A DNA stretch of 64,000 nt from Raillietiella orientalis (taxonomy: Eukaryota). The DNA lies in assembly GCA_036172245.1 (NCBI GenBank), contig JAYWIR010000026.1, forward strand, positions 992,001 through 1,056,000. The letters run 5' to 3'. Below the pieces are notes generated by a model that was not told the DNA's origin, made no database searches, and saw only the letters and a program-made list of their open reading frames with translations. Both the position numbers and the translations under genes were made by a program. Positions 1 through 64,000 of the stretch are shown piece after piece (positions within the stretch are counted from its first letter, which is position 1; every line of letters starts with the position of its first letter).

Positions 1-141
1 CACATACCAGTAGATTCTCATTACTATGATAGGCAGTATTCAGCACAACAGACTGAATGGGGTTCAAGTACTTGCAGCCACGAAACAACAATTGTCCAAG
101 CTAACTAGATGATAATAAATGCAAGTTGAATGCATACTCAC

Positions 142-1735
142 ATCATCCAACTGATCAATTGCAATTCTTTTCTGATTATGTAATGGGGAAGTAGTTGTAG
201 CAGGAATGAAAATTTCCTCATAATTTGCTTCATTGGTGCATTTGTAATCAGAAGGCAATGACATTTTGCAGCCAGAAATATAAGCTGTGACATCAATAAA
301 AAACATGGATTAATTCACCAATCATTCACCTGCTGTATTTTTAGTTTCTTGGGAAGAATCAAATACAAAAGGATAATTTACTTGTGATGAAGAACTGTGG
401 AAAAGTGGTTGTGATGAGGAACCATGGAAAAGTGGTCGCACTGAAGCAGCTAACAGTGCATTTTCTCTACAAAAAGCACTGCATACACTAAGTGCAAATA
501 CACCTTACCTTTCTTTCTGAAGCTCCTGCCAGGTTTCATTATCTTTTCCGCTGGACTTGTTCATGAATTTTTTTTCTTCTTTACGAATCATTTTTCTCAA
601 CTGCTTTTCCTGTTCTGACTCTACTAATACCATTCCTTGACAAACTGGCTGCTTGAAACGTTCCTCTTTCCTGTATGTGGAATAAATACTCGAATCTGCT
701 TTACGATTACCACATCTATTTGAGCTTCCATGACAGAGTTCTAGACGATGTGCAAGGATCTGACTAATTAAATCTAGTTGATTAAAACCTAACAGTTCAC
801 AAAGCTTTCACAAGAGATAAATCAACTCTCAAGGTTTACAACACACCTCATTTTCTAATTCCAAATTGCTTTTAGAAGTCATTAATAAGGTTATCACTGA
901 AGCAGCCATTTCAGAGACTGTGACATTAACATCAGGGCACAACTTCTCTTTTAACCACTGCAAATCAAACTTGACTCTGTTTGCTGCTATTTGAGGTGGC
1001 TTAGTAGAAGCTTTCACAACAGACATAAAACTTTCTCTTGTCAACAGGCTATCTAGAGGTTCGTTGAAGCTAAGTTTGAAGAGTTTATCTACTTCAAGAT
1101 CTTTCAGTGGATCCGAACATGAGAATCTGATGTTAGTTCCGAATGCTTTTGTCAACAGTTTCCATGCATCTGAGGTGTCATTAGTGAAGATCAATTCCTG
1201 ATGAAAATTTTGCAACAATGCCTTAACAATCTGAAATACTTCTAGTGACATAATTAAAACAAGGTAAAACAAACTTTAGAGGCATCGTCAAATAAACGCC
1301 TATCAATAATTCCAAATAAATTACGCAGCTTAATGAAATCTTGGGTGTCAAGAGAATCTTTATTCAACAAGATGTTGAATAAATAGCATATTACATCTTG
1401 AATAATTTCAATTTTTTCTTCTGCACACATCGTACTGCGTATAATTTTAATCAAATTTGCCAGTTCTTTTTGCAAATTTTCATCCGGGGACTTCACTAAC
1501 GTTTGCAACTTATTCCAAGTAATGTGAACATTCCTAATAATAGAATCAACAAATCAATAAGCCTGCAGGTTAATATTGAAGGAGTCCGAAACCTTTTATG
1601 CCTTTCAAACTGTTCTATGTACTTCTCATTTAGATTGAAAGATTCACATGTTGTCTCTGCAGTACTTAGAGATGTATGTGCAATAAATGCTCCTGATAAT
1701 CGTGGAACATCCAATTGATTGATAAAATTTTCCAT
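142..1735 (-). CDS. ASCC3: ASCC3-like Ski2-family helicase, N-terminal six exons (1735-1593, 1533-1275, 1230-847, 804-509, 466-330, 284-142); gene continues past the left edge
   Basis: Spliced translation gives DVPRLSGAF..ITWNKL..LELENE|LCELLGFNQLDLISQIL..VESEQEKQLRKMIRKEEKK..RENALLAA..YPFVFDSSQETKNTAAYISGCKMSLP..YEEIFIP..IAIDQLDD, matching in order the ASCC3 N-terminus as I recall it (PRLTGA..LQDELFELLG..QSEQEKQLMK..YPHVYDS..AFIAGAKMILP..YEEVRIP). Five GT-AG introns (59, 44, 42, 42, 45 nt) all keep frame; GTGAGT donor at 141. The helicase core is outside the window. Confidence 0.88.
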
Positions 1736-3094
1736 TTAAATATGCTATTGCTTAAATATACTGGTAAAAATACGATTGCAACATTCATAGGTTCAACTCA
1801 CAAGCTTCGCATTTATGAAAAGAGCACGGAATGTATAGAGCCGTACGCTTCAAGTTTTCCTCTTTCAGACTATTTTGAACTGTCTTTTAACAAGTGTTAC
1901 CAAGTTCATGACAAAACAACCAACCAACCATTATAAAATCATAAAATTATTTTATGATTTCCCAATATATATTATCAAATCATCATGAAAAACAACGCTC
2001 AATTTAATAATTGGAAAATATAAGCATATAAATATTAAGTAATAAGTTAACAAACGGGCAGAGCAAAGAATACATTCACATCGGAACATATTATCAAGCA
2101 CTATATGTTCCTTATCGGCAAAACATTAATTCGTAACGTTTGAAGGTTTTCAAATTTTTTCTAATATTACTCCTAATTTTTTTGATTTTCTTTTATGATT
2201 CCTTCTTTTCCTCAGATAAATAGCATCCCGGAAAAAAACGATCAACTAATAAGTAAAAGCTTTAATTTGTTGCTTATTCAAAATAACCTAAAATGTTCCA
2301 GTGTGAGCTAATGAATTCGTCAGCCACCTTTTGGTCTAAAACAACTTCACATTCTGTTTAGTTCTGTTGGGCATGACTGTATTGCATGTAATTCAAATTT
2401 GCATGCAGACGTAACATGTATAAAAACTTTCGAATCTTTTGCAAAAGGGTTGCATAACCAGTTCAGAAAAATGTTGCAGAAGTTCTTGGGATACATTGTT
2501 TTAGATCTTTGAAGAGATGCAATTACCCTCACATTTCAACTTACATGAATCCGTCTAAGGAATCATTTGTAGACAACTTTTTACTCTTCCATATCTGAAA
2601 TAAGGTAATGAGCAACGAAAGAAAATATATCACCAAAAGTTATTGTTACTAATAAACGAAAGACAATCTTACGATATTCATTTTAAATTCCATGCGACCT
2701 GGTCAGAAAAGAAATGAAGAAATATACAATTCCAATGAATTGGATCAAATGGAAGATAATCGCAGGATCTTTGTTATGAGAAAGCAAAATCAGAAATTTC
2801 GATGAAATAACAGCAGAAACTACTAAAAAGACACAGGACATTCCAATGAACTGGAAGAATTAGTTAAAGACATCGATTTAAGCTGCACTTTTCTTTTACG
2901 GTCACAAGTTACAAACACGTTGCCCAAAAGACATTTACAGTAAATCATAAGAGATAAAAATCTTAATTTTAATCGGATCCTTTCTCAAAATAAAAGAAAC
3001 TAAAGCTTGTTCCTGTTTTGGACTAATTTGAAATGCATATTGAAAATGTCAAACGTGTCAACTTCAAGTTTCCTACAAGTCTACTCAAGTCCCC

Positions 3095-3508
3095 ATTACA
3101 AAGTGTCGTATGACATGCGCTTGTTATAAGAGGGGATCACGTTTTGCCCTCTACCACCGAGTGCCAGTGTGGAGGAAGTGGAGGTACCCTTCTGAGCAAG
3201 CGGACAGCGAGGCAGCGGAGTGGAAACGTGACAGCAGCAGTTGTCTGCCGATACGGAGATGATAGCATCAGCGTCAGCAACAACCTCTCCAGGCAGCCTA
3301 GGCGGAAGAGACGGCATCGTTCTCAAGGACGTCGTAAGCAGCGGTAACAGTTTTTCACCCGCTCACGCAGAGTCCTTTCTTTACAAGAAATAAAGGAAGA
3401 TGAGAGCGCAGTTCCCGAAACAGAATCAAGAAAGGGTGCGGGGTAGGGGGGAAGCGGTTCTTCGGGAGGATCCACCGACACGCAGGAGCAGATGCAGCAA
3501 CCGCCTAG
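3095..3508 (+). pseudogene. Possible degenerate ORF1-like remnant at the array edge
   Basis: GC-rich, Cys/Gly-rich start followed by basic and acidic low-complexity peptide with in-frame stops; no diagnostic motif. Confidence 0.25.
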
Positions 3509-5635
3509 GCGCACGGACGTGCTCTCTGAGCGCTGCTGAGTGAGTTAGAAACTTTAAGTGTTGTGTGGTGGAAGCGGAGATCCTCTGGCAGCGATGCCTG
3601 AGGACACCGCGATGGAGTGCCAGGGGAGAGAACCCTCTTTCCCCCAGCAAATAGAGGTCAGAGCGTCCGCCTCGACCCAATCGTCCATCGCCCCAGGGAA
3701 GGTCTGGAAGGCCGTGGCTGCGGCCCTGTGGTGGGCAGCCATGGCTGAACACAAGGTCTACCTAGAGGTGGACTACAATCCAGTCCTCCTCTACAAGGTA
3801 GGCAATTTATATAATTCTGAGAGCGCGCGCACCTTCTCGAAGGCGATTCACGCTCAGGGTATCATGCAAGAGGAGCTTCTTGCAATGACCATTCGCAGCG
3901 GTGGTCAATACGTAAAGGCAAGCTTGGCGCAGCGACTTCTGCAGACCCCCGTTGCAATGGGAAACAGTAGGCTTCTCCCCATTACGATGGACCACTCGGT
4001 GGTGGTCTATCTTCTCGGAATAACGAGGCGGACGGCCAAAGAGGCTGTCCACACCGAATTATCCAAATACAGAACGGTTCACGCGCTGTGGCAGAAACCT
4101 TCTCCCTTCGTGGAGCACAGCGGACCCTCAGGAGGCCTAGCTGAGTCCGTCCCGATAACCGTCCACGAGGGCATAGGGTTGCCGCACGAATTACATGCCA
4201 CCGGGGAACCGGTCGACGTGTGGTACGTTGGGAAACCCAAGTACCGCAGACACTTCCACACTGAGGGACATCCAAAAAAAAAAAGTTCCCCCTAAATCAA
4301 GTGTGAGGTGCGCGCAGCAATGGGACACACACCGAAAGTGTGCCCCCAAACCCTCGCCCGCGTCGCGGCTGCGAAAGGCAGGAAGAAGCGCGAGGCGAGA
4401 AAAGCCAAACTCGCCGCGAAAAACGCGGAAAAAAGCATCGCAGAGAACGTTTCCCCAGCAACACCAGATGGGGCTACCTCAGACATCCCAGCGGAGCAAG
4501 CTGAAAACGTCGAGGAGGACGGCCAGGAGCCCGGATGGAAGCTGGCAAGAAACAAGAAAAAGCAAAAGAAGGAGAAAAAAGAAACAGGTCAAGCACAACT
4601 CTGCGAAGATAAGCCGAGGAGCGACACAATTAAAAACTGCCGTGTCATCCTTGAACGCGTCCCTGCGAACGAGGAAGCTCTGCCGCCGCCAGAGTGAAAC
4701 CTCGCGAGCAAAAGGAAGAGGGGAGCGAGGCGGTGGCGTCCGTCGCCGTTGTCGACGACGCAGATTACGCACGGGCGGCTGAGGAACTCGAAGTCACCCT
4801 GCGGGAAAATCAGAAGGCGACGAAGAAGGCCCTCCGGCGTCCCACATCCGCTAAACAATCCGAACCTTCGGATTAGGAAACGGAAGTGGGAAAGTCGTCT
4901 TTCATCCTGGCACCCTCGCGCAAGTCTGGGCGCAAGTCTAAGACCCTGAGAAGGCACATCTTCTCTGCCGACATGGAAGAGATGGCCTCCGACAGCGAGA
5001 GCGTAATGGGCTTCAGAACACGGGAATCCTCGCCAGAGAATATCCCACGTTGCGACGCCCAGGAAGGGATGGACGCGTTGGAGACGGTCCCAGAGCCAGA
5101 AGCGACCGTCCCTTCTGATAGTTTCCCGTCCACTGAAGTGGCAAGAGCCGCATTAGCGCTTTCCCAGCTTTGATGCTGAAAATTGCTCATGGCCTGTTGG
5201 GACATCAACGGGCTGCGCGACACGGCAGGGGACGAAACCCTGTGATCCTTCGATCTCGTACTCCCGCGAGAGATCCACGTGATCTCTGCAGAGCAGGCAC
5301 GGGAAATCGAGCGGGTAGCAGGTGGCCAGCTGTCGTGCCAATGCGGCTCTCGCCTGTCTATCGAAGTCGCCTTCCTCCTTCAGCCAGACATCGCGAGGGT
5401 TGCAAAGGGCGTGCTTCGACCAGGAAGGTCCTGTCGGCCAACTGACTCTCAGATGGTCTGACTCGATTGACCTCGTGGTCACCAATGTGTACGCCCCAAG
5501 CGGCTCAAGCAGAGCACGGGAACAAAGGACGTTCTTCGAAATCCTGAAACGCGATTGGCTAATGGTAGGAGGCGCGCAATAGGCGCATCTGATTGGCGGC
5601 GACTTCAATCTCCACTTCCATCCTCTGCTTGCTGA
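3509..5635 (+). mobile_element. Copy F (lineage 2): 5' end, frameshifted ORF1 and endonuclease up to GDFN
   Basis: GCACGGACGTG at 3511; MPEDTAM..YKVGNLY..WYVGKP; AAEELEV; TGATG at 5171; NVYAP; GGDFN at ~5595-5609. Confidence 0.85.
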
Positions 5636-5713
5636 GAGACGAACGTGAATTCGATTCGCTCCGTTTAGCCGCTGTTTGGTTGTGCTTGTGCGTACCACTG
5701 CCTAGTCCTGAGG

Positions 5714-6850
5714 ATGAGCAGTGTACAAGGCAACGTGGAAGTCGTCGAGCCATTGGCTCAGAAACTTCATGCAGCTGGCACGATGTCGGCAACTTCTGCG
5801 AGCCGAGCGCCACCGGCCAGGAGCTTCGCGGACGTGGCTGCATCTGCAGCCGTACAAGGGCGCCTCCCGGACCAGGCGGAGTTGCAGGCGTATGTAGCCC
5901 AGGGCTACAATCCTGCACTACGCTATAATGTAAGTGGGGTAGGATTAGCTGGGGAGGAGTTCGCGGACGAACTTTTCCGTGTGGGAGTGAGAGAGGAGGA
6001 CCTGTTAGCCCTCATGCCAGTTCCTGCATTGGGCCATGTGAAGGTCCGCTGTAAGCAGGCTGCCCTTGTGCAGCGGCTCCTCCGCACTCCCCTGTCCATC
6101 CTCGGGAAAAAAGTTTTTTCCACCGCGATGGACGAATCTTTTGTCGTTGTTCTTTCGGACGTCGAACCCGAGATCAACGACAGAAATCTGATTGACGCGT
6201 TGGCGAAATTCGCCACGGTTCTCGCGATGTGGAGGAAGGGAAGTACTTATAAGAAGTTTTCTTCCCTCCACACAGGATTTGCTGCGGTCAGGATAACCGC
6301 AACTAATCGCCGCACGCTGCCAGCAACGCTGCAGGTCAACGACACGGTCGTTCACCTGTGGTTCGTAGGCAAAGATCGCGCGTGCGAGCAATGTGGCAAG
6401 GAAGGGCATCGGAGGAAAGAATGCCCTTCCCGGAAGTGCCGCTATTTCAAGGAGTCCGTGCACGAAATCAGGAAGTGCCCGGACATTAAGAAAAAAAAGG
6501 AAGCTGCTAGACTCCGGAGCGTTAAAGAGTGCGCAGAGGAGAAAATAGCCTCTAAAAAGAAAGGCGCCTCGCGAAATCCCGCAAAAAAACAGAGCGGCAT
6601 CGTGGTCTCCCAGTCGGTTTCCTCTGCGTCAAACCCCCGAAAGGGCAATCACGCTGCAGGGAAGCTAATTAAGAAAGGGCGCGGGGGCTCCGCGCCAGCC
6701 GACACTGCTCCCGCTGCCCAAAGCGTAAATTCCGCTGTGGGAATGGGGTCAGGAAAGGCCGATCAACTGATCCAAAGCGTGAAAGTGGGTCAAGGGGTTC
6801 GCGATAACCTGCATCCACTATTCCGTTTTGCATTGCGGTGGCCTCAATGA
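5714..6850 (+). CDS. ORF1 (gag-like nucleic-acid-binding protein) of copy B, frameshifted at the C-terminus
   Basis: CX2CX4HX4C knuckle plus a degenerate second knuckle and a basic tail; homologous to 19037-20980. Confidence 0.8.
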   Translation: MSSVQGNVEVVEPLAQKLHAAGTMSATSASRAPPARSFADVAASAAVQGRLPDQAELQAYVAQGYNPALRYNVSGVGLAGEEFADELFRVGVREEDLLALMPVPALGHVKVRCKQAALVQRLLRTPLSILGKKVFSTAMDESFVVVLSDVEPEINDRNLIDALAKFATVLAMWRKGSTYKKFSSLHTGFAAVRITATNRRTLPATLQVNDTVVHLWFVGKDRACEQCGKEGHRRKECPSRKCRYFKESVHEIRKCPDIKKKKEAARLRSVKECAEEKIASKKKGASRNPAKKQSGIVVSQSVSSASNPRKGNHAAGKLIKKGRGGSAPADTAPAAQSVNSAVGMGSGKADQLIQSVKVGQGVRDNLHPLFRFALRWPQ

Positions 6851-7099
6851 CCGTTTCTCCGAAAAAGGCTGGATGCCTAGCGGCAAAAGCCGCGAAAAGC
6901 GGCGGCGCGTTGCTCGAAGACACCCCGCACCCGGAAGCATCCTCCCCAACGCGGCATTTTTCCCCAAGTCCCACGAGGGGTGGAGTAAATTTATTTTTCA
7001 AAAATTTTTCTATAAAAACATTCACACTACAATCTCATCCATACCATTAGCACTTTTTTTTACCACTATGAAGTCCTTGGGTTCTCACAAGTTCTGCAC

Positions 7100-9031
7100 T
7101 CATGGTGGGTTTCCTGCTGTTTGGTCCCGGGAGTCGTCTTCTATCCTCTTCAGGATGAATCGGTACGTCCAGGCTTGGATTTTCCCACAGTTTCTAATGC
7201 CGATTTCCCTCTTCAGGAGCCCTTGTAGGGTCTCCATCGGTGGTGCGGCTCTTCTGGCTTTCCTCATTTTCCACCACCGCACAAGTATGGCGGTGATGAA
7301 GAGGGCGATGGTCGTCCTCACCATGGGATTGTAACAGGGAACATTACCATCCCCTTGAAACATCCCGGCGAGGATCTCGTGGTCGATGGAGTCAAAAGCC
7401 TTCTCCATGTCAGTGAACAAAAGCACCAGGTTCTCGCCGACGTATCCACTGAGTCCAACAGTGGCCTGGGCACACTTGACATTCTCCGACATGTGTCGTC
7501 CTGGGACTGCACATGTCTGGACCGGAGAGATCAGCCTCGACATGACCTTGCCTAAGCGGTTGGACCAGATCTTCGCCAACCACTTGGCATCGGAGCTTAG
7601 GATCGAGATTGGCCTCCATTGGGCGATCTGGGTAGAGTCGCCTCCTTTCGGCAGCAATCTCATCCGACTCTCGTAGAAGGACTAAGGTAGTCTGCCTTCT
7701 TCCTGGATGCAGAGGGTCAACTGGTGGAACAAGCGCAGGTAGGCGTGCAGGTACCGCTGATAGTGCGTGATGGGTACACTGTCAGGGCCCGCTGCCACGT
7801 CCTTGCGAAGTTGCCCAAACGCAGTCTTCAACTCTTCTTCGGAGAACTCCTCCTCCAGTCTGTTCCGCTCAAGGTCGTCGGTCCTCTTCTCGAGATAGCT
7901 CAAGAAGGCCTGTTGACTAGAGCGACACAGATGTTGTCGCCTGAAGTGTTTCATGTGATGCCTGTGAAAGGCATCCACGATGTCCTCAGACGACTGTCGC
8001 TTTTGGCCGTCGTACTGGATGCAGAAGATATCTGTTGCCAGATTTCTCTTCTCTAGCACGCCGACTTCCCCTTTTATGTTATTGAGGACGTACCGACTCT
8101 CGTACTGATCGAAGTACTTTGAGAGGGAGCGATCTTGGATGTTCAGCTCCCGGTACGCCTCTTGCCTCAAGCGCCTATCCCCGAACTGCATGTTCGCAAA
8201 CAGGTGTATCCTGTGTTTCAGGCTGTCCCAGTCGGCGACTCTTCGGATTGTTGTTGCCCTCAGAATCGCCTCCAGGACAGCCTGATGTCCAGGATGTGTC
8301 TCGAACCAGTCGGGCATGCTGATGAGCGCCGCCCTGGTGCCTTGCCTCCGCCGAGGATTCTCCGTTCTTAGGGAAAACCGCACCAGGGGGTGATCGGACA
8401 CCGTAGTCATAGTGTCGCGAAACCCCTGGATGCGGTTCCCAAGTTCGGTGCTGTGCAGGACGTGATCGATTGGCTTGTGGCTTGCTGTTCGCCAGACCAG
8501 TCCGAACTCCTCGGATAGCCGTCGATACGCCGTCCTTCCTCTGGCGTCTTCCGAATGAATGATCTCATCCAAAATGTTGAGATCGCCAGCAACAATCACG
8601 ACGTCCTTGGGGGCGACCTTTTGCCGGAGTGTTGCATGCAGCGCCTCCGCACAACGATGTTTTAGCCTGTGCGGCCCGTACACGTTCACCAGGATAAGGT
8701 GAACAGTTGCGGACCAGGCTAGTCGCACGCCGATGATTCGTCCGGGTTGTGGACAGAACACTTCCAGAATAGTGGGGGCTAAGTGGTTCTTTATTAGCAC
8801 CGCCACACCCTTCGTGTTCCGTTCTCCTTCGCTGACGAACATCTGCCCGTTGAATCGCCGTTCCATTCGCTGGCTGATCTCGAGACCCATCCTGTGGGTC
8901 TCCTGCAGGCACACGATGTCTTGTTGTGCGATGGTCCGCACAATCCTTCTTCTTTTTCCCTGGTCGACCACACCGTTTACGTTCCAGGAGGCGATGTTCA
9001 GCCTCCTGGCAGTCGATAGGGAAGAGGTCAT
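7100..9031 (-). pseudogene. ORF2 of copy X (APE + partial RT, internal stop at 7682, deleted)
   Basis: APE motifs, AAGPDS, WRPISILSSDAK, DMEKAFD; YADD region missing. Confidence 0.85.
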
Positions 9032-9632
9032 AAAAGGGGAAGACCTATTTCTTGGCCTTCCTGAGCTTCTTCTGTCTGGGAGAGCGTGCTCTTCCAGACG
9101 TCGAAGAAGCAGCGGGCTTCTCGCTGCCGGCGTCACTCTCCGTACCTGTGAGGTCGGTAATTTCCGCCTCCTCCGTAGAGTGTTCCGCCTGCGCGATCAA
9201 TTTTCGAGATAGCGCCTCTATCTCGACCTTGGCGCAGAAGTTCGCCTTCACGTCGGGAAGCTGTTCCTCTAACTTCTCGCGTTCAGCGACCTCCACCACC
9301 TGGTTGATGTTCTCTTGTGCAGTGCAGATCTTCTGCAAGATTTTCTCTTGCTGAGGACCGCTCTGCACCTCCATGATCTCCTCCGCCAGTGTTGCCAACT
9401 CCTCCGTGGTCTGCAGAGCCTCCTGCGACACTTTAGTGGCTTCCTGTCTCTCTTCCTTCGCGCCTTCCTGCGCTGCCTCCATCTTCTCGCCTTCCTGCTC
9501 TGCTGCTTCCAGGATTTGAGGAGTTCCTTGCTCCTTGACGAGCATCCTCCTCTTTTTCTTCTTTCCCACTTCTATGAAGCCGTCCGCCGACACCGGGACG
9601 GCTTCTTTCACCTTCTTCGGCCTTCCTGCCTT

Positions 9633-10916
9633 CTAAGGCTGTTCGGCCTCCTTGATGTTTCTCTCTCTCACGGGAGAGAGACCGCGAATCCTTCTGCAGT
9701 TTTCAAACTCCGGACAGCTCCATTTCGCATGTCCGTGTTTCTTGCAGAAGGAGCACACCTCCGGCTGCGGGCAGTTTCGAACTTGATATCCTACTTTGCC
9801 GCAGCGAAAGCGGCGGCAAGTTGGGCAAGCGCCGGCCCTGTGGCCGAAGTGCTTGCACCCGGTGCAGAATACCGGTTGTTGCCGGTAACGCACATTCACT
9901 CCCTGGGATTGTTCGTCAATAACGGCCAATCCAGGGATCACCGCTCCCTCCCTCAACTTCATCTTGGCGATCATGTCGCCAGAAAATTTGTTTCCAGAGA
10001 AGTTCTGGAAATCGAGGTCCAGAACTTCCCCAAACTGCTCCAAGTAATTCCACACCGCTAGTTGCGGTGTGAGGATGGAGATGCCGTTTAGAAAGACGGT
10101 TGTGTATGGCATCTCGCCAATACCACAAACCATCCGTCCTTGTATATTGATCCCCTTCTGGATCAATCGCTCTCTAATGTTTTCACAGTCTGTAAAGACT
10201 GTTAACCCGTTGTTCGATGGAATGATCGCCTGAATGCGATCAAAGTCTATGTCCGTCTTGTCGAGGGACAAATAGACCTCCCTGATTTTATTAAATTTTA
10301 TTAGCCCGGTCTTGAAGATAATGGGCTTCACGTTGGGGCCTATTTCGACTATTGGTCGGTCCACTTTTAGAACTTTTCCGCTAAGCGGCTTACCAAATTT
10401 CCTAGGTGGGTGGACACTCGCCTGTCCAGCCGCCACCGACGCATAAGAAAAGGGCTGCGACGCCGCAGCCGAACCAGATGGCGTCGCTCCCTGCACCGCG
10501 TGAACGCCCGCGGGTCCCGCCTGGGACGCCGCCGCCGCGGGCGCAAACCTCGACGTCACCGCCGCGGGCGGCACCCTCGGCATCGCCGCCGCAGGAGCGA
10601 CCTTCCCCGCCGCGAGCACGACCTCCGCCGTCGTCGCCGCGGGCACGACCCTTGGCATCGCCGCCGCCGGCGCAGCAAAGCCCGCCGCGGGCGCGATCCT
10701 CGGCATGCCTCTCGCAACCTCGCCGTTGCCGCACGTTACCTCCATGGCTTCCATGGGGGACGATGGCCTCACCACTCCTCCAACTCCAGATGCCTGCATC
10801 CTGGCAGCTGTTCCGGCTGCTCGGGACGACTGCAGGATTTCCACCGTGGAATTCTCGGCGCTGCTGCTGCTGATGATGATGGTCCCGGGTTGCACTCTTT
10901 CCACACTGGCGTTCAC
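9633..10916 (-). CDS. ORF1 of copy X (three CCHC knuckles, Ala/Pro repeats)
   Basis: CTGCKHFGHRAGAC, CGKVGYQVRNC, CSFCKKHGHAKWSC. Confidence 0.85.
   Translation of the reverse strand: MNASVERVQPGTIIISSSSAENSTVEILQSSRAAGTAARMQASGVGGVVRPSSPMEAMEVTCGNGEVARGMPRIAPAAGFAAPAAAMPRVVPAATTAEVVLAAGKVAPAAAMPRVPPAAVTSRFAPAAAASQAGPAGVHAVQGATPSGSAAASQPFSYASVAAGQASVHPPRKFGKPLSGKVLKVDRPIVEIGPNVKPIIFKTGLIKFNKIREVYLSLDKTDIDFDRIQAIIPSNNGLTVFTDCENIRERLIQKGINIQGRMVCGIGEMPYTTVFLNGISILTPQLAVWNYLEQFGEVLDLDFQNFSGNKFSGDMIAKMKLREGAVIPGLAVIDEQSQGVNVRYRQQPVFCTGCKHFGHRAGACPTCRRFRCGKVGYQVRNCPQPEVCSFCKKHGHAKWSCPEFENCRRIRGLSPVRERNIKEAEQP
10525..10715 (-). repeat. Degenerate GC-rich coding repeats in X ORF1 (MPRxxPAA units)
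   Basis: MPRIAPAA, MPRVVPAA, MPRVPPAA, SRFAPAAA. Confidence 0.6.
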
Positions 10917-13900
10917 TCAAACACTTGCCCTCTCAGGGCACTCAAAAATTGCCTTGGCAGTGGTTTTAAACACTGCCTTGGCGGGGTATTGGGTATAGTT
11001 TTAAACTAGCAATAATCACGCCTCCCTTTCGTTCAGCGGCGGCGATACCGCCCGTGCGCAAGGCTCTCGCGATCGCTAAAGGAGTTGCTTAAGCCTGCGT
11101 GGAGGCAGCACTTCAAGAGGCAGCCAAGGCAACGCCTCTTACATCCGTGGGAGCAGCGCCATCTCAGGATGGCAAAGATAACTGCGACGCGAAGGAAGAC
11201 GGCTGGATGCAGGCGAGAAAGATCATTCGAAAGAAACCATCAAGGTCTTCGCAGCTCTGTGTGAAGGTGAGTGGGCGAAAGAAACCCGCGAAACCTTCCC
11301 AGAAAAAGATTGCGATTCTTTCCTCCTGCGCAATCGTCCTCTCGCGGCTGGAGCGGGAAGCTGCTGCTGCGGCTAAGAGGACGAAAGTCCCAGGCGCAGT
11401 TGCAGAAAGCGCTAGGAAACAGGCAGCGAACGATCTCCCTAATTCCGGGAAACAGCAGCAGTGCCTGGCAAGCGCTCGACTGTCGGATTCCGATCCAGAG
11501 TCCGACAGAAAGAGCACACAGCGCGACAACCGCCCGAAACCGCGCAATCGCCTCCCGAAGATCCGCAAGCGCGTGGTTGCCGAGGAGAAACTGTTGTTGG
11601 AGAGCAAAGAGGAGGAAAAGGACCTCACCTCTGAGCTATCGGCAACAAGCAGTGCGGCTTCGAATGGAGATGTCCAGTCTCCGAGATCGACCGCTCTGTC
11701 TCGTGACGACTCGCCGGACAAGGCGAGAAATCTGTTCTCACCTTCCCAGCCTTAATGCAGGAAATCGTCTCTTTCCGTCGATACAGCGTAGCCTGTTGGA
11801 ACGTCAATGGGCTGCGCAGGGACGGAAAGAGGCGCGACGTGTCAGACACCCTGCGACATTTCGATTTGGCGATCCTTCAGGAGATGCATTACATCTCCGA
11901 TGAGGAGGTTGCCGAAATCGAACAGCGCGCGGGTGGCACCCTGTACTGGCGAGAAGGTTTTGCACAATCGTGCGGAGTCGGGTTTCTCGTTAATAGTAGG
12001 ATGGCGGGAGCAGTGCGCAGCGTTCGATTCGACAAGGAAGGCAGAAGAGGCCAACTTGTACTCAAGTGATCAGATTCAATCGACCTCGTCGTAACGAACG
12101 TCTACGCGCCGAGCGGCTTTCATCGGCGTGTCGAAAGAATCGAGTTCTTCGACGTGCTGAAGAGCCAATGGCTCAGAAACTCCGGAGCCAGAGTGGCGCA
12201 TCTCGTCGCAGGGAACTTCAACGTCCACCTGCTTTCCAACGAGACCCGATCCCTGGCGGAACGGTCGCGGGTGGAAGAAGCATGCGCGTTGGTGCACGCG
12301 TGTAACTTGGAAGCCGGCGAGCCTGGACTGGAAAGGAACGTGGATCACCTCTACCTCGATGAACACCTACTCTCGCGAGTGGGAAGGAGAGGCAGGGTGC
12401 CGTCCACGTTATCGGACCATGATAGGCTGGAGTTCGAGCTACTCCCGCCTGGCAAGGGACCTCCAAACAACGTTTAAATTATGCCGGCGGATTGGCTGAG
12501 TCACCCGGAAGCGGCGAAGCATCTTCGCCAGTTCCTTTGCGGCTCTGCCATCCGGGAACTCGCAGACTGGGACCATCTTAAAAGATCGGTTCGCGAGTTT
12601 TGCGACCGGTTCCCCCTGCAACTGCTACCACGCGGCTTCGGGGAAGGCGTGGCCAATAGCAGAGCATTTCTGCAGGCGTGCACCTTCTCGAGACGTGCGG
12701 AAGTCCGGCAACTCGCAGAGTACAAGGCGAGGGCCGAGCGCCAGGTCTGGCAGTCTGGAGCGGCTATTCTGCTCGACGACCAAGGCCGGGAATGCACGGC
12801 TCCTGCCGAAGTGCGGCGAGCACTAAAGCGTCACTTCTCCTCGCTCTACGCTAATTCCCCGACGGAAAGAGTCCTCTCCGAACTACTTTTGCCGCGGGCT
12901 GCACATGGCATCGGCGAGGAGGAACGCGATCGTCTCGACGAGCCCTTCACGTTGGAGGAAGTTTCTTCCGCCATCGCAGGACTCAAGAGACGGGAGACGC
13001 CAGGTGAGGACGGACTGCCCGCGGAGTTCTATCAGAGCTTCGCGGCGGAACTCGCCCCACTGGTTCCTAGAATCTCGACGCTGATGAGGGTGACGGGCGA
13101 TGTCCCTTCTTCCTTCCGCTCAGAAAGGGTGCGTCTCCTTCCGAAAGGAGGGGATCTGCGCCAACTCAACAAATGGCGTCCGATCACATTAGTGAATAAG
13201 GACGTCAAGTTGTTTTCGAAGCTGTGGGTCACGCGCTTAGGGAAAGTCGCGGAGTCCCTGGTAAGCCCGGAGCAGTCTTACGCTGTACCGGGTAGATCAA
13301 TGGATGCGAACCTTCTTTTCGCGCGCACCTGGTGGCAGCTCCAAGAGCGCGTTGCAGCGGATAGCCGAACAGCGGCAAGACCTTCTGCCGACTGCGTGCG
13401 CCAGTGCGAACGGACGGAAGAAAGGCCGGGAGCCTTGACACCAGCAGTAGATTTGCACAAAGCATTCGATTTTCACCCGGATTTCGCCGGGGCGTTTATT
13501 ATAAAACAAACATCTACAAAGACGTGCAGTGGCTGGACCATTGCTCCAGCCACGCACGAAGAAACACAGAGCCTGCCGGGTCACCGGTTTGCAGACCGGT
13601 ACGGTCCACCACGGCAGCAGGGGGAAGGGGGAAAAACAAAAAACAAAACAAAAAAGAAGAGAAAAGTTGGGAGGGTAAGGGAAGGGATCACAGTTGCTGG
13701 TGGGGCCGTTGCATCCTTTGCAGGATGCCGGCAAGCTCCTTCTGTATTTCTGAATCCAGGTGGGGCCATCGGGACGCCCTCCTCTGGAACTGGAAGGCTG
13801 GCTGGATGGCACCCTGGTCGCGTTGTCCTCTCTAGGCCTTGCCCCAAGCGGTGACGATCCCGCGTAGGCAGCACAAAGCTGCTAACGAGGCCGCTGGCCG

Positions 13901-15120
13901 AAGGGCGTCGGCAACGAAGAAGACTTTCAGTGCGTCCCTGGGGTTGCGGCAGGGGATTCCGATGGCCGCGGCAAAGCGAAACCAAAGGGGCCGAAGGGCA
14001 ACACAATTGACTAGCAGGTGGGGGAGGGACTCCCGTTCCCCACACCTGACGCAATTGGGGTCCACCGCTCCCCAGGTCCAGTGGTGTCGGCGGGCGTTGC
14101 AGTGAAGTCCCCAGTGCTGCAACAGGAGAGCCGACTCCTGCCATTTTAAGGGGAGGGCGGAAGTGTTCATGAGCACCGGGGGCCACTTCAGATGTTCAAT
14201 GGGAACATCGAGCAGCGCGCCCCAACGCAGAAGTCCATTGGGAGGCGTACTCGGGGTCGCAGCGTCTGTTAACTGGCCCGTCTTCCACTCTCCTATCTTC
14301 TTCTCCTTTCCGGAGATTGTTACTGTAACCACCCACTTCGCCGCAACATCGCTGTCCAGATCTTCCATCAGGGAGGGCAGCGCAGCAGCGAGGGCGGTTC
14401 TTCCTGCCCACGCTCTCTTCTTTGGATCCTCCAGGATCTCGCGAAGCGTGCAACTTCTGTAACCCCCAAACAGGAACCTTCGTTCCTGTTGGGAGCGTTG
14501 CATGCCGAACTGTCCCCACGTTCGAACGGTTTCCTGTAACCAGGCACTACCGTTAAACGGGCGACAGGTGAGCAATCCTGGGTTTTTCCGATACAGCGCA
14601 GCCACCCTCCTTAGCTGGAGTCCGCATCGGTTGACGCGGCGACGGAGTGCAAGAAACGACGTCAGTCCCGTCTTGCCGGTGGCTTGCTGGAGAAGGATAC
14701 GTGCAGGGACGCACCAACAGGTGCACCACAACTCTGGAACGAGTGCCGACAATCGGAACTGGAGCTGAAGCTCCAGCCACTCCAGCATCAGGAGGCCCAG
14801 ACCACCATCCCGACGAGGAGCGCACAAGTCCTTTAAGCGGACTCGGGCCCTCCCGTTGCCCCAAAGGGCGATACGGAGGAGGTCCTTTGTCCGCTTTTTA
14901 ATTCTCTCTGTAAGGGGGCAAACGAAAAGCAGGGGGCGGAGGAGAGGAGCCGCGAACGTGTTCCAAACCGCGGCCCGTTAAGGCAGGAAAAACCTGCCGC
15001 CTCGGAACGGGCCGATCGCCGTCTCTACTTTTTATAGGCAGCCGGACCACGCTTCCGCAGGGGAGTAGTCCCCCAACGGCACATCAAGGTACTTGAAGTA
15101 CCTCACCGTGAGCATCCCCA

Positions 15121-18100
15121 AAGATCGGTCCGCGAGTTCTGCTGCCGGTTTCCTTTGCACCAGCTTCCGCGCGGCTTCGGAGAGGGCGTAGCCAACAGCA
15201 GAGATTTTCTGCAGGCCCGCTCCTTTTCCAGGCGCGTGGACGTTGGTCGATTATCCGAGTACAAGGCCAAGGCCGAGCGCCAGGTCTGGCAGTCAGGGGA
15301 GACAGTTCTGCTCGACGACCAGGACCGGGAATGCTCGGCTCCAGCCGACGTGCGACGGATAGTCAGGCGCTATTACTCTTCTCTGTATGCAGAGGCACCG
15401 ACGGAACGCAGCCTCTCCCGGCTGCTTCTGCCGATTGATGCACCTGTTGTAGACGAGGAGAAACGCGCGCGTCTTGATGAGCCCTCCACGGCAGAGGAAA
15501 TTTCCTCGGCCATCTCGGGGCTCAAGAGACGAAAAGCGCCAGGCGAAGATGGGCTCCCCGCGGAATTTTTTCAGTGTTTTGCGGCGGAGCTCATCCCCCT
15601 GGTGCTCCAACTCTCGTCGCTGATGCGAGACTCGGGCGATGTCCCCGCCTTGTTTCGCTCAGCAAAGGTGCGTCTACTGCCGAAAGGCGGAGATTTGCGC
15701 CAACTGAACAACTGGCGTCGGATCACATTAGTGAATTCGGACGTCAAGTTGTTCTCGAAACTTTGGGTGGCGCGGATGGGTAGGATCGCGGAATCCTTGG
15801 TAAGTCCGCAGCAGACGTACGCTGTTCCTGGGCGGTCCATGGACGCGAATCTCTTGTTCATCCGCACATGGCTGCAATTGCAGCATCGTTTGGCGGTGGA
15901 TCGTCGTGCGGAAGCGACGCCTTCGATCTCTCACCGACGGAGGCGCGGGACGCAAAGGGAGACACCGAGAGCCTTGGCGGCTGCAGTCGATCTGCACAAA
16001 GCTTTCGATTGCGTGAACCAAAAGCTTCTTCTTGAGCTTTTGGAACGTCTGGGTCTTCCGGCATCCCTGTTGGCGTACTTGCGCTCCTACTGGCGCCACG
16101 CGATTACATCCATTGTTTTCAGTGGCTGTCGCGTGTACGGCGTGCCGGTACGACGAGGAATTAGGCAGGGTGACAGCTTAAGCCCACTGCTCTTCAGCTT
16201 CTATTTTGAATTGGTGCTGGAGGCTTACAGGCTGACGCTAGCCAACCTACCGAGCTCCTGTCCAGGTATGCCGGCCGTGGCAGCCTATGCCGACGACCTG
16301 CTTCTCCTGTTGCCAAGGGCCACCCCGGCGACATCGCTTGAAGACTTCTTTGAGTTGATTCGTCGCGGTGCGGGCGTGAGCGTTAACAGGAGTAAGTGTA
16401 TGGTTGTTCCGGTGGGTGCGACGTGGGAGGGGCAGTCCGACTGGATCGACCTGCGGATCCCCACGGGCAGGTACCTCAGGTACCTCGGCGTGCCGTTGGG
16501 CGACTTCTGCATCTCAGAAGCTTGGTCGGACTGCCTTCGGAAGGCAGAGCGTGCACTTGGCCCGTTTTCAGGAGGCGAGTTCGTCTTGCCGGAACGGGCC
16601 TGCATCTGGAACAACTTCGTTGCTTCCCTCCTCCGCCCCCTGTTTTTTTTTCCACCCCCCCAGGAAGTCAAAGTCTGGGCGCAGCGCCTTCTACGCAAAG
16701 CGTTGTGGGGCGCTGCAAGATCCCGTGTTGGACTTAAAGACTTGATGGCGCCGCGTCAGGATGCAGGCTTGGGCATCCTCGACTTAAACAGCATCGAACT
16801 GCAGGTGCAGTTTCGCATGCTGCGGCTCTGTGCCAAGCTGTGGTGTACGCCGTGGTGCTTACCCGCACGCCTCATACTGAGGCGCTGCACGGGAAGCGAG
16901 GGACTGCTTTCGTTGCTACCCCACTTTCGGCACACCAGAATAGGGTTTGGCTTCCCGCTGAGGCAGCTGTCCTCACTGCTGGAAGCCCAAAGCTGGATCT
17001 CCTGCCGCCCCATGAACATTAATGCATGGCGGCAGGAATTTCTTTCATCGTGGGCAGCTTCCAAAGGAACGCGCCTGGAAGATCTTCGACGCCTGCGACT
17101 TCTCCTCAGTCATCAAATGGACGAAGTCATGCAGGACAAGAAGTTGTCGGATCGTCTGGCCGCCACACCACTCGCCGCAGCGCTGCCTGCCCTCAGGGCA
17201 AGCAACGACGGTTGCCTACCGGCGGAATGGGAGTTCTCCTGTAAAATAGCGGGATTCAGTAAGCTCCTCGGCAGCTGGACGACAAAGGAGCTGGTGCAAG
17301 CCGTCACTCCTCGGAATCGGGCGAAGGGCCTGCTTCGGTGGAGCGAACATTTAAGTGTGCCCCCCGAAGTAATAGTGGTTCCCCGCGTTTGTTTGGACAG
17401 CTCCGTGTTCCCCCTTAAGTGGAAACAAGATGTGCTGCTCTTTTTACATTGTGCATTACACTGTAATAGGCAGCGAAGCATCGTTTCCGAAGGAGCTGCT
17501 TTGCCAAACTGTTTAAGGTGTGGAGAGATCGAGTTTTTTCCGCACCTTTTGCTGGACTGCGGTGACCTCCGGGAACTGTGGCGAAGGCTCACTTCGGCCA
17601 TCATGTCACAAAGAGGCACTGCCATTGATGTGCTGCGGCGCTTCTTCAGCAGAAATGGACTTTCGGTTGGTGCGATTGTCGCAACCATGTGTTGCGTTCG
17701 CGCCATCGTGAAGGCCCGCTACGCCCTGGAGTTGTCAGCGCAGCGAAGGGAGGCTCACCTGCTTGCAGCTCAATTCATGGAGAAGGCTTCAAGCTGGTCT
17801 CGTCTTCGTGACAAGGTGAATGAGGACATCACCGGCATACATCGCCGGTTTACACACCTTTGAGAACGGCGTAATCCGGTGACCCCTGCGACCTCTCGCC
17901 CACCCATACCCCGTCCCCGTTCGCTCGGTAAAATTTCCGGTGCCCATGCTTTTATCCCCGTGTCTTCCAGAGCGATCCCAAAGACTCTTATCCCGTCCTC
18001 CTTATTCATTGTTTTCATTTTATTTTGGTTTCTTTGTGTTCCCCGCCCCCCCACACCGTTTGCAAAACTGTTACTCTGGCCTGCGTGCTAGCAATATTCT

Positions 18101-18216
18101 CAACATTCTTGTTCAGTCGTCGGTTGGGAGTTTGGTTCCCAACTGGTTTATTTTGTATAATTGCTTTTTTTGGTTATGTTATATGGAATAAACGCCCCTG
18201 CGTGACCGGGTGTGAA
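15121..18216 (+). mobile_element. Copy M (lineage 1): lacks the 5' half, has an intact RT-to-3'-end half
   Basis: 902-codon open frame, pyrimidine-rich 3' UTR, AATAAA plus hairpin at 18187-18212. Confidence 0.92.
15155..17863 (+). CDS. ORF2 fragment: non-LTR reverse transcriptase + C-terminal CCHC, no endonuclease
   Basis: KAPGEDG, DLHKAFD, RQGDSLSPLLF, YADD, RYLG, CLRCGEIEFFPHLLLDC; longest open frame in the window. Confidence 0.93.
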   Translation: MHQLPRGFGEGVANSRDFLQARSFSRRVDVGRLSEYKAKAERQVWQSGETVLLDDQDRECSAPADVRRIVRRYYSSLYAEAPTERSLSRLLLPIDAPVVDEEKRARLDEPSTAEEISSAISGLKRRKAPGEDGLPAEFFQCFAAELIPLVLQLSSLMRDSGDVPALFRSAKVRLLPKGGDLRQLNNWRRITLVNSDVKLFSKLWVARMGRIAESLVSPQQTYAVPGRSMDANLLFIRTWLQLQHRLAVDRRAEATPSISHRRRRGTQRETPRALAAAVDLHKAFDCVNQKLLLELLERLGLPASLLAYLRSYWRHAITSIVFSGCRVYGVPVRRGIRQGDSLSPLLFSFYFELVLEAYRLTLANLPSSCPGMPAVAAYADDLLLLLPRATPATSLEDFFELIRRGAGVSVNRSKCMVVPVGATWEGQSDWIDLRIPTGRYLRYLGVPLGDFCISEAWSDCLRKAERALGPFSGGEFVLPERACIWNNFVASLLRPLFFFPPPQEVKVWAQRLLRKALWGAARSRVGLKDLMAPRQDAGLGILDLNSIELQVQFRMLRLCAKLWCTPWCLPARLILRRCTGSEGLLSLLPHFRHTRIGFGFPLRQLSSLLEAQSWISCRPMNINAWRQEFLSSWAASKGTRLEDLRRLRLLLSHQMDEVMQDKKLSDRLAATPLAAALPALRASNDGCLPAEWEFSCKIAGFSKLLGSWTTKELVQAVTPRNRAKGLLRWSEHLSVPPEVIVVPRVCLDSSVFPLKWKQDVLLFLHCALHCNRQRSIVSEGAALPNCLRCGEIEFFPHLLLDCGDLRELWRRLTSAIMSQRGTAIDVLRRFFSRNGLSVGAIVATMCCVRAIVKARYALELSAQRREAHLLAAQFMEKASSWSRLRDKVNEDITGIHRRFTHL

Positions 18217-19036
18217 ATCTCTTGCGCTTGTTCTGCAGAGATCACGTGGATCTCCTGCAGCAGCGCAAGGTCGTAGGACTCCAGAAAGGCGGCCATGTCT
18301 CGTCTCCTGCCGGCGTCTGTCATGCCGTTCACGTTCCAAACGGCGATGCGCAGACGACGGCGGGAGGAGATTCCCGGCATTACTGCTGGGAAGATTAAGG
18401 TGTGGGGGAGCCCTCGTCTTGCGAGGCAGGCGGGATGTCCATGGGGGTTTCGGCCTTCTCAGGCACCTGAGGCACCTGTTCGGCCTCCAACCCCTCCATC
18501 CCCTCCGTGTCCGCGCGTGGGAGTCTCTCGGGCGACGGGTCCAGAGAGTTTCCCACGCTCATGGCACCCTCGCTTGCGGAAGCCATCTCTTCCCCTTCGA
18601 CGGGGGAGACGAGCTTCCTTGGCTTTGTGGACTTACGTACAGCCTTCTTGCGCGGTGCCGTGGAAACGGAGGCTGCGCTTCCGGCCTCCACCACGGGGTC
18701 GGAAGTGGGGGACTCCTGAGGGAAGGCACGACGCCTTACGGCCTTCTTGGCAGCCTTGGAGGGTTCTGGCTGCAACGAGGCTGCCAGCTCCTCCGCGGCT
18801 CACGCAAAGGCTACGTCATAGATGGTGGTGTCGATGACGGACGCCGCCGCCGGCTCGCTCCGCTCGCTGTTGACAGAGTCAACAGAGGAATTGTCGTCGG
18901 TAGCGGCAAGTTCTTTTTCGCAGCGGTCGGGAATACACTCGACGACGACGCCCGCACGGACGTGTACTGTGTTGCTCCTCGAGCGTGATTCCTTTCCGTC
19001 TTTTTGTGTGTGGTGTGCCCGAGTGCGTCCACTGGG

Positions 19037-20980
19037 ATGTCCACGGAGACCCTGCAGCAAAAGATGGATGTGGAGGCTGCTACTGGCAGTGGAGACTCTA
19101 CTCCAGATGTCCGGTCCGCCTCTGATTCTTGTGTCTCGCCACCGGCGAGAAGATTCGCCGCCGTCGTCAAGGCGGTGGCAGCCAACGGAGCACCGCCCGA
19201 CGAAGCAGAGCTGCAGGCATATGCAGCCCATTGCTACAAGCCTGCGCTCTGCTATCCGGTGAGTGCTTCTATCTCCGAAAGGGTCGGAGAAAATTTGTGG
19301 GACGAGCTTTTGCGCGTCGGGGTCCGACAGGACGACCTCCTGGCCGTCATGCCGGTTAACGCGCTCGGACACTGGGAGGTGCACTGCAAAGAGGCATCCC
19401 TAGTCCAGCACCTTGTCCGCACCCCGCTAAACATGCGCGGGAAGGAGGTCGTCCCGTCGGCCATCGACCAGTCGTTCGTGGTCCGATTTACCGCCGTCCA
19501 GGTGGACACGCCCGATCGCGTGCTCGTCGCTGCACTTAGTGCATTCGCCACGGTGCACGCAATGTGGAGAGCAGAAAATCCGATCAAAAGGATTCCATCT
19601 CTACACAGCGGACTTGCCATGGCGCGTCTCACCATGGCGGATAGGAGGCAAATGCCTCCGCACTTGCAGGTGGGCGATGCGATCGTCCACCTTAAATTTG
19701 CCGGTCAGCGACCGGCTTGCGGCATTTGCGGTGCCGAGGGCCATCGTCCGTGGACGTGCCCTTCACGCAACTGCCGCTATTGTGAACAGCTCGGCCACTC
19801 CGTCAAAGAGTGCGCCGAGCTGAAGAGAAAGAGGCAGGCAAAAAGCCGCCAACAATCGACCCCGTCTGCGCCAAAAAGATCCCCCGTTGTGCCACTGGAG
19901 AAATCGGGCGCGAAGGGCGGGGCATCTTCGAGTGGAGGTCTCGCGAAAAAGGACGCGGTTGCTTCAGGGAAGCCACCATCCCAGACAACCGCGCAGACGG
20001 GAAAGACGCCACGTCGCCCTGGGGGCAAATCGCACCCTTCGAAGCAGCCTAAGAGTGCGGGCACGCACTCAATCAAGGCAGCTGAACCGTCCGCGTCCGC
20101 TCGCGCGTATAGCGGAGCACACGGGAAACCGTGCGCGGGTACCCCCGGAGCTGCCTCTAAACGGCAGTCTCCTCCTACGGCGGTGGAGATCACGTCTTCC
20201 ACGCCGAAGGCACGAGCAGCGAAGGCCGCAATACCACCTCGCGGGACGACGGCAATGACCGCCGTTTCGCCCGCATCGGCTAAGGAGCAGGTGCAGTGCG
20301 TAACGGGGACGGAGCCGTCTCCCGCCGCGAGCGCGAAACGTGAGCCGGCATCTCCGGCCAAACAATTGAGGGAGGCGTCGGCCTCCCAGGAGGGCGTCCC
20401 CTACGCGGGCTGGACTCGAGTCTCCAGGACGCCCACAAAGGGGAAGAATAAGGTTGACCCTTCAATATTCCCCATCCTTAAGGTGGGTGGGAGGCAAAAG
20501 AGAAGCACGATGAAGAAGGTGCGTACCCAGGTACGCACTACGGCTGCGTGCTCTGTCTCCGTCGCTTCGCGCGAGAGGGCAGCTGCGGAAGCCAAAGCTC
20601 CGGAAGCTGCGTTGGCGACTGCGACGACCCCCGCGCGGGCAGGGCAAGCCTCCACCTGCCGAAACAAAAAGAGACTGGCAAAACGCCAGTCTCGCGCCAG
20701 GCACTCGGACTCCGAGGTGGAGTCCGAGTGCAAACAAATGGAGCGCGCATCCCGGGGTAAGCCGGTAGCGCGCCGGGCTAAAGTGCGAAAGCACGAGCCT
20801 GTTGCCGGAGGCGGTTCCGGCTCCTGCACCGAGACCGAGGCGATGATCCTCGGCTCCCAGGACTCATCTGGGCGCGATGTGGCGGCGAACGGGAGCGATT
20901 CCGCTTCCCAATCCGCTCTCCTACCAGCTGACTTCTTGCCGGACGGGGCGAGGAGCACGCCGTCATGTCCGCAGCAGTGA
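19037..20980 (+). CDS. Intact ORF1 of family A
   Basis: MSTETLQQ start; CGICGAEGHRPWTC and CRYCEQLGHSVKEC knuckles; long basic Ala/Ser/Pro tail. Confidence 0.9.
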   Translation: MSTETLQQKMDVEAATGSGDSTPDVRSASDSCVSPPARRFAAVVKAVAANGAPPDEAELQAYAAHCYKPALCYPVSASISERVGENLWDELLRVGVRQDDLLAVMPVNALGHWEVHCKEASLVQHLVRTPLNMRGKEVVPSAIDQSFVVRFTAVQVDTPDRVLVAALSAFATVHAMWRAENPIKRIPSLHSGLAMARLTMADRRQMPPHLQVGDAIVHLKFAGQRPACGICGAEGHRPWTCPSRNCRYCEQLGHSVKECAELKRKRQAKSRQQSTPSAPKRSPVVPLEKSGAKGGASSSGGLAKKDAVASGKPPSQTTAQTGKTPRRPGGKSHPSKQPKSAGTHSIKAAEPSASARAYSGAHGKPCAGTPGAASKRQSPPTAVEITSSTPKARAAKAAIPPRGTTAMTAVSPASAKEQVQCVTGTEPSPAASAKREPASPAKQLREASASQEGVPYAGWTRVSRTPTKGKNKVDPSIFPILKVGGRQKRSTMKKVRTQVRTTAACSVSVASRERAAAEAKAPEAALATATTPARAGQASTCRNKKRLAKRQSRARHSDSEVESECKQMERASRGKPVARRAKVRKHEPVAGGGSGSCTETEAMILGSQDSSGRDVAANGSDSASQSALLPADFLPDGARSTPSCPQQ

Positions 20981-22037
20981 TGCGTGGACTCACGTCCGCT
21001 CGTCGCTTCAGCGTGACCTGTTGGAATGTCAACGGGCTACGTGATGCTGACAAAAGGCTGACGGTAGCCAACGCTTTGCGCGCGTTCGATCTGGTGCTGC
21101 TTCAGGAGATACATAGCATCTCCGTACGGCAGGCATCGGATCTGGAAGAGCGCGCGGGCGGGACGCTACTCTGGCGGCAAGGCTCCGCGCACACGTGCGG
21201 AGTCGCGTTTTTCGTCCGAGGCAGGGTGGCGGAGGCGGTGCGGAACGTTTGTTTCGACGAGGAAGGTCGTGTGGGCCAACTTGTCCTCAAGTGGTCCGAA
21301 TCGATCGACCTGGTCGTTACGAACATCTACGCGCCGAGGGGAGGCCGGCATTGCGCCCAGCGACTTGCATTCCTGGGTGGCCTGCGCAGCCGCTGGCTCG
21401 CTGACTCCGGCCCTAACGTGGTGCACCTCCTTGCAGGAGACTTCAACGTCCACCTGCTAACAGAGGAGAGATGCCGCTTGAGGGAGAAGCAACTGGTGAG
21501 CGAGGTATGCGCGTCCGTGTGCGTGCAAAACTTGCTTGCTGGTGAGTCCGGGATGGAGAGATCGCCGGACCATGCGTTCCTCGATGAACACCTGCTCTCA
21601 CGATTAGTTCGGAGAGGGCGTCTGCTGTCCGCGAATTCGGGTCATCCTAGACTGGAGTTCGAGCTCCTCCCGCCTGGCAAAGGGCCTCCGATGAATGTCT
21701 GGAGATTGCCCGACGACTGGCTTAGCAATTCGGAGGCGGCGGAGCATCTTCGCCAACACCTCCGGGGCTTCGCCATCGGTGAACTCGAGGACTGGGACGA
21801 TCTGAAAAGATCGGTCCGCGAGTTCTGCTGCTGGTTCCCCTTGCACCTGCTTCCCCGCGGGTTCGAGGAGGGTGTCGCGAACAGCAGATCGTATCTGCAG
21901 GCGCGTACCTTTTCACGATGCCCGGACGTCCGGCGTCTGGCGGAGTATAAGGCCAGGGCCGAGCGCCAGGTTTGGCAGTCTGGAGCGGCTTGTCTGCTCG
22001 ATGACGCTGGCCAGGAATGCTCGGCTGCAGCCGAAGT
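20980..22037 (+). CDS. ORF2 N-terminus of A1: APE endonuclease and linker (truncated)
   Basis: CWNVNG, LQEIH, CGVAF, NIYAP, AGDFN, PDH, SGH (SDH in A2/A3). Confidence 0.9.
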
Positions 22038-25027
22038 TTGCCACCCGGATATGCCGGGGCATTTATTATTCTAATTTTCTACAAGAATTAGATAATAAAG
22101 TCTTTCGAAAGTTAATTGTGGGAAACACTTGGTTTTCCCACCTTGGTTGACGTGTCTGTTGCCGGTGCATAGACCGGTTAGGTCCATTCCCGAGGCGCAT
22201 GGGAAGGGAAAACTAGAACAAAAACAAACAAAAAGAGAGATAACGGGGAGGGAAACAGTTGTATGGGGAGAGGGGGGGGGCAGGAAAGGGATCACTGGGC
22301 GCCTGGGTCGGTCCTCCGCATCCTGTTCAGGATGCAGTCAAGTTCTGTTTTAACTCTGAAAGGTAGACGCCACCTTGTCGCCGTCTCTAAAGAGATCGTC
22401 GTCCAGTGGATGGCGTCCCTGCATCTTGGGCCTCTTCTTCTGGCGTGCCACCTTTGCACAATGCCGCGCACGCAGCAGAGGACTGCTAGAGACGCAGCGG
22501 GGCGCAGGCCGTCACGCAGAAAGAGGCGACGGTAAATTTCCTTCGGGTCGCCTACTGGAAGATGGAGGATTGGGGCGATTCGACTCCAGAGTCCATCCAG
22601 GGCGACACACTCGAGGGTGAGATGCGGGAAGGTTTCTCTTTCTCCGCACTCGACACAGCGGGCATCCACATTTCCCAGTGTCCAGTGAGACAGGCGTGCT
22701 CTGCTTAACAGTCCCCAGTGCAGAAATAGCAACGCCGTCTCCTGCCACTTCAACGGAAGTGTGCCGCAATCCCAACACGCTGGGGGCCACTTCACCTCCT
22801 CCGGAGGTATTGCGAGCAGCTCTCCCCAGAGCGCAAGTCCGTGAGGCGGGACGCTCGGGGTGGCAGCGTCCGTGAGCTCCCGAGTCGTCCACGCCTTTAA
22901 AGGTTTTTTCCTGCCTCGGATGAGGCAGGACACTTCCCACGATGCCAGCTCGTTGCTGCTCCTACTGTTTTTCAGGGAGGAGATAACGGGGGCAAGGGGG
23001 CTGAAAGCAGCCCACAGAAACTTCCGGGGCGTGTTGATAATATCCTGCAGCGGCTGTCGAGCGTACGGTCCTCGTCGTAGGCAGTTGTATTCCGCCTCGC
23101 TCGTGCCCTTGATCTTAGCCCACGCGGAAGCTGACTCCTGAAGCCAGGCAGTGCAGTTCGCGGGGATGCAGGAGATCCAGGTATTCTCCCTCATCAGGGC
23201 GACCATCTGGCGCAAATCGGGACCACAGTTGGAGAGGCTGCGCTGGTAGGCCACAAGGATCGAGGACAATCCTTCGCAGCCGGTCGCTCTTCTGGCGAGG
23301 AGCCGTGCCGGATCGCACAATGGCGTCATCCACAAGCTAGCCGCAAGGGCTAACTTTCGAATTGTTGTTTGAAGCTGGATGCGCTCCAACGTAAGGAGGC
23401 CCAAGCCACCATCCCTGCGTGGAGCGCACAAGTCTTTCAATCGGACTCGCGACCTCGCTGTGCCCCAAAGGGCAGTCCTCAAGAGGGCTTTGGTCCGTCT
23501 CTGTATGATGGAAGGGGCGGGGCAAACAAAAAGTAAGGGGCGAAGGAGGGGGGCCGCGAACGCGTTCCACACCGCGGCCCGCTCCTGCAAGTAAAACTTG
23601 CTGTTCCGGAACGGGCCGATCGCCAACTCCACCTTTTGGAGACGGTCGGACCAGGATTCTGCAACGCAGAAGTTCCCCAACGGAACGCCAAGGTACTTGA
23701 AGCACCTGCCCGTGGGGATCCCCAAGCGGATCCAGTCCGGCCGTCCGGTCCACGCCGTATTGTTGAAAAGTTGTGGTGATGTTGGCACGATGGAAGATTT
23801 CTCTCTGTTCACCTCGAGGCCCGTCCCGCGGCGCAGCAACTCAAAGAAATCTTCGAGCGCCGACGCCGGGGTGGACCCGGGGAGCAGGAGCAGAAGGTCG
23901 TCGGCGTAGGCCGACACGGCAGGCGTGCCGAAACACGAGCTTGGCAGGGTTGCCAGAGTCTCCCTGTATGCCCTCAGCACCAGCTCGAAGTAGATGCTGA
24001 AGAGCATGGGGCTCAGACTGTCACCCTGCCTTATGCCACGCCGAACCGGCACGCCGTACACGTGCCGGCCGCTAAAAGAGATGTTTATTAGAGCGAAGAG
24101 CCAGCAGGAGCGCAGGTAAGCCCGGAAGACGGCCGGGAATCCCAAGCGTTCCAGGAGCTCCAGAAGCAGTTCCTGGTCGACGCAATCGAACGCTTTACGC
24201 AGATCGACTGCGACCGCAAGGGCACCGGGCGCGGCTCTTCCATAAAGGGCGTCCCCTCCCTGGTCAGAGGAGAATCCAGGATTCTCTTGACCTCCCTGGT
24301 CTTCGCTTTGTTGCAACTGCCACCATGTACTGGCGAGGAACAGGTTGGCCTCCATGCTTCGTCCGGGAACAGCGTATGTCTGCTCCGGACTCACCACGGA
24401 TTCCGCCACCCGTCCCAGTCGCTGAGCCCAAAGCTTGGCAAGCAACTTCGCATCCGCATTCACTACTGTGATGGGACGCCAGTTGCCTACGTTGCGATTG
24501 TCTCCTCCTTTCGGCAAAAGACGTACTCTAGCTGACCGGAACGATTTGGGGACGTCCCCTTGTTCTCGGATCAGCATGCATAGCCGATGCACCAGGAGGG
24601 CCAGCTACGCCACGAAGCCTTGGGAGAACTCCGCGGGCAGACCGTCTTCCCCTGGTGCTTTTCTCTTTCGGAGCTTTCCGATGGCGGAGACGATCTCCGC
24701 CATTGAGAAAGGCTCCGCGAGTTCATGTGCCTGCTCCTCCTGCAGCGCGGGGGCGCCTTACGGCAGCAAGCGCTGCGCCACGGCGTCCTCTGTTGTTCTA
24801 CGCGCGTACAAGGAGGAGTAATAGTTTCGCAGGATGCGGTTTATTCTCGCCGGAGCTGAGCATTCTTGGCCTAGGGCGTCCAGCAGGCTGGGCGACCCAG
24901 ATTGCCAGGTCTGTCGCTCAGCCCCAGCTTTATACTCCGCCAGGCGTCGAACGTCGGGAGTCCTAGAGTAAAGACGGGCGTGGTGGTATGCCCGGTCGTT
25001 CCTCAGCCCTCCGCCGAATCCCTTGGC
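22038..25027 (-). mobile_element. Copy G (lineage 2): linker, RT, CCHC and 3' end
   Basis: ORF 24592-22292 with DLRKAFD, YADD, CVECGERETFPHLTLEC; hairpin 22042-22067. Confidence 0.92.
22292..24592 (-). CDS. ORF2 fragment of G: reverse transcriptase + CCHC
   Basis: WRPI, DLRKAFD, QGDSLSPMLF, YADD, FKYLG, GGLG. Confidence 0.92.
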   Translation of the reverse strand: MHRLCMLIREQGDVPKSFRSARVRLLPKGGDNRNVGNWRPITVVNADAKLLAKLWAQRLGRVAESVVSPEQTYAVPGRSMEANLFLASTWWQLQQSEDQGGQENPGFSSDQGGDALYGRAAPGALAVAVDLRKAFDCVDQELLLELLERLGFPAVFRAYLRSCWLFALINISFSGRHVYGVPVRRGIRQGDSLSPMLFSIYFELVLRAYRETLATLPSSCFGTPAVSAYADDLLLLLPGSTPASALEDFFELLRRGTGLEVNREKSSIVPTSPQLFNNTAWTGRPDWIRLGIPTGRCFKYLGVPLGNFCVAESWSDRLQKVELAIGPFRNSKFYLQERAAVWNAFAAPLLRPLLFVCPAPSIIQRRTKALLRTALWGTARSRVRLKDLCAPRRDGGLGLLTLERIQLQTTIRKLALAASLWMTPLCDPARLLARRATGCEGLSSILVAYQRSLSNCGPDLRQMVALMRENTWISCIPANCTAWLQESASAWAKIKGTSEAEYNCLRRGPYARQPLQDIINTPRKFLWAAFSPLAPVISSLKNSRSSNELASWEVSCLIRGRKKPLKAWTTRELTDAATPSVPPHGLALWGELLAIPPEEVKWPPACWDCGTLPLKWQETALLFLHWGLLSRARLSHWTLGNVDARCVECGERETFPHLTLECVALDGLWSRIAPILHLPVGDPKEIYRRLFLRDGLRPAASLAVLCCVRGIVQRWHARRRGPRCRDAIHWTTISLETATRWRLPFRVKTELDCILNRMRRTDPGAQ

Positions 25028-25031
25028 GAGT

Positions 25032-25038
25032 GGACGTG
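25032..25038 (+). promoter_or_regulatory. DPE-like GGACGTG at the element 5' end, type example
   Basis: Same or variant 7-mer at 3515, 5641, 18958, 50385 (+) and 11023, 33222, 40309, 41741, 56270, 63982 (-); matches the RGWCGTG downstream promoter element known from Drosophila jockey-type LINEs. Confidence 0.65.
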
Positions 25039-25117
25039 TGTTTCCTTCGCTCCCGAGTGAGTCGACAGGAAGCGGTTTTTTCTATTGTTGTTTGGTGTGG
25101 AACATCGTTGGTGTCCG

Positions 25118-26872
25118 ATGGCAGCGATGCCTGAGGACACCACGATGGAGGTAGGTGTGGGGGAGGCTTGCCCACCCCCACAGCCTACAGAAACAGGGGC
25201 GTCCGCCCCGGAATCGCCCTCGCCGCTCAAGGCGAGGAGCTGGAGCGCCATGGTGGCCGCGCCGAGCGCGGAAACCATGGCCGAGATGGCGGCCTACCGG
25301 GCAGCTGGGTACAAGCCCAGCTTGGTTTACCAGGTAGGCAATCTCTTTGACGGGCGAACTGCACGCGCTTTTTCGAAAGCGCTGCAGAACGCCAACGAAT
25401 TAGAAAAGGACCTTGACGGTCTATCCGTGCTAAGCGGGGGTCAGCGCGTTGAGGTTGTCTGCAAGGACATCACCTTAGCGCAAAGCTTGATAACCACCCC
25501 GCTGAACGTGGACGGACGCAAGATCCTACCAGTCACGATGGACCGCTCCGTAGTGGTCCATCTGACAGGGATCACCAGCCGCATGACGCGGTCTGCGGTT
25601 GGTGATCAGTTAAGAAAGCACGGGGATGTTCACGCGCTTTGGCCAAAGGCCACAATCTTCGATGGCTACGATAGCCTTTTCGGAGGGCAGGCCGCCGCGC
25701 GCGTGACGGTGAACGAGAGTGGGCTTCCCCACAAACTAGAGGTCAATGGCGAAGTCGTAGACCTCTGGTACGTGGGGAAACCCTGCTTTTGTGGCTACTG
25801 CAATGCAGTAGGACACTTGCGCAAGCGGTGCCCGAACATTGTGTGCCACTTATGCGGGGAGAAGGGCCACGTACGCCGCGTATGCCCTAAACGCCCCACT
25901 CCGGTGCCGCCTGCTGCAAAAAAAGCACAGGCAAAACGCAGTAAACTGGTCGAAAGACCAACAAGAGATACTGGCCGGCAGCAGCCGCTAGCCCCTGTTC
26001 CTCCCACACAGGCGTCGGAAGAAAAACCCTCCGAAGACGCGGGAGTCCAAGACGGCTGGCAGCTGGTCAAGGCCAGGAAGGAGAAAACGGTGCCCCCCGC
26101 GGAACCCGCAAAAGCGGTAAAAAAGACAGCCGGCAAGGCGAAAAAACCTGGGCCGCGCTCTAAGACCATGCGGGAGTGTACGGTAGCACTGGAGCGCATA
26201 GCCGTTCCCGAGATTGCCACCCGGGGCGACGAGAATTCCCTCGCCGTTTCCGCCGCGCCCGAGGTTCGCGACGGCAAACCCTCTGTTTACACAGAGGGTG
26301 AGCCGCGCGACGCGCCGGTCGACACTGCGGACGCCGCGTTCGCAAAGGCGGCGGAGGAGCTCGCGGCCACGCTGGCGGAGCGTGAGAACCCCTCACGCAA
26401 GGCAGTGCGAAGGCCGGCTCCCGCGAAAAAGGCCCCCACAGGTGAGTCGGACCTGGGGGCCGGAAGTACATCCTCCTCCTCGGAGGCACCCCCAAGGAAG
26501 TCGGGACGCAAGTCCCAGAAACCCAGGAGGCGCCTCCCCTCCACCAGCGAGGAGGAGAAGCAGGAAGGTAGCGGTAGCGTGGGAATCCCGGAGGGGGAAC
26601 TCCCACGCGCGGAAGCCGTCGAGCCGGCCACCCCCATGGAGGAGGGTGAGCAGGGGGGCGAAGTCCTCCCTGCAGTCGCCGAGCCTGAACAGCCCGCCCC
26701 CATGGAGGAGGGCCAACAGGTAGGCGCCACCCCACTTAAGGGTGACCCCCTCGACGCGCCGTTACCCATGGAGGAGGGGGACCAGGTGCACGCAGCGCCT
26801 GACCCTCCTCCTCCACCTAGCGTCCCGCCCCAACAGGTGGCGGACGCCGCATCGCCATCTTCCCAGAAATAA
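25118..26872 (+). CDS. Intact ORF1 of family C
   Basis: CGYCNAVGHLRKRC and CHLCGEKGHVRRVC knuckles; three PMEEG repeats at the C-terminus. Confidence 0.9.
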   Translation: MAAMPEDTTMEVGVGEACPPPQPTETGASAPESPSPLKARSWSAMVAAPSAETMAEMAAYRAAGYKPSLVYQVGNLFDGRTARAFSKALQNANELEKDLDGLSVLSGGQRVEVVCKDITLAQSLITTPLNVDGRKILPVTMDRSVVVHLTGITSRMTRSAVGDQLRKHGDVHALWPKATIFDGYDSLFGGQAAARVTVNESGLPHKLEVNGEVVDLWYVGKPCFCGYCNAVGHLRKRCPNIVCHLCGEKGHVRRVCPKRPTPVPPAAKKAQAKRSKLVERPTRDTGRQQPLAPVPPTQASEEKPSEDAGVQDGWQLVKARKEKTVPPAEPAKAVKKTAGKAKKPGPRSKTMRECTVALERIAVPEIATRGDENSLAVSAAPEVRDGKPSVYTEGEPRDAPVDTADAAFAKAAEELAATLAERENPSRKAVRRPAPAKKAPTGESDLGAGSTSSSSEAPPRKSGRKSQKPRRRLPSTSEEEKQEGSGSVGIPEGELPRAEAVEPATPMEEGEQGGEVLPAVAEPEQPAPMEEGQQVGATPLKGDPLDAPLPMEEGDQVHAAPDPPPPPSVPPQQVADAASPSSQK

Positions 26873-29831
26873 CACCTGGGCTCGCCAGTCGCCGTCGGAT
26901 TCGCGCCGCCTGTTGGAACGTCAACGGGCTGCGCGACGACGGTAACAGGCGAGATACGGCCGACACCCTGCGTGAGCTCGACCTGGCCCTGCTGCAGGAG
27001 ATCCACGTGATCACCGCGGCAGACGCCCAGGAGATCGAGACGATCGCGAGGGGTCGGCTGTATTGGCGGTGCGGCCTCCGCAACACCTGCGGGGTCGCGT
27101 TCTTCGTGAAGCCGGCCATCGACGCGGCCGTGAAGGGCGTGCGCTTCGATGACGACGGTCGGGTCGGTCAGCTGATTCTCAGCTGGTCCGACTCGATCGA
27201 AATGATCGTCACGAATGTGTACGCCCCCAGCGGTAAACAGGGATACAGCGACCGTACCAGGCTGCTGGATTCCCTGAAGCGCGATTGGCTTGCGGACACG
27301 AACGTGCGGAAGGCTCACCTGATAGCGGGAGATTTCAATCTCCGTCTGCTAACAGGTGAGCCAGAAACACAAGAGAACGCGATGAACGAGTAGTGCGCCG
27401 CCATGCGTGCGCGCAACTTGTTCGCGGGTGAGAGGGGAATGGTCCGCAGCATCGACCACGTCTTCCTCGACGCTGACCTGTGTTCACGGGTCGGCAAACG
27501 GGGGAGGGTTGCGTCGACGTTGTCGGACCATTCCCGGTTAATTTTCGAGATGCGGCCTCGTGACAAGGGACCGCCATCCAGGGAGTGGCGTCTGCCGGGG
27601 GACTGGACGCGACTCTCAGGTGCGAAGGAATACCTTCGCGAATACCTGAGAGGTGTCACGCTCCGGAATCTCCAGGACTGGGACCTTTTTAAGGAATCGG
27701 TCCGCGAGTTCTGTGAGCAGTTCCCCCTGGATCGCCTGCCCCCGGATTCGGCGAGGGTGCTCGCAACCATCGGGCCTATTTACAGGCTCGTAGGTACGAG
27801 AGAACCCCTAATGTCCGTCGCCTGGCCGAGTACCGCGCCGGGGCCGAACGCCAAGCCTGGCAATCCGGGTCGGCCAGCTTGCTGGACGACCAGGGCCGGA
27901 ATGTTCGTCCCCGGCGTCGGTACGGCATCTCGTGCGGAGTTTCTATTCCTCCCTTTACGCCAGGCAGCCCCCGGATCGAAACGCCTCTCGGCGCTTGCTT
28001 CCGGATGGCGCCCCGGCAATAGGGGAGGAGGAGATGGAAAGCCTCGACGAGCCTTTTACCACCGGCGGAATTCTCGCCGGTATCAAAAGGCTCAAGAGGC
28101 GTAAAGCTCCAGGGGAAGACGGCTTGCCCGCGGAGTTCTTTCAGAGCTTCGCGGAAGAGCTGGCACCCCTGCTGCTTAAGTTGATCAGGCTGATCCGAGA
28201 CGAAGGCGATGTTCCCGCCTCGTTTCGGTCAGCCAGAGTGAGGCTCCTGCCGCAAGGGGGAGACCTCAGGGATTTAAAGAACTGGCGTCCGATCACGATC
28301 GTGAATACGGACGCCAAGTTGATCGCAGGGCTATGGGCTTCGCGTCTGGGGCAGGTGGCAGAATCCGTAAGTAGCCCGGAGCAGACTTATGCTGTTCCCG
28401 GGCGAAGTATGGATGCCAACCTCTTCTTCGCAAGCACATGGGTGCACCTGCAGAGAAGAGAGAAGAAAGGGATAGGGAAAGTCGGCAACCCCACATTGGG
28501 GCCGCCAGCCGGGCTGGGAAGGGACCCCCGGGCGGGAAAGGGGGCCCTAGCGCTCGCAGTCGATCTCCACAAGGCGTTCGACTGTGTAGACCAGGAACTT
28601 CTCTTGGAGCTCCTGGGTCGCATGGGCTTTCCACCCTCCCTGATTTCCTACCTGCGCTCTTGCTGGCGGAATGCGATAATTACCGTCTCTTTCAGCGGTC
28701 AAAAGGTGTATGGCGTGCCGGTGCGGCGGGGCATAAGGCAGGGAGATAGCCTCAGCCCCCTGCTCTTCAGCACCTACTTTGAGTTGGTGCTGAGAGCGTC
28801 CAGGGTGACTTTGGCCCCATTGCCGAGCTCGTGCCCCGGCACGCCCGCCGTAGCAGCGTACGCCGACGATCTTCTGCTTTTGTTGCCAATGTCCACCCCG
28901 GCAAAGGCGGTCGGAGACTTCTTCGATCTGCTCAGCCGCGGGACCGGACTGCAGGTTAACAGGGCGAAGTCGTCAGTTGTGCCAATAGGTGCGGCGTGGG
29001 CAGGGCAGCAGGACTGGGTCCGTCTGGGGATCCCCACGGCGAGGTGCTTCAAGTACCCTTGTGTGCCTTTGGGGGACTACACCCCTGCGGAAGCGTGGTC
29101 CAGCTGCCTCCAAAAAGTCGAGACGGCGATCGTCCCGTTCCTGGAAGGCAAGTTTCACTTGCCGGAACGGGCCGTGGTTCGGAACGCCTTCGCGGCCCCC
29201 ATCCTCCGCCCTTTGCTTTTTGTTTGCCCTCCCACCGTGGAATCCAAGAAGAGGACGAAGGACCTCCTCCGTATCGCCCTTTGGGGCAAGGGGAGGCCCC
29301 GAGTCCCACTGAAGGACTTGTGCGCTCCGCGTCGGGACGGCGGTCTTGGCCTCCTGACGCTGGAGCGCGTGGAAAAGCAGCTGCGGTGGCGAACCCTCGC
29401 CATCGCGGCGAAGATGTGGAGCATTCCTTGGTGCACTCCGGCCCGCCTGCTGGCCAGCCGTGTGTCCCGGTGCGATGGACTCGCGTCTTTTCTTCTGAGC
29501 CGTGGCCGGAAGATGCGAAGATGCGGCCTACTGCTCGGGCGCATGGCAACATTGGCCAAGGAGAACAGCTGGATGGTTTGCTGCCCCGCCAACTCCCCCG
29601 CCTGGCTGGAGGAGAATATTGAAACGTGCGCAGTAGTTAACCAGAGAAGCCACGAGACTTGGAATCGTCTCCGATGCAGCCCCTACGCCCGCTGCACGCT
29701 GCGGAATCTCCTGGAGAGTCCAGCAAGATGCACGTGGGCAGAGACGACCTGCCTAGCTACGGCGCTGCCCTTCCTAAGGAGGGCACTTCACAGCACCCGG
29801 ACGCCAAGGTGGCAAGTCTCCTACTGCATCG

Positions 29832-32800
29832 AGCTGAGCGGAGAGAAGCGGGAACATCTCCCGTCTCACGCATCAGCGAGGAAAGGCTTAGCACCAGGGG
29901 GACGAGCTCCTCCGCGAAGCACTGAAAGAACTCCGCGGGCAGAATATCCTCCCTAGGCGCCTTACGCCTCTTCAGGCCCGCCATGTTGAAAGATACTTTT
30001 TCCGCCGTGAAGGGCTAATCGAATCTGGCGCGTTCCTTCTCGTCGATAGCAGGGTTGCCCGTCGGAAGAAGCAGCTCGGAGAGACTGCGTTCCGTGGGCT
30101 CCTCCGCGTACAACGAGGAGTAGTAGTGCTTGACTACGCGGTGTACTTCGGCTGCAGCCGAGCATTCCTGGCCAGCGTAATCGAGCAGAGAAGCCGCTCC
30201 AGACTGCCAAACCTGGCGCTCGGCCCCTGGCCTTGTACTCCGCCAGACGCCAGACGTCCGGGCATCGATAGAAGGTACGCGCCTGCAGATAGGATCTGCT
30301 GTTCGCGACACCCTCCCCGAACCCGCGGGGAAGCAGGTGCAAGAAGAACCGGCAGCAGAACTCGCGGACCGATCTTTTCAGATCGTCCCAGTCCTCGAGT
30401 TCACGGATGGCGAAGCCCCGGAGGTGTTGGCGAAGATGCTCCGCCGCCTCCGAATTCCTAAGCCAGTCGGCCGGCAGCCTCCAGATTTCATTGGAGGCCC
30501 TTTGCCAGGCGGGAGAAGCTCGATCTCCAGTCTCGGATGATCCGAAATCGCGGACAGCAGGCGCCCTCTTCGACGAACTCCTGAGAGCAGGTGCTCATCG
30601 AGAAACGCATGGTCCGGCGATCTCTCCATCCCAGGCTCACCAGCAAGCAAGTTTTGCACGCGCACGGACGCGCATACCTTGCTCACCAGTTGCTTCTCCC
30701 TCAAGCGTCATCTCTCCTCTGTTAGAAGGTGGACGTTGAAGTCTCCGGCAAGGAGGTGCGCAACGTTAGGGCCGGAGTCAGCGAGCCAGCGGCTGCCCAG
30801 GCCACCCAGGATTGCAAGTCGCTGGGCGTAATGCCGGCCGCCGCTCAGCGCGTAGATGTTCGTAGCGACCAGGTCGATCGATTTGGACCACTTGAGGACA
30901 AGTTGGCCCACACGACCTTCCTCGTCGAAACAAACGTTCCGCACCGCCTCCGCCACCCTGCCTCGGACGAGGAACGCGACTCCGCACGTGTGCGCGGAGC
31001 CTTGCCGCCAGTGTAGCGTCCCGCCCGCGCGCTCTTCCAGATCCGATGCCTGCCGTACGGAGATGCTATGTATCTCCGGCAGCAGCACCAGATCGAACGC
31101 GCGCAAAGCGTTGGCTACCGTCCGCCTTTTGTCAGCATTACGTAGCCCGTTGACATTCCAAGAGGCCACGCTGACGCTACGAGCGGACGCGAGTCCACGC
31201 ATCACTGCTGCGGACATGACGGCGTGCTCCTCGCCCCGTCCGGCAAGAAGTCAGCTGGTAGGAGAGCGGATTGGGAAGCGGAATCGCTCCCGTTCGCCGC
31301 CACATCGCGCCCAGATGAGTCCTGGGAGCCGAGGATCATCGCCTCGGTCTCGGTGCAGGAGCCGGAACCGCCTCCGGCAACAGGCTCGTGCTTTCGCACT
31401 TTAGCCCGGCGCGCTACCGGCTTACCCCGGGATGCGCGCTCCATTTGTTTGCACTCGGACTCCACCTCGGAGTCCGAGTGCCTGGCGCGAGACTGGCGTT
31501 TTGCCAGTCTCTTTTTGTTTCGGCAGGTGGAGGCTTGCCCTGCCCGCGCGGGGGTCGTCGCAGTCGCCAACGCAGCTTCCGGAGCTTTGGCTTCCGCAGC
31601 CACCCTCTCGCGCGAAGCGACGGAGACAGAGCACGCCGCCGTAGTGCGTACCTGGGTACGCACCTTCTTCGGCGTGCTTCTCTTTTGCCTCCCACCCACC
31701 TTAAGGATGGGGAATATTGAAGGGTCAACCTTCTTCTTCCCCTTTGTGGGCGTCCTGGAGACGCGAGTCCAGCCCGCGTCGGGGACGCCCTCCTGGGAGG
31801 CCGACGCCTTCCTCAATTGTTTGGCCGGAGATGCCGGATCACGTTTCGCGCTCGAGGCGGGAGACGGCTCCATCCCCGTTACGCACTGCACCTGCTCCCC
31901 AGCCGATGCGGGCGAAACGGCGGTCCTTGCCGTCGTCCCGCGAGGTGGTATTGCGGCCTTCGCTGCTCGTGCCTCCGGCGTGGAAGACGTGATCTCAACC
32001 GCCGTAGGAGGAGACTGCCGTTCAGAGGCAGCTCCGAGGGTACCCGCGCACGGTTTGCCGCGTGCTCCGCTGGACGCGAGAGCGGACGCGGACCGTTCAG
32101 TAGCCTTGATTGAGTGCATACCCGCACTCTTAGGCTGCTTCGAAAGTGGCGATTTGCCCCCAGGGCGACGTGACATCTTTCCCGTCTGCGCGGTTGTCTG
32201 GGATGGTGGCTTTCCTGAAGCAACCGCGCCCTTTTTCGCGGGACCTCCACTCGAATATGCCTTGCCCTTCGCGCCCGATTTCTCCAGTGGCACAACGGGG
32301 GATCTTTTCTCGCAGACGGGGTCGATTGTTGGCGGCTTTTTGCCTGCCTCTTTCTCTTCAGCTCGGCGCACTCTTTGACGGAGTGGCCGAGCTGTTCACA
32401 ATAGCTGCAGTTGCGTGAAGGGCACGTCCACGGACGATGGCCCTCGGCACCGCAAATGCCGCAAGCCGGTCGCTGACCGGCAAATTTAAGGTGGACGATC
32501 GCATCGCCCACCTGCAAGTGCGGAGGCATTTGCCTCCTATCCGCCATGGTGAGACGCGCCATGGCAAGTCCGCTGTGTAGAGATGGAATCCTTTTGATCG
32601 GATTTTCTGCTCTCCACAGCGCGTGCACCGTGGCGAATGCACTAAGTGCAGCGACGAGCACGCGATCAGGCGTGTCCACCTGGACGGCGGTAAATCGGAC
32701 CACGAACGACTGGTCCATGGCCGACGGGACGACCTCCTTCCCGCGGATATTTAGCGGTGTTCAGAGAAGCCGCTGGACTAGGGATGCCTCTTTGCAGTGC

Positions 32801-33228
32801 ACCTCCCAGTGTCTGAGCGCGTTAACCGGCATGACGGCCAGCAGGTCGTCCTGTCGGACCCCGACGCGCAAAAGCTCATCCCAAAGGTTTTCTCCGACCC
32901 CTTCGGAGATTGCAACACTCTCCGGATAGCAGAGCGCAGGCTTGTAGCCATGGGCTGCATATGCCTGCAGCTTCGATTCTTCGGGCGGTGCTCCGTTGTG
33001 TGCCACCGCCTTGACGACGGCGGCGAAGCTTCTCGCCGGTGGCGAGACACAAGAATCAGAGGCGGGCCGGACATCTGGAGTAGAGTCTCCACTGCCAGTA
33101 GCAGCCTCCACATCCATCTATTACTGCAGGGGCTCCGTGGACATCCCAGTGGACGCACTCGGGCACACCACACACAAAATACGAAAAGGAATCACGCTCG
33201 AGGAGCAACACAGAACACGTCCGTGCGG
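29832..33228 (-). mobile_element. Copy A2 (lineage 1): 5' end through early RT, frameshifted; inverted near-duplicate of A1
   Basis: Long stretches read as the reverse complement of 18952-22037; 5' CCGCACGGACGTG at 33228-33216. Confidence 0.92.
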
Positions 33229-34692
33229 GTGTACTCGTGGAGCGGATTCCGGCCATCGACGAATGCGGCGCTAAAGAACTCGCTGCTGCCCCTGCTCAAC
33301 CCTTTGTTGACAAAGTCAACAAGGAAGTGAGCGAGGCGGCGGCGTCCGTCATCGAGCTCACGCTCGATGACGTCGCCTTCGAGCGCGCCGCGGAGGAACT
33401 GGCTGCCTCGTTGCAGCCAGCCGCCCCCAAGGCTTGCAAGAAGGCCGTCAGGAGTCCGGCTTCCCCTTAGGAGTCGGCCACTTCCGACCCCGAGGTGGAG
33501 GCCGGAAATACAGCATCCATCTTTTCGGCACCCCGCAAAAAGGCAGGACGAAAGTCCACAATGCCCCGGAAGATCGTCTCCCCCGACGAAGGGGAAGAGA
33601 TGGCTTCCGGCTGCGAGGGTGCGATGAGCGTGGAAAACTCCCGAGACCCGCCGCTCGAAAGAATCTCACGCTCCGGGACGGAGGAGATGGAGGGGGTGGA
33701 GGCCGAACAGGTGCCCCCGGTGCCTGAAGAGGCCTCCGTCCCCATGGACATCCCCAACACCTGCCCCGCGGCAGGTGGTGCAGCGCCACCTTCGCAGCAT
33801 TAAAGCCGGGAATCGCGTACCGTGGTCGTCTGCTTATCGCCTGCTGGAACGTCAACGGGCTAAGCAACGACGGCAAGAGGCGTGCCGCGGCCGCCACCCT
33901 AACCTCCTTCCACTTGGTGCTCCTGCAGGAGATCCACGTGATCTCCGCAGATCAAGCCCGGGAGATCGAACGGATCTCGGGTGGTCGGCTGCTGTGGCGC
34001 TGCGGTATCGCGAAATCAAGCGGTGTCGCCTTCCTGCTCCGGCCAGACATCGAGGCCGCAATCAAGGACGTACGGTTTGATGACGCCGGTCGCGGCGGTC
34101 AGCTGACTCTCAGCTGGTCCGACTCAATCGACCTGGTCGTCACCAAGTTGTACGCTCCTTGCGGTAAGGACGAGTTGAGGGCGAAGGCAAGAAGAGAATT
34201 CTACCTTGCCCTCGGACGCGATTGCCTGATCGAAGCAGGTGTTCGCAAAGCGCACCTAATCGCAGGTGACTTCAACCTGCGCCTGCTTTCAGCTGCGCTG
34301 GATACACTGAACGACCGCGTCAACGAGTTGTGCGCGCAAATGCACACGTGCAACTTGCTGGCCGGAGATACGGACATGGAACGGAGCATCGATCACGTGC
34401 ACCTTGACCAGCACCTATGCTCTCGCGTGGGCAGGCGCGGCAAGTTACCGTCCGAGCTGTCGGACCATGGCCGAATCGTGTTCGAAGTGCATCCGCGCGA
34501 CAAGGACCCCCCCTCGTCAACATGGCGTCTCTCAGGGGACCGGCTGAAGCTCCCGGACGCGGCGGAACATCTCCGCACGTTCATACGGAACTTCAGGATT
34601 CGGACGCTTCAGGACTGGGACCGCTTCAAGCGGTCGGTCCAGGAGTTTTGCGACCGGTTCCCTTTGCATCGCCTACCTGCGGGATTTGGGGT
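33229..34692 (+). mobile_element. Copy H (lineage 2): ORF1 tail + endonuclease, bounded by A2 and C2
   Basis: VLVERIP..AAEELAASLQ; WNVNG, LQEIH, GDFN, IDH, SDH; ends at RLPAGFG. Confidence 0.88.
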
Positions 34693-37600
34693 TGTCACCC
34701 GGGTACGCCCGAGGCGTTTATTGAAAAAACTCTGCATAAACGTGGTACGAGGCCCCACTAACGGCCACACAACATCGGACCTGCCTAGACGCCAGGACGC
34801 AGCCCGGCATGACGCTCCTCGGCAGTGGAGGGGGATAGGGATCAAAACAAAAAGAAAAATAAAGATATGAAAAGAAAAACAAAAAGAGTTTGGAGGGAGG
34901 GGAAGGGACAACAATCCACTGGGAGGAGGGCCCATCCTTCGCAGGATGCCCTCCAGGTCCATCTTCATGCTTCCCAGATGGGGCCATCTCGCAGCTCTCC
35001 GCATGAAGCAGACCGCATACGGGATGACATCCCTCGCGTTGGCATCCACTCCTTCGTCGCGAATGACGCTCCAGGCCGCCACGATGCCCCGGATGCAGCA
35101 GAGGGCTGCGAGGGCTGCGGCGGGATGCAAGGCGTCCCGCACGAAGAGGGGCCGAAGAACGTCTCTAGGCGCGCTGCCCATTGGGAGCCCGAGGGTCGTC
35201 CCGAACCGTTCCCACAGGAGCAGCACAGTCAAAAAGTAGGTGGGGGAGCGATTACCGCTCCCCACACCTGGCACACTCAGGCCTTACACTTCCCCGCGTC
35301 CAGTGGAAGCGGCGCGCGTTGCAGGGTAGACCCCAGTGCAACAGCAGCAGCGCCGACTCTTGCCACTTCAGGGGGAGAAGCCTGAATCCGATTAATATTG
35401 GGGGCCACTTCAGGTCATCCGTCGGGATGCCGAGCAGCTCGCCGTATCTACGAAGACCACGCGGGAGGTCACTCGGGGTCGTGGCATCTGCCAGTTCTCC
35501 CATGGTCCAACCGCTCATCTTCTTCTCCTTGCCTGCGATTCGGCAGGAGACTTGCCACTTCGGCTTGCGGCCGCTGCTTAAAGCCCTTCGTAGGAAGGGC
35601 AGGGTCGAAGCTAGAGGGGTAGTCTCCGCCCACGTGCTCCTGGCGGGACACTCCAGAGTAGTCCGCAGTGTGCAGCAGGCGTTGGGGCCGAATCGCAGGC
35701 GGTTCCAGTCCGGGGAAGTCTGGAGGTTCAGCTTGGCACACGTCGCAAAAGATTCCTCGAGCCAGGCGGAGGAGTTGGCGGGCTGCATACCGTCCAGCCG
35801 TTGTCTCTCACCAGGGCTTCCATGCGCCCAAGGAGAAGGCCGCATCTTCTGACCTTCCTGCCAGAGCACAGAAGGTACGACGCGAGTCCTTGCGTCCTGG
35901 ACACACGGCTGGCAAGGATGCGGGCCGGAACGCACCAAGGGGTGCTCCATGACTTTGCTGCGATGGCGAGAGTGCGCCATCGCAGCTGTATGTCCAGGCG
36001 CTCCAGCGTCAGGAGGCCGAGACCGCCGTCCCGACGAGGAGCGCATAAGTCATCTAGAGGCACACGTGGCCTCCCGCTGCCCCAGAGGGCGATGCGGAGT
36101 AGGTCCTTGGTTCTCTTTTTAATTTCACGGGGGACGGGGCAAACAAAAAGCAAGGGGCGGAGGATGGGAGCCGCAAACGCGTTCCACACCGCGGCCCGTT
36201 CCGGCAGAAGGAACTTGCCTTCCAGGAACGGGCCGATTGCCAACTCTACCTTTTGGAGACGACCTGACCAGGCTTCTGCGAGGCAGAAGTCCCCCAACGG
36301 GACACTCAGGTACTTCAAGTACCTGGTCGCGGGAATCCCCAAGCGGATCCAGTCAGGCCGTCCGACCCACGTTGCACCCACCGGTACGACCGACGACTTC
36401 GCCTTGTTTACCCGAAGTCCAGTCCCACGACTTAGCAGGTCGAAGAAATCCTCGACTGCGGCTGCCGGGGCGGACATGGGCAACAAGAGCAGAAGGTCGT
36501 CGGCGTATGCTGCTACGGCGGGCGTGCCGGGGCAAGAGCTGGGCAGGGCAGCCAAAGTCACCCTGTACGCTCTCAGCACCAACTCAAAGTAGGCTGTTGC
36601 CCTGCCATATGCACCGCCGCACCGGCACGCCGTACACCTGTTGGCTGGAAAAGCAGATGTTAACAATGGCGTTGCGCCAGCAGGAGCGCAGGAAGGAGAG
36701 AAGGGAGGGTGGGGAGCCCATGCGACCCAGGAGCTCCAACAGTAGCTCCTGGTCAACGCAGTCGAACGCTTTATGGAGATCGACCGCGATCGCTAGGGCC
36801 CCTTCCCAGCCCGGGTGTCCATTCCCAGCCCAGCTGACGGCCCCAAAGTGGGGTTGATAATCTTTCCGCCAGTGTCATTTAGGCAGCGCTGCACATGGAA
36901 CCATGTGCTCGCGAAGAACAGGTTGGCATCCATACTTCGCCCGGGAACAGCATATGTCTGCTCCGGGCTAATAATGGATTCTGCCACCTGCCCCAGACGC
37001 GAAGCCCATAGCCCGGCAACCAACTTGGCGTCCGTATTCACAATCGTGATCGGACGCCAGTTGTTCAAATTCCTAAGGTCTCCCCCTTTCGGAAGGAGCC
37101 TCACTCTGGCTGACCGAAACGAGGCGGGAACTTCGCCTTCGTCTCGGATCAGCCTTGTCAGCTGAAGCAGCAGGGGTTCCAGCTCTTCCGCGAAGCTCTG
37201 ATAGAACTCCGCGGGCAAGCCGTCTTCCCCTGGAGCTTTCCGCCTCTTGAGCCTTTTGATACCGGCGAGAATTTCGCCGGTGGTAAAAGGCTCATCGAGG
37301 CTTAACGACTCCTCCTTTCCTATTGCCGGGGCACCATCCGGAAGCAAGAGCCGAGAGGCATCTTGATCCGGGGGTGCCTTGGCGTAAAGGGAGGAATAGA
37401 AACTCCGCACGAGATGCCGTACCGACGCCGGGGACGAACATTCCCGGCCCTGGTCGTCCAGCAAGCTGGCCGACCCGGATTGCCAGGCTTGGCGTTCGGC
37501 CCCGGCGCGGTACTCGGCCAGGCGACGGACATTAGGGGTTCGCTCGTACCTACGGGCCTGTAAATAGGCCCGATGGTTGCGAGGACCCTCGCCGAATCCG

Positions 37601-40316
37601 GAGGGCAGGCGGTCCAGGGGGAACTGCTCGCAGAATTCCCGGACCGATTCCTTAAAATGGTCCCAGTCTTGGAGATTCCGGAGCGTGACGCTTCTCAGGT
37701 ATTCGCGAAGGTGTTCCTTCGCACCTGAGAGTCGCGTCCAGTCCCCCGGCAGACGCCAGTCTCTGGATGGCGGTCCTTTGTCGCGAGGCCGCATCTCGAC
37801 AATTAACCGGGAATGGTCCGACAACGTTGACGCAACCCTCCCCCGTTTGCCGACCCGTGAACACAGGTCAGCGTCGAGGAAGACGTGGTCGATGCTGCGG
37901 ACCATTCCCCTCTCACCCGCGAACAAGTTGCGCGCACGCATGGCGGCGCACAACTCGGTCATCGCGTTCACCTGTGTTTCCGGCTCACCTGTTAGCAGGC
38001 GGAGATTGAAATCTCCCGCTATCAGGTGAGCCTTCCGCACGCTCGTGTTCGCCAGCCAGTCGCGCTTCAAGGATTCAAGCAGCCTGGTACGGTTGCTGTA
38101 TCCCTTTTGACCGGGTGGGGCGTACACATTCGTGACGATCAGATCGATCCAGTCCGACCAGCCGAGAGTCAGCTGACCGACCCGACCGTCGTCATCGAAG
38201 CGCACGCCCTTCACGGCAGCGTCGATGGCCGGCTTCACGAAGAACGCGACCCCGGAGGTGTTGCGGATGCCGCATTGCCAGTACAGCCGACCCCCCGCGA
38301 TCGTCACGATCTCCTGGACGTCTGCCGCGGTGATCACGTGGATCTCCTGCAATAGGGCCAGGTCGAACTCCCGCAGGGTGTCGGCTGTATCTCGCCTGTT
38401 ACCGTCGTCGCGCAGCCCGTTGACATTCCAACAGGCCGCGCGAATCCGACGGCGACTGGCGAGCCCAGGTGTTACTCCTGGGAAGATGGCAGTGTGGCGT
38501 CCGCCACCTGCTGGGGCGGGACGCTAGGTGGAGCAGGGGGGTCAGGTGCTGAAGGCACCTGGTCCCCCTCCTCCATCGGTGCCGGCGCGTCGGCCGGATC
38601 ACCCGCAGGTGGAGTCGCGCCTACCTGTTCGCCCTCCACCATGGGGGCGGGCTGTTCAGGGTCGGCGCCTGCAGGGGGGACTTCACCCCCCTGTTCACCC
38701 TCCTCCATGGGGGTGGCCGCATCGACGGCTTCCGAGCGTGGGAATTACTCCTCCGAATTTCCCACGCTGGCGACGGCTTCCGTCTTCTCCTCCTCGCTGG
38801 TGGAGGGGAGGCGCCTCCTGGGCTTCTGGGACTTGCGTCCCGACTTCCTGGGGGGTGCCTCCGAGGAGGAGGATGTGCTTCCGGCCCCCAGGTCTAACTC
38901 ACCTTTTGGGGCCTTCCTCGCCGGAGCCGGCCTTCGCACGGCCTTGCGCGAGGGGTTCTCACGCTCGGCCAGCGTGACCGCGAGCTCCTCCGCCGCCTGC
39001 GCGAACGCGGCGTCCGCGGCTTCGACCGCCGCTATGTCGCGCGGCTCACCCTCTCTGTAAACAGAGGGTTCGCCATCGCGAGCCTCGGGCGCAGCGGAAA
39101 CGGCAAGAGGAGGATCGACGCTCCGGGTGGCAATCTCGGGAACGACGATTCGTTCGAGTGCCACCGTGCACTCGCGCAGAGTTTTCGAGCGCGGACCGGG
39201 TTTTTTTGGCTTTCCGGCCGTCTTGCGCTCTTTGCTCTCCGCGGGTGGGAGTTTCCTTGGTTTTCTGGCCTCTACAAGCTGCCATCCCTCTTCGCCTTCC
39301 ACCGTTTCAGAAGGTTTATCCTCCGGCTTACGCGCCGGAGGTTCAGGTGTTGGCAGCTTGTGCTGGCCCTTTTCCACTTTAGGTCTAGAGATTTTTTTAG
39401 CGCGTTTCCCCTGCGCTTTTTTCGCGGCAGGGGGAACCGGGATGGGACGTTTTGGGCACACGCGCCGAACGTGGCCCCGCTCCCCGCACAAATGGCATTG
39501 TATATTGGGACACCTTTTACGTAGGTGTCCCACGGTATCACAATGCCCGCAAGACCGGGGCTTCCCTACATACCACAGGTCGACGTTTTCTTGCGCCACC
39601 TGTAGTTTGTGGGGAAGCCCACAATTCTCCCGTACGGTCACCCGCGCTGCAGCCTGCCCACCAAAAAGGCTATCGAAGCCGTCGAAAATGGAGGGTTTCG
39701 GCCACAGTGCGTGCACCTCACCGTACTTTCTTAATTCCTCACCCACCGCTGACCGCGTCATGCGGCTGGTGATGCCAGTCATGTGGACCACCACGGAGCG
39801 GTCCATTGATACTGGCAGGATCTTTCGGCCGTCTACGTTCAGCGGCGCATGGATTAGGCGGTGAGCCAAGGTGACATCTTTGCAGACCACCTCGACCCGC
39901 TGCCCGCCGCTGAGGACGGAGAGGCCGTCCAGATCCTTCTCAGTAACGTTCGTGTCCTTCAACGCTTTGCTGAAGGCGCGCGCTGTCCGGCCGTCGAACA
40001 AGTTGCCTACCTGGTAGACAAGCGATGGCTTGTACCCGGAGGCCTTGTATGCGGCCATCTCCGCCATGGCTTCTGCGCTGGGCGCGGCCACCATGGCGCT
40101 CCATGTCCTCGGCGTGGCCGGGGATGATTCCGGGGCGGCTGCCCCTGCTCCAGTAGGCTGTGGGGGCGAACTAGCCTCCCCCACTCCCACCTCCATCGCG
40201 GTGTCCTCTAGCGTCGTGGCCATTGGACACCGACGATGTACACAAAACACCACACAGAAGAAAAAGCGCTTTCCTACTACTCTTTGGGGAGTGAAGGAAA
40301 AACACGTCCTCCAACT
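34693..40316 (-). mobile_element. Copy C2 (lineage 2): both termini present (~5.6 kb), frameshifted
   Basis: GGACGTG 40309-40303; ORF1 from ATG 40223; APE-RT frame 38352-36793; YADD ~36500; hairpin 34696-34722. Confidence 0.92.
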
Positions 40317-41752
40317 GGCCGCGGAGGGTTCTGGCTGCAACGATGCAGCCAGCTCCTCCGCCGCACTCTCGAAGGCGGCGTCATCGATCACGGTCTCGAT
40401 GACGGATGCTTCCGCCGGTTCGCTCCCCACGCTGTTGACATTTTCAACAGTGGGTTGCTCGTCGGTAGCAGCGATTTCTACCTTGCGGCGTTCTGCGAGG
40501 ACGGATTCCACGACGACGCTGCATTCTTTTAAATTCTCGCTAATTTGCTGTTTTTTATTTTGATAGGCGAGCTTTTTTTCAATTCGTCGTTTTTGCTTCG
40601 ACTTTTTCTTTTTCGCTGTGGCTTCTTGCCATTCCGACACCTTTCCGCTTTTGTCGATCTTTTCGGCATTCGTAGTCGGGGTGTCGGCTGCGGCCTGGAC
40701 CAAGGGTGTGGGTGGCACAGCTTGAGCGGCAGCCTTCGCCGCCAGCCTTTTCTGTAGCAGCTTCGCGCGTTTTTTTAGGTTCCTCGCGGAAACCACGCGC
40801 ACAGCGGATTGTGGGCACACTTCCTTCGTGTTTTCCATTGTCCCGCATACCTGGCACTGTATGTTGGGGGACTTCCTTTTGAGGTGTCCCGACGTGTTGC
40901 AGAAGCTACAGTATTTGGGCTTCCCTACGTTCCAGAGTTCGACGCTTTCTCCGCCGACCACCAGTTTGTGGGGAAGGGTAGAGCCCTACCGATCGGTTAC
41001 ACGGGCAGCCGTGAGGCCGCACTGAACTGTGGTATAGTCCTCGAAAGGAGTAGGCTTGGTCCATACTGCATGGACCGTGCCTTCTTTTCCCAACGCGGCG
41101 CGTAACTGTTCTTTCCGCATTCGCGCGGTAACTCCTAAAAGGTGGACCACCATACTGTGGTCCGCCGTAATGGGAAGGAGCCTGCGTGTCCCTATCACCA
41201 CGGGGGTACTGAGCAGACGTTGGGCCAGATCTGCATGTTTGCAGATCACCTCTACGCACTGCCCCCCGCTACGAATGGTCATAGCGTAGAGCTCCTCCTC
41301 TTTAACATCGAGAGCGCGCATCCCCGTCGAAAAGGCGCACGCACTCTCAGAAGAATACAAATTTCCTACCTTGTAGAATAGTGATGGGTTATACCCCTCT
41401 TCTACATAAGCAGATAATTCCGCCGCGGCTGCAGGCGTTAGCGCCGACACGACGGCGCTCCACGCCCGCGCTGCAGCGGGGACCGGTTGTGTGGGGGCAG
41501 ACGCCCCCACCTCCATCGCCACTGACGGCGACGTTGCCGCCGCTTCCTGGCACTCCAACTTTCCTAGAGGCGACGTTGCCGCTGCCACCTGGCACTCTAT
41601 TTCTTCAGGAGGCGACGTTGCGACCGCCCCCTGACGCACTGGTGGTCGTGTCAGGCATGGCTGCCTGATCGATCACCACCACACACCAAGCCTACACCTA
41701 CGGACGGTTCCCGGCACAAGGAGCACCGAGGAAACATGACCGCTCTAACCAA
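40317..41752 (-). mobile_element. Copy E1 (lineage 2): 5' end and ORF1 only
   Basis: 5' UTR and ORF1 (EEGYNPSLFYKVGNLY) closely match 63990-62600. Confidence 0.88.
41505..41630 (-). repeat. 42-nt tandem coding repeat in family E ORF1 (AAATSPxxxxECQ), three units here and two at 63800-63870
   Basis: GGCGACGTTGC recurs at 42-nt spacing (41527, 41569, 41611). Confidence 0.7.
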
Positions 41753-41768
41753 CGTAAAGCTTTCGATT

Positions 41769-43943
41769 GCCTGGATAGGATAGAGGGTGGGAGGGACTCG
41801 GCGGGAGCCTTTGCAGTCGCGGTCGACTTGCACAAAGCATTCGACTGCGTCGATGAGGAACACCTTTTGGAGCTCCTGGAACGCATGGGTTTCCCGGCCT
41901 TGCTCCAGTCCTACCTGCGCTCCTGCTGGCGCAACGCGTCAATAAATATTGGTTCCAGCGGCCGGCACGTGTGCGGCGTGCCAGTGCGCCGCGGTATCCG
42001 GCAGGGTGACAGCCTGAGCCTTTTGCTCTTCAGCATCTACTTCGAGTTGGTGCTGAGGGCATACAGGGTAACTCTGGCAACCCTGCCGAGGTCGTGTGCC
42101 GAAACGCCTGCCGTGTCGGCCTATGCAGACGATCTTCTGCTGCTGCTTTCCGCGTCCTCCCCGGCGAGTGCGCTCGAGGACTTCAAGTTGCTGCGCCGCT
42201 GGACGGGCCTGGAGGTGAACAGGGCGAAGTCGTCCATGCTCTTTGTCGGTTAGGCGTGGGCTGGACGGTCGGACTGGATCCGCTTGGGGATCCCCACGGG
42301 CAGGTGCTTCAAGTACCTCGGCGTACTGTTGGTGGACTTCTGCGCAGCAGAAGTTATGTCCGACCGTCTCCAAAAGGCAGCGTTGGCGATCGGTCCTTTC
42401 CAAGAAGGCAAGTTCTACTTGCAGGAACGGGCCGCAATGTGGAACACGTTTGCGGCCCTCCTCCTTCGCCCTCTACTTCTTGTTTGCCCCACCCCTTATT
42501 TTATTCGGAAACGAGCAGCGGGCCTCCTGAGGACAATCCTTTGGGGCAAAGGGAGTTCCCGTGTGAGGCTCAAAGACTTGTGCGCTCCACGTAAGGACGG
42601 AGGACTTGGCGTACTTACGCTGGAGCGCATGGAACTCCAACTCCGATTTAAGACTCTCGCCCTCGCGGCCGAATTGTGGGACACGCCTTGGTGCGTTCCA
42701 GCACGCCTCCTGGCCCAACGAGCGTGAGTATCCGGCGGACTTTTGTCGTTTCTGTCTGCGCGCGTCTGCAGAAGAGCACACTGTGGCTCTATGCTGCGAC
42801 GCATCTTCGTTGCGGTTCGGAAGAATGCCTGGATCTGCTGCCTCCCAGGGAACTACTCTGCCTGGTTGCACGAGTCAGTCTTCACCTGGGATAAGATCCA
42901 CGTTCCGGCGAGCACAAAGAACACTTGCCTGGAAAGGCACTCCCGCTGGACGCTGCAGGAGATCGTGCAGTCCCACGACAAGCTTCTGTGGACCTTGATA
43001 ACCCCCCTCGCCCCAGTGCTGCCCTACCTTGTGAATGCCAGGGACAGTAGCGAGCAGGGGAAATGGACCGTGTCCTACACTATGGGCGGCAGGACACAAT
43101 CGATAAAGGCGAGGACATCTCGGCAGCTAGCTGACGCTGCGACGTCGAGTGTCCCGCCCAACGGAATTCGACGCTGGGGCGGGCGACTCGGACTAGCTCC
43201 GGAGGAGATGAAGTGGCCCCCAGCGTCCTGGAACAGTGCATCCCTCCCCCAGAAATGGCAGGATGTGGCGTTGCTTGTGGTACTCTGGGGATAACCATTT
43301 AATGCACGCCTGCACCACACTACCTGGGGGGCTGTGGATTTTAATTGTGACCGGTGTGGGGAAAAAGAAACATTCCCCCACCTTCTCCTTTAGTGCAGAG
43401 CCGTGCGCCCTTTGTGGGATCGTCTCGCGGCGATCCTGGACGTGCGCGGATGCGGCCCAAAGGACGTTTTAAGGCGCCTCTTTTGTAGTGACGCCTTGTC
43501 TTCGCCCGCTAGTGTAGCAGTCCTCTGCTGCATCAGAGGAATAGTGGCGGCTTGGAACGCCACCAGAAGAAGGCGTCAGCCAACCGGCAACGCCTTACAC
43601 TGGACTCGCCTTTTCGCGCGCAGTGTCTGCAAGTGGCGCCACTTAGGCGCAGAGAGGACTCAGCTTGTGCGGATCCTAAATAGGATCTAGAGGACCTTTC
43701 CACGCGCACTGTGATCCCTTCCACGCCCTCCCACCCCTACAACATTTGTTCCCATCCACATTTGAACTTTTTGTTTCTTTTTGTTTTTCTTTATTTCCCA
43801 TCCCCACGCATCGGAAGTACCTCTCCGGCATGCAGCCGGTAACCAGCAAGCTGTTTTGGAGTGGTGAACTTTCGAGTTCGCCACGCGACATTTCATGTAT
43901 TTTTATTTCAAAGAAGTAAATGTCCTGGCACATCCGGGTGTGA
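41769..43943 (+). mobile_element. Copy I (lineage 2): RT C-half, CCHC and 3' end, degraded
   Basis: DLHKAFD, QGDSLS, YADD, KYLG, GGLG; AGTAAA plus hairpin 43915-43940. Confidence 0.9.
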
Positions 43944-46119
43944 ATCGCAACGGCGCGCGTCATCATGGACGACCGGAAGCTTATGCCTTCGCAGATCCTC
44001 CTCTGTGACGTCGTCGTCTATCTCCGGTTGGCCGGGCAAACCCCCGCTTGCGGCAACTGCGCGGAGGAGGGCCACCGTCCGCGGAAGCCCCCAACACGCA
44101 GTTGCCGATACTGTAAGCTGCTCGGCCACTCGATTAACGAATGCGCCGAGCTAAAACGTAAGAGGAGGGCGAAAAACCTCCGCGCAACATCGCTGTCCGC
44201 GCCAACTCCATCCTCCCCATCGTCGAGGAAGAAATCCGGCGCGAACGAGGATTCGCAGCGGAGAAGTAAAAAGTCCGCTTGCGCCTGCGATTCTCGGAAC
44301 AATGCTCCACAAAAACCCGCGCGAAAGCACAAGAAGCTTCTCCAGGCTGCTTCAGTGAAGCCCCGAGCGACCCAGCCCGCCGATAACATCGGGCAGGCTG
44401 CAAAACCACCGCCGCTTCCGTCCGCTCTCGCTCCGGAGCGAAATAGCGGTGGCACGCCCGGGAAGACCACCGGAACGTCGAAAAAGGGGTCGCGCGCCAC
44501 TTTGCCCGCGACAGGCAAGCCGGCCACGGCGGGCCGAACGCCAGCAAAGGCTTAAAAGCCTCGCGCGACCACCGAGATTCCCGCTACTCTGCCCGCACCT
44601 TCCGGTAAGGAGATGCAAAAGGAAGACGTGGCGAAGGAGATACTGGCCTCCATCGCCGTATCCGAGGCCTTGGTAAGGATGCGAAGGACCCTGGAAGCCC
44701 TCGCGCCCAACCTAGGCAAACCAGAAGGCGGCGAAGATGGCTGGACCTTTGTTGGGAGAAGGGAGAGATAAAGCAAACCGCGCGATCCTTCCCACTTTCC
44801 AATGAAAAAGGTAAGCGGGGTAAAGAGGCAGCTTCGCGACAAGGAAGGCGCAAGATGAAGCCTCTTCTGGCGTTGCGCGCGCCGCCGCAAACACCCGCGG
44901 CGAGGAGGGAGCTGCCGAAGCCGTGACCCCGAAAGGGGGATCAGCGACGAAGGCACCCTCTAAGAGTGCTGGACCAGCTCCGGGCTGCCAGCAAAATAAG
45001 AAGCAGGCGAAACACCTGCCGCCCGCGCGCAATTCGGACTCCGAGGTGGAGTCCTAGGGCAGCGCTAAGGATCGCCAAGCCCCGGTCAAGGCCAGGGCTA
45101 CGCGCAAACCAAAACTAGCCAGGCAGGTGCCTGATGCCGGGAACGGTTCCCGATGCTCCTCGGAGCCCGAGGCATTGGTCCTCGACTCCACAAAGCCAGC
45201 CACGAGCGGCGCGTCGTGGACAGGAAGCGCTTGCGCTACCTCATCCGCCGTGCTCCCGGCTGATGCCTCTCTGGACAGGGCGAGGAACGCACTTCGATGT
45301 CCGTAGCAGCAATGCGCGGTCTCGCTTCTTCCCGTCGCGTCCTAGTGGCCTGTTGGAACGTCAGGGGGGTTCCGGACAACGTGAAGAGGCGATTGGTTGC
45401 CAACGTCTTGCGCGACTTCGATCTGGCTCTGCTGCAGGAGATTAACGCACTCTCCGAGCAGCAAGCGGCCGATCTGCAAGTTCGCGCAGGCGGGACGCTC
45501 CATTGGAGGTCAGGCTCCCAGAATACCTGCGGAGTCGCATTCCTTGTCCGGGGCAGGGTGGCAGGAGCGGTGCGGAGCGTTTGTTTCGACGAGGAAGTTC
45601 GTGTGGGCCAACTTGTCCTCAAGTGGTCCGAATCGATCAACCTTGTCGTCACGAACGTGTATGCGCCAGGCGGCTCCGCGCGTCCCGCCGAGAAACTGGA
45701 GTTTTTCGAGAGACTGCGCAACCGCTGGCTCAGCAACTCCGGCCCCGACGTGGCTCACCTCGTAGCCGGGGACTTCAACGTCCACGCGCTAGAGGAGGAG
45801 TCTCACCGTCTCCGGGAGAAACGGCTGGTGAACGAGGTGTGCGCGTCGGTGCACGCCTCGAATTTGCTGGCCGACGATCTTGGGATGCGTGCTTTGCCGG
45901 ACCATGTGTTCCTCGACAATCACTTGCATTGTCGGGTGTGTAGAAGAGGTTCCGTGCCGTCCGAGCTTTCCGACCAATACAGGCTGGAGTTCGAGCCACT
46001 CCCGCCTGGCAAGGGCCCTCCGACGCACGTCTGGAGGTTGCCGGCCGACTGGCTGAGAAATCCGGTAGCTGCGGAGCACCTCCGCCAGCATCTCCAAACC
46101 TTGGCCGTTGGAGAGCTCG

Positions 46120-49100
46120 TTTTTCACCCGGTTGTGCCAAGGCATTTATTCTTTGGAATAAAACAAACGTTGGTGGCCGACCAGGTGGTCCGGCCACACA
46201 CTGGTATACAAAATGAAGCCTGCTGGGTCACCGGTTCGTATTCCGGTACGGTCCATCACGACAGCAGAGGGGCCAAGGACAAAACAAAAAATAAAACAAA
46301 AAAAAAAAGAAATATATAAAATCAAGATCTGGGGGCACGGGAAGGGATCACAGTTTCCTGTGGGGCCGTTACATCCTTTGCAGGATGCCGGCAAGCTGCT
46401 TTTGGATGTTTGAATACAAATGGGTCCATCTTATCGCCGTCCGCATAAATTCGGCTGCGCACTGGACGGCACTTTTATCGCGAGGTCCTCCCGTTGCCTT
46501 GCTCCATGAAGCGAGAATCCCGCGAAAGCAGCACAGAGCTGCTAACAAGGCCGAGGACCGAAGGGCGTCGCAAACGAAGAGGGATCTAATTGCGTCTCTG
46601 GGGTTGCCACAGAAGTTACCGATTGCCGCTGCACAACGGTTCCAAAGGGGCCGAACAGCCACACAATCCAAAAGGAAGTGAGTGAGGGAGTCCCGTTCTC
46701 CACACCTCGCACAATTAGGGCTCACCGCTTCCTAGGTACAATGGTGTCGGCGGGCGTTGCAGGGGAGTCCCCAATGCAGAAGCAGTAGCGCCGACTCCTG
46801 CCATTTTAAGGGGAGGGTGGAGGTGTTCATCAGCACCGAGGGCCACTTCAATTGTTTCCGCGGAACATTAAGCAGTTCGCCCCAGCTCAAAAGTCCAATA
46901 GGGGTGGTAGTCCGGGCCGCGGTATCGCAGAGAATTCCCGTTTTCCATTCCCCGATCTTTTTCTCCGTACCGGAGATTTTGATGTAAACATCCCATTTCG
47001 CTGCAGTGTTGCTGTTTAAATGTTCCGCGAACGGAAACAGCATTACAGCGAGGGGAGTTTTTCTTGCCCACGCTCGTTTTTGGGGGTTCTCCAGGACCTC
47101 CCGGAGCGTCAGGCGGTCATTAAGGGCGAAGAATTGTCTCTGCAATTCTTAGGTGCGTTGCTGATTGCTCTTTGCCCACGTCTGAACCGATTCCTGCAGC
47201 CATGCATGTCCGTTAACGTCGCGACAGCAGAGCCATCCTGCGTTCTTCCTCATCAGGTCAGCCACTCTCCAACCCGCAGTGACCGACAAGGCGGCGCCGA
47301 CGGAGCGCAAGGAAGGATGACAGTTTCACCTTGCCTGTAGCCTGCTCGACGAGGAGACGTGCGTTCTCGCACCAACTGCTATTCCAATATTTCGCCACCA
47401 TGGCGAGTAACCGAAACTGGGGCTGGAGCTCCAGCCGCTCTAGCGTCAGGAGGCCGAGACTGCCGTCCCGACGCAGAGCGCTCAAGTCCTCAAGCCGGAC
47501 TCGGGCCCTCCCATTACCCCACAGGGCAATCCTTAGGAGGTCCTTCGTCTGCTTTTAAGTTTCTGTGGTGAGGGGACAAACAAAAAGCAGGGAACGGAGG
47601 AGGGGCGCCGCGAATGCGTTCCACACCGCAGCCCGTTACGGCAGGAAAAATCTTCGGCCTTGAAACGGGCCGATCGCCGTCTCTACCTTTTGAAGGCAGC
47701 TGGACCACGCATCCGAAGGGAGATAATCACCCATCGGTACACTGAGGTACTTGAAGTACCGTACCGTGGGGATCCCCAAACGGACCCAGTCCGACTGCCC
47801 TACCCACGCCGCACCGATTGGCATGACGGACGACTTCGTCCTGTTCACCTCAAGCCCGGTTCTCCGACTTAGCAGGTCGAAGAACTCATCGACCGCCGAT
47901 GCCGGGGTGGACATATGGAGCAGCAGCAGTAGGTCGTCCGCATATGCTAACACCGCGGGCGTACCGGGATAGTCGCGAGGCAGGTGCGCTAGAGTTTCCC
48001 TGTACGCTCTCAGTACCAACTCGAAGTAGGTACTAAAGAGCAAGGGACTCAAGCTGTCTCCCTGCCGTATGCCGCGTCGCACCGGTACGCCGTGCACGGT
48101 GTGTCCACTGAAAAAGATCTGGATGAGCGCGTCGCGCAAGCAGGAACCCAGGTAGGTCAGCAAAGAGACCGGGCAGCCCAAGCGTTCCAGGAGCTCCAGC
48201 AGGAGCCTCTGGTCGACACAGTCGAATGCTTTATGCAAATCGACTGCGACTGCGAGGGGTCCCTCCCCCTCAACCATCCCGTTTCCTAGCGGCGGACATT
48301 CCAGAAGTCCGGTTGCCCATCCTGACCCTTTCCTGTTGGAGCGCGAAAAAGGTGCTGGCGAGGAACAGATTGGCATCCATGCTCCGCCCGGGAAAAGCAT
48401 ATGTCTGCTCCGGGCTAATGAAGCTTTCCGCTAATCGCCTTAGGCGTTCAGCCCACAATTTCGCCAGCAACTTGGCGTCCGCGTTTATCACGGTAATCGG
48501 TCGCCGGTTACTCATGCTCCGAAGGTCTCCCTTAGGGAGGAGACGCACCTTTCCCGAAAGAAACGATGCACGGACGTCACCCGTTTTGCGGATCAGCAAG
48601 GTGAGTTTCTTCACCAGAGGAGTGAGCTTTGCCGCGAAACATTGAAAAAGTTCCGATGGCAGGCCGTCCTTCCCTGGAGCCTTGCGCCTCTTGAGCTTTC
48701 CGATGGCCGAGATGATTTCAACCATCGTGAAAGGCTCGTCGAGGGTCTTTCTATCTTCCTCCCCGATAGCTAGAGCGCCCTCCGGAAGAACAAGTCGCAA
48801 GACATCCCGTTCCGGTGAAGCGCGCGCGTACATGGAGGTATAGAATTTTTTTAATAAGCCTTTTACCTGGGCGGGGGCCGAGTGCACCGAACCCTGGTCG
48901 TCCAGTAAGCTGGCCGACCCGGATTGCCACGCCTGCCTCTCGGCTCCCGCACGGTATTCGGCCAGCCTGCGTACGTCTGGTGTTCACGCTTAACATCGAG
49001 ATTGTAAATACCATCTCTCGTTACGCACGCTTACACCAAACCCGGCAGGCAGGAGGTTCATAGGAAACTCGTCGTAAGAATTCCGGACCAAGCGCTTGAA

Positions 49101-52100
49101 GCGGTCCCAGTCCTGAAGCGTCTGCAAGCTAAAACCTCGTATGAATCCGCGGAAATGCTCCGCGGCTTCCGGAAGTTTCAGTCAGTCCCACGGTAAGCGC
49201 CACGCAGATGACGGCGGACCCCTATGTCGTAAGCGCACCTCGAGTACGATCCTGTCATGGTCCGATAGTTCCGACGGTAACTTGCCGCGCCTGCCTACGC
49301 GTGAGCATAGGTGCTGGTCAAGAAACACGTGATCTATGCTGTCGGCCATTTCCGGATCTCCCGCGAACAAGTTGCGCTTGTGCATCTCTGCGCACAGCTC
49401 GTTCACGCGGTCCCGAAGTGTGTCGGACGCGCCTGACAGCAGGCGCAGGTTAAAGTCACCTGCGATTAGGTGCGCTTTGCGCACTCCCGCTTCGTCCAGA
49501 TATTCGCGCCTCAGGGTAAGGAAGAAATCTCTCCATGCCTTTGCCCTTAGCGCGTCGCTGCCGCTTGGGGCGTACACGTTGGTAATGGCCAGATCGATGG
49601 AGTCGGACCACCTGATGGTAAACTGCCCGACGCGACCGGCACTATCGAACTGTACGCCCTTTGCCGCAGCCTCGACAGCTGGACGTAGCAGGAACGCGAC
49701 ACCGCAAGATTTACCGGTGCCGCAACGCTACAGCGGCCGTTTACCCGAGATACGCTCGATCTATGTTGCCCGATCTGCGGAGATCACGTGGATCTCTTGC
49801 AGCAGCACCAGGTCGAACGATGCCAGGGTGGAGGCCACGTCTCGTCTCTTGCCGTCGTCGCTTAGCCCGTTGACGTTCAACAGGCAATTCGCAGACGGCG
49901 GCAAGAGACGATTCTTGGCATTAAGGCTAGGAACGTGGCGTTGCAACACCTGTCAACGGACAGGTGGGAGCGACGAGTAAGGAAACCGCGGCCATCTCAG
50001 GGACTTGAAGCACCTGGCGCACAGACTCTACCCTTTCCCTCCCTCCGGGGTCGCAGGGTGAGGTTACCTCTCGAGGAGAGTCCCCGGAGTTCCCCACTTT
50101 ATTGACAAGCTCGCTTACCACGATTATCTCTCCCTTTTCCACGGACGGGATAATTTTGCAAGTAGCCTTCTTCGTGCGATTGGCCTTCGGGCGGGAGGCC
50201 GCGATGCAACAGGCTGTTTTTCGCCTCTGGGTCAGAGTTCGGAATCTCCGACTCCTTGATCGAGGTCGGACGCCTTAAGGCATTTTTCGCGGATTTAAGC
50301 TGACGCTGCAAGGACGCAGCGAGCTCCTCCGCCGATCGCTCAAAGGTGACGTCGTCGAGCATGCGTTCGACGACAACGGTGCACTGACGTGTTCTGTGTT
50401 GCTCCTCGAGCGTGATTCCTTTCCGTCTTCTTGTGTGTGGTGTGCCCGAGTGCGTTCACTGGGATGTCCACGGAGCCCCTGCAGCCAAAGATAAATGTGG
50501 AGGCTGCTAGTGGCAGTGGAGATTCTACTCCAGCTGTCCGGTTCGCCTCTGATTTTTGTGTCTCGCCACCGGCGAGAAGCTTCGCCGCCGTCGTCAAGGC
50601 GGCGGCAGCCAACGGAGCACCGCCCGACGAACCAGAGCTGCAGGCATATGCAGCCCATGGCTACAAGCCTGCGCTCTGCTATCCGGTGAGTGCTTCTATC
50701 TCCGACGGGATCGGAGAAAATTTGTGGGACGAGCTTTTCGCGTCGGGGTCCGACAGGACGACCTCCTGGCCGTCATGCCGGTTAACGCGCTCCGAAACTG
50801 GGAGGTGCACTGCAAAGAGGCATCCCTAGTCCAGCGCCTTGTCCGCACCCCGCTAAACATGCGCGGGAAGGAGGTCGTCCCGTCGGCCATCGACCAGTCG
50901 TTCGTGGTCCGATTGTCCGCCGTCCAGGTGGACACGCCCGATCGCGTGCTCGTCGCTGCACTTAGTGCATTCGCCACGTTGCACGCGCTGTGGAGAGCAG
51001 ACAATCCGTTCAAAAGGATTGCATCTCTCCACAGCGGACTCGCCATGGCGGGTGTCACCATGGCGGATAGGAGGCAAATGCCTCCGCACTTGCAGGTGAA
51101 CGATGCGATCGTCCACCATAAATTTGCCGGTCAGCGACCGGCTTGCGGCATTTGCGGTGCCGAGGGCCACCGTCCGTGGACGTGCCCTTCACGCAACTGC
51201 CGCTATTGTAAACAGCTCGGCCACTCCATCAAAAAGTGCGCCGAGCGGAAGAGAAAGAGGCAGGCGAAAAGCCGCCAACAATCGACCCCGTCCGCGCCGA
51301 AAAGATCCCCCGTTGTGCCACGGGAGAAATCGGGCGCGAAGGGCTGGGCATCTTCGAGTGGAGGTACCGCGAAAAAGGGCGCGGTTGCTTCAGTAAAGCC
51401 ATCATCCCAGACAACCGCGCAGACGGGAAAGATGCCACGTCGCCGTGGGGGCAAATCGCTCCCTTCGAAGCAGCCTAAGAGCGCGGGCACGCACTCAATC
51501 AAGGCTGCTTAACCGTCCGCGTCCGCTTGCGCGTCCAGCGGACCACACGGAAAACCGTGCGCGGGTACCCTCGGAACTGCCTCTGAACGGCAGTCTCCTC
51601 CTACGGCGGTGGAGATCACGTCTTCCACGCCGGAGGCACGAGCAGCGAAAGCTGCAATAGCGCCTCGCGGGACGACGGCAATGACCGCCGTTTCGCCCGC
51701 ATCGGCTAAGGAGCAGGTGCAGTGCGTAACGGGGACGGAGCAACTGGTGAGCGAGGTATGCGCGTCCGTGGGCGTGCAAAACTTGCTTGCTGGTGAGCCC
51801 GGGATGGAGAGATCGCCGGACCATGCGTTCCTCGATGAACACCTGCTCTCACGAGTAGGCCGGAGAGGGCGCCTGCTGTCCGCGATTTCGGATCATCCGA
51901 GACTGGAGTTCGAGCTCCTCCCGCCTGGCAAAGGGCCTTTAATGAATGTCTGGAGGCTGCCGGCCGACTGGCTTAGCAATTCGGAGGCGGCGGAGCATCT
52001 CCGCCAACACCTGCAGGGCTGCGCCATCTGTGAACTCGAAGACTGAGACGATCTGAAAAGATCGGTCTGCTAGTTCTGCTGCCGGTTCCCCTTGCACCTG

Positions 52101-55100
52101 CTTCCCCGCGGCTTCGGAAAGGGTGTCGCGAACAGCAGATCGTATCTGCAGGCGCGTACCTTTTCACGATGCCCGGACGTCCGGCGTCTGGCGGAGTATA
52201 AGGCCAGGGCCGAGCGCCAGGTTTCGCAGTCTGGAGCGGCTTGTCTGCTCGATGACGCTGGCCAGGAATGCTCGGCTGCAGCCGAAGTACACCGCGTAGT
52301 CAAGCGCTACTACTCCTTGTTGTACGCGGAGGAGCCCACGGAACGCAGTCTCTCCGAGCTGCTTCTTCCGACGGGCAACCCTGCTATCGACGAGGAGGAA
52401 CGCGCCAGATTGGATTAGCCCTTCACGGCGGAAGAAGTATCTTTTGCCATAGCGGGCCTGAAGAGGCGTAAGGCGCCTGGGGAGGATGGCCTGCCCGCGG
52501 AGTTCTTTCAGTGCTTCGCGGAGGAGCTCGTCCCCCTGGTGCTAAGCCTTTCCTCGCTGATGCGTGAGACGGGAGATGTTCCCGCTTCTTTCCGCTCAGC
52601 AAACGTGCGACTCCTGCCGAAAGGCGGTGATTTGCGCCACCTCAGCAACTGGCGTCCGACTACTTCGGTGAATTCGGACGTCAAGCTGTTCTCCAGGCTA
52701 TGGGTCGCGCGCCTGGGGAGAATCGCAGAGTCCTTGGTAAGTCCGGAGCAGACGTCTGCTGTTCCGGGGCGGTCCATGGACGCGAATCTCTTCTTCGCGC
52801 GAACATGGTTCGAGTTGCAGCAGCGCGTGGCGCAGCAGATCCAGGCAGCCGAAATCGCCGCTGCCAAAGGAAAGCGGCGGTGTTCAAGGCACGATGGAAC
52901 GCCGGGAGCCTTAGCGGTCGCCGTCGATCTCTGCAAAGCGTTCGACAGCGGAAACCAGGACCTCCTTCTGGAGCTTCTGGGACGCCTAGGGCTCCCGACG
53001 CACCTCATCGCCTACTTGCGCTCCTGCTGGCGCCACGCGTTATGCTGTATCTCTTTCAGCGGGCGTCACGTGTACGGTGTTCCCATACGGCGATGTATCA
53101 GGCAGGGAGACAGCTTAAGCCCCCTGCTCTTCAGCATCTTCTTTGAGTTGGTGCTGAGGGCGTACAGGCTGAAGCTGGCCAACCTGCCGAGCTTCTGCCC
53201 GGGAACACCGGCCGTGGCCGCCTATGCTGACGACCTTCTCCTGCTGCTGCCCATGTCCACTCCGGCGTCCAGGCTCGAGGACTTCTTCGAGCTCATTCGT
53301 CGGGGAGCAGGCCTGAGCGTGAACAGGACGAAATCAACCGTTGTACCGGTTGGCTCTACGTGGGAGGGGCAGTCCGACTGCATCCGCCTGGGGATCCCCA
53401 CGGGCAGGCGCTTGAAGTACCTCGGCATTCCCTTGGGCGCCTTCTGTCCATCAGAAGGGTGGTCGGACTGCCTTCACATGGCCGAGACAGCTCTGCGCCC
53501 GTTCCAAGGCGGCAGGTTTGTCCTGTCGGAACGGGCCTTCGTGTGGAACATTTTCGTTGCCCCTCTCCTCCGTCCCCTCTTTTTTGTTTGTCTTCCTCCC
53601 TACTCGGCTAAGCGCCGGGCGCAACGCCTGTTGCGTAACGCCCTGTGGGGACCGGCGAGGTCCAGGATACGCCTGAAGGACTTGGCGGCTCCTCGGCGGG
53701 ATGCAGGATTGGGCATCCTGACGCTGGAGCGGATCGGACTGCTAGTGCAGTTCCGCATGCTGGCACTTTGTGCGCAGCTCTGGACTACTCCCTGGTGTGC
53801 TCCAGCGCGGCTGCTGCTGCGGCGCAGCACGGGTAGCGACGGACTACGTTCGTTGCATCTGCGCACGGAGCGCGCCCAGAGAGAATTCGGCTTCCCTTTG
53901 AAGCAGCTCGCCACGCTTCTGGGGAAGCATGAGTGGATCTCCTGCCGGCCGATGAACTTCAACGCCTGGAGGCAGGAATACTTATCGTCCTGGGCAGCAC
54001 AACAGGATGTGTCCCGTTTAGAGCTCCGTTGCGTGAGACTTTCCCCATACTGTCCAGTGGGGGAGGTGCTGGAAGACCAGGACCAGTGGACACGCCTAGC
54101 CGCTACGCCACTCGCCGAAGCACTGTGTGCACTGATTTTGCGAGATGACAGTGACCTGCCGGCGAGGTTGGAGATCAGTTGCGAAATCGCAGGCGAAACC
54201 CGACTGCTGGGCGGCTGGCGGACTTGCGAAGTGGCTGACGCTGCCACACCTCGCATTCTTGCAAAGGGGCTTCTCCGGTAGAGTGAGCTCCTCGGGGTGC
54301 CCACCGATGAACTTGTGGTCCCTTCTGCGTGTTTGGACGCGACTCTCTTCCCCCTTTCGTTGGAAACAGGACGCTTTTCTGCTGGTGCATTGGGGTTTGT
54401 ACTGCAACCAGCGGGCGCACCTGATTTCCGGGGGAGTTGCGTCCCTGAACTGTGCCAAATGCGGAGCGGTGGAATTGCTTCCTCATTTGCTGTTTGAGTG
54501 CGGTGCCCTCCAGGAGCTGTGGCAGCGGCTGTCTTCAGCGCTCCTGCACCCTGGACACACCGCACTGGATTGGATGCGCCGCTTCTACACGCGTGGCGGT
54601 CTTTCTCTTAAAGCGGTCGTCGCAATCATCTGCTGCGTGCGCGCCATTGTCAGGGCCCGCCACGTATTGCAGATGCGAGCAATCCCAACATCGGTCCCCG
54701 ACACCGCAGCCTGCAACCTGCAACTGGCTGCCGGTTGGCCACATCTTGGAGCAGAAGTGAGGATGGAGATCGGCGGCATTCACCGCCGGTTCCGAGAATA
54801 GGAACGGTTAGATTGTATACCCCTGTCCCCGCCCTCCCACCCAGTTTATTTATTTATTGTCCCACCCCCTCCCGTTCCGAACTCTCAGTGTGCCCGTACT
54901 GCGTTCCGGGAAATCTACTCCCCATTTTCTGTTCCCCTTGCCTGGGAACACAGTTCTCAGTTGATATTATAATGAACGTCCCGGCGCATCCGGGTAATAA
55001 ACGACGGACGCCACCGCCGGGTCGTGAGCCTCCGGCATTAATTTGCCGGAGGGCTAAAAGTCGGCAGCGACAAGTGCAACTTTGTTGCTCTGTTGGACCG

Positions 55101-56276
55101 CAGGAAAGCGCTTGATGACGACAGAGCAGCGCTTGATATTTTCGCCACGCGCCAAAATCTCACTGCGTTTCGCGACATTTTTTTTTTTTGCTTCCTTGAG
55201 GCTTTTCTGCTTCTTGGATTTTCCTACCTGCCATTCAGGTTCATGGCCGTTCTCGACCTTGTCCGAGTTTTCCAAGATGTCGGAGCTGAGCTTCACCTGG
55301 GGCACGATAGTTGTTTTTGAGCGGCGGTTCTCTCTCGGGCTGCCTGAACTCGTCTTTTTCTCGCCGCGCGCTTCTTCGCATTCCGTGCGGACTCGACGCA
55401 GACTTCATTTTGCGGGCACACTGGAAGTGTGTGCCCGGGTTGCTTGCATTGCTTGCATTGCAATTAAGGCACCTTTTTTTCAGGTGACCTGAAGTGCTGC
55501 AATCCCCGCAGAAATGCGGCTTACCGACACACCAGATGTCAACGGGTTCGCTGTTGACCTCCAGCTTGTTAGGTACGGAGCAACCCTCGCGGACCATGAT
55601 GCGCGCGGAAGCCATACCGCAATTCAGGAGATCGTACTCCCAAAACGAAGTCGGCCTTTTCCACAACGCGTGGACAGTTCCAAATTTAACTAGTTCCTTT
55701 CGGACAGCCTCTTCGGCCATCCGGAAGGTGATTCCGAGGAGGTGGATTACGATAGATCTATCCTCCGTGATGGGGAGGAGCCAACGATTCCCTAAAGGAA
55801 CAGGTGTACGGAGCAGACGCTGGGCAAGACTTGCTTCTTTGCAATTCACCTCAACGTACTGTCCACCACTCCTGATGGTCATCGCCAAGAGCTCCTCCTG
55901 TGGTACTTTGAGGGATTGCATCGCTTTCGAGAAAGCGCGTGCACTCTCAAAGGAGTAAAGGTTGCCTACTTTGTAGAGTAGACAGGGATTGTACCCCTTC
56001 TCCAGGTAGGCTTTTAACTCAGCCGCAGCCGCTTGTGTTGGCGCGGCAGTCATGGAAATCCAGCTTCTCCCTAGCGAGGGGTCCCTTCTGTGGGGGCGGA
56101 TGCCCCCACATCCATTGATTCAGGAGGCGACATAGACGTCGCCCCCTCCTCAACATTGGTGATGGTCCCAGGCATTGCTGCCTAGCCACCACCGAATCCA
56201 CTGGCACACCAAGAAAAAAAAGAAAGAAAATTAAACCACAAACGCTCAAGAGCGAAACAAAAACCCGTCCGCTCTC
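46120..56276 (-). mobile_element. Copy K (lineage 2): full-length but degraded, 46120-50379 and 55001-56276, split by A3
   Basis: 5' GGACGGG 56270-56264; ORF1 56053-55241; APE 49900-49200; RT with YADD ~47940; hairpin 46125-46150. Confidence 0.87.
50380..55000 (+). mobile_element. Copy A3 (lineage 1): both termini, ~1.2 kb internal deletion, antisense in ORF1 of K
   Basis: 5' UTR matches A1; deletion at ~51741; RT frame 52539-54281 with YADD; hairpin 54971-54995; candidate TSD AC(A/G)ACGG 50373-50379 / 55001-55007. Confidence 0.9.
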
Positions 56277-59200
56277 GCTCTTGGACTTGGACGATCTGAA
56301 AAGATCGGTCCGCAAGTTCTGCTGCCAAATCTTCTTGCGCCTGCTTCCTCGTGGCTCCGGGGAAGGCGTCGCCAACAGCAGAGAGTTTCTGCAGGCCCGG
56401 CAATTCTCCCGATGTCTGGACGTCCGGTACCTTGCGGAGTACAAGGCCAAGGCCGAGCGCCAGGTCTGGCAGTCAGGAGCGGCTTGTCTGCTCGACGACC
56501 AGGGCCTGGAGTGCTTGGGCGCGGCCGACGTGCGCCGCCTCCTAAAGCCCTACTACTCCTCGTTGTATGCTAGGGAGCCGACGGAACGCAGTCTCTCGGA
56601 GGTGCTTCTGCCGGCGGATTCCCCTGCGCTCGACGAGGAGGAACGCGCCACTCTTGACTTGCCCTTCACGGCAGAAGAAGTGTCTTCCGCCATAGCAAAC
56701 CTCAAGAAGCGCAAGGCGCCAGGTGAGGATGGTCTGCCTGCGGAGTTCTTCCAGTGCTTCGCGGCGGAACTCATCCCCTTGGTGCTGAGGCTTTCAGCGC
56801 TGATGCGAGAGACGGGCAATGTACCGGCCTCGTTTCGCTCAGCAAGGGTGCGTCTCTTGCTGAAACGCGGAGACATGCGCCATTTAAGCAACTGGCGTCC
56901 CATCACCTTGGTGAATGCGGACGTCAAGTTTTTCTCCAGGATCTGGGTCGCGCGCCTAGGCAGGATCGCTGGATCCGTGGTAAGTCCGGAGCATCTTACG
57001 CTGTTCTCGGGCGGTCCATGGAGGCGAACCTGTTCTTCGCGCGCACGTGGCTTGAGCTGCAAGCTTGCGTGGCGCACGACAGCCACGCCACCGCATCTGC
57101 GGCTGCCCAGGCTAGGCGTCGCTGCATTCGGTCTGTGGAAGAGCCGGGTGCCTTGGCGGTCGCAATCGATCTCCGCAAAACGTTCAAGTTTCACCCGGAT
57201 TTTCAAGGGGTGTTTATTACAAAATTAACATCTACAAAGACGTGCAGTGGCTCGACCAGTGCTCCAGCCACGCACGAAGAAACACAGAGCCTCCCAAGTC
57301 ACCCTACCCAGGTCCAGTGGTGTCTGCGAGAGTTGCATGGGAGTCCCCAGTGCTGCAACAGAAATGCCGACTCCTGCCATTCAAAGGGGAGGGTGTAGGT
57401 GTTTATTTGTACCGGGGACCAATTAAAACGTTTGATGGGAACGTCGAGCAGCGCGCCCCAGCGAAGAAGTCCATGCGTAGGCGTACTCGGGGTGGTAGCG
57501 TCAGTCAGCTGACCCGTCTTCCACTCCTCTCTTCTTCTCCTTTCCAGAGATTCTAACTGTAACCTCCCACTTCGCCGCAACATCACTGTTTACATCTTCC
57601 ATCAGGAAGGGCAGAGCAGCAGCGAGTATGGTTCTTCCTGCCCACGCTCTCTTCCTTGGATCCTTTAGGATCTCGCGGAGCGTGCAATTTCTGTAACCCC
57701 CAAACAGGAACCTTCGTTCCTGTTGCGAGCGTTGCATGCCGAACTGTCCCCACGTTCGAACGGTTTCCCGCAACCAGGCACTTCCGTTTAAAGAGCGACA
57801 AGTGACCAATCCTGGGTTTTTCCGGTACAGCGCAGCCACCCTCCGTAGCTGGGATCCGCATCGGTTGACGCGGCGACGGAGTGCAAGAAACGACGTCAGA
57901 CTGGTCTTGCCGGTGGCTTGCTGGAGAGTGAGACGTGCAGGGACGCACCAACAGGTACACCACAACTCTGGAACAAGTGTCGACAATCGGAACTGGAGCT
58001 GAAGCTCCAGCCTCTCTAGCGTCAGGAGACCCAGACCACCGTCCCGACGAGGAGCGCACAAGTCCTTTAAGTGGACTCGGGCACTACCGGTGCCCCAAAG
58101 GACGATACTTTAAAGGTTCTTTGTCCGCTTTTTAATTCTCTCTGTGGGGGAACAAACAAAAAGCAGGGGGCGGAGGAGAGGAGCCGCGAACGTGTTCCAA
58201 ACCGCGGCCTGTTCAGGCAGGAAAAACCTGCCGCCTCGGAACGGGCCGATCGCCGTCTCTACTTTTTGGAGGCAGCAGGACCACGCTTCCGCAGGGGAGT
58301 AGTTTCCCAACGGCACACCAAGGTACTTGAAGTACCTCACCGTGGGGATCTTCAAACGAACCCATTCCTGCTGCCCTGCCCACGCCGCACCAACTGGCAT
58401 CACGGACGACTTCGCCCTGTTAACCGTAAGTCCGGTTCCCCGATGCAGCAGGTCGTAGAACTCCTCGACCGCCGAAGCCCGGGTGGACATAGGGAGCAGC
58501 AGCAGAAGGTAGTTCGCGTACGCTGAAACAGCCGGCGTACCGGCACAGTCGTGCGGCAGGTGCGCCAGAGTTCCCCTGTACGCTCTCAGTACCAACTCAA
58601 AGTACGTACTGAAGAGCAAGGGGCTCAGGCTGTCTTTCTGCCGGATCCCACGCCACACCGGCATGCCGTGCACGGTCTGCCCGCTGAAAGTAACATTGAT
58701 GAGCGCGACGCGCCAGCAGGAGCGCAAATAGGCCTCTAATTAGGCCGGAAAGCCCAAGCGTTCCAGAACTCAAGAAGGAGATTCTCGTCGACGCAATCGA
58801 ATGCTGTCTGCGAGTCGAATGCGACCGCAAGGGCTCCCTCCCCCACCCGACCACCCAACTTCTTGCCGGCGCACGCACCGGAATTCCGGCTGCGCTTCAA
58901 GCTCCTCTCATTTTGGAGCTCTAGCCAGGTGGAAGCGTGGAACAGGCTCTCCTGCATGCTTCGCCCGGGAACAAAATATGTCTGTTCCGGGCTGATGAGG
59001 ATGTTTGCAACCCGTCCCAGACGCTCTGCCCAAACCTTAGCCAGCAACTTAGCGTCCGCATTTACTATTGTGTTTGAACGCCAGTTGTTCATGCTCCGCA
59101 GATCTCCTCCCTTAGGGAGGAGCCGTACCTTTGCCGAACGAAACGAGGCGCTAACTTCACCGCTCTGGCGTATCAGCATGGTGAGTTTCTGAACCAGGGG

Positions 59201-60036
59201 GGTAAGCTTAATCGCGAAAGTTTGGAAGAACTCCGCGGGCAGGCCGTTCTCCTCTGGAGGTTTGAGTCTCTTGAGCTTTCCGATGGTCGAGAGGATCTCG
59301 TCCTTCGTGAAGGGCTCGTCGAGAGTCTTTATGTCCTCCTCCTTGTTTGGTGGAGAGCTTTTCAGAAGCAGGAGTCGTAAGACGTTCCTCTCCAGAGGTG
59401 CCATGGCATACAGGGAGGAATAGTATCTCCGCATCAGGCCGCGAATTTGGACAAGTACCGAGTGCTCCTTGTCCTGATCGTCCACCAAGCTGGCCGATCC
59501 GCACTGACAGGCTTGCCTCTCGGCTCCCGCTTTGTATTCCGCCTGCCTGCGGATGTCGGAGGTCCTAACGTAACGACGGGCCCGCGGATAGGCTCGTTCG
59601 TTACGGACCGCGGTTCCAAAACCCGTAGGTAGGCGGTGCAGAGGGAACTGATGGCAGAACTCCTGGACCGACCGCTTGATGCGGTCCCAATTCTGGAGTG
59701 TCCGCAGCCTGAAGCTCCGTATGAACGTGCGGAGATGTTACGCCGCGTCCGGGCGCTCCAGCCAGTCCCCTGGGAGACGCCACGCTGTCAAGGGGGGGCT
59801 TCTGTTGCGCGGATGGATCTCGAGAACTAGCGGGCGATGGTCGGATAGCTCTCACGGTAACTTGCCGCGCCTGCCCACGCGAGGGCACAGGTGCTCGTCA
59901 AGAAACACGTGGTCAATGCTGTCTTCGATCCTCGGTGCACTGGCCAACAAATTACAGGTGTGCACCGCCATGCACACCTCGTTGACAAGGTCACGCTCGG
60001 GATTCTGCCCATGTGGTTTCAGGCCAACGTTGAAAT

Positions 60037-61748
60037 TTTTCACCCGGTCATGCCGGGACGTTTATTTACATAAACGAGCTGGAAACAATTGTTTTTAGCT
60101 CTCGACTCTGAAAACATGCAGCGGAGATTCACTCCTGGCACGCAGGCCAGGAAAACGGAAGAACATGGACGACTGAGGGAAGTCCAAAAAAAAAAAAATT
60201 GTAAATGGGAGGAGTGGGCCAGGGAACTTTGTTGTTGCTCCGCACTCATTGGGAAACTCAAAAGTTCTAGCACAAAAAGGACTCGGGAACGTATGGGGAA
60301 AAGGACGCGAAAACAAAAAAAAACAATCAAAAATAAAATGAGGGCGGATCACCGATTTCGTTGTTCTAAGCCGTTGCTGATCCGGTGATGGATACCGGTT
60401 AGCTCCTCCGTTGTGTCTTCATATAAGTGTCGTTACTCAGCTGCCGACCTCATGAAGTCAGCTGCCTTCTTGGTGACACAACATTGCTGTCCAATATTCT
60501 CCAGCACGTCTCGGACCGTGACGATGGCGCGGATGCAACCAACTGTGGAAATCGTCGCAGCCATCGAAAGTCCTTGTGTCTGGAAGAACCGTCGCAGCAC
60601 TTCTCGAGCGGTGTCTCCTGGTGACGGGAGAGCTGCTGCTAGCCTCCTCCACAGTTCCTGGAGGGCTCCGCAGTCCATAACAAGGTGCGGGAGCGACTCC
60701 TTCGCTCCGCACCGGGCACAGTAGGGAGAAGTCACCCCACCGGAAACTCGGTGGCGCCGCTCGTTGTGGCGCAATCCCCAGTGCAAGAAAAGCGAAACGT
60801 CTTGCTTCCATGCAAGGGGAAACACCGAACCGTCCAAACACCAGGGAGGGACTATAAGTTCTTCGGTGGCAACACCAAGAACTTCTCTTCACCGAAGAAA
60901 CCCCTTTGGTGTAGCACGAGGAGTGGCGGCATCCGCAAGCTCGCTCGTGGTCCATTCGTTAACTGGTTTTGTTCTTCCTGCAGTGGTGCAGGAGAACTCC
61001 CACCTTGCAGGCTGGCTACTGTCATTTTGAGCCTCGAGGGCAGACAGTGCTTCGGCAAGGGGGGTGGCGGTCAAAGAGGAAAGCTTCACTTCGTCCTGCA
61101 TGACATCTTGGAGTGACCAAGGCTGGAATCGACGATGGGGGCGAAGATCTTTACGGCTCATTTCTAAGAATGCAGCCCACGAATCAATGGATTCCTGCAT
61201 CCAAGCATTATAGTTCATTGGTCGGCAGGTAATCCACGTACTGGCTTCCAATAGGGTGGCGATTTTCCTTGAAGGATAGCCAAGTCCCTGTTTCCTGTGG
61301 CGCAAGCCAGGCACCAAAGAAAGTAATCCTTCACTGCCTGCACACCTTTTCAAAAGGCTGCGCGCAGGCGCACACAGGGGCGAAGTCCATAGCTCGGCAA
61401 AAAGTACGAGCATCTGGAACTGCACTTGCAGTCCGATTCGCTCCATAGTCAGGATACGCAAACCAGCATCCCGACGCGGAGCAAGCAAATCTGTAAGGCG
61501 GATCCTGGATCTCGCCGGACCCCAGAGAGCGTTTCTAAGCAGGAGTTTTGCCTGCTCTTTGGCCGCACAGGGGAAGTTCAAGACAAAAAAGAGGAATCGG
61601 AGGAGGGGGGCCACGAAGGTGCTGCAAATAGCCGCCCGTTCCGGCAAGGTGAACTTGCTGTTAATGAACGGGCTGGCAACCAACTCGGCCTTATGAAGGC
61701 AGTCCGACCACGCCTCGGCAGCACCGAGGTCGCCCAACGGAACGAAAA
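60037..61748 (-). mobile_element. Copy L (lineage 1): 5'-truncated insertion with an 11-bp target-site duplication
   Basis: AACGTTGAAAT at 60026-60036 and 61749-61759; APRRDAG, CARCGAKESLPHLVMDC; hairpin 60041-60066. Confidence 0.93.
60041..60066 (-). terminator. Conserved 3'-end signal (AATAAA + hairpin), type example; eight further copies listed in findings
   Basis: Element strand AATAAA-CGT-CCCGG-CATGA-CCGGG-TG-AAAAA. Confidence 0.85.
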
Positions 61749-64000
61749 AACGTTGAAATCACCGAACCACATGGGCATTCCGCACGCCTTCTCTGGTCAG
61801 CCAGTCGCGCCGGAGAGCAAGGAAAAACACTTTCCTCCCCCTCCTATTCATCAGGTCCGCGCCAATCGGTGAGTACACGTTCGTGACGATCAGATCGATC
61901 GAGTCGGACCACCTGAAAGTCAGCTGGCCGACAGGACAGTGATCGTCGAACCGCACGCTCCAAGCCGCGGCCTCGACTGCTGGCCGAAGCAGGTAGGCGA
62001 CACCGCAACTTTTCGGTTTCCCACACCTATACCATAGCCGCCATCCGGAGAACCGTTCGATCTTTTGCGCTTGTTCTGCACAGATCACGTGGATCTCCTG
62101 CAGCAGCGCAAGGTCGTAGGACTCCAGAAGAACGGCCATGTCTCGTCTCCTGCCGGCGTCTGTCATGCCGTTCACGTTCCAAACGACGATGCGCAGACGA
62201 CGGCGGGAGGAGATTCCCGGCATTACTGCTGGGAAGATTAAGGTGTGGGGTAGCCCACCTCTTGCGAGGCAGGCATGATATCCATGGGGGTTTCGGCCTT
62301 CTCAGGAACCAGAGGCACCTGTTCGGCCTCCACCTCCTCCATCCCCTCCGTGTCCGCGCGTGGGAGTCTCTCGGGCGATGGGTCCCGAGAGTTTCCCACG
62401 CTGATGGCACCCTTGCTTGCGGAAGCCATTTCTTCCCCCTCGACGGGGGAGACGAGCTTCCTCCGCTTTCTGAACTTACGTCCAGACTTCCTGCGGGGTG
62501 CCGTGGAGACGGAGGCTGCATTTCCGGCCTCCACCTCGGGGTCGGAAGTGGGGGACTCCTGAGGGGAGGCCGGACGCCTTACGGCCTTCTTGCCAGCCTT
62601 GGAGGGTTCTGGCTGCAACGAGGCTGCCAGCTCCTCCGCGGCTCGCGCGAAGGCTACGTCATCGATGGTGGTGTCGATGACGGACGCCGCCGCCGGCTCG
62701 CTCCCCTCGCTGTTGACATAGTCAACAGAGGGGAGGTCGTCGGTAGCGGCAAGTTCTTTCTGGCAGCGTTCGGCAACATGGAGAACGCGTTCGACGACGA
62801 CGCTGCACTCTTTAATTATCGCGCTACCCTGCTCTTTCTTCTTTTGTTGGTAGGCGATTTTTTTTTCCATCCTCCTCTCCTTCTTTGATTTTTTTGCCGT
62901 TGCCACTTGCCACCCAATCTCCTGGCCGGCTTTCTCAACTTTTTCGGCGTTGGTCGCCGGAATCTCGGGTGCTGCCTGGGTCTTGGGAACGGGTGGCACA
63001 GTCTTCGCGGCAGCTTTCGCCGCCAGACTTTTCTGCAGAAGCCGGGCGCGTTTTTAAAGGTTTCTCTTGGAAACCACTCGCACTGCTGCTTTTGAGCACC
63101 CCTCCTTCGTGTGACCCATTGTGCCGCATACTTGGCACTGCACGTTGGGACACCTCTTTTTGAGGTGGCCCGACGTATTGCAGAAGCCACATTATTTCGG
63201 CTTCCCCACATACCAGAGTTCGACGGTTTCGCCTTCGGCCTCCAGATTGTAATGAAGAGTGCAGCCCTCCCAAAAGGTCACGCGCGCAGCCGTGAAGCCG
63301 TGTTGTAGCCCCGTGTAGTCCTCGAAAGGACCAACTTTCGTCCACTGCGGGTGGACCGTTCCAAACTGTTCCAAAGCGGCGCGAACCAGTTCTTTGCGCA
63401 TTCGCGCGGTCACGCCTAACAGGTGGACCACCATGCTGCGGTCCGCCGTAGTGGAGAGAAGCCTGCGCGTCTCCATCACAACGGAGGTTTTAAGCAGTCG
63501 TTGGGCCAGCTCTGCATGTTTGCAGATGACCTCAACGTACTGACCCCCGCTGCGGAAGGTCATAGCGCTGAGCTCCTCCTCTTTCACATCGAGAGCGCGC
63601 ATGCCCTTCGAGAAGGCGCGCGCGCTCTCTAAAGAATATAAATTGCCTACCTTGTAGAGCAATGAGGGGTTGTACCCCTCCTCTACATAGCCCGACAATT
63701 CCGCCGCGGCTGCAGGCGATGGCGCCGACACAACGGCGCTCCACGCCCGCGCTGCAGCGGGGACCGATTCCGTGGGGGCGGATGCCCCCACCTCCATCGC
63801 CTCTGGGGGCGACGTTGCCGCCGCCCTCTGGCTCTCTATCGCCTCTGGGGGCGGCGTTGCCGCTGCCCCCTGGCCATCCCTGGTGGTCGCGTCAGGCATC
63901 GCTGCCTGATCGACCACCGAACCACACGACGCTTGCACTGGGGAAGACTTCCTGGCACGAGGAGCACCGAGAAAACACGTCCACCCTGGAGCGCACAAGG

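Follow-up and report, generated by a model that had tools for sequence, protein, structure and literature searches.

In this study we describe a nested and partly scrambled array of LINE retrotransposons, built from about 15 lineages, and we consider it probable that three of these (Y, A and C) home at lineage-specific sites inside sister LINEs. The array covers positions 3356-64000 of the window, by which we mean the whole 64-kb stretch of DNA analysed. For each of the three lineages we found two in-place insertions sharing a host position, each in antisense orientation to its host; this in-place evidence amounts to only two events per lineage, all within that one window. As far as sequence can tell the events apart, independent copies of Y, of A and of C each share one exact junction, as target-specific LINEs do. 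The segments of the window are listed below, where R denotes positions on S14, the complete 5614-nt element of lineage C.

1-3094, minus strand: AT-rich host DNA outside the array (GC 0.35), with exon-like ORFs (e.g. 829-1275, 505-807, 1254-1553) and no Pfam match
3095-3355, no strand: GC-rich stretch taking the S1 3' end, without homology to elements or Pfam
3356-3514, minus strand: S1, 3'-terminal fragment with stem-loop (3381-3356) and A5 tail
3515-5618, plus strand: S2, GGACGTG 5' start, ORF1, EN up to GDFNLHF
5619-6850, plus strand: S3, probable 5' UTR and ORF1 (CCHC knuckle) of another lineage, starting directly past the S2 GDFN
6851-7345, no strand: 0.5-kb stretch matching no element
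7346-11053, minus strand: S4, distant lineage; 5' end at ~11053, ORF1, EN, RT broken 25-45 nt past KAFD
11054-13469, plus strand: S5, ORF1 tail, EN, RT up to KAFD; host of the Y copy S6
13470-15121, minus strand: S6, lineage Y; 3' stem-loop, A4 tail, 5'-truncated at R3968
15122-18216, plus strand: S7, 5'-truncated (R2660), open 913-aa ORF2 part, 3' end at 18212 followed by TGAA
18217-18957, minus strand: S8, lineage Y; reaches from the EN start back into ORF1 as far as VVVE, 92.6% to S25
18958-22041, plus strand: S9, lineage A; ORF1 and EN behind a full 5' end, cut off by S10 at R2893
22042-25031, minus strand: S10, 3' end to PxGFG (R2701); host of the C copy S11
25032-29832, plus strand: S11, lineage C; starts at a full 5' end and breaks off at R4775
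29833-33222, minus strand: S12, lineage A; extends from R3201 back to its full 5' end
33223-34695, plus strand: S13, a lineage of its own, 77% alike to Y; runs from ORF1 VVVE to PxGFG and hosts S12 and S14
34696-40309, minus strand: S14, lineage C, complete 5614-nt element
40310-41741, minus strand: S15, Y-like lineage (78% to S25), ORF1 to 5' end
41742-41800, plus strand: 14 extra nt, then a KAFDC-coding remnant (41756-41770) adjoining the S15 5' end
41801-43944, plus strand: S16, RT beginning shortly upstream of its own KAFD (41834) and reaching the 3' end at 43940, followed by TGAA
43945-46119, plus strand: S17/18, left part of host H; ORF1 (CCHC), EN to R ~2644
46120-50362, minus strand: 3' part of X; A5 tail, stem-loop, ORF2, ORF1 tail
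50363-50385, plus strand: 23 nt like the VVVE-site flank of S25 (21/23), probable 5' transduction by S20
50386-54995, plus strand: S20, lineage A; runs from the 5' end to the 3' stem-loop but lacks 1.17 kb internally, deleted at 51740
54996-56283, minus strand: 5' part of X; ORF1, 5' end (GGACGGG), 13 extra nt
56284-57188, plus strand: S22, right part of host H, spanning R2642 to KAFD
57189-60036, minus strand: S23, lineage Y; stem-loop with A3 tail and ORF2 as far back as GDFN, ending with the target-duplication copy 60026-60036
60037-61748, minus strand: S24, 5'-truncated; A4 tail, stem-loop and C-terminal part of the RT, inserted in a Y element
61749-63982, minus strand: S25, lineage Y; the other target-duplication copy (61749-61759), then EN start, ORF1 and a full 5' end

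Self-similarity or ORF1/ORF2 homology explained 88.5% of the bases, and the remaining gaps are UTRs or variable ORF1 tails within mapped elements. Across the LINE pieces we found the Pfam domains Exo_endo_phos, RVT_1, zf-CCHC and a weak zf-RVT, and no domain of another TE class was detected in the 21 ORFs that overlap homology gaps. PF03372 (E 3e-17 to 2e-11) precedes PF00078 (E 9e-25 to 4e-19) within shared frames and in a uniform order, which is the layout of APE-type non-LTR elements, with ORF2 carrying an N-terminal apurinic-like endonuclease followed by the reverse transcriptase. A zf-CCHC match exceeded its cutoff in one ORF1 (22.2 bits) and lay slightly under it in two others; zf-RVT reached 20-25 bits in the C-terminal part of ORF2, under its cutoff of 27.5. 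The closest named proteins are L1-like proteins of plants, frogs and fungi with 22-28% identity, and a metagenome scan with the ORF2 part of S7 returned 79 loci, all distant and of no use for the junctions, whose best long matches reached 20-28%. Classified by domain order, the elements form one L1/Tx1-like group of APE-endonuclease/RT LINEs. Its lineages fall below 80% identity to one another and lie in both orientations, several elements having full-length 5' ends. The initial annotation had described >60 kb of about 12 families of one clade and no other DNA. Positions 3356-64000 are indeed LINE-built, with no Pfam domain of another TE class, but the lineages number about 15, and ~0.75 kb of 3095-64000 (3095-3355 and 6851-7345) matches no element. 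In the AT-rich flank, we found neither a homologue nor a Pfam family for the ORF at 829-1275. The GC content of the array is 60%, compared with 35-42% in positions 1-4000; this contrast with host DNA is striking and raises the question of how the elements maintain their composition.

The ends of the elements are real and shared, as had been proposed. A GGACGTG start marks the 5' end, and AATAAA...CGCCC-loop-GGGTG, a stem-loop with a very short tail, marks the 3' end. Ten 3' ends are fixed (nine with AATAAA..CCGGGTG and one variant at 54995), and 6 of 14 GGACGTG matches stand at starts of homologous 5' UTRs. Four copies (S6, S7, S16, S24) are 5'-truncated, and an 11-bp target duplication, ATTTCAACGTT, flanks S24 (copies at 60026-60036 and 61749-61759). 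The array shows the hallmarks of target-primed reverse transcription: fixed 3' ends, 5' truncation and target duplication. In most of the 10 junctions the host flank beyond the 3' end begins with an A-rich or RAAC-like word.

The insertions of lineage Y lie directly past the RT KAFD codons (junctions 13469/13473 and 57188/57191). Both host left parts stop at R3552, followed by an A3-4 tail and the stem-loop, so that two of two Y 3' ends fall on the same base. The inserts are 88-89% alike (99/112, 944/1056), the hosts 71-73% (427/599, 654/898). Against strict homing, many copies of the site are unoccupied, at least eight among the matches listed. The version carried by lineage Y itself has altered codons and reads TAFD. 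Three to four KAFD junctions had been claimed; two stand at exactly R3552 (13473 and 57191), but the others differ. The break at 7345 lies 25-45 nt beyond KAFD and adjoins DNA matching no element, and the KAFD-linked junction at 41741-41770 is a remnant of KAFDC codons next to a 5' end. To the right of S25, the last 18 nt of the window (63983-64000) give a 10/11 local match to host H ~29 nt past KAFD, alongside four equal 14/18 matches elsewhere.

Lineage A inserted into the "VVVE" stretch of the ORF1 tail (18957 and 33222/33223). Both flanks end ...CCCGCAC|GGACGTG in the same column of S25, an uninterrupted copy to which the host S8 is 92.6% alike. Here the inserts are 95.3% alike (2933/3077) and the hosts 77.8% (568/730). 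Two of three A 5' ends fall at this column; the third copy, S20 (50385), sits ~120-130 bp from the site with a transduced-looking flank. Of three junctions proposed at an xVxVE motif, the first two are therefore confirmed, but from S20 only the 23 nt upstream match the VVVE-site flank (21/23; no other place in the window reaches 18/23). This flank is probably a 5' transduction and as such implies that one more VVVE site was in use, occupied by the parent copy of S20. A VVVE-type site for S4 at the start of S5 was considered as well, with no alignable homology found there.

Lineage C inserted at PxGFG, between EN and RT, at 34695 and 25031. Both junctions had been predicted; they map to host R2724 and R2701 and overlap by ~23 bp. 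The 3' end of S14 and the 5' end of S11 adjoin different host lineages, and the inserts are 84.9% alike, the evidence for C being one 3' end and one 5' end at one ~23-bp-wide site. Junctions at GDFN are likewise present as proposed, at 5618 (S2/S3) and at 60036/61749 (S24, with the 11-bp target duplication), and are common to two inserts whose kinship cannot be compared. An alignment of the endonucleases revealed a variable stretch after GDFN and nothing that predicts specificity. We rejected the S20 break at 51740 as a further GDFN junction; it is a 1.17-kb deletion with AGC microhomology, ~48 nt past GDFN.

In a permutation over 14 events, three same-lineage pairs lay within 25 nt of each other (P=5.5e-5 versus uniform placement); in a conservative version with S12 and S15 dropped, two remained (P=2.7e-4). 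It might be argued that the endonucleases have only a loose, short preference (few bases, A-rich or 'AAC'-like) that is rarely satisfied in LINE DNA of 60% GC, with codon reuse as a by-product and the purity of the array due to regional targeting or retention, for example by centromere chromatin. The A-rich or RAAC-like starts of most 3' junction flanks would fit, as would the A copy that landed elsewhere nearby. Hosts at a shared site agree at only ~60-70% of nearby bases, hence recognition may rest on few bases. Centromeric chromatin directs nested transposon clusters for other elements, as reported for Zepp/ZeppL and in a 2026 centromere atlas preprint. We nevertheless regard this explanation as unlikely. 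The coincidences are lineage-specific, since 3/5 same-lineage pairs fall within 25 nt compared with 3/86 other pairs, two of the latter three involving the Y-like S15. Moreover, the three lineages use three different sites even though all sites are present in most hosts, and two of the shared sites coincide to the base.

The shared junctions could also be copies of single events, multiplied by segmental or inverted duplication, an outcome that the initial annotation had named as refuting its reading. Such arrays do rearrange, as the many mismatched flanks illustrate, and a single alignment block of 91% joins the composite 18217-22037 to 33966-30145. Duplication predicts equal divergence on both sides of a junction, but that block is 77.8% alike in its host part and 95.3% in its insert part, the KAFD pair is 71-73% and 88-89% alike, respectively, and the PxGFG pair consists of opposite insert ends in unrelated hosts. 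Overall, inserts at shared sites are 85-95% alike, and their hosts are 71-78% alike or come from different lineages. The hosts being far more diverged than the inserts, the events are independent, and duplication is very improbable.

Public data bear on the assembly. One public run (possibly DNA; no RNA run was listed) shares 26% of the words of the window. Compared with 12500-32400, its contigs are short, 95-99% alike and mostly stop at repeat borders. One bridges the junction at 18212 (17868-18246) by 34 nt and may stem from the same sample; others stop at 15121 or diverge from the window at 18217 and 29833, as would fit sister copies that lie uninterrupted elsewhere. A misassembly unites homologous stretches in register. 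That the junctions are chimeric joins between repeats would suit such a highly repetitive region and contigs ending at repeat borders, but it is hardly credible, as they connect true termini (a stem-loop with its A tail, or GGACGTG) with internal positions that are not homologous, one carries the 11-bp target duplication and one is crossed by the independent contig at 18212.

Besides insertion, and to an equal degree, deletion or recombination has shaped the array, a point absent from the initial annotation. Clean nested insertions with matching flanks are S24 in S25/S23, X between S18 and S22, and S20 in X. Only 3 of ~14 insertions kept both matching flanks; in the others the 5' or 3' partner flank is another element, and each such insertion needs an extra deletion or recombination event. 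For 11054-43944 we found no single consistent nesting history that does without them. The start of S7 (R2660) was rejected as a second use of the X site (R2642): the two are 17 nt apart and the neighbour is a Y copy, so the proximity is chance or unexplained.

We propose that at least three lineages integrate by target-primed reverse transcription, antisense and each at its own sequence in sister coding regions: Y directly past the RT KAFD codons, C at PxGFG between EN and RT with a ~23-bp staggered cut, and A in the VVVE stretch of the ORF1 tail. By analogy with Tx1L and R1Bm, for which biochemical work has established it, the endonuclease of each lineage, possibly together with other ORF2 or ORF1 DNA contacts, would recognise the site. 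Later insertions, insertion-linked target deletions and recombination between copies would have removed most partner flanks. The earlier proposal that each family has its own site inside others thus stands for three lineages with two independent events each, but the other ~10 are represented by single events and one A copy lies off-site. As the targets are conserved LINE codons, every new copy would add targets and the array would feed itself; such self-growth is plausible. More tentatively, and with considerable doubt, the array might be a closed ecosystem in which LINE lineages parasitise and disable rivals, their endonucleases having evolved antisense homing into conserved catalytic or structural codon blocks (KAFD at the RT active site, EN GDFN, PxGFG, ORF1 tail). 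Each successful family might become a habitat for others, growth would not touch host genes, escape might come from changing the own site (TAFD in Y), and the block might serve the host as a landmark (centromere, small-RNA source).

If homing at lineage-specific sites holds true, the specificity of APE endonucleases would have diversified fast within one clade, which would be useful for engineered site-directed insertion. It would also mean direct competition, element against element, and a simple route for LINE-only chromosomal blocks to arise and keep growing next to intact genes. The targets of site-specific LINEs known so far comprise multicopy genes of the host, telomeres and a single DNA transposon; coding stretches of sister LINEs would be new. 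Our literature search, whose scope did not extend to the exact insertion sites of Zepp, found no published case in which several families of LINEs home into one another's coding motifs.

LINEs of rDNA, snRNA and telomere repeats (R1, R2, Keno, Utopia, TRAS/SART) resemble the array elements in their precise 3' and variable 5' junctions (PMC4640811) and in having a multicopy target. They differ in that they target host multicopy genes or repeats and not the coding sequences of other LINEs. The Drosophila elements HeT-A, TART and TAHRE attach head-to-tail to chromosome ends, and we know of no use by them of internal endonuclease-defined sites in each other's ORFs. They too form a guild of few, related LINE families whose additions to one another yield an array made of LINEs alone (PMC5537684). 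Zepp and ZeppL of Chlorella/Coccomyxa and Chlamydomonas are GC-rich L1-clade LINEs found almost only in clusters of nested copies, and like these the array is a LINE-only cluster of nested same-group copies with GC above its surroundings. Their clusters, however, are described as one or two families, mostly in the form of tandem 3' ends, and each chromosome has a single cluster at its putative centromere, whereas the array holds ~15 lineages in both orientations with exact lineage-specific sites; per-family sites in coding motifs are not described in the Zepp literature we drew on. With the closest named proteins at most 28% identical, the array elements are not close relatives of Zepp. Three groups of LINEs are rich in target-specific families, among them the Tx1 clade (PMC4640811). 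Sequence-specific APE endonucleases have precedents in Tx1L and R1Bm (PMC1950540, PMC4640811): that of Tx1L nicks its target specifically (PMC1950540) and that of R1Bm is sequence-specific (PMC1919474). Tx1L of Xenopus laevis, of the Tx1 clade, is likewise an APE LINE targeting a precise sequence inside another mobile element, the DNA transposon Tx1D. That system pairs one LINE with one DNA-transposon target, whereas in the LINE-only array several sister LINEs use different sites in each other's coding motifs, antisense. Nesting of an L1-clade LINE in its own copies (Zepp) and homing of a LINE into another transposon (Tx1L into Tx1D) are thus already known. Our best reading, from one window, is that multi-family, lineage-specific homing extends behaviour of the Tx1L and Zepp type.

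The initial annotation saw in this array a guild of LINE families, each with its own insertion site in sister elements. We find that the array is real and that, on the evidence of one window, three lineages (Y, A and C) largely bear this core idea out: their junctions lie at exact shared positions and are independent by divergence. For the other lineages the idea was over-generalised, and the heavy rearrangement of the array was omitted. GC content is 0.35-0.42 up to ~4000, and 54-65% from ~3100 to the window end. Composition steps sharply from host DNA of 35% GC (window 1-4000) to elements of ~60% GC (4000-64000), a value far from the genome's and common to element lineages that are merely 65-75% alike. 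The AT-rich left DNA holds the following:

64-1735, minus strand: exon-like ORFs (829-1275, 505-807, 1254-1553)

A stretch of these ORFs, ...ELENEVCCKP / KLCELLGFNQLDLISQILAHR, is reminiscent of the N-terminal region of a Brr2/ASCC3-type helicase; neither a Pfam match nor a homologue was found for the exon-like ORFs at 64-1735.

Long ORFs in the GC-rich part matched Exo_endo_phos, RVT_1, zf-CCHC and, weakly, zf-RVT. The nearest protein in a large collection was a metagenome protein (58% identity), and every named match was at most 28% identical. From these domains and protein matches we infer that the array elements are APE-type LINEs of the L1/Tx1 kind. Using tblastn queries from the window itself (one ORF1, one EN-RT piece, one RT-C-terminal piece) we mapped ~25 ORF1-EN-RT element segments on both strands. 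The view of the array as free of any other TE class is borne out insofar as self-similarity or ORF1/EN-RT homology covers 88.5% of 3356-64000, and the 21 ORFs overlapping the coverage gaps yielded no Pfam domain of another transposon type. Apart from 6851-7345 (0.5 kb), the gaps fall in UTRs or in variable ends of ORF1 within mapped elements. The excepted stretch has no similarity to elements; it has an AT-rich core (~6990-7060) and lies between segment S3, at its ORF1 stop, and S4, at its broken RT. Left of the array, 3095-3355 received no homology-based assignment to elements.

Full-length copies open with GGACGTG, behind which lies a homologous 5' UTR. Of the motif's 14 matches, six are genuine starts (3515, 18958, 25032, 33222, 40309, 63982), and three further elements start with diverged versions; the count of matches by itself is not significant (14 vs 8.7 expected). 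At all ten 3' ends AATAAA precedes a terminal stem-loop of the form (C/U)G(C/U)CC-loop-GGGTG, kept in 10/10 copies mostly via G-U-compatible one-sided changes. A tail of 0-5 A follows, or TGAA in the two unrelated lineages of S7 (18213-18216) and S16 (43941-43944); long poly(A) is absent after all ten stem-loops. The 5'-truncated S6 (15121) and S24 (61748), of different lineages, start ~20-27 nt apart (R3968 vs ~R3988, where R is the coordinate of the complete 5614-nt copy S14, 34696-40309, minus) just before VPLGD, which may reflect chance or an RT pause site. One open frame of 746 codons without a stop (38745-40985, minus) runs from the S15 ORF1 tail through the S14 5' UTR into S14 ORF1, and an insertion within this frame could yield a fusion protein.

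Element ends recur at sites which we name by host codons: KAFD in the RT, PxGFG between EN and RT, VVVE in the ORF1 tail and GDFN in the EN.

13469/13473: KAFD; plus-strand host, Y insert antisense; ...AVDLHKAFD, then tail and stem-loop
57188/57191: KAFD; plus-strand host, Y insert antisense; ...AIDLRKTFK, then tail and stem-loop
R2724: PxGFG; S14 3' end adjoins S13 after ...LPAGFGVV
R2701: PxGFG; full 5' end of S11, a sister of S14, adjoins S10 at LAKGFGG...
62808: VVVE, column given on S25, an uninterrupted Y copy; S9 and S12 both have their full 5' end here, after ...CCCGCAC

At KAFD, for which three to four junctions had been claimed, two Y 3' ends adjoin their hosts at a single position, R3552. 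The S4 break (~7345-7366) was left uncounted: it lies 25-45 nt past KAFD and adjoins the 6851-7345 DNA. The third is a 15-nt KAFDC-coding remnant at 41756, 14 nt from the 5' end of the Y-like S15. This 15-mer (within 41756-41848) lies 78 nt upstream of the next element's true KAFD and may be a target duplication, filler or a remnant of another host. Y's own copy of the target (58790-58830, minus) reads TAFD (ACAGCATTCGAT), its upstream codons changed, unlike those of occupied hosts; from this single observation, Y may avoid its own site. Both C-lineage junctions proposed at PxGFG were confirmed, and in a multiple alignment the two host ends overlap by ~23 nt, which fits the expectation of one site with a ~23-bp staggered cut. 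Two of the three A junctions proposed at VVVE share the same column; the third, S20, interrupts its host X ~120-130 bp away (S25 coordinates), with a duplication of at most 3 bp. At GDFN, the Y element S25+S23 harbours S24, which has an A4 tail and is bordered by an 11-bp target duplication (ATTTCAACGTT); S3 starts directly past GDFNLHF of S2, and both inserts are in the orientation of their hosts. The break at 51740 in S20, also considered there, was ruled out as a junction, being a 1.17-kb deletion with AGC microhomology.

The elements show marks of target-primed reverse transcription: 3' ends at a fixed point, tails that are short, truncated 5' ends and one target duplication. The 5' junctions vary, with 11-23 extra nt in S20, X and S15, alongside exact lineage-specific 3' or 5' positions. 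Probably the APE endonuclease of each lineage nicks its own short sequence. The Y nick would fall on the host sense strand, directly past the KAFD codons, and would then prime reverse transcription on the stem-loop RNA. Such targeting would resemble that of Tx1L and R1Bm, whose targets are chosen by endonuclease nicking (PMC1950540; PMC1919474; PMC4640811). A looser model, in which a weak few-base preference is combined with regional targeting, seems unlikely to us, although it is favoured by A-rich or RAAC-like flanks, by the agreement of hosts at no more than ~60-70% of the bases around a shared site, and by eight KAFD sites that carry no insert. Lineage-specific nicking is compatible with the EN domains, which are 45-60% alike and have a variable stretch past GDFN.

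That the recurrent junctions are segmental duplicates is contradicted by the unequal divergence of host and insert sides.

Identity between copies at shared sites
KAFD: inserts 88.4% (99/112) and 89.4% (944/1056); hosts 71.3% (427/599) and 72.8% (654/898)
VVVE: inserts 95.3% (2933/3077); hosts 77.8% (568/730)
PxGFG: inserts 84.9% (4026/4742); hosts are unrelated lineages, and opposite insert ends are seen

Since a duplicated finished junction would leave both sides equal, we regard these junctions as independent events. In plain BLAST the VVVE block looks like a single 91% duplicate, and the two values appear once it is split at the junction. S8 is 92.6% like S25, S13 just 77.4%. When 14 insertion events were placed randomly on a 5.6-kb element (200,000 trials; uniform null, base preference ignored), the observed tally of three same-lineage pairs no more than 25 nt apart was reached in 5.5e-5 of trials. 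Without S12 and S15 the tally falls to two, which 2.7e-4 of trials reached; P was 7.5e-5 for two base-exact coincidences when all pairs are considered. The counts behind these values are low: each lineage has two in-place events, all in one 64-kb window.

Both flanks match in three insertions; every other event has some other element at its partner flank.

S24: inside S25/S23, both flanks match
X (46120-56283): between S18 (R ~2644) and S22 (R2642), no duplication
S20: inside ORF1 of X, both flanks match
S6: left S5 (R3552), right S7 (R2660), flanks mismatched
S14: between S13 and S15, flanks mismatched
S11-S12 join: two internal positions, R4775 / R3201

S6 and S8 are of the S23/S25 lineage; the segment separating them is S7, and ~2 kb of host is missing there. 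From this arrangement, insertion-linked target deletions or inter-copy recombination must have taken place. We arrived at no single nesting history for the array. Extra nucleotides stand between host and 5' end in S20 (50363-50385), X (56271-56283) and S15 (41742-41755), which suggests transcription starts upstream of the element in a previous host (5' transduction). The 23 nt directly upstream of S20 match the S25 VVVE-site flank at 21/23, with no second match of at least 18/23 elsewhere in the window. The simplest reading is that the S20 RNA started within sequence flanking a parent copy seated at a VVVE site; this would imply a third occupied VVVE site and one off-target landing.

In the literature as far as it was accessible we found no description of sister LINE lineages each with an exact site in the others' coding motifs, and site preferences in the original Zepp papers were possibly missed. 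Tx1L is described as homing into the transposon Tx1D (PMC1950540). The known kinds nearest to the array are L1/Tx1-type LINEs with specific targets and LINE clusters that nest into themselves; the probable mutual homing of several sister LINE lineages, as evidenced by one window, is a variation on both.

Follow-up and report, generated by a model that had tools for sequence, protein, structure and literature searches.

Nested L1-like retrotransposons at a Raillietiella orientalis locus and the recurrent use of coding motifs as integration sites

Composition of the array

The window, a stretch of 64,000 nt of the R. orientalis genome (contig JAYWIR010000026.1, positions 992,001–1,056,000), is filled from about 3.3 kb to 64 kb with a nested array of L1-like (APE + RT) non-LTR retrotransposons. 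LINE sequence makes up nearly all of this interval, the GC content is about 60% versus 35% in the flank, and the nesting reaches a depth of six (N < B < E0 < A1 < G < C1). According to domain profiles, the long ORFs encode RVT_1 (E down to 9e-25, in 22292–24592, minus strand), Exo_endo_phos (E = 2.8e-17 in 7682–9136, minus strand, and 1.5e-15 in 45297–46319, plus strand) and a zinc knuckle (zf-CCHC, 22.2 bits for 5714–6850 and 20.4 bits for 25085–26872, with a cut-off of 20.8). The zf-RVT profile gave 25.4 and 20.4 bits, both under its cut-off of 27.5, and CxxC..H..C strings are seen in translations of the array ORFs. In ORF2 coordinates the domains keep a collinear order, APE before RT, as in APE-type elements. 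Judging by these features, the ORF1 of each element appears to encode CCHC knuckles, and its ORF2 an APE endonuclease, then a reverse transcriptase and finally a putative zinc-binding region at the C terminus. An exhaustive protein search yielded only two stand-out relatives, with 59% and 33% identity. Full-length copies have the common 5′ start (GCAC)GGACGTGT, and all copies share the 3′ end AATAAACGCCCCGGC....CCGGGTGAAAA, which lacks a long poly(A): they finish at ..CCGGGTGAAAA with 2–5 A only, about 15–20 nt past an AATAAA. Long tails are absent from many LINE clades, so the missing poly(A) is compatible with an L1-like class.

Copies of two deep lineages, with at least eight sub-families between them, are interleaved, and many are full length. 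The four motifs by which the original prediction had told the lineages apart are all present and are split as it stated. GFGEGVANSR (12634 and 15173, plus strand; 30324, minus strand) and APRRDAG (53688, plus; 61482, minus) mark lineage 1; LCAPRRDGG (29318, plus; 23431, 14827, 36048 and 58061, minus) and YKVGNLY (3792, plus; 55975, 63656 and 41375, minus) mark lineage 2. An RT phylogeny had been proposed as a check, and maximum-likelihood trees for four blocks of an ORF2 nucleotide alignment (20 fragments) recovered both lineages. Lineage 1 contains A1, A2, A3, J, B, M and L, and lineage 2 consists of C1 and C2, of E0, E2, K and H, and of G and I. The split has an SH-aLRT of 100 in the RT-C and C-terminal blocks, as does the lineage-1 clade in the APE block. 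A third, very distant lineage, D (about 6956–11000, minus strand), was missing from the original table of insertions.

The left part of the array begins with the lineage-2-like element N (3515–5640, plus strand; named F in the original prediction), which has GCAC followed by GGACGTGC at its 5′ start, an ORF1 with YKVGNLY and an APE extending to about aa 175, and is cut by the 5′ end of B. The lineage-1 element B (5641–13470, plus) is in two pieces separated by D: the first (about 5641–6955, plus) carries the 5′ end and the N-terminal part of ORF1, and the second (about 11100–13470, plus) the C-terminal part of ORF1 and ORF2 aa 4–577, with the right end lying exactly at RT motif A (..AAAGCATTCGAT). 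The 3′ part of E0 (13471–15119, minus; ORF2 aa 729 to the 3′ end) adjoins B with its 3′ end directly at KAFD. It is followed by the lineage-1 element M (15120–18216, plus), which is 5′-truncated at ORF2 aa 281 and whose intact 3′ end adjoins the 5′ part of E0 at APE aa 60. This 5′ part (18217–18951, minus) comprises the C-terminal part of ORF1 and APE aa 4–60; it shares 91% identity with E2 and is interrupted at the A site by A1 (18952–22037, plus), a member of the lineage-1 family A with a full-length 5′ end, ORF1 and ORF2 to aa 358, cut by the 3′ end of G. The 3′ end of the lineage-2 element G (22038–25031, minus) thus lies inside A1; at the upstream end of G (aa 296) is the C site, taken by the 5′ end of C1. 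C1 (25032–29831, plus; lineage-2 family C) runs from the 5′ start GGACGTGT to ORF2 aa 987, has no 3′ end and forms a tail-less junction with A2 (29832–33228, minus), a family A copy with a full-length 5′ end, ORF1 and ORF2 to aa 463, likewise without a 3′ end.

The lineage-2 element H (33229–34691, plus; K/E clade) extends from the ORF1 A site to ORF2 aa 300 and is cut by A2 on the left and by C2 on the right. C2 (34692–40309, minus) is a full-length family C copy of 5.6 kb with the GGACGTGT 5′ start and the conserved 3′ end. E1 (40310–41741, minus) derives from an E-like element, of which it has the 5′ part (5′ UTR plus ORF1 with YKVGNLY), and its A site is uninterrupted; directly beside its 5′ end lies P (41742–41791, plus), a 50-nt RT remnant around motif A (..GTAAAGCTTTCGAT/TGCC..). 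Next are the lineage-2 element I (41792–43947, plus; G/I clade), with ORF2 aa 560 to the 3′ end, and the left part of the lineage-1 element J (43948–46120, plus), with ORF1 aa 204 to ORF2 aa 274. The lineage-2 element K is represented by a 3′ part (46121–50379, minus), which runs from the 3′ end up into the C-terminal part of ORF1, and a 5′ part (55001–56283, minus), with ORF1, YKVGNLY and the 5′ end; A3 (50380–55000, plus), a family A copy of full length apart from an internal 1.17-kb deletion, lies within K's ORF1, flanked by a target-site duplication (TSD) of 10–11 nt (ACGACAACGG / ACGACGGACGC). The right part of J (56284–57187, plus) holds ORF2 aa 281–576 and ends at KAFD, only 2 nt being missing between the two parts. 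E2 (57188–63982, minus) is a full-length family E copy with a 3′ end that adjoins J at KAFD; its A site (62787–62803), C site and KAFD site are all uninterrupted. Within E2 lies L (60037–61764, minus), a 5′-truncated lineage-1 element (aa 738 to the 3′ end) with the TSD ATTTCAACGTT. Many inserts of the array are flanked non-contiguously, so it has been reshaped by deletions or rearrangements.

Integration marks and recurrent sites

The array carries the marks of target-primed reverse transcription. Nine clear conserved 3′ ends and a weaker candidate at 3352 were found, together with the 5′ truncations of M, I and L (aa 281, 560 and 738); TSDs are directly seen only for A3 (10–11 nt) and L (11 nt). 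In contigs of the public run X1 the L site is empty, 60036 being joined to 61765 across 7 intervening host letters, as expected.

Family A recurs at a single ORF1 motif in lineage-2 hosts, all three copies having the same orientation. The target, GCGTCGTCGTCGA(ACGC), is the ‘KEC/SVVVER’ segment of lineage-2 ORF1 (the slash marks the junction), and the host junctions of A1 (18951/18952) and A2 (33228/33229) are at the identical nucleotide. A3 adjoins CCGTTGTCGTCGAACGC (50363–50379), one of four window matches to the A-site 17-mer with up to three mismatches, against 0.28 expected; all four are in lineage-2 ORF1, and no match was found in the lineage-1 elements of this window. The position of A3 in K is non-orthologous, 40 aa downstream in ORF1. 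The empty A site is visible in the uninterrupted E2 and E1, and the perfect site in E2 stays unoccupied. The A-site-like sequence of 21–26 nt at A3 could be a 5′ transduction from the source copy and not K's own; in that case, too, the flank that belongs to K itself, GCGTCCGTCGT, is similar to the A-site core.

In two lineage-1 hosts the 3′ end of the lineage-2 family E falls on one and the same nucleotide within RT motif A: the junctions of E0 with B and of E2 with J coincide, and these are both of the scorable E 3′ ends. The target is AAAGCnTTCGAy/TGCGT, the KAFD segment. The 5′ end of the third copy, E1, is flanked by the P fragment with a KAFD motif 26 nt in, an arrangement consistent with a TSD of about 25 nt. 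The target sequence is almost identical in both lineages and therefore does not itself confine E to lineage 1; empty KAFD sites are present in M, G, C2, I, K, A3 and E2. Mutual dependence for landing sites, which was part of the original prediction, fits both the lineage-2-only motif of family A and the two E copies at lineage-1 motif A.

Family C, also of lineage 2, occupies one LPxGFG site between APE and RT in two lineage-2 hosts, so that both inserts are in its own lineage. Both copies are assigned to this site from opposite ends: at LPxGFG, the 3′ junction of C2 in H shares about 20 nt with the 5′ junction of C1 in G, the pattern expected of a TSD. For E and C, a TSD is thus inferred by setting the 5′ end of one copy against the 3′ end of another. 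No motif is common to the 3′ flanks of the inserts G, I, K, L and M, so site specificity is not needed for all families.

Host pairs, timing and independence of the insertions

All 14 insert–host pairs of the original prediction can be placed as physical junctions. Both flanks are contiguous in one host for only three of them (K in J, L in E2 and A3 in K); the other 11 have one junction each, with non-contiguous flanks in several (B/E0/M, H/C2/E1 and P/I/J). The junction of E1, assigned to host I, exists, but the neighbour is the P fragment ahead of I; that of I with J was also found, but a landing of J behind I reads equally well. Cross-lineage pairs account for 11/14, against 7.26 expected when hosts are drawn by length (P = 0.036); a Fisher test on [[0,6],[5,3]] gives a one-sided P of 0.028, and counting families A, E and C once each leaves 8/9 (P = 0.023). 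This excess (P about 0.03) is nominal, and its events are not independent: A1/A2/A3, E0/E1/E2 and C1/C2 each represent one family at one site. Same-family nestings number 0 against 0.96 expected (P(0) = 0.36), and the claim that no family sits in itself is thus not significant. The original observation is thus confirmed and its interpretation partly supported: the lineages are real, the table can be reproduced and the dependence for landing sites fits the junctions, but self-avoidance of families and a lineage-level rule are not supported in the form proposed. The lineage-level statistics are weak; the strong signal is recurrent same-site integration, which had not been stated, and family-specific target sites describe the pattern better than a rule of lineage versus lineage.

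Much of the cross-lineage excess could also be produced by alternating waves of activity. It is possible, if on the whole doubtful, that there is no lineage-level targeting and that insertions occurred anywhere in a repeat-rich (perhaps heterochromatic or centromere-like) cluster while the two lineages took turns; timing and a small sample would then give both the excess, which is just 11/14 versus 7.3, and the missing self-nesting, expected 36% of the time. The nesting order does alternate with age, in the six-deep series as well as in J < K < A3 and J < E2 < L, and hosts B and J are old (72–78% identity to relatives) compared with the A copies, 91–95% alike; in addition, the E target occurs in both lineages and C inserts in its own. 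Such waves leave unexplained why three families re-use one nucleotide position and orientation in diverged hosts, and why A3 lies beside one of four 17-mer matches in 64 kb. They can be compatible with site specificity, explaining the lineage-level table only.

Recurrence at one site might reflect single old insertions spread by segmental, including inverted, duplication, with conversion of the inserts faking a younger age. The E0#6–A1 and A2–H segments do form an inverted repeat of 3.8 kb with 91% identity, and patches of 99–100% identity in A1/A2 and a mosaic C1/C2 are signs that gene conversion occurs here. This origin is nevertheless quite improbable. The inserts (A 91–95%, E 89%, C1 versus C2 83%) are more alike than their hosts, which share 79% and 58–59% (E0#6, H and K) or 71–72% (B and J); comparable host identities are those of the A and E pairs, G and H of the C pair overlapping only at the site of about 20 nt. 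In both tested cases identity steps exactly at the element boundary, from 73–83% to 89–100% at the A junction and from 60–78% to 81–95% at the E junction. The A site is empty in E2, 91% identical to the E0 flank, and filled in the more distant H (79%). KAFD is filled in B and J, which do not group as sisters (J is 77–78% identical to family A and 72% to B), and empty in A3 and M. Together, the greater likeness of the inserts, the boundary steps and the empty sites in closer relatives point to independent events. Duplication also fails to account for the non-orthologous place of A3, and LINEs are not known to excise precisely.

Homing by ectopic gene conversion through host homology on both sides, without a site-specific nuclease, would yield equal position and orientation across host copies, and conversion tracts are seen in the array, but it is highly improbable: homologous recombination normally needs identity far above the 58–79% of the hosts around the sites, divergence of the flanks reaches as far as the junction, A3 has a TSD at a non-orthologous place, and E0 is seemingly 5′-truncated with a different element on its other side.

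Proposed mechanism and relation to known systems

For this one 64-kb window, with two or three events per site, it is probable that target-site-specific LINEs use conserved coding motifs of other LINEs as landing pads and that the cross-lineage bias is mostly a by-product. The good targets left unoccupied, the non-contiguous flanks and the traces of gene conversion speak against this reading. At least three families would integrate by target-primed reverse transcription, each at one defined sequence and always antisense to the host element: A at KEC/SVVVER of lineage-2 ORF1, E at KAFD and C at LPxGFG. With its landing pads in conserved coding motifs of other families, each burst of one family would bury itself in their copies, so that the nest would grow and mostly cross-lineage pairs would result. 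The specificity may come from the endonuclease of the element, or a read-through 3′ flank may pair with the target. A family would presumably avoid targets carried in its own sequence, since it would otherwise inactivate its own copies.

By description, the array resembles Zepp/ZeppL of green algae, GC-rich L1-type LINEs confined to nested clusters, in which new copies are said to target existing ones (PMC8226300, PMC3446292). Cluster-confined nested insertion into existing copies is likewise found in the window, and the local GC peaks of Zepp clusters (61% versus 53% in Coccomyxa) have their counterpart in the array (about 60% versus 35% in the flank). Zepp arrays are described as mostly the 3′ ends of one family stacked via 5′ truncation, whereas at least eight interleaved sub-families, many full-length copies and internal coding-motif landing sites used antisense are present here.

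Most target-specific LINE families are reported to fall in the early-branched, Tx1 and R1 groups (PMC4640811). In insertion pattern the array families can be likened to the Tx1 and R1 clades, as APE LINEs with one sequence, one orientation and a multicopy target; independent copies at the same sequence and orientation, as expected of target-specific LINEs, are seen for A, E and C, the specificity of the endonuclease here being putative. Examples of the Tx1/R1 type are Tx1L in the Tx1D transposon, R1 in 28S rDNA and TRAS/SART in telomeric repeats. Tx1L, too, resides in another transposon. Among known target-specific LINEs the targets comprise RNA genes, microsatellites, telomeric repeats and a DNA transposon; in the array, by contrast, coding motifs conserved in other autonomous LINEs serve as targets, and at least one pair of opposite-lineage families inserts each in the other's lineage.

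Several LINE lineages can share one repeated-target niche, such as R1 and R2 in the 28S rDNA unit or HeT-A, TART and TAHRE in Drosophila telomere arrays, and in the array several lineages likewise occupy a single specialised niche. The rDNA and telomere elements are directed at a host gene or at chromosome ends, whereas the array LINEs would target one another's ORFs; the Drosophila telomere arrays are arranged head-to-tail, and the array described here is nested antisense.

Architecture and lineages of the array

The onset of the LINE array is abrupt, at about 3.3 kb. Bases 1–3000, with a GC content of 35–42%, are non-repetitive, and their minus strand has open frames resembling exons (such as 829–1275 and 1254–1553); a protein search with the flanking exon of this region gave no match. 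In the rest of the window, beyond about 3.3 kb, the GC content is 54–65% and the sequence is nearly wholly covered in a six-frame self-comparison. RVT_1, Exo_endo_phos and a CCHC knuckle were found on the long ORFs, with zf-RVT below the cut-off; the elements are APE-type, L1-like non-LTR retrotransposons with two ORFs each. An exhaustive search for protein relatives yielded two that stand out, with 59% and 33% identity; the remaining matches showed 24–37% identity, except for a 132-aa fragment with 60%, and this LINE family is therefore poorly represented in public data.

For element coordinates, two natural ORFs from the window served as an ORF2 ruler (1194 aa), together with two ORF1s, and every fragment was placed on these. 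Full-length copies have GGACGTGT at their 5′ start; in families A and N, GCAC stands in front of it (N is the copy at 3515–5640, plus strand). The 3′ end, AATAAAyGyCCC.GGC....CCGGGTGAAAA with only a few terminal A residues, is conserved in all copies, at positions 13470, 18216, 22038, 34692, 43944, 46121, 55000, 57188 and 60037. Its last ~35 nt are common to both lineages of the array, despite an ORF2 protein identity of only about 50%, which could point to common 3′-end recognition and possible cross-mobilisation. A-rich and T-rich stretches (e.g. 13632–13655, 46281–46321 and 43767–43797), considered as candidate tails, lie within the 3′ UTR, the true end being about 150–200 nt beyond. A small 3′ stem (CCC.GG/CCGGG) is conserved in nine of nine ends; compensatory change was seen in none of five pairs, which speaks neither for nor against structure. 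A metagenome scan with the conserved 25-mer of the family A 5′ end gave no matches, and the 10 metagenome loci found to carry the shared 3′-end motif were rejected as chance matches, none having blastn/tblastn similarity to the window.

Two lineages had originally been proposed from four diagnostic motifs, and maximum-likelihood trees separate both. These were built from a nucleotide alignment of ORF2 and 3′ UTR in 20 fragments, divided into four blocks with one tree per block. Lineage 1 comprises A1, A2, A3, J, B, M and L; lineage 2 comprises C1 and C2, then E0, E2, K and H, then G and I. The split has an SH-aLRT support of 100 in the RT-C and C-terminal blocks, as has the lineage-1 clade in the APE block. 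Each diagnostic motif falls on the expected side; within lineage 2, YKVGNLY characterises the ORF1 of the E/K/N part, and family C has YQVGNLF. Element D (~6956–11000, minus strand), located within the ORF1 of B and absent from the original table of insertions, represents a third, very distant LINE lineage. It has an APE, an RT extending to ruler aa 592, its own ORF1 at 9633–10916, and an A-rich end and AATAAA near 6960–7060.

Insert–host pairs and the proposed lineage rule

All 14 insert–host pairs of the original prediction could be located, three with contiguity of both host flanks and 11 through a single junction. The flanks of K in J are contiguous, with just 2 nt absent; those of L in E2 are contiguous with a target-site duplication (TSD), ATTTCAACGTT; and both flanks of A3 are contiguous in K. 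The empty site of L is present in contigs of a public sequencing run, X1, where 60036 and 61765 are joined and the 7 intervening host letters are those predicted from K and H. This run contains 7% of sampled words; its short contigs were compared over 44001–64000, with 192 loose ends, of which six are listed. The pair given as E1 in I is in fact E1 next to P, a 50-nt RT remnant (41742–41791, plus strand) that precedes I; P is 61–68% similar to the motif-A region of every lineage, so it is assignable to none. Flanks that do not belong together occur around E0 (B and M), C2 (H and E1) and I (P and J). At 29831/29832, C1 (plus strand, to ORF2 aa 987) meets A2 (minus strand, to aa 463), with the 3′ parts of both missing; this is a rearrangement breakpoint rather than an insertion junction. 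The mismatched flanks and this breakpoint therefore indicate that deletions or rearrangements reshaped the array.

Several further features of the copies were recorded. A 3′-terminal fragment of another element, about 160 bp long (3352–3514, minus strand; ..GCGGGTGAAAA), lies head-to-head with the 5′ start of N, a geometry also seen at E0/M (15119/15120) and G/C1 (25031/25032). Compared with A1 and A2, A3 (50380–55000) is without 1.17 kb that runs from the end of ORF1 through the first half of the APE; E2 (57188–58356) is without 478 bp of the C-terminal/3′ UTR region of E0 (13586–14062). The segment 18217–18395, considered as part of A1, is host E0 sequence. CCCTCCGCsG occurs just upstream of the 5′ ends of both C2 (40259–40309) and C1 (24982–25031), where it may represent microhomology at 5′ joining; the upstream flank of C2 is the ORF1 of E1, not the C site.

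Insertion across lineages, predicted as a rule, shows a nominal excess only: it accounts for 11 of the 14 pairs, against 7.26 expected by host length (P = 0.036; one-sided Fisher test, P = 0.028), or eight of nine when A, E and C are each counted once (P = 0.023). That no family sits in itself is not borne out as a rule, since zero same-family nestings stand against 0.96 expected (P = 0.36), and their absence carries no weight at the present sample size. Antisense pairs number 11 of 14 (two-sided binomial, ~0.06); after collapsing families (6/9), the orientation bias is not significant. Targets specific to each family account for the pairs better than a lineage rule does: family A is tied to lineage 2, the E target occurs in both lineages and C lands in lineage 2. 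Alternating bursts of activity may be an added contributor, in keeping with the nesting orders N<B<E0<A1<G<C1, J<K<A3 and J<E2<L.

Same-site integration of families A, E and C

Integration of family members at the same site is a stronger signal than the lineage rule, within the scope of one window and two to three events per site. All eight A, E and C events are antisense to the host. A1 and A2 meet their hosts, E0 and H, at the identical nucleotide, which in the host sense lies between KEC and SVVVER of ORF1; the empty site, ..GACGACGACGC followed by TGCA.., is found in uninterrupted E2 and E1. A 17-mer A target (≤3 mismatches) has four matches in the window where 0.28 would be expected; all four lie in lineage-2 ORF1, and within the window family A is therefore bound to lineage 2. 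An A element is present at two of these four matches, and the copy of the site in H has diverged beyond the match limit. A3 in K adjoins CCGTTGTCGTCGAACGC. Its site was considered as an ortholog of the A1/A2 site, and was rejected as such by protein collinearity, which puts A3 40 aa downstream, where K reads GCGTCCGTCGT.. and other hosts GCGTCCGTCATCGA. Either the sequence of K itself matches the target, with a TSD of 10–11 nt like that of L, or 21–26 nt come from the source copy of A3; under both readings, the flank belonging to K resembles the core.

The 3′ end of E0 adjoins B after ..AAAGCATTCGAT and that of E2 adjoins J after ..AAAACGTTCAAG; both junctions fall in one alignment column, at KAFD of RT motif A. 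Beyond the 5′ end of E1 lies ..GTAAAGCTTTCGAT followed by TGCC.., as would be expected for an E TSD of probably ~25 nt. The E target hardly differs between the two lineages, and its uninterrupted matches in the window (≤3 mismatches) number six, one in lineage 1 and five in lineage 2. The latter include the copy of E2 itself, where AAA is changed to ACA and the motif is ACAGCATTCGAT, not AAAGCATTCGAT. Occupancy by E is 2/4 for lineage-1 sites versus 0/6–7 for lineage-2 sites (probability ~0.1, with fragment P left unassigned). For family C, whose inserts sit in lineage-2 hosts, the 3′ end of C2 adjoins H after ..GGGATTTGGGGT and the 5′ end of C1 adjoins G before (A)CTCGCCAAGGGATTCGGCGG; the host ends of H and G overlap by about 20 columns at LPxGFG, which suggests a TSD.

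The identity between inserts is 91–95% for A, 89% for E and 83% for C. Host identity is 79% and 58–59% among E0#6 (a flank piece of E0), H and K, and 71–72% between B and J; the C pair has no host figure, as G and H overlap at the site alone. In sliding windows, identity rises exactly at the element boundary, from 73–83% to 89–100% for E0/A1 versus H/A2 and from 60–78% to 81–95% for B/E0 versus J/E2. The A site is perfect and empty in E2, which is 91% identical to the E0 flank, and filled in the more distant H. J is 77–78% identical to family A and 72% to B, and the KAFD sites of A3 and M are empty. Since LINEs do not excise, at least two insertions are required per site. Gene conversion occurs in the array: patches of 99–100% identity between A1 and A2 against a 93% background (19554–19853 and 20604–20903, inverted copies) are likely conversion tracts, and the mosaic of C1 (25032–29831) and C2 (35536–40309), with 68–76% identity in the first 1.2 kb, 86–96% in the middle and 72–83% on the 3′ side, suggests recombination or conversion between sub-families. 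Gene conversion cannot be the source of the same-site patterns.

Possible mutual dependence and comparison with known systems

The predicted mutual dependence for landing sites remains a live and attractive possibility for A and E. Within the window and at up to three mismatches, the A target is present only in lineage-2 ORF1; the E target occurs in both lineages, and C inserts in its own. A closed guild of site-specific LINE families is conceivable, though rather doubtful; its obligatory landing pads would be conserved coding motifs of other families, its lineages mutually dependent and self-immune, and its array self-contained and possibly centromere-like. Elements of lineage 1 would target lineage-2 ORF1 and those of lineage 2 the RT active-site motif of lineage 1, with self-immunity arising through an absent or mutated target of their own (compare ACAGCATTCGAT in E2 with AAAGCATTCGAT). 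Both lineages would need each other for safe integration sites and would jointly build and renew such an array.

The window provides sequence-level evidence that several autonomous LINE families target precise motifs in the genes of other LINEs, including the RT catalytic motif. If true genome-wide, this would offer a concrete mechanism for building nested LINE arrays like those proposed as algal centromeres, a naturally occurring instance of transposons parasitising transposons, possibly with self-immunity, and several APE endonucleases or RNA-guided steps whose target specificities are long (~13–20 nt). No description of reciprocal LINE-into-LINE targeting was found in a search of mostly open-access literature.

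Site-specific LINEs reside in rRNA genes, snRNA genes, telomeric repeats and microsatellites, and Zepp-type LINEs accumulate in clusters of their own. In green algae, L1 elements of the Zepp and Zepp-like kind occur in nested clusters rich in GC, a pattern thought to result from the targeting of existing copies (PMC8226300, PMC3446292, bioRxiv 2025.03.28.645958), and APE LINEs with a specific target are found chiefly in the Tx1 and R1 clades (PMC4640811). The array resembles the former in its nesting and the latter in its precise targeting. It differs from both in that insertion is into coding motifs within other autonomous LINEs, in that several families each have a different site, and in that two deep lineages strike each other.

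Follow-up and report, generated by a model that had tools for sequence, protein, structure and literature searches.

LINEs with a defined insertion site use rRNA genes, small RNA genes, telomeric and simple repeats, and one DNA transposon as their targets. The R2 and R1 elements have one nick site and a fixed orientation, depend on the 3' UTR for a start without long poly(A), and occupy rRNA genes, a multicopy and tolerant target. R2 relies on a restriction-like endonuclease, and its target is a host gene. Tx1L sits in the DNA transposon Tx1D. Clusters of the Zepp type mark centromeres in some algae.

Zepp and ZeppL (Coccomyxa, Chlamydomonas) are L1-like LINEs found nearly only in nested clusters and thought to target existing copies, and the Zepp clusters form GC peaks, with 61% vs. 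53% in Coccomyxa (PMC3446292, PMC8226300). The Zepp arrays are described as consisting mostly of 3' ends remaining after 5' truncation (PMC8226300). The introduction of a further paper includes 'transposons' among LINE targets (PMC4640811). A literature search, with the original Zepp papers and Repbase reports outside its coverage, found no paper on a LINE that homes to the codons of the RT motif in other LINEs.

The window analyzed here is a stretch of 64,000 nucleotides from Raillietiella orientalis (GCA_036172245.1 JAYWIR010000026.1:992001-1056000), in which positions 3125-64000 form an uninterrupted nest of L1-like non-LTR retrotransposons. The nest has a G+C content of about 60%; the adjoining 3 kb or so have 35-42%, and the ORFs of this AT-rich flank have no homologue and no Pfam family. 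ORF1, APE, and RT pieces, located by tblastn with three in-window proteins, lie on both strands and mostly alternate. In Pfam, the long frames match Exo_endo_phos (E = 4e-13 in 36793-38523 and 3e-17 in 7682-9196, both on the minus strand), RVT_1 (E = 1e-18 to 9e-25 in the elements C, x22, E1', and j), and, weakly, zf-RVT (20.3 bits in the C-terminal ORF of E0 and 25.4 bits in x22, both under the cut-off of 27.5) and zf-CCHC (20.3-22.2 bits, straddling the cut-off of 20.8). Searching databases with the RT of element C as protein query returned one metagenomic RT at 58%, which is intact through KAFD, and 11 distant matches; save for this metagenomic RT, the database proteins nearest to the nest RTs are at most 28% identical.

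Nine 3' termini were found, each made up of AATAAA, a stretch of roughly 13-14 nt that includes a short GC stem, CCGGGTG, and three to five bases that are mostly A. Full-length 5' ends have GGACGTGT in common (eight clear cases, plus x55 with GGACGGG). All nine 3' junctions found lie within other LINE copies, seven of them antisense; the two sense cases (N and h) are both 5'-truncated. The region also holds large inverted duplications (18226-22037 vs. 33957-30145 at 91%, and 25032-29831 vs. 40309-35536 at 84%), and positions 29829-29831 are a rearrangement breakpoint. Like Zepp and ZeppL, the elements are inserted into existing copies and form a LINE-only cluster, a likeness in cluster behaviour. 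Unlike the Zepp and ZeppL arrays, the strands of the nest alternate and many of its elements are full length, with at least eight canonical 5' ends. A further difference is that several diverged families are present here, each with a defined site in the coding sequence of another family.

Coordinates of the elements, hosts, and flanks discussed in the text
Feature	Position	Strand	Description	Basis
Host B	11713..13470	+	Clade-II L1-like ORF2 (APE to RT), ends at the D codon of DLHKAFD (13450-13470)	tblastn, Pfam RVT_1 start, sequence
E0	13471..15122	-	5'-truncated family-E copy (RT C-terminal half and 3' UTR), 3' terminus ...CCGGGTGAAA adjoins B	
Z	18213..18957	-	Piece of family E covering the start of the APE and the end of ORF1, identity with E2 93%	
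K	18958..22037	+	Clade-II, full-length 5' end, antisense in Z ORF1 after ...GACGACGCCCGCAC	
E1'	25032..29831	+	Relative of E1 (76-90% identical), 5' end adjoins LAKGFG codons of minus-strand x22 (22038-25031)	
K'	29829..33222	-	K family (93.8% identical), same ORF1 site in a different host, Z'; flanks 74.6% identical	
E1	34692..40309	-	Complete element of a different family, 5' end at 40309, 3' end adjoins LPAGFG of plus-strand E-like Z' (33223-34691)	
E1b	40310..41741	-	5'-terminal 1.4 kb of an E-like copy, ~78% identity with the 5' region of E2, 5' end GGTCATGT at 41741	
E1b 5' flank (X)	41742..41789	+	11 non-host bases (41742-41752), then CGTAAAGCTTTCGAT TGCCTGGAT (RKAFDCLD)	
x46	46120..50384	-	E-related (68-71% identical), 3' end adjoins ...GEL| (before QDW) of plus-strand host45 (43946-46119)	
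j	50385..54999	+	K family (95.5% identical), 5' end after ...TTCGACGACAACGGTGCAC of minus-strand x46	
Host J	56282..57188	+	Clade-II RT fragment, ends at the K codon of DLRKTFK (57168-57188), register as in B	
E2	57189..63982	-	Full-length family-E copy, 3' terminus adjoins J, canonical 5' end GGACGTGT at 63982	
N	60036..61764	-	5'-truncated clade-II LINE inside the E2 APE region, on the strand of E2, AACGTTGAAAT on both sides	
E2 5' flank (Y)	63983..64000	+	11 non-host bases (63983-63993), then CACAAGG (63994-64000), H-K-A...	

Judged by sequence, family E belongs to the L1-like non-LTR retrotransposons of the APE type. The Exo_endo_phos matches in Pfam come from other elements of the nest, and the APE domain of E2 was assigned via tblastn (53%, in 62259-61765 and 60052-58835); the RT motif A of E2 itself has decayed to DSQTAFD. 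E0 and E2 are assigned to one family, as first proposed, on an identity of 88.7% (102/115) over the last 115 nt, 89.2% (945/1060) over the body, and 91% over the RT half. Relative to E0, E2 is missing 477 nt close to its 3' end, and it carries the nested insertion N, which has a clean 11-bp duplication. Contigs from a public run (8% of words in common, with contigs placed on 56900-64000 and related copies recovered) join 60035/60036 to 61765, and thus represent the empty N site in E-like copies; nothing at 57189 or past 64000 was found in them among the six of 99 loose ends listed. Z may be the upstream part of the element to which E0 belongs, split by element C (15120-18216) with the loss of about 2 kb.

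The first-pass annotation had proposed that family E inserts antisense into the DxxKAFD motif of the RT of different hosts, and all four strings that it quoted are present (at 13450-13470, 57168-57188, 41753, and 63994-64000). At the join of B and E0, GATTTGCACAAAGCATTCGAT (13450-13470) is followed directly by TTTCACCCGG, and at the join of J and E2, GATCTCCGCAAAACGTTCAAG (57168-57188) is followed by the same TTTCACCCGG. Both E termini end in ...AATAAA-N20-CCGGGTGAAA, and TTTCACCCGGATTT occurs without mismatch exactly twice in the window, at 13471 and 57189. On the plus strand, the sequence before the E terminus is GAT TTG CAC AAA GCA TTC GAT in B and GAT CTC CGC AAA ACG TTC AAG in J, so that the two junctions share their codon register within D-L-(H/R)-K-(A/T)-F-(D/K). 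E0 and E2 are antisense to the host RT gene and both adjoin the final codon of (H/R)K(A/T)F(D/K), the host gene being split directly after motif A. Both family-E 3' ends in the window (2/2) are thus at the motif in the same register. For two of nine 3' junctions to fall on the same base and strand of an element of about 6 kb would be expected about 0.003 times if sites were uniform; the probability of a seven-base match to C-[A/G]-N-A-A-[A/G]-G in one given register is about 1 in 1000 by our own arithmetic. The observation is real and beyond chance.

HKAFD sites in the window number 13, namely 11 true sites from 15 motif matches, plus J and Y. Four of them adjoin ends of the E lineage and nine are intact, and these nine unoccupied sites give the pre-insertion sequence GAY YTN CAY AAR GCN TTY GAY|TGY. 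By host lineage, 2/4 sites are occupied in clade II and 0/6 in clade I, numbers too small to show a choice between host lineages.

The relationship of the hosts B and J bears on whether the two junctions are separate events. Their flanks differ, as had been noted from the sequence, with 57/100 nt matching just before the junction and 641/887 nt (72.3%) overall. Identity between the two loci steps from 57% to 89% precisely where host and element join (flank vs. element, Fisher p = 1e-22). Nucleotide identity of the RT divides the nest into clade I (E0/E2, x46, E1/E1', x22/h) and clade II (B, J, C, j/K/K', N). The maximum-likelihood tree pairs J with the intact K/j lineage at 92/93 support, and a clade uniting B and J is rejected (AU test, p-AU 0.02). 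Given an identity of only 72% between B and J, the intact sister lineage of J, and the step at the junction, the best reading is that E was inserted at one site twice and independently, and the proposal of separate antisense events in different hosts is supported. A copy split at KAFD cannot be the ancestor of an active lineage, and one inherited junction is therefore unlikely, barring later gene conversion of the flanks. Other origins considered for the joins of host and E 3' end, namely twin priming, chimeras from template switching, and transduction at the 3' or 5' side, were rejected, as they would give same-strand chimeras or element-like flanks, and the flanks are 57-72% identical.

The 5' side gives a less clear picture. 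The two 5' ends of the E lineage (2/2) are each followed by 11 nt and then by CGTAAAGCTTTCGAT or CACAAGG; CGTAAAGCTTTCGATT starts at 41753, 11 nt past the element 5' end at 41741. The 11-nt spacers are unlike the host and differ between copies, with 3/11 bases common by eye. The host-like piece in X is about 24-35 nt long before RT copy h begins, and in Y seven nucleotides are visible before the window ends. Beyond X lies the upstream region of the plus-strand RT copy h, which has its own HKAFD at 41831-41845. Taken together with a 3' nick after GAY, the 5' register would fit a 15-bp duplication of the H-K-A-F-D codons. Nevertheless, in E2, the sole copy with both flanks, CGCAAAA in J faces CACAAGG in Y, and 3/7 bases differ, a mismatch with a probability of about 0.03 if duplicates had diverged by 10%. 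Either E2 recombined with another E copy, or its two flanks belong to different hosts, or donor sites supplied the short motif pieces. X and Y could accordingly be target duplications, donor-carried flanks, or, for Y, chance. Of the claim that KAFD pieces also mark the 5' side, the strings and their equal 11-nt spacing stand, but the pieces are short, and the E2 flanks form no clean duplication.

The element that the first-pass annotation treated as one family-E copy, E1, proved to be a composite: its body (34692-40309) belongs to another family, with an RT half 61-65% identical to that of E0 and E2, and only 40310-41741 is E-like. The 3' end of this body adjoins CTA CCT GCG GGA TTT GGG (LPAGFG) and not KAFD, while its 5' flank (ORF1 of E1b, on the same strand) is inconsistent with its 3' flank. 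The 3' end of E1 and the 5' end of E1' adjoin the same LPxGFG codons in different hosts. In the K family, the 5' junctions of K, K', and j all lie after ...ACG..GCAC in ORF1 of E-like hosts, antisense, and the three copies share 92-96% identity across the 5'-terminal 600 nt, with flanks of 65-75%. Z is 93% identical to E2, which is without K at that site, and Z' is 74% identical, so that the K insertions in Z and Z' are separate events. The 3' end of j (...CCGGGTAATAAA), at about 54990-55000, adjoins minus-strand x55 (approximately 55000-56270), which is probably the 5' part of x46. The 5' end of x55 adjoins J about 5 nt upstream of the NL|QDW site, and both this end and the 3' end of x46 are at NL|QDW in hosts of clade II; there, host45 and J look like a single interrupted element with a 4-5-nt overlap.

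At least three further families return to sites of their own within other LINEs, nearly always in antisense. Most insertions cross between the clades. Those of clade I into clade II are E, x46, x22, and h, those of clade II into clade I are K, K', j, C, and N, and those of clade I into clade I are E1 and E1'. Within the nest, the KAFD site is not special. The idea that a site is chosen because the host cannot easily mutate it is not supported, as the targets of the other families (LPxGFG, the NL|QDW linker, and ORF1) are non-catalytic. Because each family has one short site, inside another LINE and mostly antisense, the nest is best described as growing by LINEs homing into LINEs.

The explanation preferred for family E, held with moderate confidence, is target-primed reverse transcription (TPRT) at the (H/R)-K-A-F-D codons of RT motif A in clade-II elements, always antisense. 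The case draws on two 3' junctions and two short 5' flanks, and every step of the mechanism beyond the 3' end adjoining the site is one that we infer. The endonuclease, or another DNA-binding part of the E protein, would nick the coding strand of the host at the GAY|TGY boundary. From the host 3'-OH, cDNA synthesis would then start on the conserved 3' box itself, which consists of AATAAA, a short GC stem, and CCGGGTGAAA, with three A's only and no long poly(A). A cut of the other strand 15 nt upstream would duplicate the HKAFD codons at the 5' junction, preceded by 11 extra bases. As there are three A's only, and at most one base pair between the E 3' end and the target, the specificity would be carried by the protein. 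Base pairing of the E 3' end with its target was accordingly set aside (at most one T:A pair), as was a 3'-terminal hairpin as a structure (five pairs, -1.6 kcal/mol, and no compensatory change).

The alternative that survives best, while still unlikely, is a hot spot, where a loose preference of the E endonuclease (e.g., ...TTC[G/A]A[N]|T) would find few usable nick sites in a GC-rich LINE; the KAFD codons would be one of these by accident, and recurrence would come from the scarcity of sites instead of motif recognition. The nine nick sites do have similar purine-rich ends (TTCGAT, TTCAAG, CCGAAG, TTGAAA, AAGAGA, TTGCGA, and others), the window is about 60% GC, and N, which belongs to another family and is inserted in sense, has a site, AACGTTGAAA|T, that resembles AACGTTCAAG|T of J, so that an endonuclease preference of moderate strength could play a part. 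However, recurrence tracks the family in four families, each with its own site, the orientation is constant in 4/4 E junctions, and the 5' junctions keep to the 15+11-nt register.

Considerably less probable is one ancestral insertion, after which the composite of host and E was duplicated and its host parts were overwritten by gene conversion up to the junction. The large inverted duplications described above (91% and 84%), the many paralogous donors nearby, and the two-side flanks of E2 and E1, which are not clean duplications, would suit such a history. It needs, however, conversion tracts of at least 900 nt that end exactly at the termini, and this repeatedly (in E, K, E1, and x46), whereas the E bodies are without comparable mosaicism, at 89% throughout, and K in Z and Z' cannot be one inherited event.

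An artefact or chance, either mis-assembly of a repetitive region or an accidental coincidence of two sites, is very improbable: the nest is dense in repeats and the public-run contigs hold nothing at 57189 among the loose ends listed, but different host sequence with an identical register is unlike the product of a collapse, a same-base, same-strand coincidence has a chance of about 1e-4 per pair under uniform sites, and the empty N site in E-like copies is spanned by contigs from an independent run, so that the family exists as assembled.

Searches for further copies gave little. A metagenome scan with the E 3'-end pattern returned two loci, both unrelated chance matches, and comparing representative proteins with the antisense-E peptide (13471-13851), for read-through ORFs, gave one low-complexity match only. 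The E0 C-terminal protein, searched against genome contigs, gave 91 pattern matches, of which none was confirmed.

Set beside the site-specific LINEs, TPRT by family E at motif A would share with R2 and R1 the single nick site, the fixed orientation, the lack of long poly(A), and the multicopy target; unlike R2, E has an enzyme of the APE type and uses another selfish element as target. Tx1L and the Tx1 and R1 groups, which encode an APE and insert sequence-specifically into multicopy targets, are also like E in their targeting. In contrast to them, the target of E is the coding sequence of an RT motif in another LINE, entered antisense, and seemingly in a reciprocal manner between lineages.

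Copies at the same site in two different hosts point to retrotransposons homing into one another and not into the rest of the genome. A broader proposal, put forward tentatively and with less confidence than the reading for E, is a guild of four or more divergent L1-like lineages with reciprocal antisense homing, each to its own short sequence in the coding region of the others (E at HKAFD, E1 at LPxGFG, x46 at NL|QDW, and K in ORF1), the two clades mostly acting as parasites of one another and building a GC-rich, LINE-only island in an AT-rich genome. A LINE targeting conserved RT codons of other LINEs would, if confirmed, be a new target class, with a target sequence that adjoins the RT catalytic aspartate. 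It would also supply a testable mechanism for LINE-only nests of the Zepp type, so far described only as 'targets existing copies'. Several diverged APE-type enzymes with different short sites would be useful for studies of endonuclease specificity. Antisense nesting creates convergent transcription units, which may feed silencing pathways. If the proposal is true, homing of retrotransposons into retrotransposons would be a route to the formation of clusters, possibly centromere-like ones.

The APE (endonuclease) region of E2, the family E copy whose 3' end lies antisense at the KAFD codons (RT motif A) of the host LINE J, holds a nested, 5'-truncated clade-II LINE (60036-61764) on the same strand as E2. 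AACGTTGAAAT is present at either side of this nested element, and contigs from an independent run connect 60035/60036 with 61765. At 57303, E2 is missing 477 nt of E0 (13586-14062), the family E copy at the KAFD codons of host B; this stretch, which separates the C-terminal coding region from the final 115 nt, is also found in x46, an E-related element. In both hosts, the RT frame stays open past the junction, for about 128 codons (B) and about 70 codons (J) antisense to the E 3' region (KAFD-FHPDF...), and the peptides from this antisense stretch are similar. E0 and the element C stand head to head at 15120-15122, with their 5'-truncated ends overlapping by 3 nt (AAA); if E0 and the family E piece Z are one element, about 2 kb of it was removed by the insertion of C.

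Other junctions fall at shared sites. The 3' end of the complete element E1 and the 5' end of its relative E1' are both situated at L-P/A-x-G-F-G codons of different hosts, positions that fit a duplication of about 18 bp spanning these six codons. ORF1 appeared internally duplicated because an open frame of 746 codons (38745-40985, minus) runs from the ORF1 of E1b, an E-like 5' piece, over the E1 5' end into the E1 ORF1; this frame is probably fortuitous. K, K', and j are three copies of one clade-II family (92-96% identical), hosted, in antisense orientation, by the ORF1 of three diverged E-like elements, with flanks around the junctions only 65-75% identical. The x46 3' end and the 5' end of x55, probably the 5' part of x46, lie on either side of one and the same clade-II site (before QDW), with j nested between x46 and x55; host45 (43946-46119) and J (56282-57188) read as a single element split at this site.

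Junctions, 5' ends, and read-through frames in the nest
Feature	Element	Position	Strand	Remark
LPxGFG-type junction	E1 3' end	34673-34691		
LPxGFG-type junction	E1' 5' end	25013-25031		
Host RT frame open into antisense of E 3' region	B	12478-13854	plus	
Host RT frame open into antisense of E 3' region	J	56727-57398	plus	
Canonical 5' end	K	18958		just after ...ACG..GCAC
Canonical 5' end	K'	33222	minus	just after ...ACG..GCAC
Canonical 5' end	j	50385		just after ...ACG..GCAC
Junction at QDW site	x46	46100-46124		
Junction at QDW site	x55	56271-56300		

At the nest's edge, a 165-nt minus-strand 3'-end fragment (3346-3510, TTTTTCACCCG...) has a GC-rich stretch (3125-3345) to its left, and a plus-strand element follows it with its 5' end at 3511, once more preceded by GCAC. 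Several open frames in the AT-rich flank (505-1735, minus), each 79-148 codons long, resemble the exons of a single gene; they matched no Pfam family, and the database search gave no homologue. A far more divergent L1-like copy (7346-10322, minus), with about 29% protein identity to the other copies, has its DMEKAFD site intact.

Two large inverted similarities are present, one of 91% (18226-22037 versus 30145-33957) and one of 84% (25032-29831 versus 35536-40309). At 29829-29831, two elements, each cut at its 3' side, meet tail to tail, a breakpoint more suggestive of a rearrangement than of an insertion.

Follow-up and report, generated by a model that had tools for sequence, protein, structure and literature searches.

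The window, that is, the whole stretch of 64,000 nucleotides analysed here, is a GC-rich nest of about 23 L1-type LINE fragments (APE and RT) that lie on both strands, many of them interrupting each other. The fragments were mapped by tblastn with eight window-derived ORF1 and ORF2 proteins as queries, and the Pfam domains recognised in long open frames are Exo_endo_phos, RVT_1, zf-RVT and zf-CCHC. GC content is 35-42% in the first 4 kb and 54-65% after that, with about 60% for the window. Positions 1-3500 form an AT-rich left flank (35-42% GC), whose minus strand has exon-like open frames at 505-1735. For these frames, no Pfam match below E 0.029 was obtained and the look-alikes in a language-model atlas were sub-threshold only; the flank is probably unique host DNA that borders the LINE island. 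At the junctions inside the nest the other half of the interrupted element is often missing, which suggests that deletions have been common.

One of the nested families, termed family A, has exactly three copies in the window at 92-95% identity, as judged by blastn of the first copy (A1) against the window. The remaining matches are relatives at 80% identity or less. The first bases of the three copies are 18952 (+), 33228 (-) and 50380 (+), and their extent is as follows.

18952-22037, plus strand: A1, with 5' end, 5' UTR, intact ORF1 (18989-20980) and the APE part of ORF2 (blastn, Pfam, tblastn map).
29833-33228, minus strand: A2, from the 5' end to the early RT, with stop codons in ORF1; truncated at 29833.
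50380-55000, plus strand: A3, with both ends present, an internal deletion corresponding to A1 20315-21488, and an ORF2 that stops near 54800.

All three copies are 5'-complete. The 3' parts are missing from A1 and A2, the homology of A1 to the other copies stopping at 22037 beside the 3' end of another LINE, and A3 alone keeps the 3' end (...GTCCCGGCGCATCCGGGTAATAA at 55000). Pfam recognised Exo_endo_phos in ORF2 of A1 (E 8.8e-12) and RVT_1 in ORF2 of A3 (E 3.9e-19), together with weak zf-CCHC matches in ORF1 of A2 and in an A-like ORF1 at 5669-6850, and zf-RVT in related ORF2s. In a PDB search with the RT of a related 15-kb element, which stood in for the A3 RT at 69% identity to it, human L1 ORF2p was closest (E 6.8e-36) and R2 followed at about 1e-13. 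The APE of A1 matched the L1 endonuclease (L1-EN) at E 6.8e-5, and the solved endonucleases of R1Bm and TRAS1 were absent from the 6 PDB matches at E<=0.01 for this query. The closeness of L1 ORF2p and the L1 endonuclease, with R2 far weaker, indicates that the elements belong to the L1 group. By its predicted proteins, family A is an L1-group non-LTR retrotransposon with a CCHC knuckle in ORF1 and APE and RT in ORF2. A protein search with the A3 RT returned a single relative, at 60% (P0002). In metagenome contigs, an exact 22-mer of the family A 5' UTR had no match and a profile of the A-type ORF1 gave 454 pattern matches, none of which was confirmed.

Family A and the element that it adjoins at its 5' end are arranged head to head: the C-terminus of the host ORF1 comes first, followed by an ORF2 APE running away from A. 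The junctions, the hosts and the empty counterparts of the target are listed below, with flanks and first element bases given on the element strand.

18938-18951, plus strand: 5' flank of A1, CTCGACGACGACGC, antisense of the S-V-V-V-E codons of host1 ORF1; joined to CCGCACGGACGTG, the element running from 18952.
33242-33229, minus strand: 5' flank of A2, CTCCACGAGTACAC, antisense of the V-L-V-E codons of host2 ORF1; joined to CCGCACGGACGTG, the element running from 33228.
50366-50379, plus strand: 5' flank of A3, TTCGACGACAACGG; joined to TGCACTGACGTG, the element running from 50380.
18186-18951, minus strand: host1, C-terminal part of ORF1 and the first ~80 APE codons, head to head with A1.
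33229-34690, plus strand: host2, C-terminus of ORF1, then APE to about residue 311, leading away from A2.
46121-50379, minus strand: host3, 3' portion, with ORF1 from the VVE codons on, ORF2 (APE, RT) and a 3' end at about 46121.
55001-56150, minus strand: host3, 5' portion, with the N-terminal domain of ORF1 including CCHC, an empty KRCSVV site (about 55087-55152) and the spacer to ...AVASVV.
62787-62806, plus strand (the would-be element strand): empty target GCGTTCGACGACGACGCTGC in an uninterrupted host1-family ORF1.
40503-40522, plus strand: second empty homologous site, ATTCCACGACGACGCTGCAT, in another ORF1 copy.

All three junction strings given in the initial annotation of this DNA were found in the sequence exactly as written. 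Identity between the copies, measured in 100-nt windows, is 87-96% inside the element; upstream of the junction it is 61-76% between A1 and A2 and 46-57% between either of these and A3. This drop implies that the boundary of family A is sharp and that the three hosts belong to different families, as the annotation had claimed; blastn agrees, with 76-82% or less. Host1 is 93% identical to an uninterrupted copy at 62060-62776. Read from the A1 junction, the host1 protein is VVVECIPDRCEKEL..., and from the A2 junction the host2 protein is VLVERIPAIDEC...; the uninterrupted host1-family paralogue at 62060-62776 has ...AIIKECSVVVERVLHV..., and its DNA crosses the site as GCGTTCGACGACGACGC followed by TGCACTC, at the position taken up by family A in A1. 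The window therefore also contains targets that are uninterrupted and empty, the paralogues at 62.8 kb and 40.5 kb both reading through the site. The alignment to the 93%-identical 62.8-kb paralogue and the translations also bear out the annotated codon register, which is the same for A1 and A2, with ECS on one side of the junction and V(V/L)VE on the other.

The flanks resemble each other far more than the hosts do. All three copies agree in 8 of the 14 flank columns, and the flanks of A1 and A3, otherwise unalignable, are identical at 11 of 14 positions. When triples of window positions were drawn at random, each position being allowed to slide by +-6 nt, none of 3000 reached 8 invariant columns (the largest value was 7). 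Words of at least 8 nt were shared by 106 of 20000 random pairs of 24-nt flanks, and the non-homologous flanks of A1 and A3 share such a word. Three insertions might nevertheless have fallen by chance in ORF1, near the GAC-rich codons of an almost all-LINE window. The composition of the window lends this some plausibility: it is GC-rich and rich in GAC and GTC, and an 11-mer from the target occurs 57 times with at most two mismatches, against 20.6 expected. The random triples speak against it, as do the orientation of family A relative to the word, identical in all three copies, the common register in two hosts and a 12-mer (below) that is shared uniquely with an empty site, and coincidence is extremely improbable as an explanation.

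The three copies could also be descendants of a single event, if one ancient composite of host and A had been duplicated, its A parts later homogenised by gene conversion and its hosts left to diverge. Such a history finds some backing in the arrangement of A1 and A2 as a large inverted repeat, host1 and host2 lying on its outer sides, and in the proneness of repeat nests to conversion. It does not explain why A3 sits at a different position next to a host flank that cannot be aligned (46-57%), nor why the pairs of A copies are about equally distant (92-96%), A1 and A2 not being specially close, and the conversion tracts would need to end exactly at the first element base in every copy. A duplicated composite is thus very unlikely. 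The neighbourhoods around the three copies differ in the tblastn map, and these differences, together with the identity drop at the junctions, establish at the level of the sequence that the three A copies are independent.

The initial annotation had further proposed that a nucleotide sequence is recognised and not a position within ORF1. This proposal is favoured by a shared 12-mer, by an occupied and an empty site within host3 and by empty variant sites. The 12-mer, GCGTTCGACGAC, is found at the A3 flank and at the empty site of the host1 family, its only two occurrences in the 128 kb that both strands of the window make up. In host3, the core is gone from the element's own ECS-type site (TTGATGAC), which is empty, whereas family A occupies the downstream site, where the core is present. 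In four further copies of that downstream site TCGATGAC stands in place of TCGACGAC, and all four are empty. Counted over 16 ORF1 motif instances (14 found by protein pattern and 2 in element E1 by eye), family A occupies 3 of the 5 that have the core TC[GC]ACGA[CG] in antisense and 0 of the 11 that lack it, a post hoc count that is illustrative only, the motif having been derived from the occupied sites. The instances without core include the host3 ECS site, the four downstream copies, both copies of a further family (family B) and a diverged ACSVSVAS site of family A.

This last site is a counterpart of the target motif in family A's own ORF1 (AACSVSVASRER, at 20525-20590 and 31592-31657). 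Its antisense DNA (GCGAAGCGACGGAGACAGAGC) is without the core word, so that A is not expected to hit itself. Two A-like families are found at 5641-7300 and 43944-46118, both on the plus strand, with ORF1s that are 51% and 58% identical to that of A. The element at 43944-46118 is 5'-truncated. The other has its 5' end near 5641 (…AGACGAACGTG…), where it adjoins the sense strand of another element's APE, and its flank is without TCGACGAC-like sequence, so that the target preference looks specific to family A.

The core is found 25 times in the window, 3 occurrences carrying A and 22 being empty. No insertion is present at the exact 11-mer at 62791, whose sequence context is the same, or at a near-exact copy at 40507, and the A2 flank agrees with the 11-mer in just 8 of 11 positions; the 11-mer is thus neither necessary nor sufficient for insertion. 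The 9-mer GCGTTCGAC lies also in the KAFD codons of three RT genes, none of which has an A insertion there, and as a target on its own it is ruled out by these occurrences. With the core mostly empty, the site at 62791 empty, A2 matching at 8 of 11 positions and the KAFD 9-mers unused, either the recognised sequence is longer or more degenerate than the words that three sites allow one to define, or insertion is far from saturating.

The third copy offers a view of both sides of an insertion. In the tblastn map, the two halves of host3 flank A3 on the same strand. Beyond 55000, host3 reads KRCSVVIKRFPAVQQSNKVALVAADF*PSGKLMPEAHDPAVASVV on the minus strand, which is collinear, with no gap, with the paralogue's KECSVVVERV...SEPAAASVI. 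An ECS-type site of its own, empty, has thus been retained by host3, and A3 is inserted some 40 codons downstream, within ASVVE. The placement of A3 at this look-alike motif, already suggested in the annotation, holds on the collinearity of the far side and on a contig that joins the two host halves: one contig of the public run X1 joins 50369 to 55001, with ACGAC fitting both sides. It is a single contig with a depth of 2.1, and most of the 103 X1 contigs aligned to the window are only 85-95% alike, so that it represents another copy of the host family and not the pre-insertion allele. No 5'-junction information was contained in the 6 of 73 loose ends and the 8 of 110 contig pieces listed for X1, and run X2 yielded no contig that aligned to the window.

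The duplication that borders A3 can be read in two ways.

50373-50379 (ACAACGG) or 50370-50374 (ACGAC), plus strand: upstream copy of the A3 TSD.
55001-55007 (ACGACGG) or 55001-55005, plus strand: downstream copy of the A3 TSD.

The 7-bp TSD with one mismatch, proposed earlier, was recovered; it leaves no extra bases and lets all three 5' junctions fall at the core + 5 nt. The exact 5-bp TSD ACGAC is an equally valid parse that leaves five extra bases, AACGG, at the 5' junction, in which case the first element base is possibly 50375. The two parses shift the inferred nick by 3 nt. In either case the 3' junction of A3, the sole 3' junction seen for family A (n=1), is 5-7 bp from its 5' junction. 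A3 is a complete simple insertion. A different reading, in which the 3' end would be at 55113, the duplication GACGACA and the register that of A1 and A2, was ruled out by the X1 joint, the host3 collinearity and the 3' module at 55000. Template-switch chimeras and a twin-priming inversion were likewise rejected: the partners are head to head and of different families, and A3 has both host flanks.

Family A is probably a sequence-preferring L1-group LINE that integrates at a short nucleotide word, a reading drawn from three copies in one 64-kb nest. On the element strand the word would be approximately (C/T)TC(G/C)ACGA(C/G), followed by a few more bases; read in antisense, it would correspond to Val-Val-Glu codons in the C-terminal region of ORF1 in a second LINE clade of the same nest. 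With the word antisense to host codons, A would land head to head inside those LINEs. The A endonuclease is predicted to nick the host-sense strand inside ...GT^CGT(C/G)GA... or, under the other parse, at a distance of one GAC unit. Reverse transcription would be primed at the nick (TPRT) from an RNA ending ...GGGUAAUAA, and a cut of the second strand 5-7 bp away would give rise to the duplication. By analogy with Tx1- and R1-clade elements (PMC4640811, PMC1919474), the specificity may reside in the endonuclease, with read-through target sequence possibly helping. The operation of TPRT with duplications in this nest is supported by a 5'-truncated LINE (S22; 60048-61743, minus strand) whose insertion, co-oriented with the 62-kb element, interrupts the GDFNV codons of that element's APE. 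It has a clean 10-11 bp TSD, TTTCAACGTT, with flanks at about 61744-61760 and 60038-60047, and the interrupted element resumes at 60052 downwards.

Two other readings bear on the role given to the endonuclease. It could lack specificity altogether, A inserting anywhere and its 5' junction being fixed by ACG/GAC microhomology to the 5' terminus (…CGCACGGACGTG), often with target deletions. ACG/GAC words are indeed present both in the 5' end of the element and in the flanks, only 5' junctions are seen for A1 and A2, an end that the endonuclease does not set, and the frequent loss of the other half at nest junctions would fit with deletions. Matches of 2-3 nt are abundant, however (ACGAC alone occurs 134 times in the window), yet two hosts were hit in one codon register. 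Moreover, the 3' junction of A3 lies in the same word, 5-7 bp from the 5' junction, which places the first nick there. Microhomology accounts for A1 and A2 and not for A3, and is an unlikely explanation.

Alternatively, the targeting could be real and be set not by the endonuclease but by tethering to the host LINE, through protein or RNA, chromatin or read-through pairing, with the fine position being secondary. In its favour, the primer end shows no visible complementarity to the A tail (…GGGTAATAA), so that base pairing would be dispensable for priming, except if the downstream ACGAC of the source copy were included in read-through transcripts; for elements with a fixed target, read-through transcripts can indeed include target sequence, a general property described for R2 and its relatives (PMC4494074). 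No observation made here speaks for tethering itself, and the discrimination between TCGACGAC and TCGATGAC at one site fits a sequence-reading nuclease or base pairing and not tethering to chromatin. Tethering has a low probability, although sequence comparison alone does not tell it, or RNA pairing, apart from reading of the word by the nuclease.

Sequence-specific LINEs are natural models for programmable, RNA-templated DNA insertion, and they are relevant to the way in which a transposon reaches a 'safe' place to insert. Target-specific families are concentrated in early-branching clades and in the Tx1 and R1 clades (PMC4640811, PMC4494074). The target types listed in these sources are rDNA, snRNA and tRNA genes, microsatellites, telomeric repeats, DNA transposons and LTR elements (PMC4640811, PMC4494074). 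The Tx1 clade, described there as found in animals, includes elements that target the piggyBac-type Tx1D (Tx1), Mariner-N4_AMi (crocodilian Tx1-Mar) and LTR retrotransposons (Tx1-8_Crp, Tx1-4_AMi) (PMC4494074, PMC4640811). As far as these descriptions go, Tx1-clade elements are, like family A, APE-type L1-group non-LTR retrotransposons at a preferred sequence inside another mobile element. Unlike theirs, the target of family A is the antisense of the ORF1 coding sequence of other LINEs, and at least two look-alike positions are used. A 'Transposon TX1' cluster is among the look-alikes of the A3 RT in the language-model atlas (score 0.89), which is a lead only and not a phylogenetic placement. 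Taken together, the atlas look-alikes of the RT are indicative of eukaryotes, Bacillariophyta being the group most often represented. In the R1 clade (R1 in 28S rDNA, TRAS/SART in telomeric repeats, microsatellite families), too, an APE-type endonuclease reads a specific sequence, as is proposed for A, and its targets are described as multicopy and hence tolerant of insertion (PMC4640811, PMC1919474). The target of A is also multicopy, but it is another retrotransposon and not a multicopy gene or repeat of the host.

As to architecture, Zepp and ZeppL of green algae are L1-type LINEs described as forming GC-rich, nested, centromeric clusters, in a less GC-rich genome, through insertion into existing copies (PMC8226300, PMC3446292). 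The present window likewise holds a GC-rich nested cluster of L1-type LINEs in less GC-rich surroundings (about 60% against 35-42% in the left flank). By these accounts, Zepp inserts into copies of its own family and forms arrays of 5'-truncated 3' ends, whereas the copies of family A are 5'-complete in 3 of 3 cases and sit at a defined word within other families; insertion into same-family copies with mostly 5'-truncated 3' ends was not found for family A. By analogy, family A would function like the target-specific Tx1-type LINEs, in an architecture like that of Zepp nests. A word-match search of the open-access literature found no LINE described as targeting the ORF1 of another LINE. If the proposal is true, a coding word of competing LINE families would represent a new target type for sequence-specific APE-type LINEs. 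It would also offer a concrete mechanism for the origin of Zepp-type nested LINE islands, for which the descriptions cited above say only that the elements 'target existing copies'.

A further instance of nesting at a defined site was observed at 3' junctions. Two 3' ends of one family (copies 83-91% alike) lie on the minus strand at 13473 and about 57187, with flanks at 13410-13472 and 57125-57186; these copies are probably the 3' parts of host1-family (H1) elements. Both end directly before TCGAATG / TTGAACG, the antisense of the RT KAFD codons, in two different A-clade elements (11710-13470 and 56299-57185), and uninterrupted paralogues carry the KAFD site. The position of H1 at antisense KAFD is a second case of site-specific nesting, seen here at the 3' junctions. 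It is conceivable, though on balance doubtful, that the nest was built by reciprocal sequence-specific parasitism, the A-clade aiming at the antisense of H-clade ORF1 and the H1 family at the antisense KAFD codons of the A-clade RT. If this were true, each clade would be the landing pad of the other and the GC-rich LINE island, possibly of centromere type, would grow by itself.

The 3' ends of the nested elements have a feature in common. A terminal module, AATAAAyGyCCCGGC(4-6 nt)CCGGGT with a short A-rich tail, is present at all nine LINE 3' ends examined.

3' ends with the module: about 13473, 18213, 22040, 34697, 43940, 46121, 55000, 57187 and 60048.

The families that bear it are only 45-70% alike in RT. 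In the 8 stretches compared, 2 of which end short of the stem, the predicted 5-bp stem of the module is conserved, with G-U wobbles but compensatory changes in 0 of 5 pairs. The module is a conserved sequence module whose RNA structure is not proven; it may serve as a recognition element shared by the RTs, in which case cross-mobilisation would be possible.

Family B has two 5' ends in the window, at about 25034 (+) and about 40300 (-), both of which begin GGACGTGT(G/T)TTTCC. The motif GGACGTGT is common to the 5' ends of families B and A. The flanks of the two B copies differ, one being the antisense APE of another element and the other sense ORF1 after ...LQPEPSAAS, so that a common 5' flank is not a feature of every family in this nest. 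Tandem repeats were also observed in the N-terminal regions of LINE ORF1s: one at 10530-10701, with 27-nt and 75-nt units, belongs to a divergent minus-strand element, and a 42-nt unit is repeated in two H-clade copies, at 41527-41633 and 63792-63874.

Follow-up and report, generated by a model that had tools for sequence, protein, structure and literature searches.

The endonuclease (EN) of human LINE-1 (L1) carries, within the segment I180-I204, a short helix, a connector and a bB6-bB5 hairpin. The hairpin is described as conserved in every solved LINE EN (PMC1919474), and both activity and the choice of site are said to depend on it (PMC1919474, PMC1950540). In L1 it acts mainly as a probe of DNA structure that supports activity (PMC1950540), and the role of sequence reader that an earlier note on this DNA gave to it was overstated. 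The engineered L1-EN loop deletion L3G, with a Thr-to-Asp distance deduced as 6, keeps 10% of nicking and 0% of retrotransposition, T192V keeps 5% of retrotransposition, and selection after the nick has been proposed for L1 (PMC1950540). R1Bm, TRAS1 and SART1 are site-specific APE-type LINEs (PMC1919474, PMC7265360) that keep the hairpin, with a Thr-to-Asp distance of 11 in R1Bm (T175-D186), and in which EN swaps set the site (PMC1919474). In this group, the 3' sequence of the RNA pairs with the nicked target and improves priming, as described for SART1, and priming by R1Bm is aided by downstream target sequence, as cited in the same source (PMC7265360). Moreover, R2 RNA that carries upstream 28S sequence gives uniform 5' junctions through annealing of flank-derived cDNA (PMC3774820). 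Tx1L, Keno and Tx1-Mar combine an APE-type EN and a CCHC ORF1 with targets in transposons or snRNA genes (PMC4494074, PMC4640811), and target choice in the Tx1 clade is credited to the EN (PMC4494074).

The window analysed here, the whole stretch of 64,000 nucleotides, belongs to a eukaryotic assembly of 210 Mb and holds a nest of L1/Tx1-like retrotransposons, which is bordered at positions 1-3400 by AT-rich DNA (35% GC) that is not LINE. The elements have an ORF1 with a zinc knuckle and an ORF2 with EN, RT and C-terminal CCHC, as in L1; their RT groups with L1/Tx1, the best RT matches are Tx1-like proteins of fish and alligator (31-34% identity), and the zinc-knuckle ORF1 and sequence-specific insertion recall the Tx1 clade. 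The EN resembles that of human L1 (PDB 1vyb, 7n8s, 8sp7) in fold (Z 25-26, rmsd ~2.1 A) and in its catalytic residues. However, the clade described below has 19 fewer residues between N147 and I204, families C, A and H (C/A/H) lack T192-F193, and insertion occurs at fixed 10-16-bp targets instead of TTTT/AA and leaves no poly(A). The loss in this clade is natural and under selection, in contrast to that of L3G, and the nearest measurable Tx1 relatives retain a spacer of 58-64 residues and the Thr-aromatic anchor.

Spacer and hairpin of the endonuclease

The EN features of the window are as follows.

37771-38451, minus strand: APE-type EN domain that opens ORF2 of element C2 (P0003) (sequence, model, fold match to L1-EN)
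38092-38124, minus strand: YAP motif of C2 EN and the following loop/helix start, candidate substitute DNA-reading surface (putative role)
38005-38016, minus strand: GDFN motif of C2 EN, with the D145 and N147 equivalents (sequence)
37894-38004, minus strand: C2 EN spacer from GDFN to IDH, 37 residues as counted (human L1, 56)
37891-37926, minus strand: residues 176-187 of C2 EN, a 12-residue coil that would replace L1 I180-I204
37813-37890, minus strand: DH (D205 equivalent) to SDH (D229 and H230 equivalents) of C2 EN, at normal spacing
8342-9010, minus strand: EN of element X, with a 35-residue spacer at 8471-8575 (sequence)
21001-21690, plus strand: EN of an A-family copy, with a 39-residue spacer
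33824-34507, plus strand: EN of an H-type copy, with a 37-residue spacer

In C2, GDFN begins at 38016 and IDH at 37893, and the 37 residues between them end in NLFAGERGMVRSIDH. The nine measurable copies of the window have spacers of 37 (at 38016, 27328, 34265 and 49460), 39 (12211, 21436, 45768 and 30746) or 35 residues (8587), and none of the nine contains YT(F/W); this agrees with the earlier note, which had given 37 for C2 and H, 39 for A1 and 35 for X, labels assigned here to window copies by inference. The 56 residues that it quoted for human L1-EN were likewise recovered, as N147-I204 counted on the 7n8s alignment. Across the genome, 102 of 110 distinct EN sequences have a spacer of 35, 37 or 39 only, and in the remaining eight the pattern fails to measure and the GDFN-SDH distance is unchanged. 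These 35-39 residues compare with 50-79 (median 59) in the 158 measurable sequences among 224 database homologues, 152 of which retain a T/S-aromatic motif; these 224 comprise 107 single-sequence hits plus profile matches (120 listed), biased by a profile built with normal-length ENs, and the single-sequence search alone gives 50-68 for the 46 measurable of its 107 hits. Among proteins retrieved through the RT, 33 of 85 are measurable, with spacers of 39-75 and of 58-64 in the closest ones. Some distant RT relatives have a short spacer yet retain a Thr-anchored loop, P0302 having 39 residues with a normal one, and thus length alone fails as a mark of the clade, which is marked by the lost anchor and hairpin rather than by length itself. 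Equally short spacers, which the earlier note had named as counting against its reading if common among non-specific L1/Tx1 elements, are absent from the 158 measurable homologues; P0302 has one. Two further distant RT/RNase H proteins, P0314 and P0315, have a Thr-to-Asp distance of 8 and possibly represent an independent shortening of the hairpin. The 19 missing residues correspond to two deletions, of ~6 residues past GDFN and of ~13 over the DxWR..HP..YT(F/W) segment; in profile comparison the gap of X falls on this motif, and its placement is less clear for C/A/H.

The AlphaFold2 model of C2 EN (pLDDT 88, from a 53-sequence alignment) predicts the ExoIII/APE four-layer fold, and its best fold match is L1-EN (Z 26.4, rmsd 2.1 A, 210 residues). 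In the model, a helix (158-171) and a strand (173-175) are followed by coil up to the strand that starts from D188; residues 176-187, at pLDDT 85-86, form no beta-bridge, and the secondary structure of the model contains no protruding bB6-bB5 hairpin. These 12 residues would stand for ~25 of L1, in a register drawn from the secondary structure of the model and the alignment of L1 PDB chains. The T192-F193 anchor is missing in C/A/H ENs, whose stub lacks a conserved Thr and has Leu176 and Met183 as its only invariant residues. X ENs retain an invariant Thr seven residues ahead of the D205 equivalent (13 in L1), followed by Ala instead of an aromatic residue. Modelling of X EN without an alignment was uninformative (pLDDT 40), and no TRAS1 or R1Bm chain occurs among the 60 PDB matches listed, the R1Bm numbering being that of PMC1919474. 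On the model and the anchor residues, the hairpin is absent in the group of C2 and cut to a stub in X, as the earlier note had proposed, and its loss is a real, clade-wide feature.

The catalytic set N14, E43, Y115, D145, N147, D205, D229 and H230, which the earlier note rightly held to be retained, is conserved in 18 of 18 ENs at six positions and in 17 of 18 at D229 and H230. Moreover, dN/dS in the EN is 0.15-0.31 (eight comparisons), and open ORF2s of ~1200 codons occur in the C, X and A-related families; the EN is thus under purifying selection with its active site kept, and is predicted, from dN/dS and the target duplications, to nick DNA. Decay or frameshift as the cause of the short spacer is ruled out by the 102 of 110 ENs with 35, 37 or 39 residues and by the intact ORF2s. 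An RT tree (57 sequences, FastTree) joins X and C/B/D in one clade (support 0.983) within the L1/Tx1 group; the clade is a long branch whose place among the L1/Tx1 branches is weakly supported, with few named references. Since the short-EN families form one clade, the loss of the hairpin is derived inside the L1/Tx1 group. Thus, the view that the shortening is ancestral rather than decay stands as to decay, and is true as to ancestry only for the clade itself. As L3G and T192V are nearly dead in L1, compensation is required in a clade that lacks the hairpin. An invariant Trp-Ser at EN residues 98-99 (38155-38160, minus strand in C2), located at the turn that leads into the Y115 strand, is common to all short ENs and absent in typical relatives, and may make up for the loss of the DxWR helix.

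Close relatives were found neither among the longer database proteins nor in the 80 metagenome loci retained of 144; the one member of the clade that turned up elsewhere, P0004, is a 106-residue metagenome fragment (53% identity) that stops before GDFN. A cluster atlas search gave generic EEP clusters only, and no hairpin-less or RNA-targeted APE LINE was described in the mainly open-access literature searched.

Insertion sites and element ends

The ends of C2 and of the X copy of the window are located as follows.

40310-40327, minus strand: 5' junction of C2, with a 10-mer like the C-a target, then the element head
34681-34720, minus strand: 3' end of C2, with AATAAA, a hairpin and no poly(A), joined to a C-c target
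10928-11079, minus strand: U4 snRNA-derived head of element X (10928-11065) behind the 16-bp target site T (11064-11079)

The elements are sequence-specific, with fixed 10-16-bp sites in other LINEs or in snRNA sequences. Their ends consist of AATAAA, a hairpin and few A's, and no A-run longer than 5 occurs past 123 matches to the 3'-end motifs. For one 3'-end query (30 loci examined of 40 matches), the same 11-mer from the EN-RT linker of other LINEs starts 26 of the 29 junctions read; of the other three, two are different and one comes from the homologous position in another family. For a further 18 C copies, the type of head and the 5' junction agree in every one (18 of 18), 13 copies lying at the C-a site, which is in the ORF1 of the host element, and five at the C-b site; C-a is the EN subfamily of C2. 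Target duplications of 10-16 bp lie between tandem copies and carry host-specific variants on both sides, with clean examples at L223 and L063. Relatives of X that begin with U1 or U4 terminate within a U1 or U4 sequence, at about base 20-26. With the hairpin gone, these sequence-specific elements must owe their specificity to something else. LINEs of the Dualen type, which have dual endonucleases, carry a second, restriction-like nuclease after the RT; no second nuclease domain was matched by Pfam in four intact ORF2s (1179-1254 aa). Of the sources that the earlier note had listed, namely another surface, another domain or RNA, a further nuclease domain has no Pfam match in its favour, RNA is the one to which family X points, and a different surface of the EN is a real rival, especially in the subfamily of C2.

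The C-c target that abuts the 3' end of C2 lies within the EN-RT linker of the neighbouring LINE and does not match the C-a site at its 5' end, which makes C2 a probable recombinant between two subfamilies. C2 (34681-40327, minus strand) also has a frameshift near 36793. The C-a target is contained in a long quasi-palindrome (window 18785-18840 and 62628-62690; L233, L239), the outer stem of which is perfected by the common variant of the C-a 5' junction. At host junctions this position reads GCGG in nine cases, AAGG in four and otherwise in three; the variant looks element-borne, without this being proof, the alternative being copying from the upstream arm of the quasi-palindrome. A GGACGTG motif lies a few bases into C, A and related families, often past a short hairpin (3514, 18950, 25031, 40309 and other 5' ends), and these families have in common the 3' AATAAA and hairpin without poly(A). 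Rfam models gave no match to a 5' HDV-like ribozyme in the window and 15 loci.

A full copy of U4 or U1 snRNA begins copies of family X (window 10928-11065, minus strand; L075, L079, L080, L078), and a third type of X head resembles a decayed U1 5' end. The X copy at L376 (G000:C87:71300-71850) stops within a T-type U4 head, at its base 20; there this head differs from the other type of U4 head except in the first four bases. A U4-headed copy in AT-rich DNA (L080:8165-8215, minus strand) has a 16-bp duplication, and its extra 5' bases contain a perfect 9-bp inverted repeat.

Family X and the choice of target

In family X, U4-type heads lie at site T and U1-derived heads, with homology to U1 judged by eye, at site C, with both sites in one host ORF1. 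Site T precedes 26 of the 27 U4-type heads (23 by coordinates and three of the other four by sequence), and the remaining head lies at site C, with additional bases; U1-derived heads number 85 and matches to site C plus head 84, two different patterns that were not paired one by one. Full copies, six T and nine C, are separated by 163 fixed columns in the first 300 nt and by three in the remaining 5.3 kb (nt 1623, 1980 and 2323), in or near the EN, and a T copy, compared over its RT and 3' parts, is closest to a C copy in nearly every case. A larger EN sample (17 T and 22 C, grouped partly by coordinates, with the 3' junction read for part of the C copies) has no residue fixed between the groups, whereas five residues differ in majority state, all conservatively (L/I, S/N, T/I, A/T and D/E); at residue 60, S60 is found in 14 of 17 T copies and N60 in 20 of 22 C copies. 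The proposition that X ENs are identical in both target groups was weakened by this larger sample.

Discordant copies occur in both directions: L223 has a C-type EN at a T site, with an identical private variant in both duplications, and L055 and L209 have T-type EN residues at a C site. Divergence is greater in the T flanks (0.91-0.97 upstream) than in the T heads (0.94-0.98), as for independent insertions. At the other end, a variant in the 3'UTR goes with the 3' site, with A in five T and no C copies and T in two T and 21 C copies. The two ends of X are better predictors of the site than the enzyme. The presence of near-identical enzymes at different sites suggests that the RNA of the element helps to choose the site. 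Against this, the EN haplotype of X tracks the target in most copies; furthermore, seven X copies with mixed junctions, that of the window included, indicate that copies recombine after insertion, and thus the discordant copies may be gene-converted. The window copy (6958-11079, minus strand) has site T at its 5' junction, a site-C-like 3' junction and an internal RT deletion, and reciprocal copies are found at L202, L366 and L367. The head of the element as a guide RNA was unsupported, non-cognate head-target pairs scoring equally well: pairing of a head with its own target was better than non-cognate pairing in only one of five subfamilies.

The mechanism that we favour, to which we would give about an even chance, is that of a loosely specific nickase, with the productive site settled when flank-derived RNA or cDNA pairs with the target at one junction or at both. 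It starts from what sequence and model show, namely an absent or stub-like hairpin, kept catalytic residues, purifying selection, fixed sites with 10-16-bp duplications and missing poly(A). According to this proposal, the T192-anchored bB6-bB5 hairpin would have been lost once, long ago, in one clade of the L1/Tx1 group with a working active site, and the EN, deprived of its minor-groove probe, would be a weak and loosely specific nickase like the L3G mutant. Transcripts running through the flanks would have the former target duplication at one end or at both; its 3' copy would pair with the nicked strand and prime reverse transcription, the 5' copy would let the end of the cDNA anneal to the other strand, and complete insertions would arise only at sites that match the flank of the parent. 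Target choice would be inherited with the ends of the element and could be switched without a new enzyme, tandem arrays would result, and the EN would probably still add a loose preference. The precedents, namely R2, R1Bm and SART1, the post-nick selection proposed for L1 and the structure-dependent nicking by full-length L1 ORF2p (PMC10830416), are partial: in them protein sets the site and RNA sharpens it, whereas here RNA may switch the site.

Alternative explanations and significance

A possible, although rather unlikely, alternative is that specificity still resides in the EN and has moved to the loop/helix after YAP, to loop 60-67 and to the loop after GDFN, the ends and heads merely travelling with it. 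In the group of C2 itself, EN, head and site co-segregate, with 15 EN residues that distinguish C-a from C-b. Four of the 15 differences are at residues 113-120, just past YAP (scan p = 0.07), where the loop of C2 is 5-7 residues longer than in typical relatives and differs among all C/A/H families, and it is in this loop that a substitute protein surface would be sought, especially in the subfamily of C2. The stub was ruled out as the discriminator, as residues 162-227, which include it, are identical between C-a and C-b in spite of their different sites. S60/N60 and the four other residues track the target of X in ~85-90% of copies, Y98 of R1Bm, in the matching loop, alters cleavage, TRAS1 and SART1 set a precedent for targeting by EN (PMC1919474), and C-b is inserted at homologous codons of several diverged hosts. 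Nevertheless, X has no extension of the YAP loop, T and C copies have no fixed EN difference, discordance runs in both directions, and five conservative changes would have to account for two unrelated sites of 12-16 bp.

It is improbable that the hairpin persists as a short groove-contacting loop, only the connector helix having been lost, which would make this EN a modest compact variant. By residue count, a Thr-less loop of R1Bm size fits the C sequence, where 15 residues run from the L177-equivalent strand to D188 and would accommodate an 11-residue loop if the connector were as short as in X; the C/A/H profile alignment places only seven missing columns here, and the distant, RT-bearing P0314 and P0315 combine Thr with a distance of 8 to Asp. 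However, C/A/H have no Thr/aromatic anchor, the confidently modelled coil has no beta-bridge, X has 11 residues in total for connector and loop, and the stub is the same in C-a and C-b.

The chance is slimmer still that the EN reads DNA shape, such as a hairpin, a cruciform or a single-strand/duplex junction, or is steered by another region of ORF2 or ORF1. Full-length L1 ORF2p nicks near single-strand/duplex junctions via its C-terminal segment (PMC10830416), the C-a site lies in the quasi-palindrome, and the ORF1 N-terminus is longer in T copies. However, no majority difference of ORF2 is fixed beyond the EN, Pfam shows no second nuclease domain, and shape alone cannot send groups with the same protein to different sites in one host ORF1. 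Finally, that the EN is vestigial and the elements spread by recombination or duplication of the nest is very improbable, for although mixed-junction recombinants are common and equivalent L1 mutants are nearly inactive (PMC1950540), the low dN/dS, the invariant catalytic residues, the clean target duplications with host variants on both sides, the tandem arrays and the insertion into diverged hosts all speak against it.

In a natural hairpin-less clade that exceeds L1 in site specificity, nicking and targeting come apart, and family X provides a direct test of how much LINE site choice follows the nick, a long-open question. If five conservative residues decide, a new specificity surface would be mapped; if RNA decides, the family would be a lead for programmable RNA-templated insertion. 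The further proposal that the clade traded its protein hairpin for RNA-DNA pairing, with transcript-borne target sequence programming the site, is put forward tentatively and is open to considerable doubt. If it is true, one enzyme would serve many 10-16-bp targets, a lineage would retarget by acquiring a new end, and these elements would represent a naturally retargetable LINE integrase.

Follow-up and report, generated by a model that had tools for sequence, protein, structure and literature searches.

A possible short 5' transduction at a junction between nested LINEs in Raillietiella orientalis

The stretch of Raillietiella orientalis DNA analysed here (the window: 64,000 nucleotides, contig JAYWIR010000026.1, positions 992,001 to 1,056,000) is a GC-rich nest in which APE-type LINEs (ORF1 CCHC, APE, RT) sit in one another's conserved coding sites. 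At one junction a fragment of RT coding sequence with the KAFD codons stands between the 5' end of one element, E1, and the start of another, host I, which has a KAFD site of its own. How did this fragment come to be there? An earlier note on this DNA had described it as a 16-nt orphan. Positions 41753-41768 do read CGTAAAGCTTTCGATT (RKAFD) and I does have its own HKAFD (41831-41845), but the orphan is about 32 nt long. The three parts of the junction are as follows.

40323 to 41749, minus strand: E1, an E-family LINE present with its 5' part (5' UTR and ORF1), placed by tblastn, by 5' alignment with E2 and K, and by tblastx against E2.
41750 to 41781, plus strand: the orphan KAFD-site piece CAACGTAAAGCTTTCGATTGCCTGGATAGGAT (QRKAFDCLDR), about 32 nt, placed by its el10 and el7 matches, its right limit taken from the contigs of a comparison run (X1).
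41782 to 43939, plus strand: host I, a LINE copy from the RT to the 3' end (ORF2 complete to its end from about aa 566 onward), with an intact 3' hairpin terminus.

The 5' end of E1 lies at about 41748-41752, and its other side is cut at 40323 by C2. The orphan adjoins this 5' end of the minus-strand E1 and is not colinear with I, which starts 52 nt ahead of its KAFD. X1 is the DNA of a relative; its contigs are mostly 85-95% alike, it contains only one tenth of the sampled words, and it is informative only where its contigs cover the window. At this junction the X1 contigs resemble I from 41782 onward only, that is, from the right edge of the orphan. Because the likeness of I to other RT copies and to uninterrupted I-like contigs of X1 begins at 41782, the orphan is not part of I.

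Several other accounts of the sequence around this junction were rejected. A "filler" from a 3' UTR at 41775-41800 is instead a homologue of the el18 RT just upstream of KAFD, and is I's own RT sequence. The element el5 is not the missing left half of I: in the 64 nt that precede KAFD, I shares 70% with el5 versus 81% with el18. Derivation of the orphan from the el17 ORF1b upstream of I's 3' junction gives 11 of 30 nt (hand count), versus an exact 11-mer and 20 of 23 nt to RT KAFD sites. An apparent recurrence of the orphan in X1 (joint 41781 to 48448) is more simply read as one RT copy without a break, its halves finding their best alignments in different copies in the window.

By their domains the elements of the nest appear L1-like: APE, RT, a CCHC ORF1 and, below its cut-off, zf-RVT, the C-terminal zinc-binding domain of plant or algal L1. 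Of 16 frames scanned, three have Pfam Exo_endo_phos (E 3e-17 to 9e-12) and five have RVT_1 at or above the Pfam cut-off (E 9e-25 to 4e-14), with two further, weak matches below it. The zf-RVT match scored 25.4 bits (one frame; cut-off 27.5) and the zf-CCHC matches 20.3-22.2 bits (two frames; cut-off 20.8). The nearest database protein is a metagenome RT with 63% identity. A search of metagenomes for further copies with the pattern GGCAGCNATGCCTGA returned at least 118 loci and, among the matches listed, 0 of 118 encode the nest ORFs, which marks them as chance hits. All eight intact 3' ends read AATAAACGCCCCGGC-N-CCGGGT and then G/GAAAA, with no poly(A) or A-rich tail and no long A run, and several copies combine 5' truncation with an intact 3' end. 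Target duplications (TSDs) are 3-4 nt at K, 5 nt at A3 and 11-12 nt at el24 (ATTTCAACGTT); we infer about 16-18 nt for E2 and about 27 nt for C.

The orphan matches the el10 RKAFDC 23-mer at 20 of 23 positions and el7 at 17 of 18. With up to three mismatches, the el10 23-mer occurs three times in the window, versus none in 100 shuffles. The same KAFD site, or sequence like it, is found at the following places.

13459 to 13475: canonical E-family 3' junction, el5 ending in AAAGCATTCGAT and followed by TTTCACCCGG (the 3' end of el6).
57174 to 57198: another 3' junction of the E family on this site, el22 ending in AAAACGTTCAAG and followed by TTTCACCCGG (the 3' end of E2/el23).
63983 to 64000, plus strand: E2 5' flank, cut by the end of the window; its sequence GCGCACAAGG is KAFD-like and lies as far from the element end as in E1.

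Both E-family 3' junctions (2/2) lie at the identical KAFD nick, and E1 and E2 (2/2) share the register of their 5' flanks. Judged by these sequence matches, the orphan resembles the usual target of the E family, known from 13470 and 57188 (3' junctions), much more closely than chance would allow. The visible 10-nt flank of E2 matches its host el22 at 4/10 positions in E1's register and at 7/10 one register off (hand count), and generic HKAFD copies at 7/10. The E-like element K occupies another site (LEDWD) and not KAFD.

We tentatively favour the reading, to which we give not quite an even chance, that E1 brought the orphan with it in a short 5' transduction and that transcripts start in the donor flank. 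In this nest E-family LINEs appear to land, in antisense, on the KAFD codons of the RT gene of other LINEs, and the source copy of E1 would have sat in this site of an el10-like host. Its transcript would have begun some 30 nt upstream of that copy, and the cDNA would have taken the donor flank along and been joined with it to I at the new locus, out of register, 52 nt before I's KAFD. E1 was probably aimed at that KAFD, with the second-strand break about 66 nt away. Where transcription began, which donor served and in what order things happened is what we infer. At the junction itself, the orphan is KAFD-site sequence beyond chance whose left edge is the 5' end of E1, in the register of the E2 flank, and I's KAFD is 52-66 nt away, as expected if E1 was aimed there. 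If I were an unrelated later arrival, the chance of such closeness would be about 4% (an estimate, from about 140 nt of an ORF2 of about 3.6 kb).

The same bases can be read as a remnant of E1's own target, the main rival, which we consider possible but rather unlikely. E1 would have inserted into the KAFD site of an el10-like (RKAFDC) RT copy with a TSD of about 18 nt, and a later 5'-truncated I, or a deletion, would have left this TSD and 13 nt. The make-up of the orphan argues for this and against transduction, being exactly that of a true target flank: one E-type TSD unit of 18 nt, with the inner edge at the TTCGAT nick of 13470 and 57188, and 13 colinear nt of host beyond. A remnant fits this as well, and a regenerated KAFD site would be re-cleavable. 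Transduction moreover requires a duplication of about 66 nt or a target deletion, versus measured TSDs of 3-4, 5 and 11-12 nt and the putative longer ones of E2 and C, and the 3' junction that would identify the landing site of E1 was lost when C2 cut the element at 40323. Overall, a remnant accounts for E1 almost as well. It demands, however, that two independent events meet within 13 nt, and it leaves the nearness to I's KAFD as a coincidence. The 3' flank of I (el17 ORF1b) does not continue an RT host either, so that a second large deletion would be needed.

Non-contiguous flanks, which speak for a remnant, are common in this nest: they are found at C2, at el6 (el5 KAFD on one side, el7 at about aa 291 on the other) and at I. 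For C2, the earlier note's description of flanks from two different sites is borne out, the 5' flank lying in E1 ORF1 and the 3' flank in the ORF2 of another element at about aa 311. LINEs are known for microhomology-mediated joining at the 5' end, usually over 1-5 nt, and for target deletions associated with insertion. The nest resembles this in its few shared or extra 5' bases and in its non-contiguous flanks (C2, el6, I), but the 32-nt block of E1 that matches its own family's target exceeds the usual 1-5 nt.

A local rearrangement or assembly error is a third account, and in our view an improbable one. The junction at 41749-41782 would then stem from repeat-driven misassembly, or from duplication or deletion at a later time in which retrotransposition had no part. 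In its favour, the nest has at least one junction that simple insertion cannot produce, where C1 (plus) and A2 (minus), both 3'-truncated, meet head-on at about 29830; 41749-41782 itself is without independent read support, X1 being a relative with contigs mostly 85-95% alike. Against this, the left edge of the orphan is an element terminus, the orphan is in exactly the register of E2, and other junctions resolve cleanly with TSDs.

A precedent for transduction in the same nest comes from the A family.

50375 to 55000: A3 insert, with the TSD ACGAC at 50370-50374 and 55001-55005.
50375 to 50384, plus strand: AACGGTGCAC, 10 target-like nt borne by the A3 insert ahead of the conserved 5' motif, placed by the empty-site joint 50369 to 55001.
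18951 to 18957, plus strand (A1), and about 33223-33229, minus strand (A2): CCCGCAC, common to A1 and A2; the hosts read CTGCAC or CTGCAT.

An X1 contig represents the empty site of A3: it joins 50369 to 55001 with five shared letters, the TSD ACGAC, and the comparison marks the sequence between as "not known". Because this contig skips A3 exactly, the insert, which opens with AACGGTGCAC, brought 10 target-like bases foreign to its landing site. These resemble the canonical A target in E2, ACGCTGCAC. A longer leader of 28 nt (24/28 to the site in E2) was considered and cut to 10 nt, as colinear host sequence fits the remainder (35/46 to E2, in frame, hand count) and the empty-site contig agrees. 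LINE-1 elements are known for 5' transduction, in which transcription starts vary upstream and bases derived from the flank lie inside the TSD at the 5' end of some new copies. A3 is like this, with extra 5' bases inside its TSD that are absent from the empty site. In L1, however, the flank carried along has no relation to the next target, whereas in the nest the donors sit in family-specific sites, hence a flank that resembles the target. Extra flank at the 5' end is known behaviour of such elements.

Alternatively, the target-like bases could be a fixed 5' end of the element (in the A family ACGSYYGCAC before GGACGTG), offering microhomology for second-strand priming. We assign this built-in homology a low probability. 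A block ending in GCAC does precede GGACGTG in A1, A2, A3 and the distant element "a" (AGGCGCAC, 3507-3514), and a predicted small hairpin takes in 5 nt upstream of GGACGTG (a weak prediction: 15 pairs, covariation term +1.18). Since CCCGCAC is common to A1 and A2 and differs from the hosts, the A 5' end reaches at least 7 nt upstream of GGACGTG. The leaders are nevertheless less alike (A1 versus A2 9/10, A3 versus A1 about 7/10, that is, about 3 of 10 positions different) than the element bodies (91-94%; 94% for A3 and A1), and flank from different donors fits this better than a fixed leader. K, although E-like, has no KAFD-like leader of any kind, nor any counterpart to the 32-nt block of E1.

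The flank of A1 had been thought to depart from its intact sister host at the predicted start and to match A2. The A1 and A2 27-mers do agree at 21/27 positions (hand count), but A1 agrees equally with the sister host E2 (21/27), so for this 27-mer the flank does not cluster by inserted family. Differences are in excess next to A1, with a 9-nt indel at 18930/31 and six differences in 18907-18935, versus 0-5 per 30 columns elsewhere. Two further 5' flanks bear on how general a leader may be.

56278 to 56292, plus strand: K 5' flank CTCTTGGACTTGGAC, ordinary el22 host sequence, contiguous with el17 (which ends at 46118).
40310 to 40322, minus strand: 13 unassigned nt, GCGGCCAGTTGGA, between E1 ORF1 and the conserved 5' motif of C2.

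The sequence CTCGAGGACTGGGAC is found at 21784 (plus) and 30385 (minus). The substitutions in the K flank to which the earlier note had pointed number 3 of 15, which is background divergence (el22 versus A1, 82% over 112 nt), and K is a clean insertion with both flanks contiguous. The 13 nt of C2 match the C-family target at 6-7 of 11-13 positions (hand count), which is not significant. The clean junctions have few extra 5' bases (at most 2-4 nt at K, 1 nt at C1), which argues against a leader as a constant feature.

The earlier note proposed that transcripts carry a copy of the target at their 5' end that anneals to the new site or helps to choose it. Target-like extra bases were indeed found at A3 and E1; a part of the leader in joining or site choice would be conjectural, and both leaders were kept as extras, unpaired in register. 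We think it improbable that these families routinely start their RNA in the donor flank and that a 10-30-nt copy of the landing site primes the second strand and perhaps helps to pick the site. On that reading the repeated use of the same codons by 5' junctions (one ORF1 site for three A copies; the register of E1 and E2) would be understandable although the endonuclease requires only a short AAA(T/A)CG-like motif, and the orphans at E1, A3 and C2 would be failed pairings.

The closest model for a leader is R2, in which, as described by Eickbush, Burke and Eickbush (2013, PMC3774820), upstream ribozyme cleavage leaves up to 36 nt of 28S target on the RNA, and the first cDNA strand is proposed to base-pair with the target, giving uniform 5' junctions. 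R2 is, as the nest elements appear to be, a site-specific non-LTR element, and the target-like flanks of E1 and E2 are also in one register. It differs in its restriction-like endonuclease, the nest elements being APE-type, and in its 28S target, as opposed to the coding sites of other LINEs. R2 is also co-transcribed with rRNA and has an HDV-like 5' ribozyme, whereas a search for known ribozyme families found none in the whole window (gathering scores) and none in 40150-41850 (E<=1), and the conserved 5' block of the nest elements, GGACGTGTT, suggests that they may have their own promoter. Zepp and Zepp-like L1 LINEs of green algae are described as forming highly localised clusters made up mostly of LINE copies (PMC8226300, PMC9940879). 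The nest is likewise a localised cluster of LINEs that are L1-like by domains, a likeness by description and not by phylogeny. The ZeppL passages in those papers deal with clustering and not with a 5' leader or with landing in particular codons of other copies, and the nest elements end in a hairpin and GAAAA and not in a long poly(A) tail.

Within this single window, with one informative copy per family, bases like the family's usual target and foreign to the local target were found at two of five informative full-length 5' junctions (10 nt at A3, about 32 nt at E1). The evidence so far is one clear 10-nt case (A3) and one ambiguous 32-nt case (E1), which is a lead and not a result. If transcripts do begin in the donor flank, the nest would supply, for an APE-type, L1-like lineage, a set of 5' junctions made by nature, and the idea from R2 that the second strand is primed by target sequence carried on the cDNA would become testable outside rDNA elements. 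It would also help to explain how LINE families repeatedly hit identical codons in each other and so build a self-feeding cluster.

From 4 kb on, the window has a G+C content of ~60% and consists of diverged copies of APE-type non-LTR retrotransposons, which self-comparison and tblastn divided into ~25 element segments on both strands. A Pfam scan of 16 long frames identified Exo_endo_phos in three of them and RVT_1 above the Pfam cut-off in five (and weakly in two more); ORF1 gave weak CCHC knuckles, and a single zf-RVT match fell below the threshold. The first ~3.3 kb is A+T-rich (35–42% G+C) and apparently lies beyond the boundary of the LINE nest. At 3350-3500, a minus-strand element is represented by ~150 nt of its 3' end (...GCGGGTGAAAAA), which abut the 5' end of element 'a' (3507-3515) head to head.

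The element ends were shared between families (denoted by letters). A common 5' block, GGACGTGTT, was found in a, A1, A2, A3, C1, C2, K and E2, and E1 has the variant GGTCATGTT. The intact 3' ends were as follows:

13475, 18211, 22043, 34697, 43939, 46126, 54995, 60042: eight 3' ends, AATAAACGCCCCGGC-N(4-5)-CCGGGT, a short hairpin, then G/GAAAA

None of the eight has a poly(A) tail, and the AATAAACGCCCCGGC terminus is kept across otherwise diverged families. A member of a distant LINE family, 'd', is joined directly at its 5' end to U4 sequence:

10928-11065, minus: full-length U4 snRNA (Rfam RF00015, 93.9 bits, model 1-138)
9765-10322, minus: ORF1 of element 'd'
7313-9112, minus: APE/RT of element 'd'

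This joint looks like an snRNA-LINE chimera formed via template switching; it could also represent an element that inserts beside U4 genes.

The insertions lie at coding sites of LINE ORFs, named here by their amino acids:

13470, 57188, 34697, 25031, 46118/56283, 18931/33250, 61765/60052: mutual-insertion positions listed for E, C, K, A and el24
60042-61812, minus: el24, inside E2/el23 at a GDFN site, with an 11-12-nt duplication, ATTTCAACGTT
el5/el6: E-family 3' junction, TTCGAT then TTTCACCCGG
el22/el23: E-family 3' junction, TTCAAG then TTTCACCCGG

In both E-family cases the 3' end lies at one nick that follows the KAFD codons in the RT of another element. The C-family target is the PAGFG region of ORF2 (C2 3' junction at 34697; C1 5' junction in el10), and the 5' ends of three A copies are at a homologous ORF1 site (SVVVE) of three different E-type hosts. 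K and el18 are a single element (K 56280 to 55000, el18 50354 to 46126) with A3 nested within it, and it lies antisense between el17 (ending ...GGAGAGCTC, 46118) and el22 (starting CTCTTGGAC, 56283), the two halves of its host. These halves abut at 21787/21789 in A1 coordinates, with a duplication of 3–4 nt at a LEDWD site. The position of the 3' flanks differs between families, and an AAA(T/A)CG-like motif is common to all.

Some flanks were not contiguous, namely those of C2, as the earlier note had recognized from its differing 5' and 3' sites, of I, and of el6, which has the KAFD of el5 on one side and el7 at ~aa 291 on the other. El6 is a 5'-truncated minus-strand E-type copy, cut at ~ORF2 aa 739 and joined head to head at 15121 with el7 (plus), which begins ~20 nt past LEDWD; the 3' flank of el6 is the KAFD of el5. 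As these flanks come from different copies, an insertion-associated deletion is suggested. At ~29830, C1 (plus, cut at ~ORF2 aa 997) and A2 (minus, cut at ~aa 473) meet head-on with both 3' parts missing, which implies a rearrangement or assembly error because insertion alone cannot yield such a pair.

The earlier note proposed that element transcripts carry target-matching leaders at their 5' ends. At A3, one contig of a related public sequencing run (X1; depth 2.1, joint marked 'between: not known') joins 50369 to 55001 and skips the element, with at least 60 letters on each side and five that fit either side. Such an empty site had been expected because the host is colinear with E2 (...GCGTTCG[ACGAC]GGACGCC..., with the reading frame kept and the length equal to that of E2). 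Since the contig skips A3, the insert begins at AACGGTGCAC, with TGACGTG next. The local target is not the source of the first 10 nt, which are similar to the canonical A target of E2 (ACGCTGCAC) and to the corresponding bases of A1 (ACGCCCGCAC) and A2 (ACACCCGCAC). About 3/10 leader positions differ between A3 and A1, whose bodies are 94% alike, which fits flanks copied from different donors. The empty site is in a K/el18-type ORF1, and X1 also contains many copies of the same families, 85–95% alike.

The second case lies between E1 (minus strand) and host I (plus strand):

~41749: 5' end of E1, left edge of the orphan piece
41750-41781: orphan KAFD-site piece, 32 nt, QRKAFDCLDR
from 41782: I, 52 nt ahead of the K codon in its own KAFD

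This layout rests on colinearity with KAFD hosts, which extends through TGCCTGGAT-AGGA, on a match to el18, and on X1 contigs with uninterrupted I-like RT copies, whose likeness to the window begins exactly at 41782 (joints 56930 to 41782 and 41781 to 48448). The stretch right of the piece was ruled out as filler, being RT of I (GAGGGTGGGAGGGAC versus GAGGGGGAGGGAC in el18). The piece matches the RKAFDC stretch of el10 at 20/23 and el7 at 17/18 positions, and the el10 23-mer, at up to 3 mismatches, occurs three times in the window versus none in 100 shuffles. It is thus genuine KAFD-site sequence, as first described, but longer than the 16 nt reported; I does resume ahead of its own KAFD, 52 nt from the K codon by the X1 contigs rather than ~75 nt upstream.

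In make-up, the orphan piece corresponds to a single 18-nt E-type duplication unit, which runs up to the TTCGAT nick, and 13 nt of host sequence downstream, and the E2 flank is KAFD-like (GCGCACAAGG) in the same register up to the window end. This anatomy fits equally well a remnant of E1's true target, cut 13 nt past the duplication. We consider such a remnant rather unlikely, as two events must coincide and the proximity to the KAFD of I is left unexplained. Misassembly or later rearrangement is very improbable as the source of this junction.

Leaders were not constant. Among the five informative full-length 5' junctions (A3, E1, C2, K and C1, but not A1, A2 and E2), two had target-like non-local bases (A3 10 nt, E1 ~32 nt), C2 had 13 unassigned bases with no significant likeness to the target, and K and C1 had essentially none, host sequence reaching to 1 nt from the conserved 5' GGACGTG at C1. 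Substitutions in the K flank, earlier read as a leader sign, amount to background (3/15 differences; el22 versus A1 82% over 112 nt). The K flanks are contiguous with at most 2–4 extra bases, and therefore argue against a constant leader; fixed terminal homology of the 5' ends is improbable. The A1 27-mer from 18931 matches A2 at 21/27, but matches sister host E2 equally (21/27), so that it fails to group with the inserted family. The A1 flank departs from its sister host at a 9-nt indel (18930/31), with a local excess of change (6 differences in 18907-18935 versus 0–5 per 30 columns over the remaining 690 nt), although this part of ORF1 also varies between hosts. Since CCCGCAC is common to A1 and A2 and hosts have CTGCAC or CTGCAT there, the A insert extends 7 nt or more upstream of GGACGTG.

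Short 5' transduction, which L1 elements undergo from upstream starts, is the simplest common cause of the leaders, and we favor it tentatively. Transcription start would vary within the donor flank, so that flank bases would be carried on the 5' end of the new copy. Such transduction accounts for the E1 junction lying so close to the KAFD of I, but requires a ~66-nt duplication or target deletion there, and the E1 3' junction was lost to C2. A guiding role of the leaders in joining or site choice found no support here. In both visible cases (A3 and E1) the bases were retained as extra, with no in-register pairing. A leader would be invisible where pairing succeeds, as may be so at A1 and A2. 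Overall, the earlier note's observation is confirmed in part, and its interpretation is partly supported.

The closest known system is R2; here the endonuclease is APE-type and the make-up is not R2-like. No ribozyme family was identified in the whole window, nor, at E<=1, in the vicinity of E1 and C2. The LINE-only make-up of the nest recalls the clusters that Zepp and ZeppL form in green algae (PMC8226300, PMC9940879), where the passages on ZeppL mention neither codon-specific mutual insertion nor leaders. Insertions into conserved coding sites of other LINE families are mostly antisense here, and the families appear to parasitise each other reciprocally.
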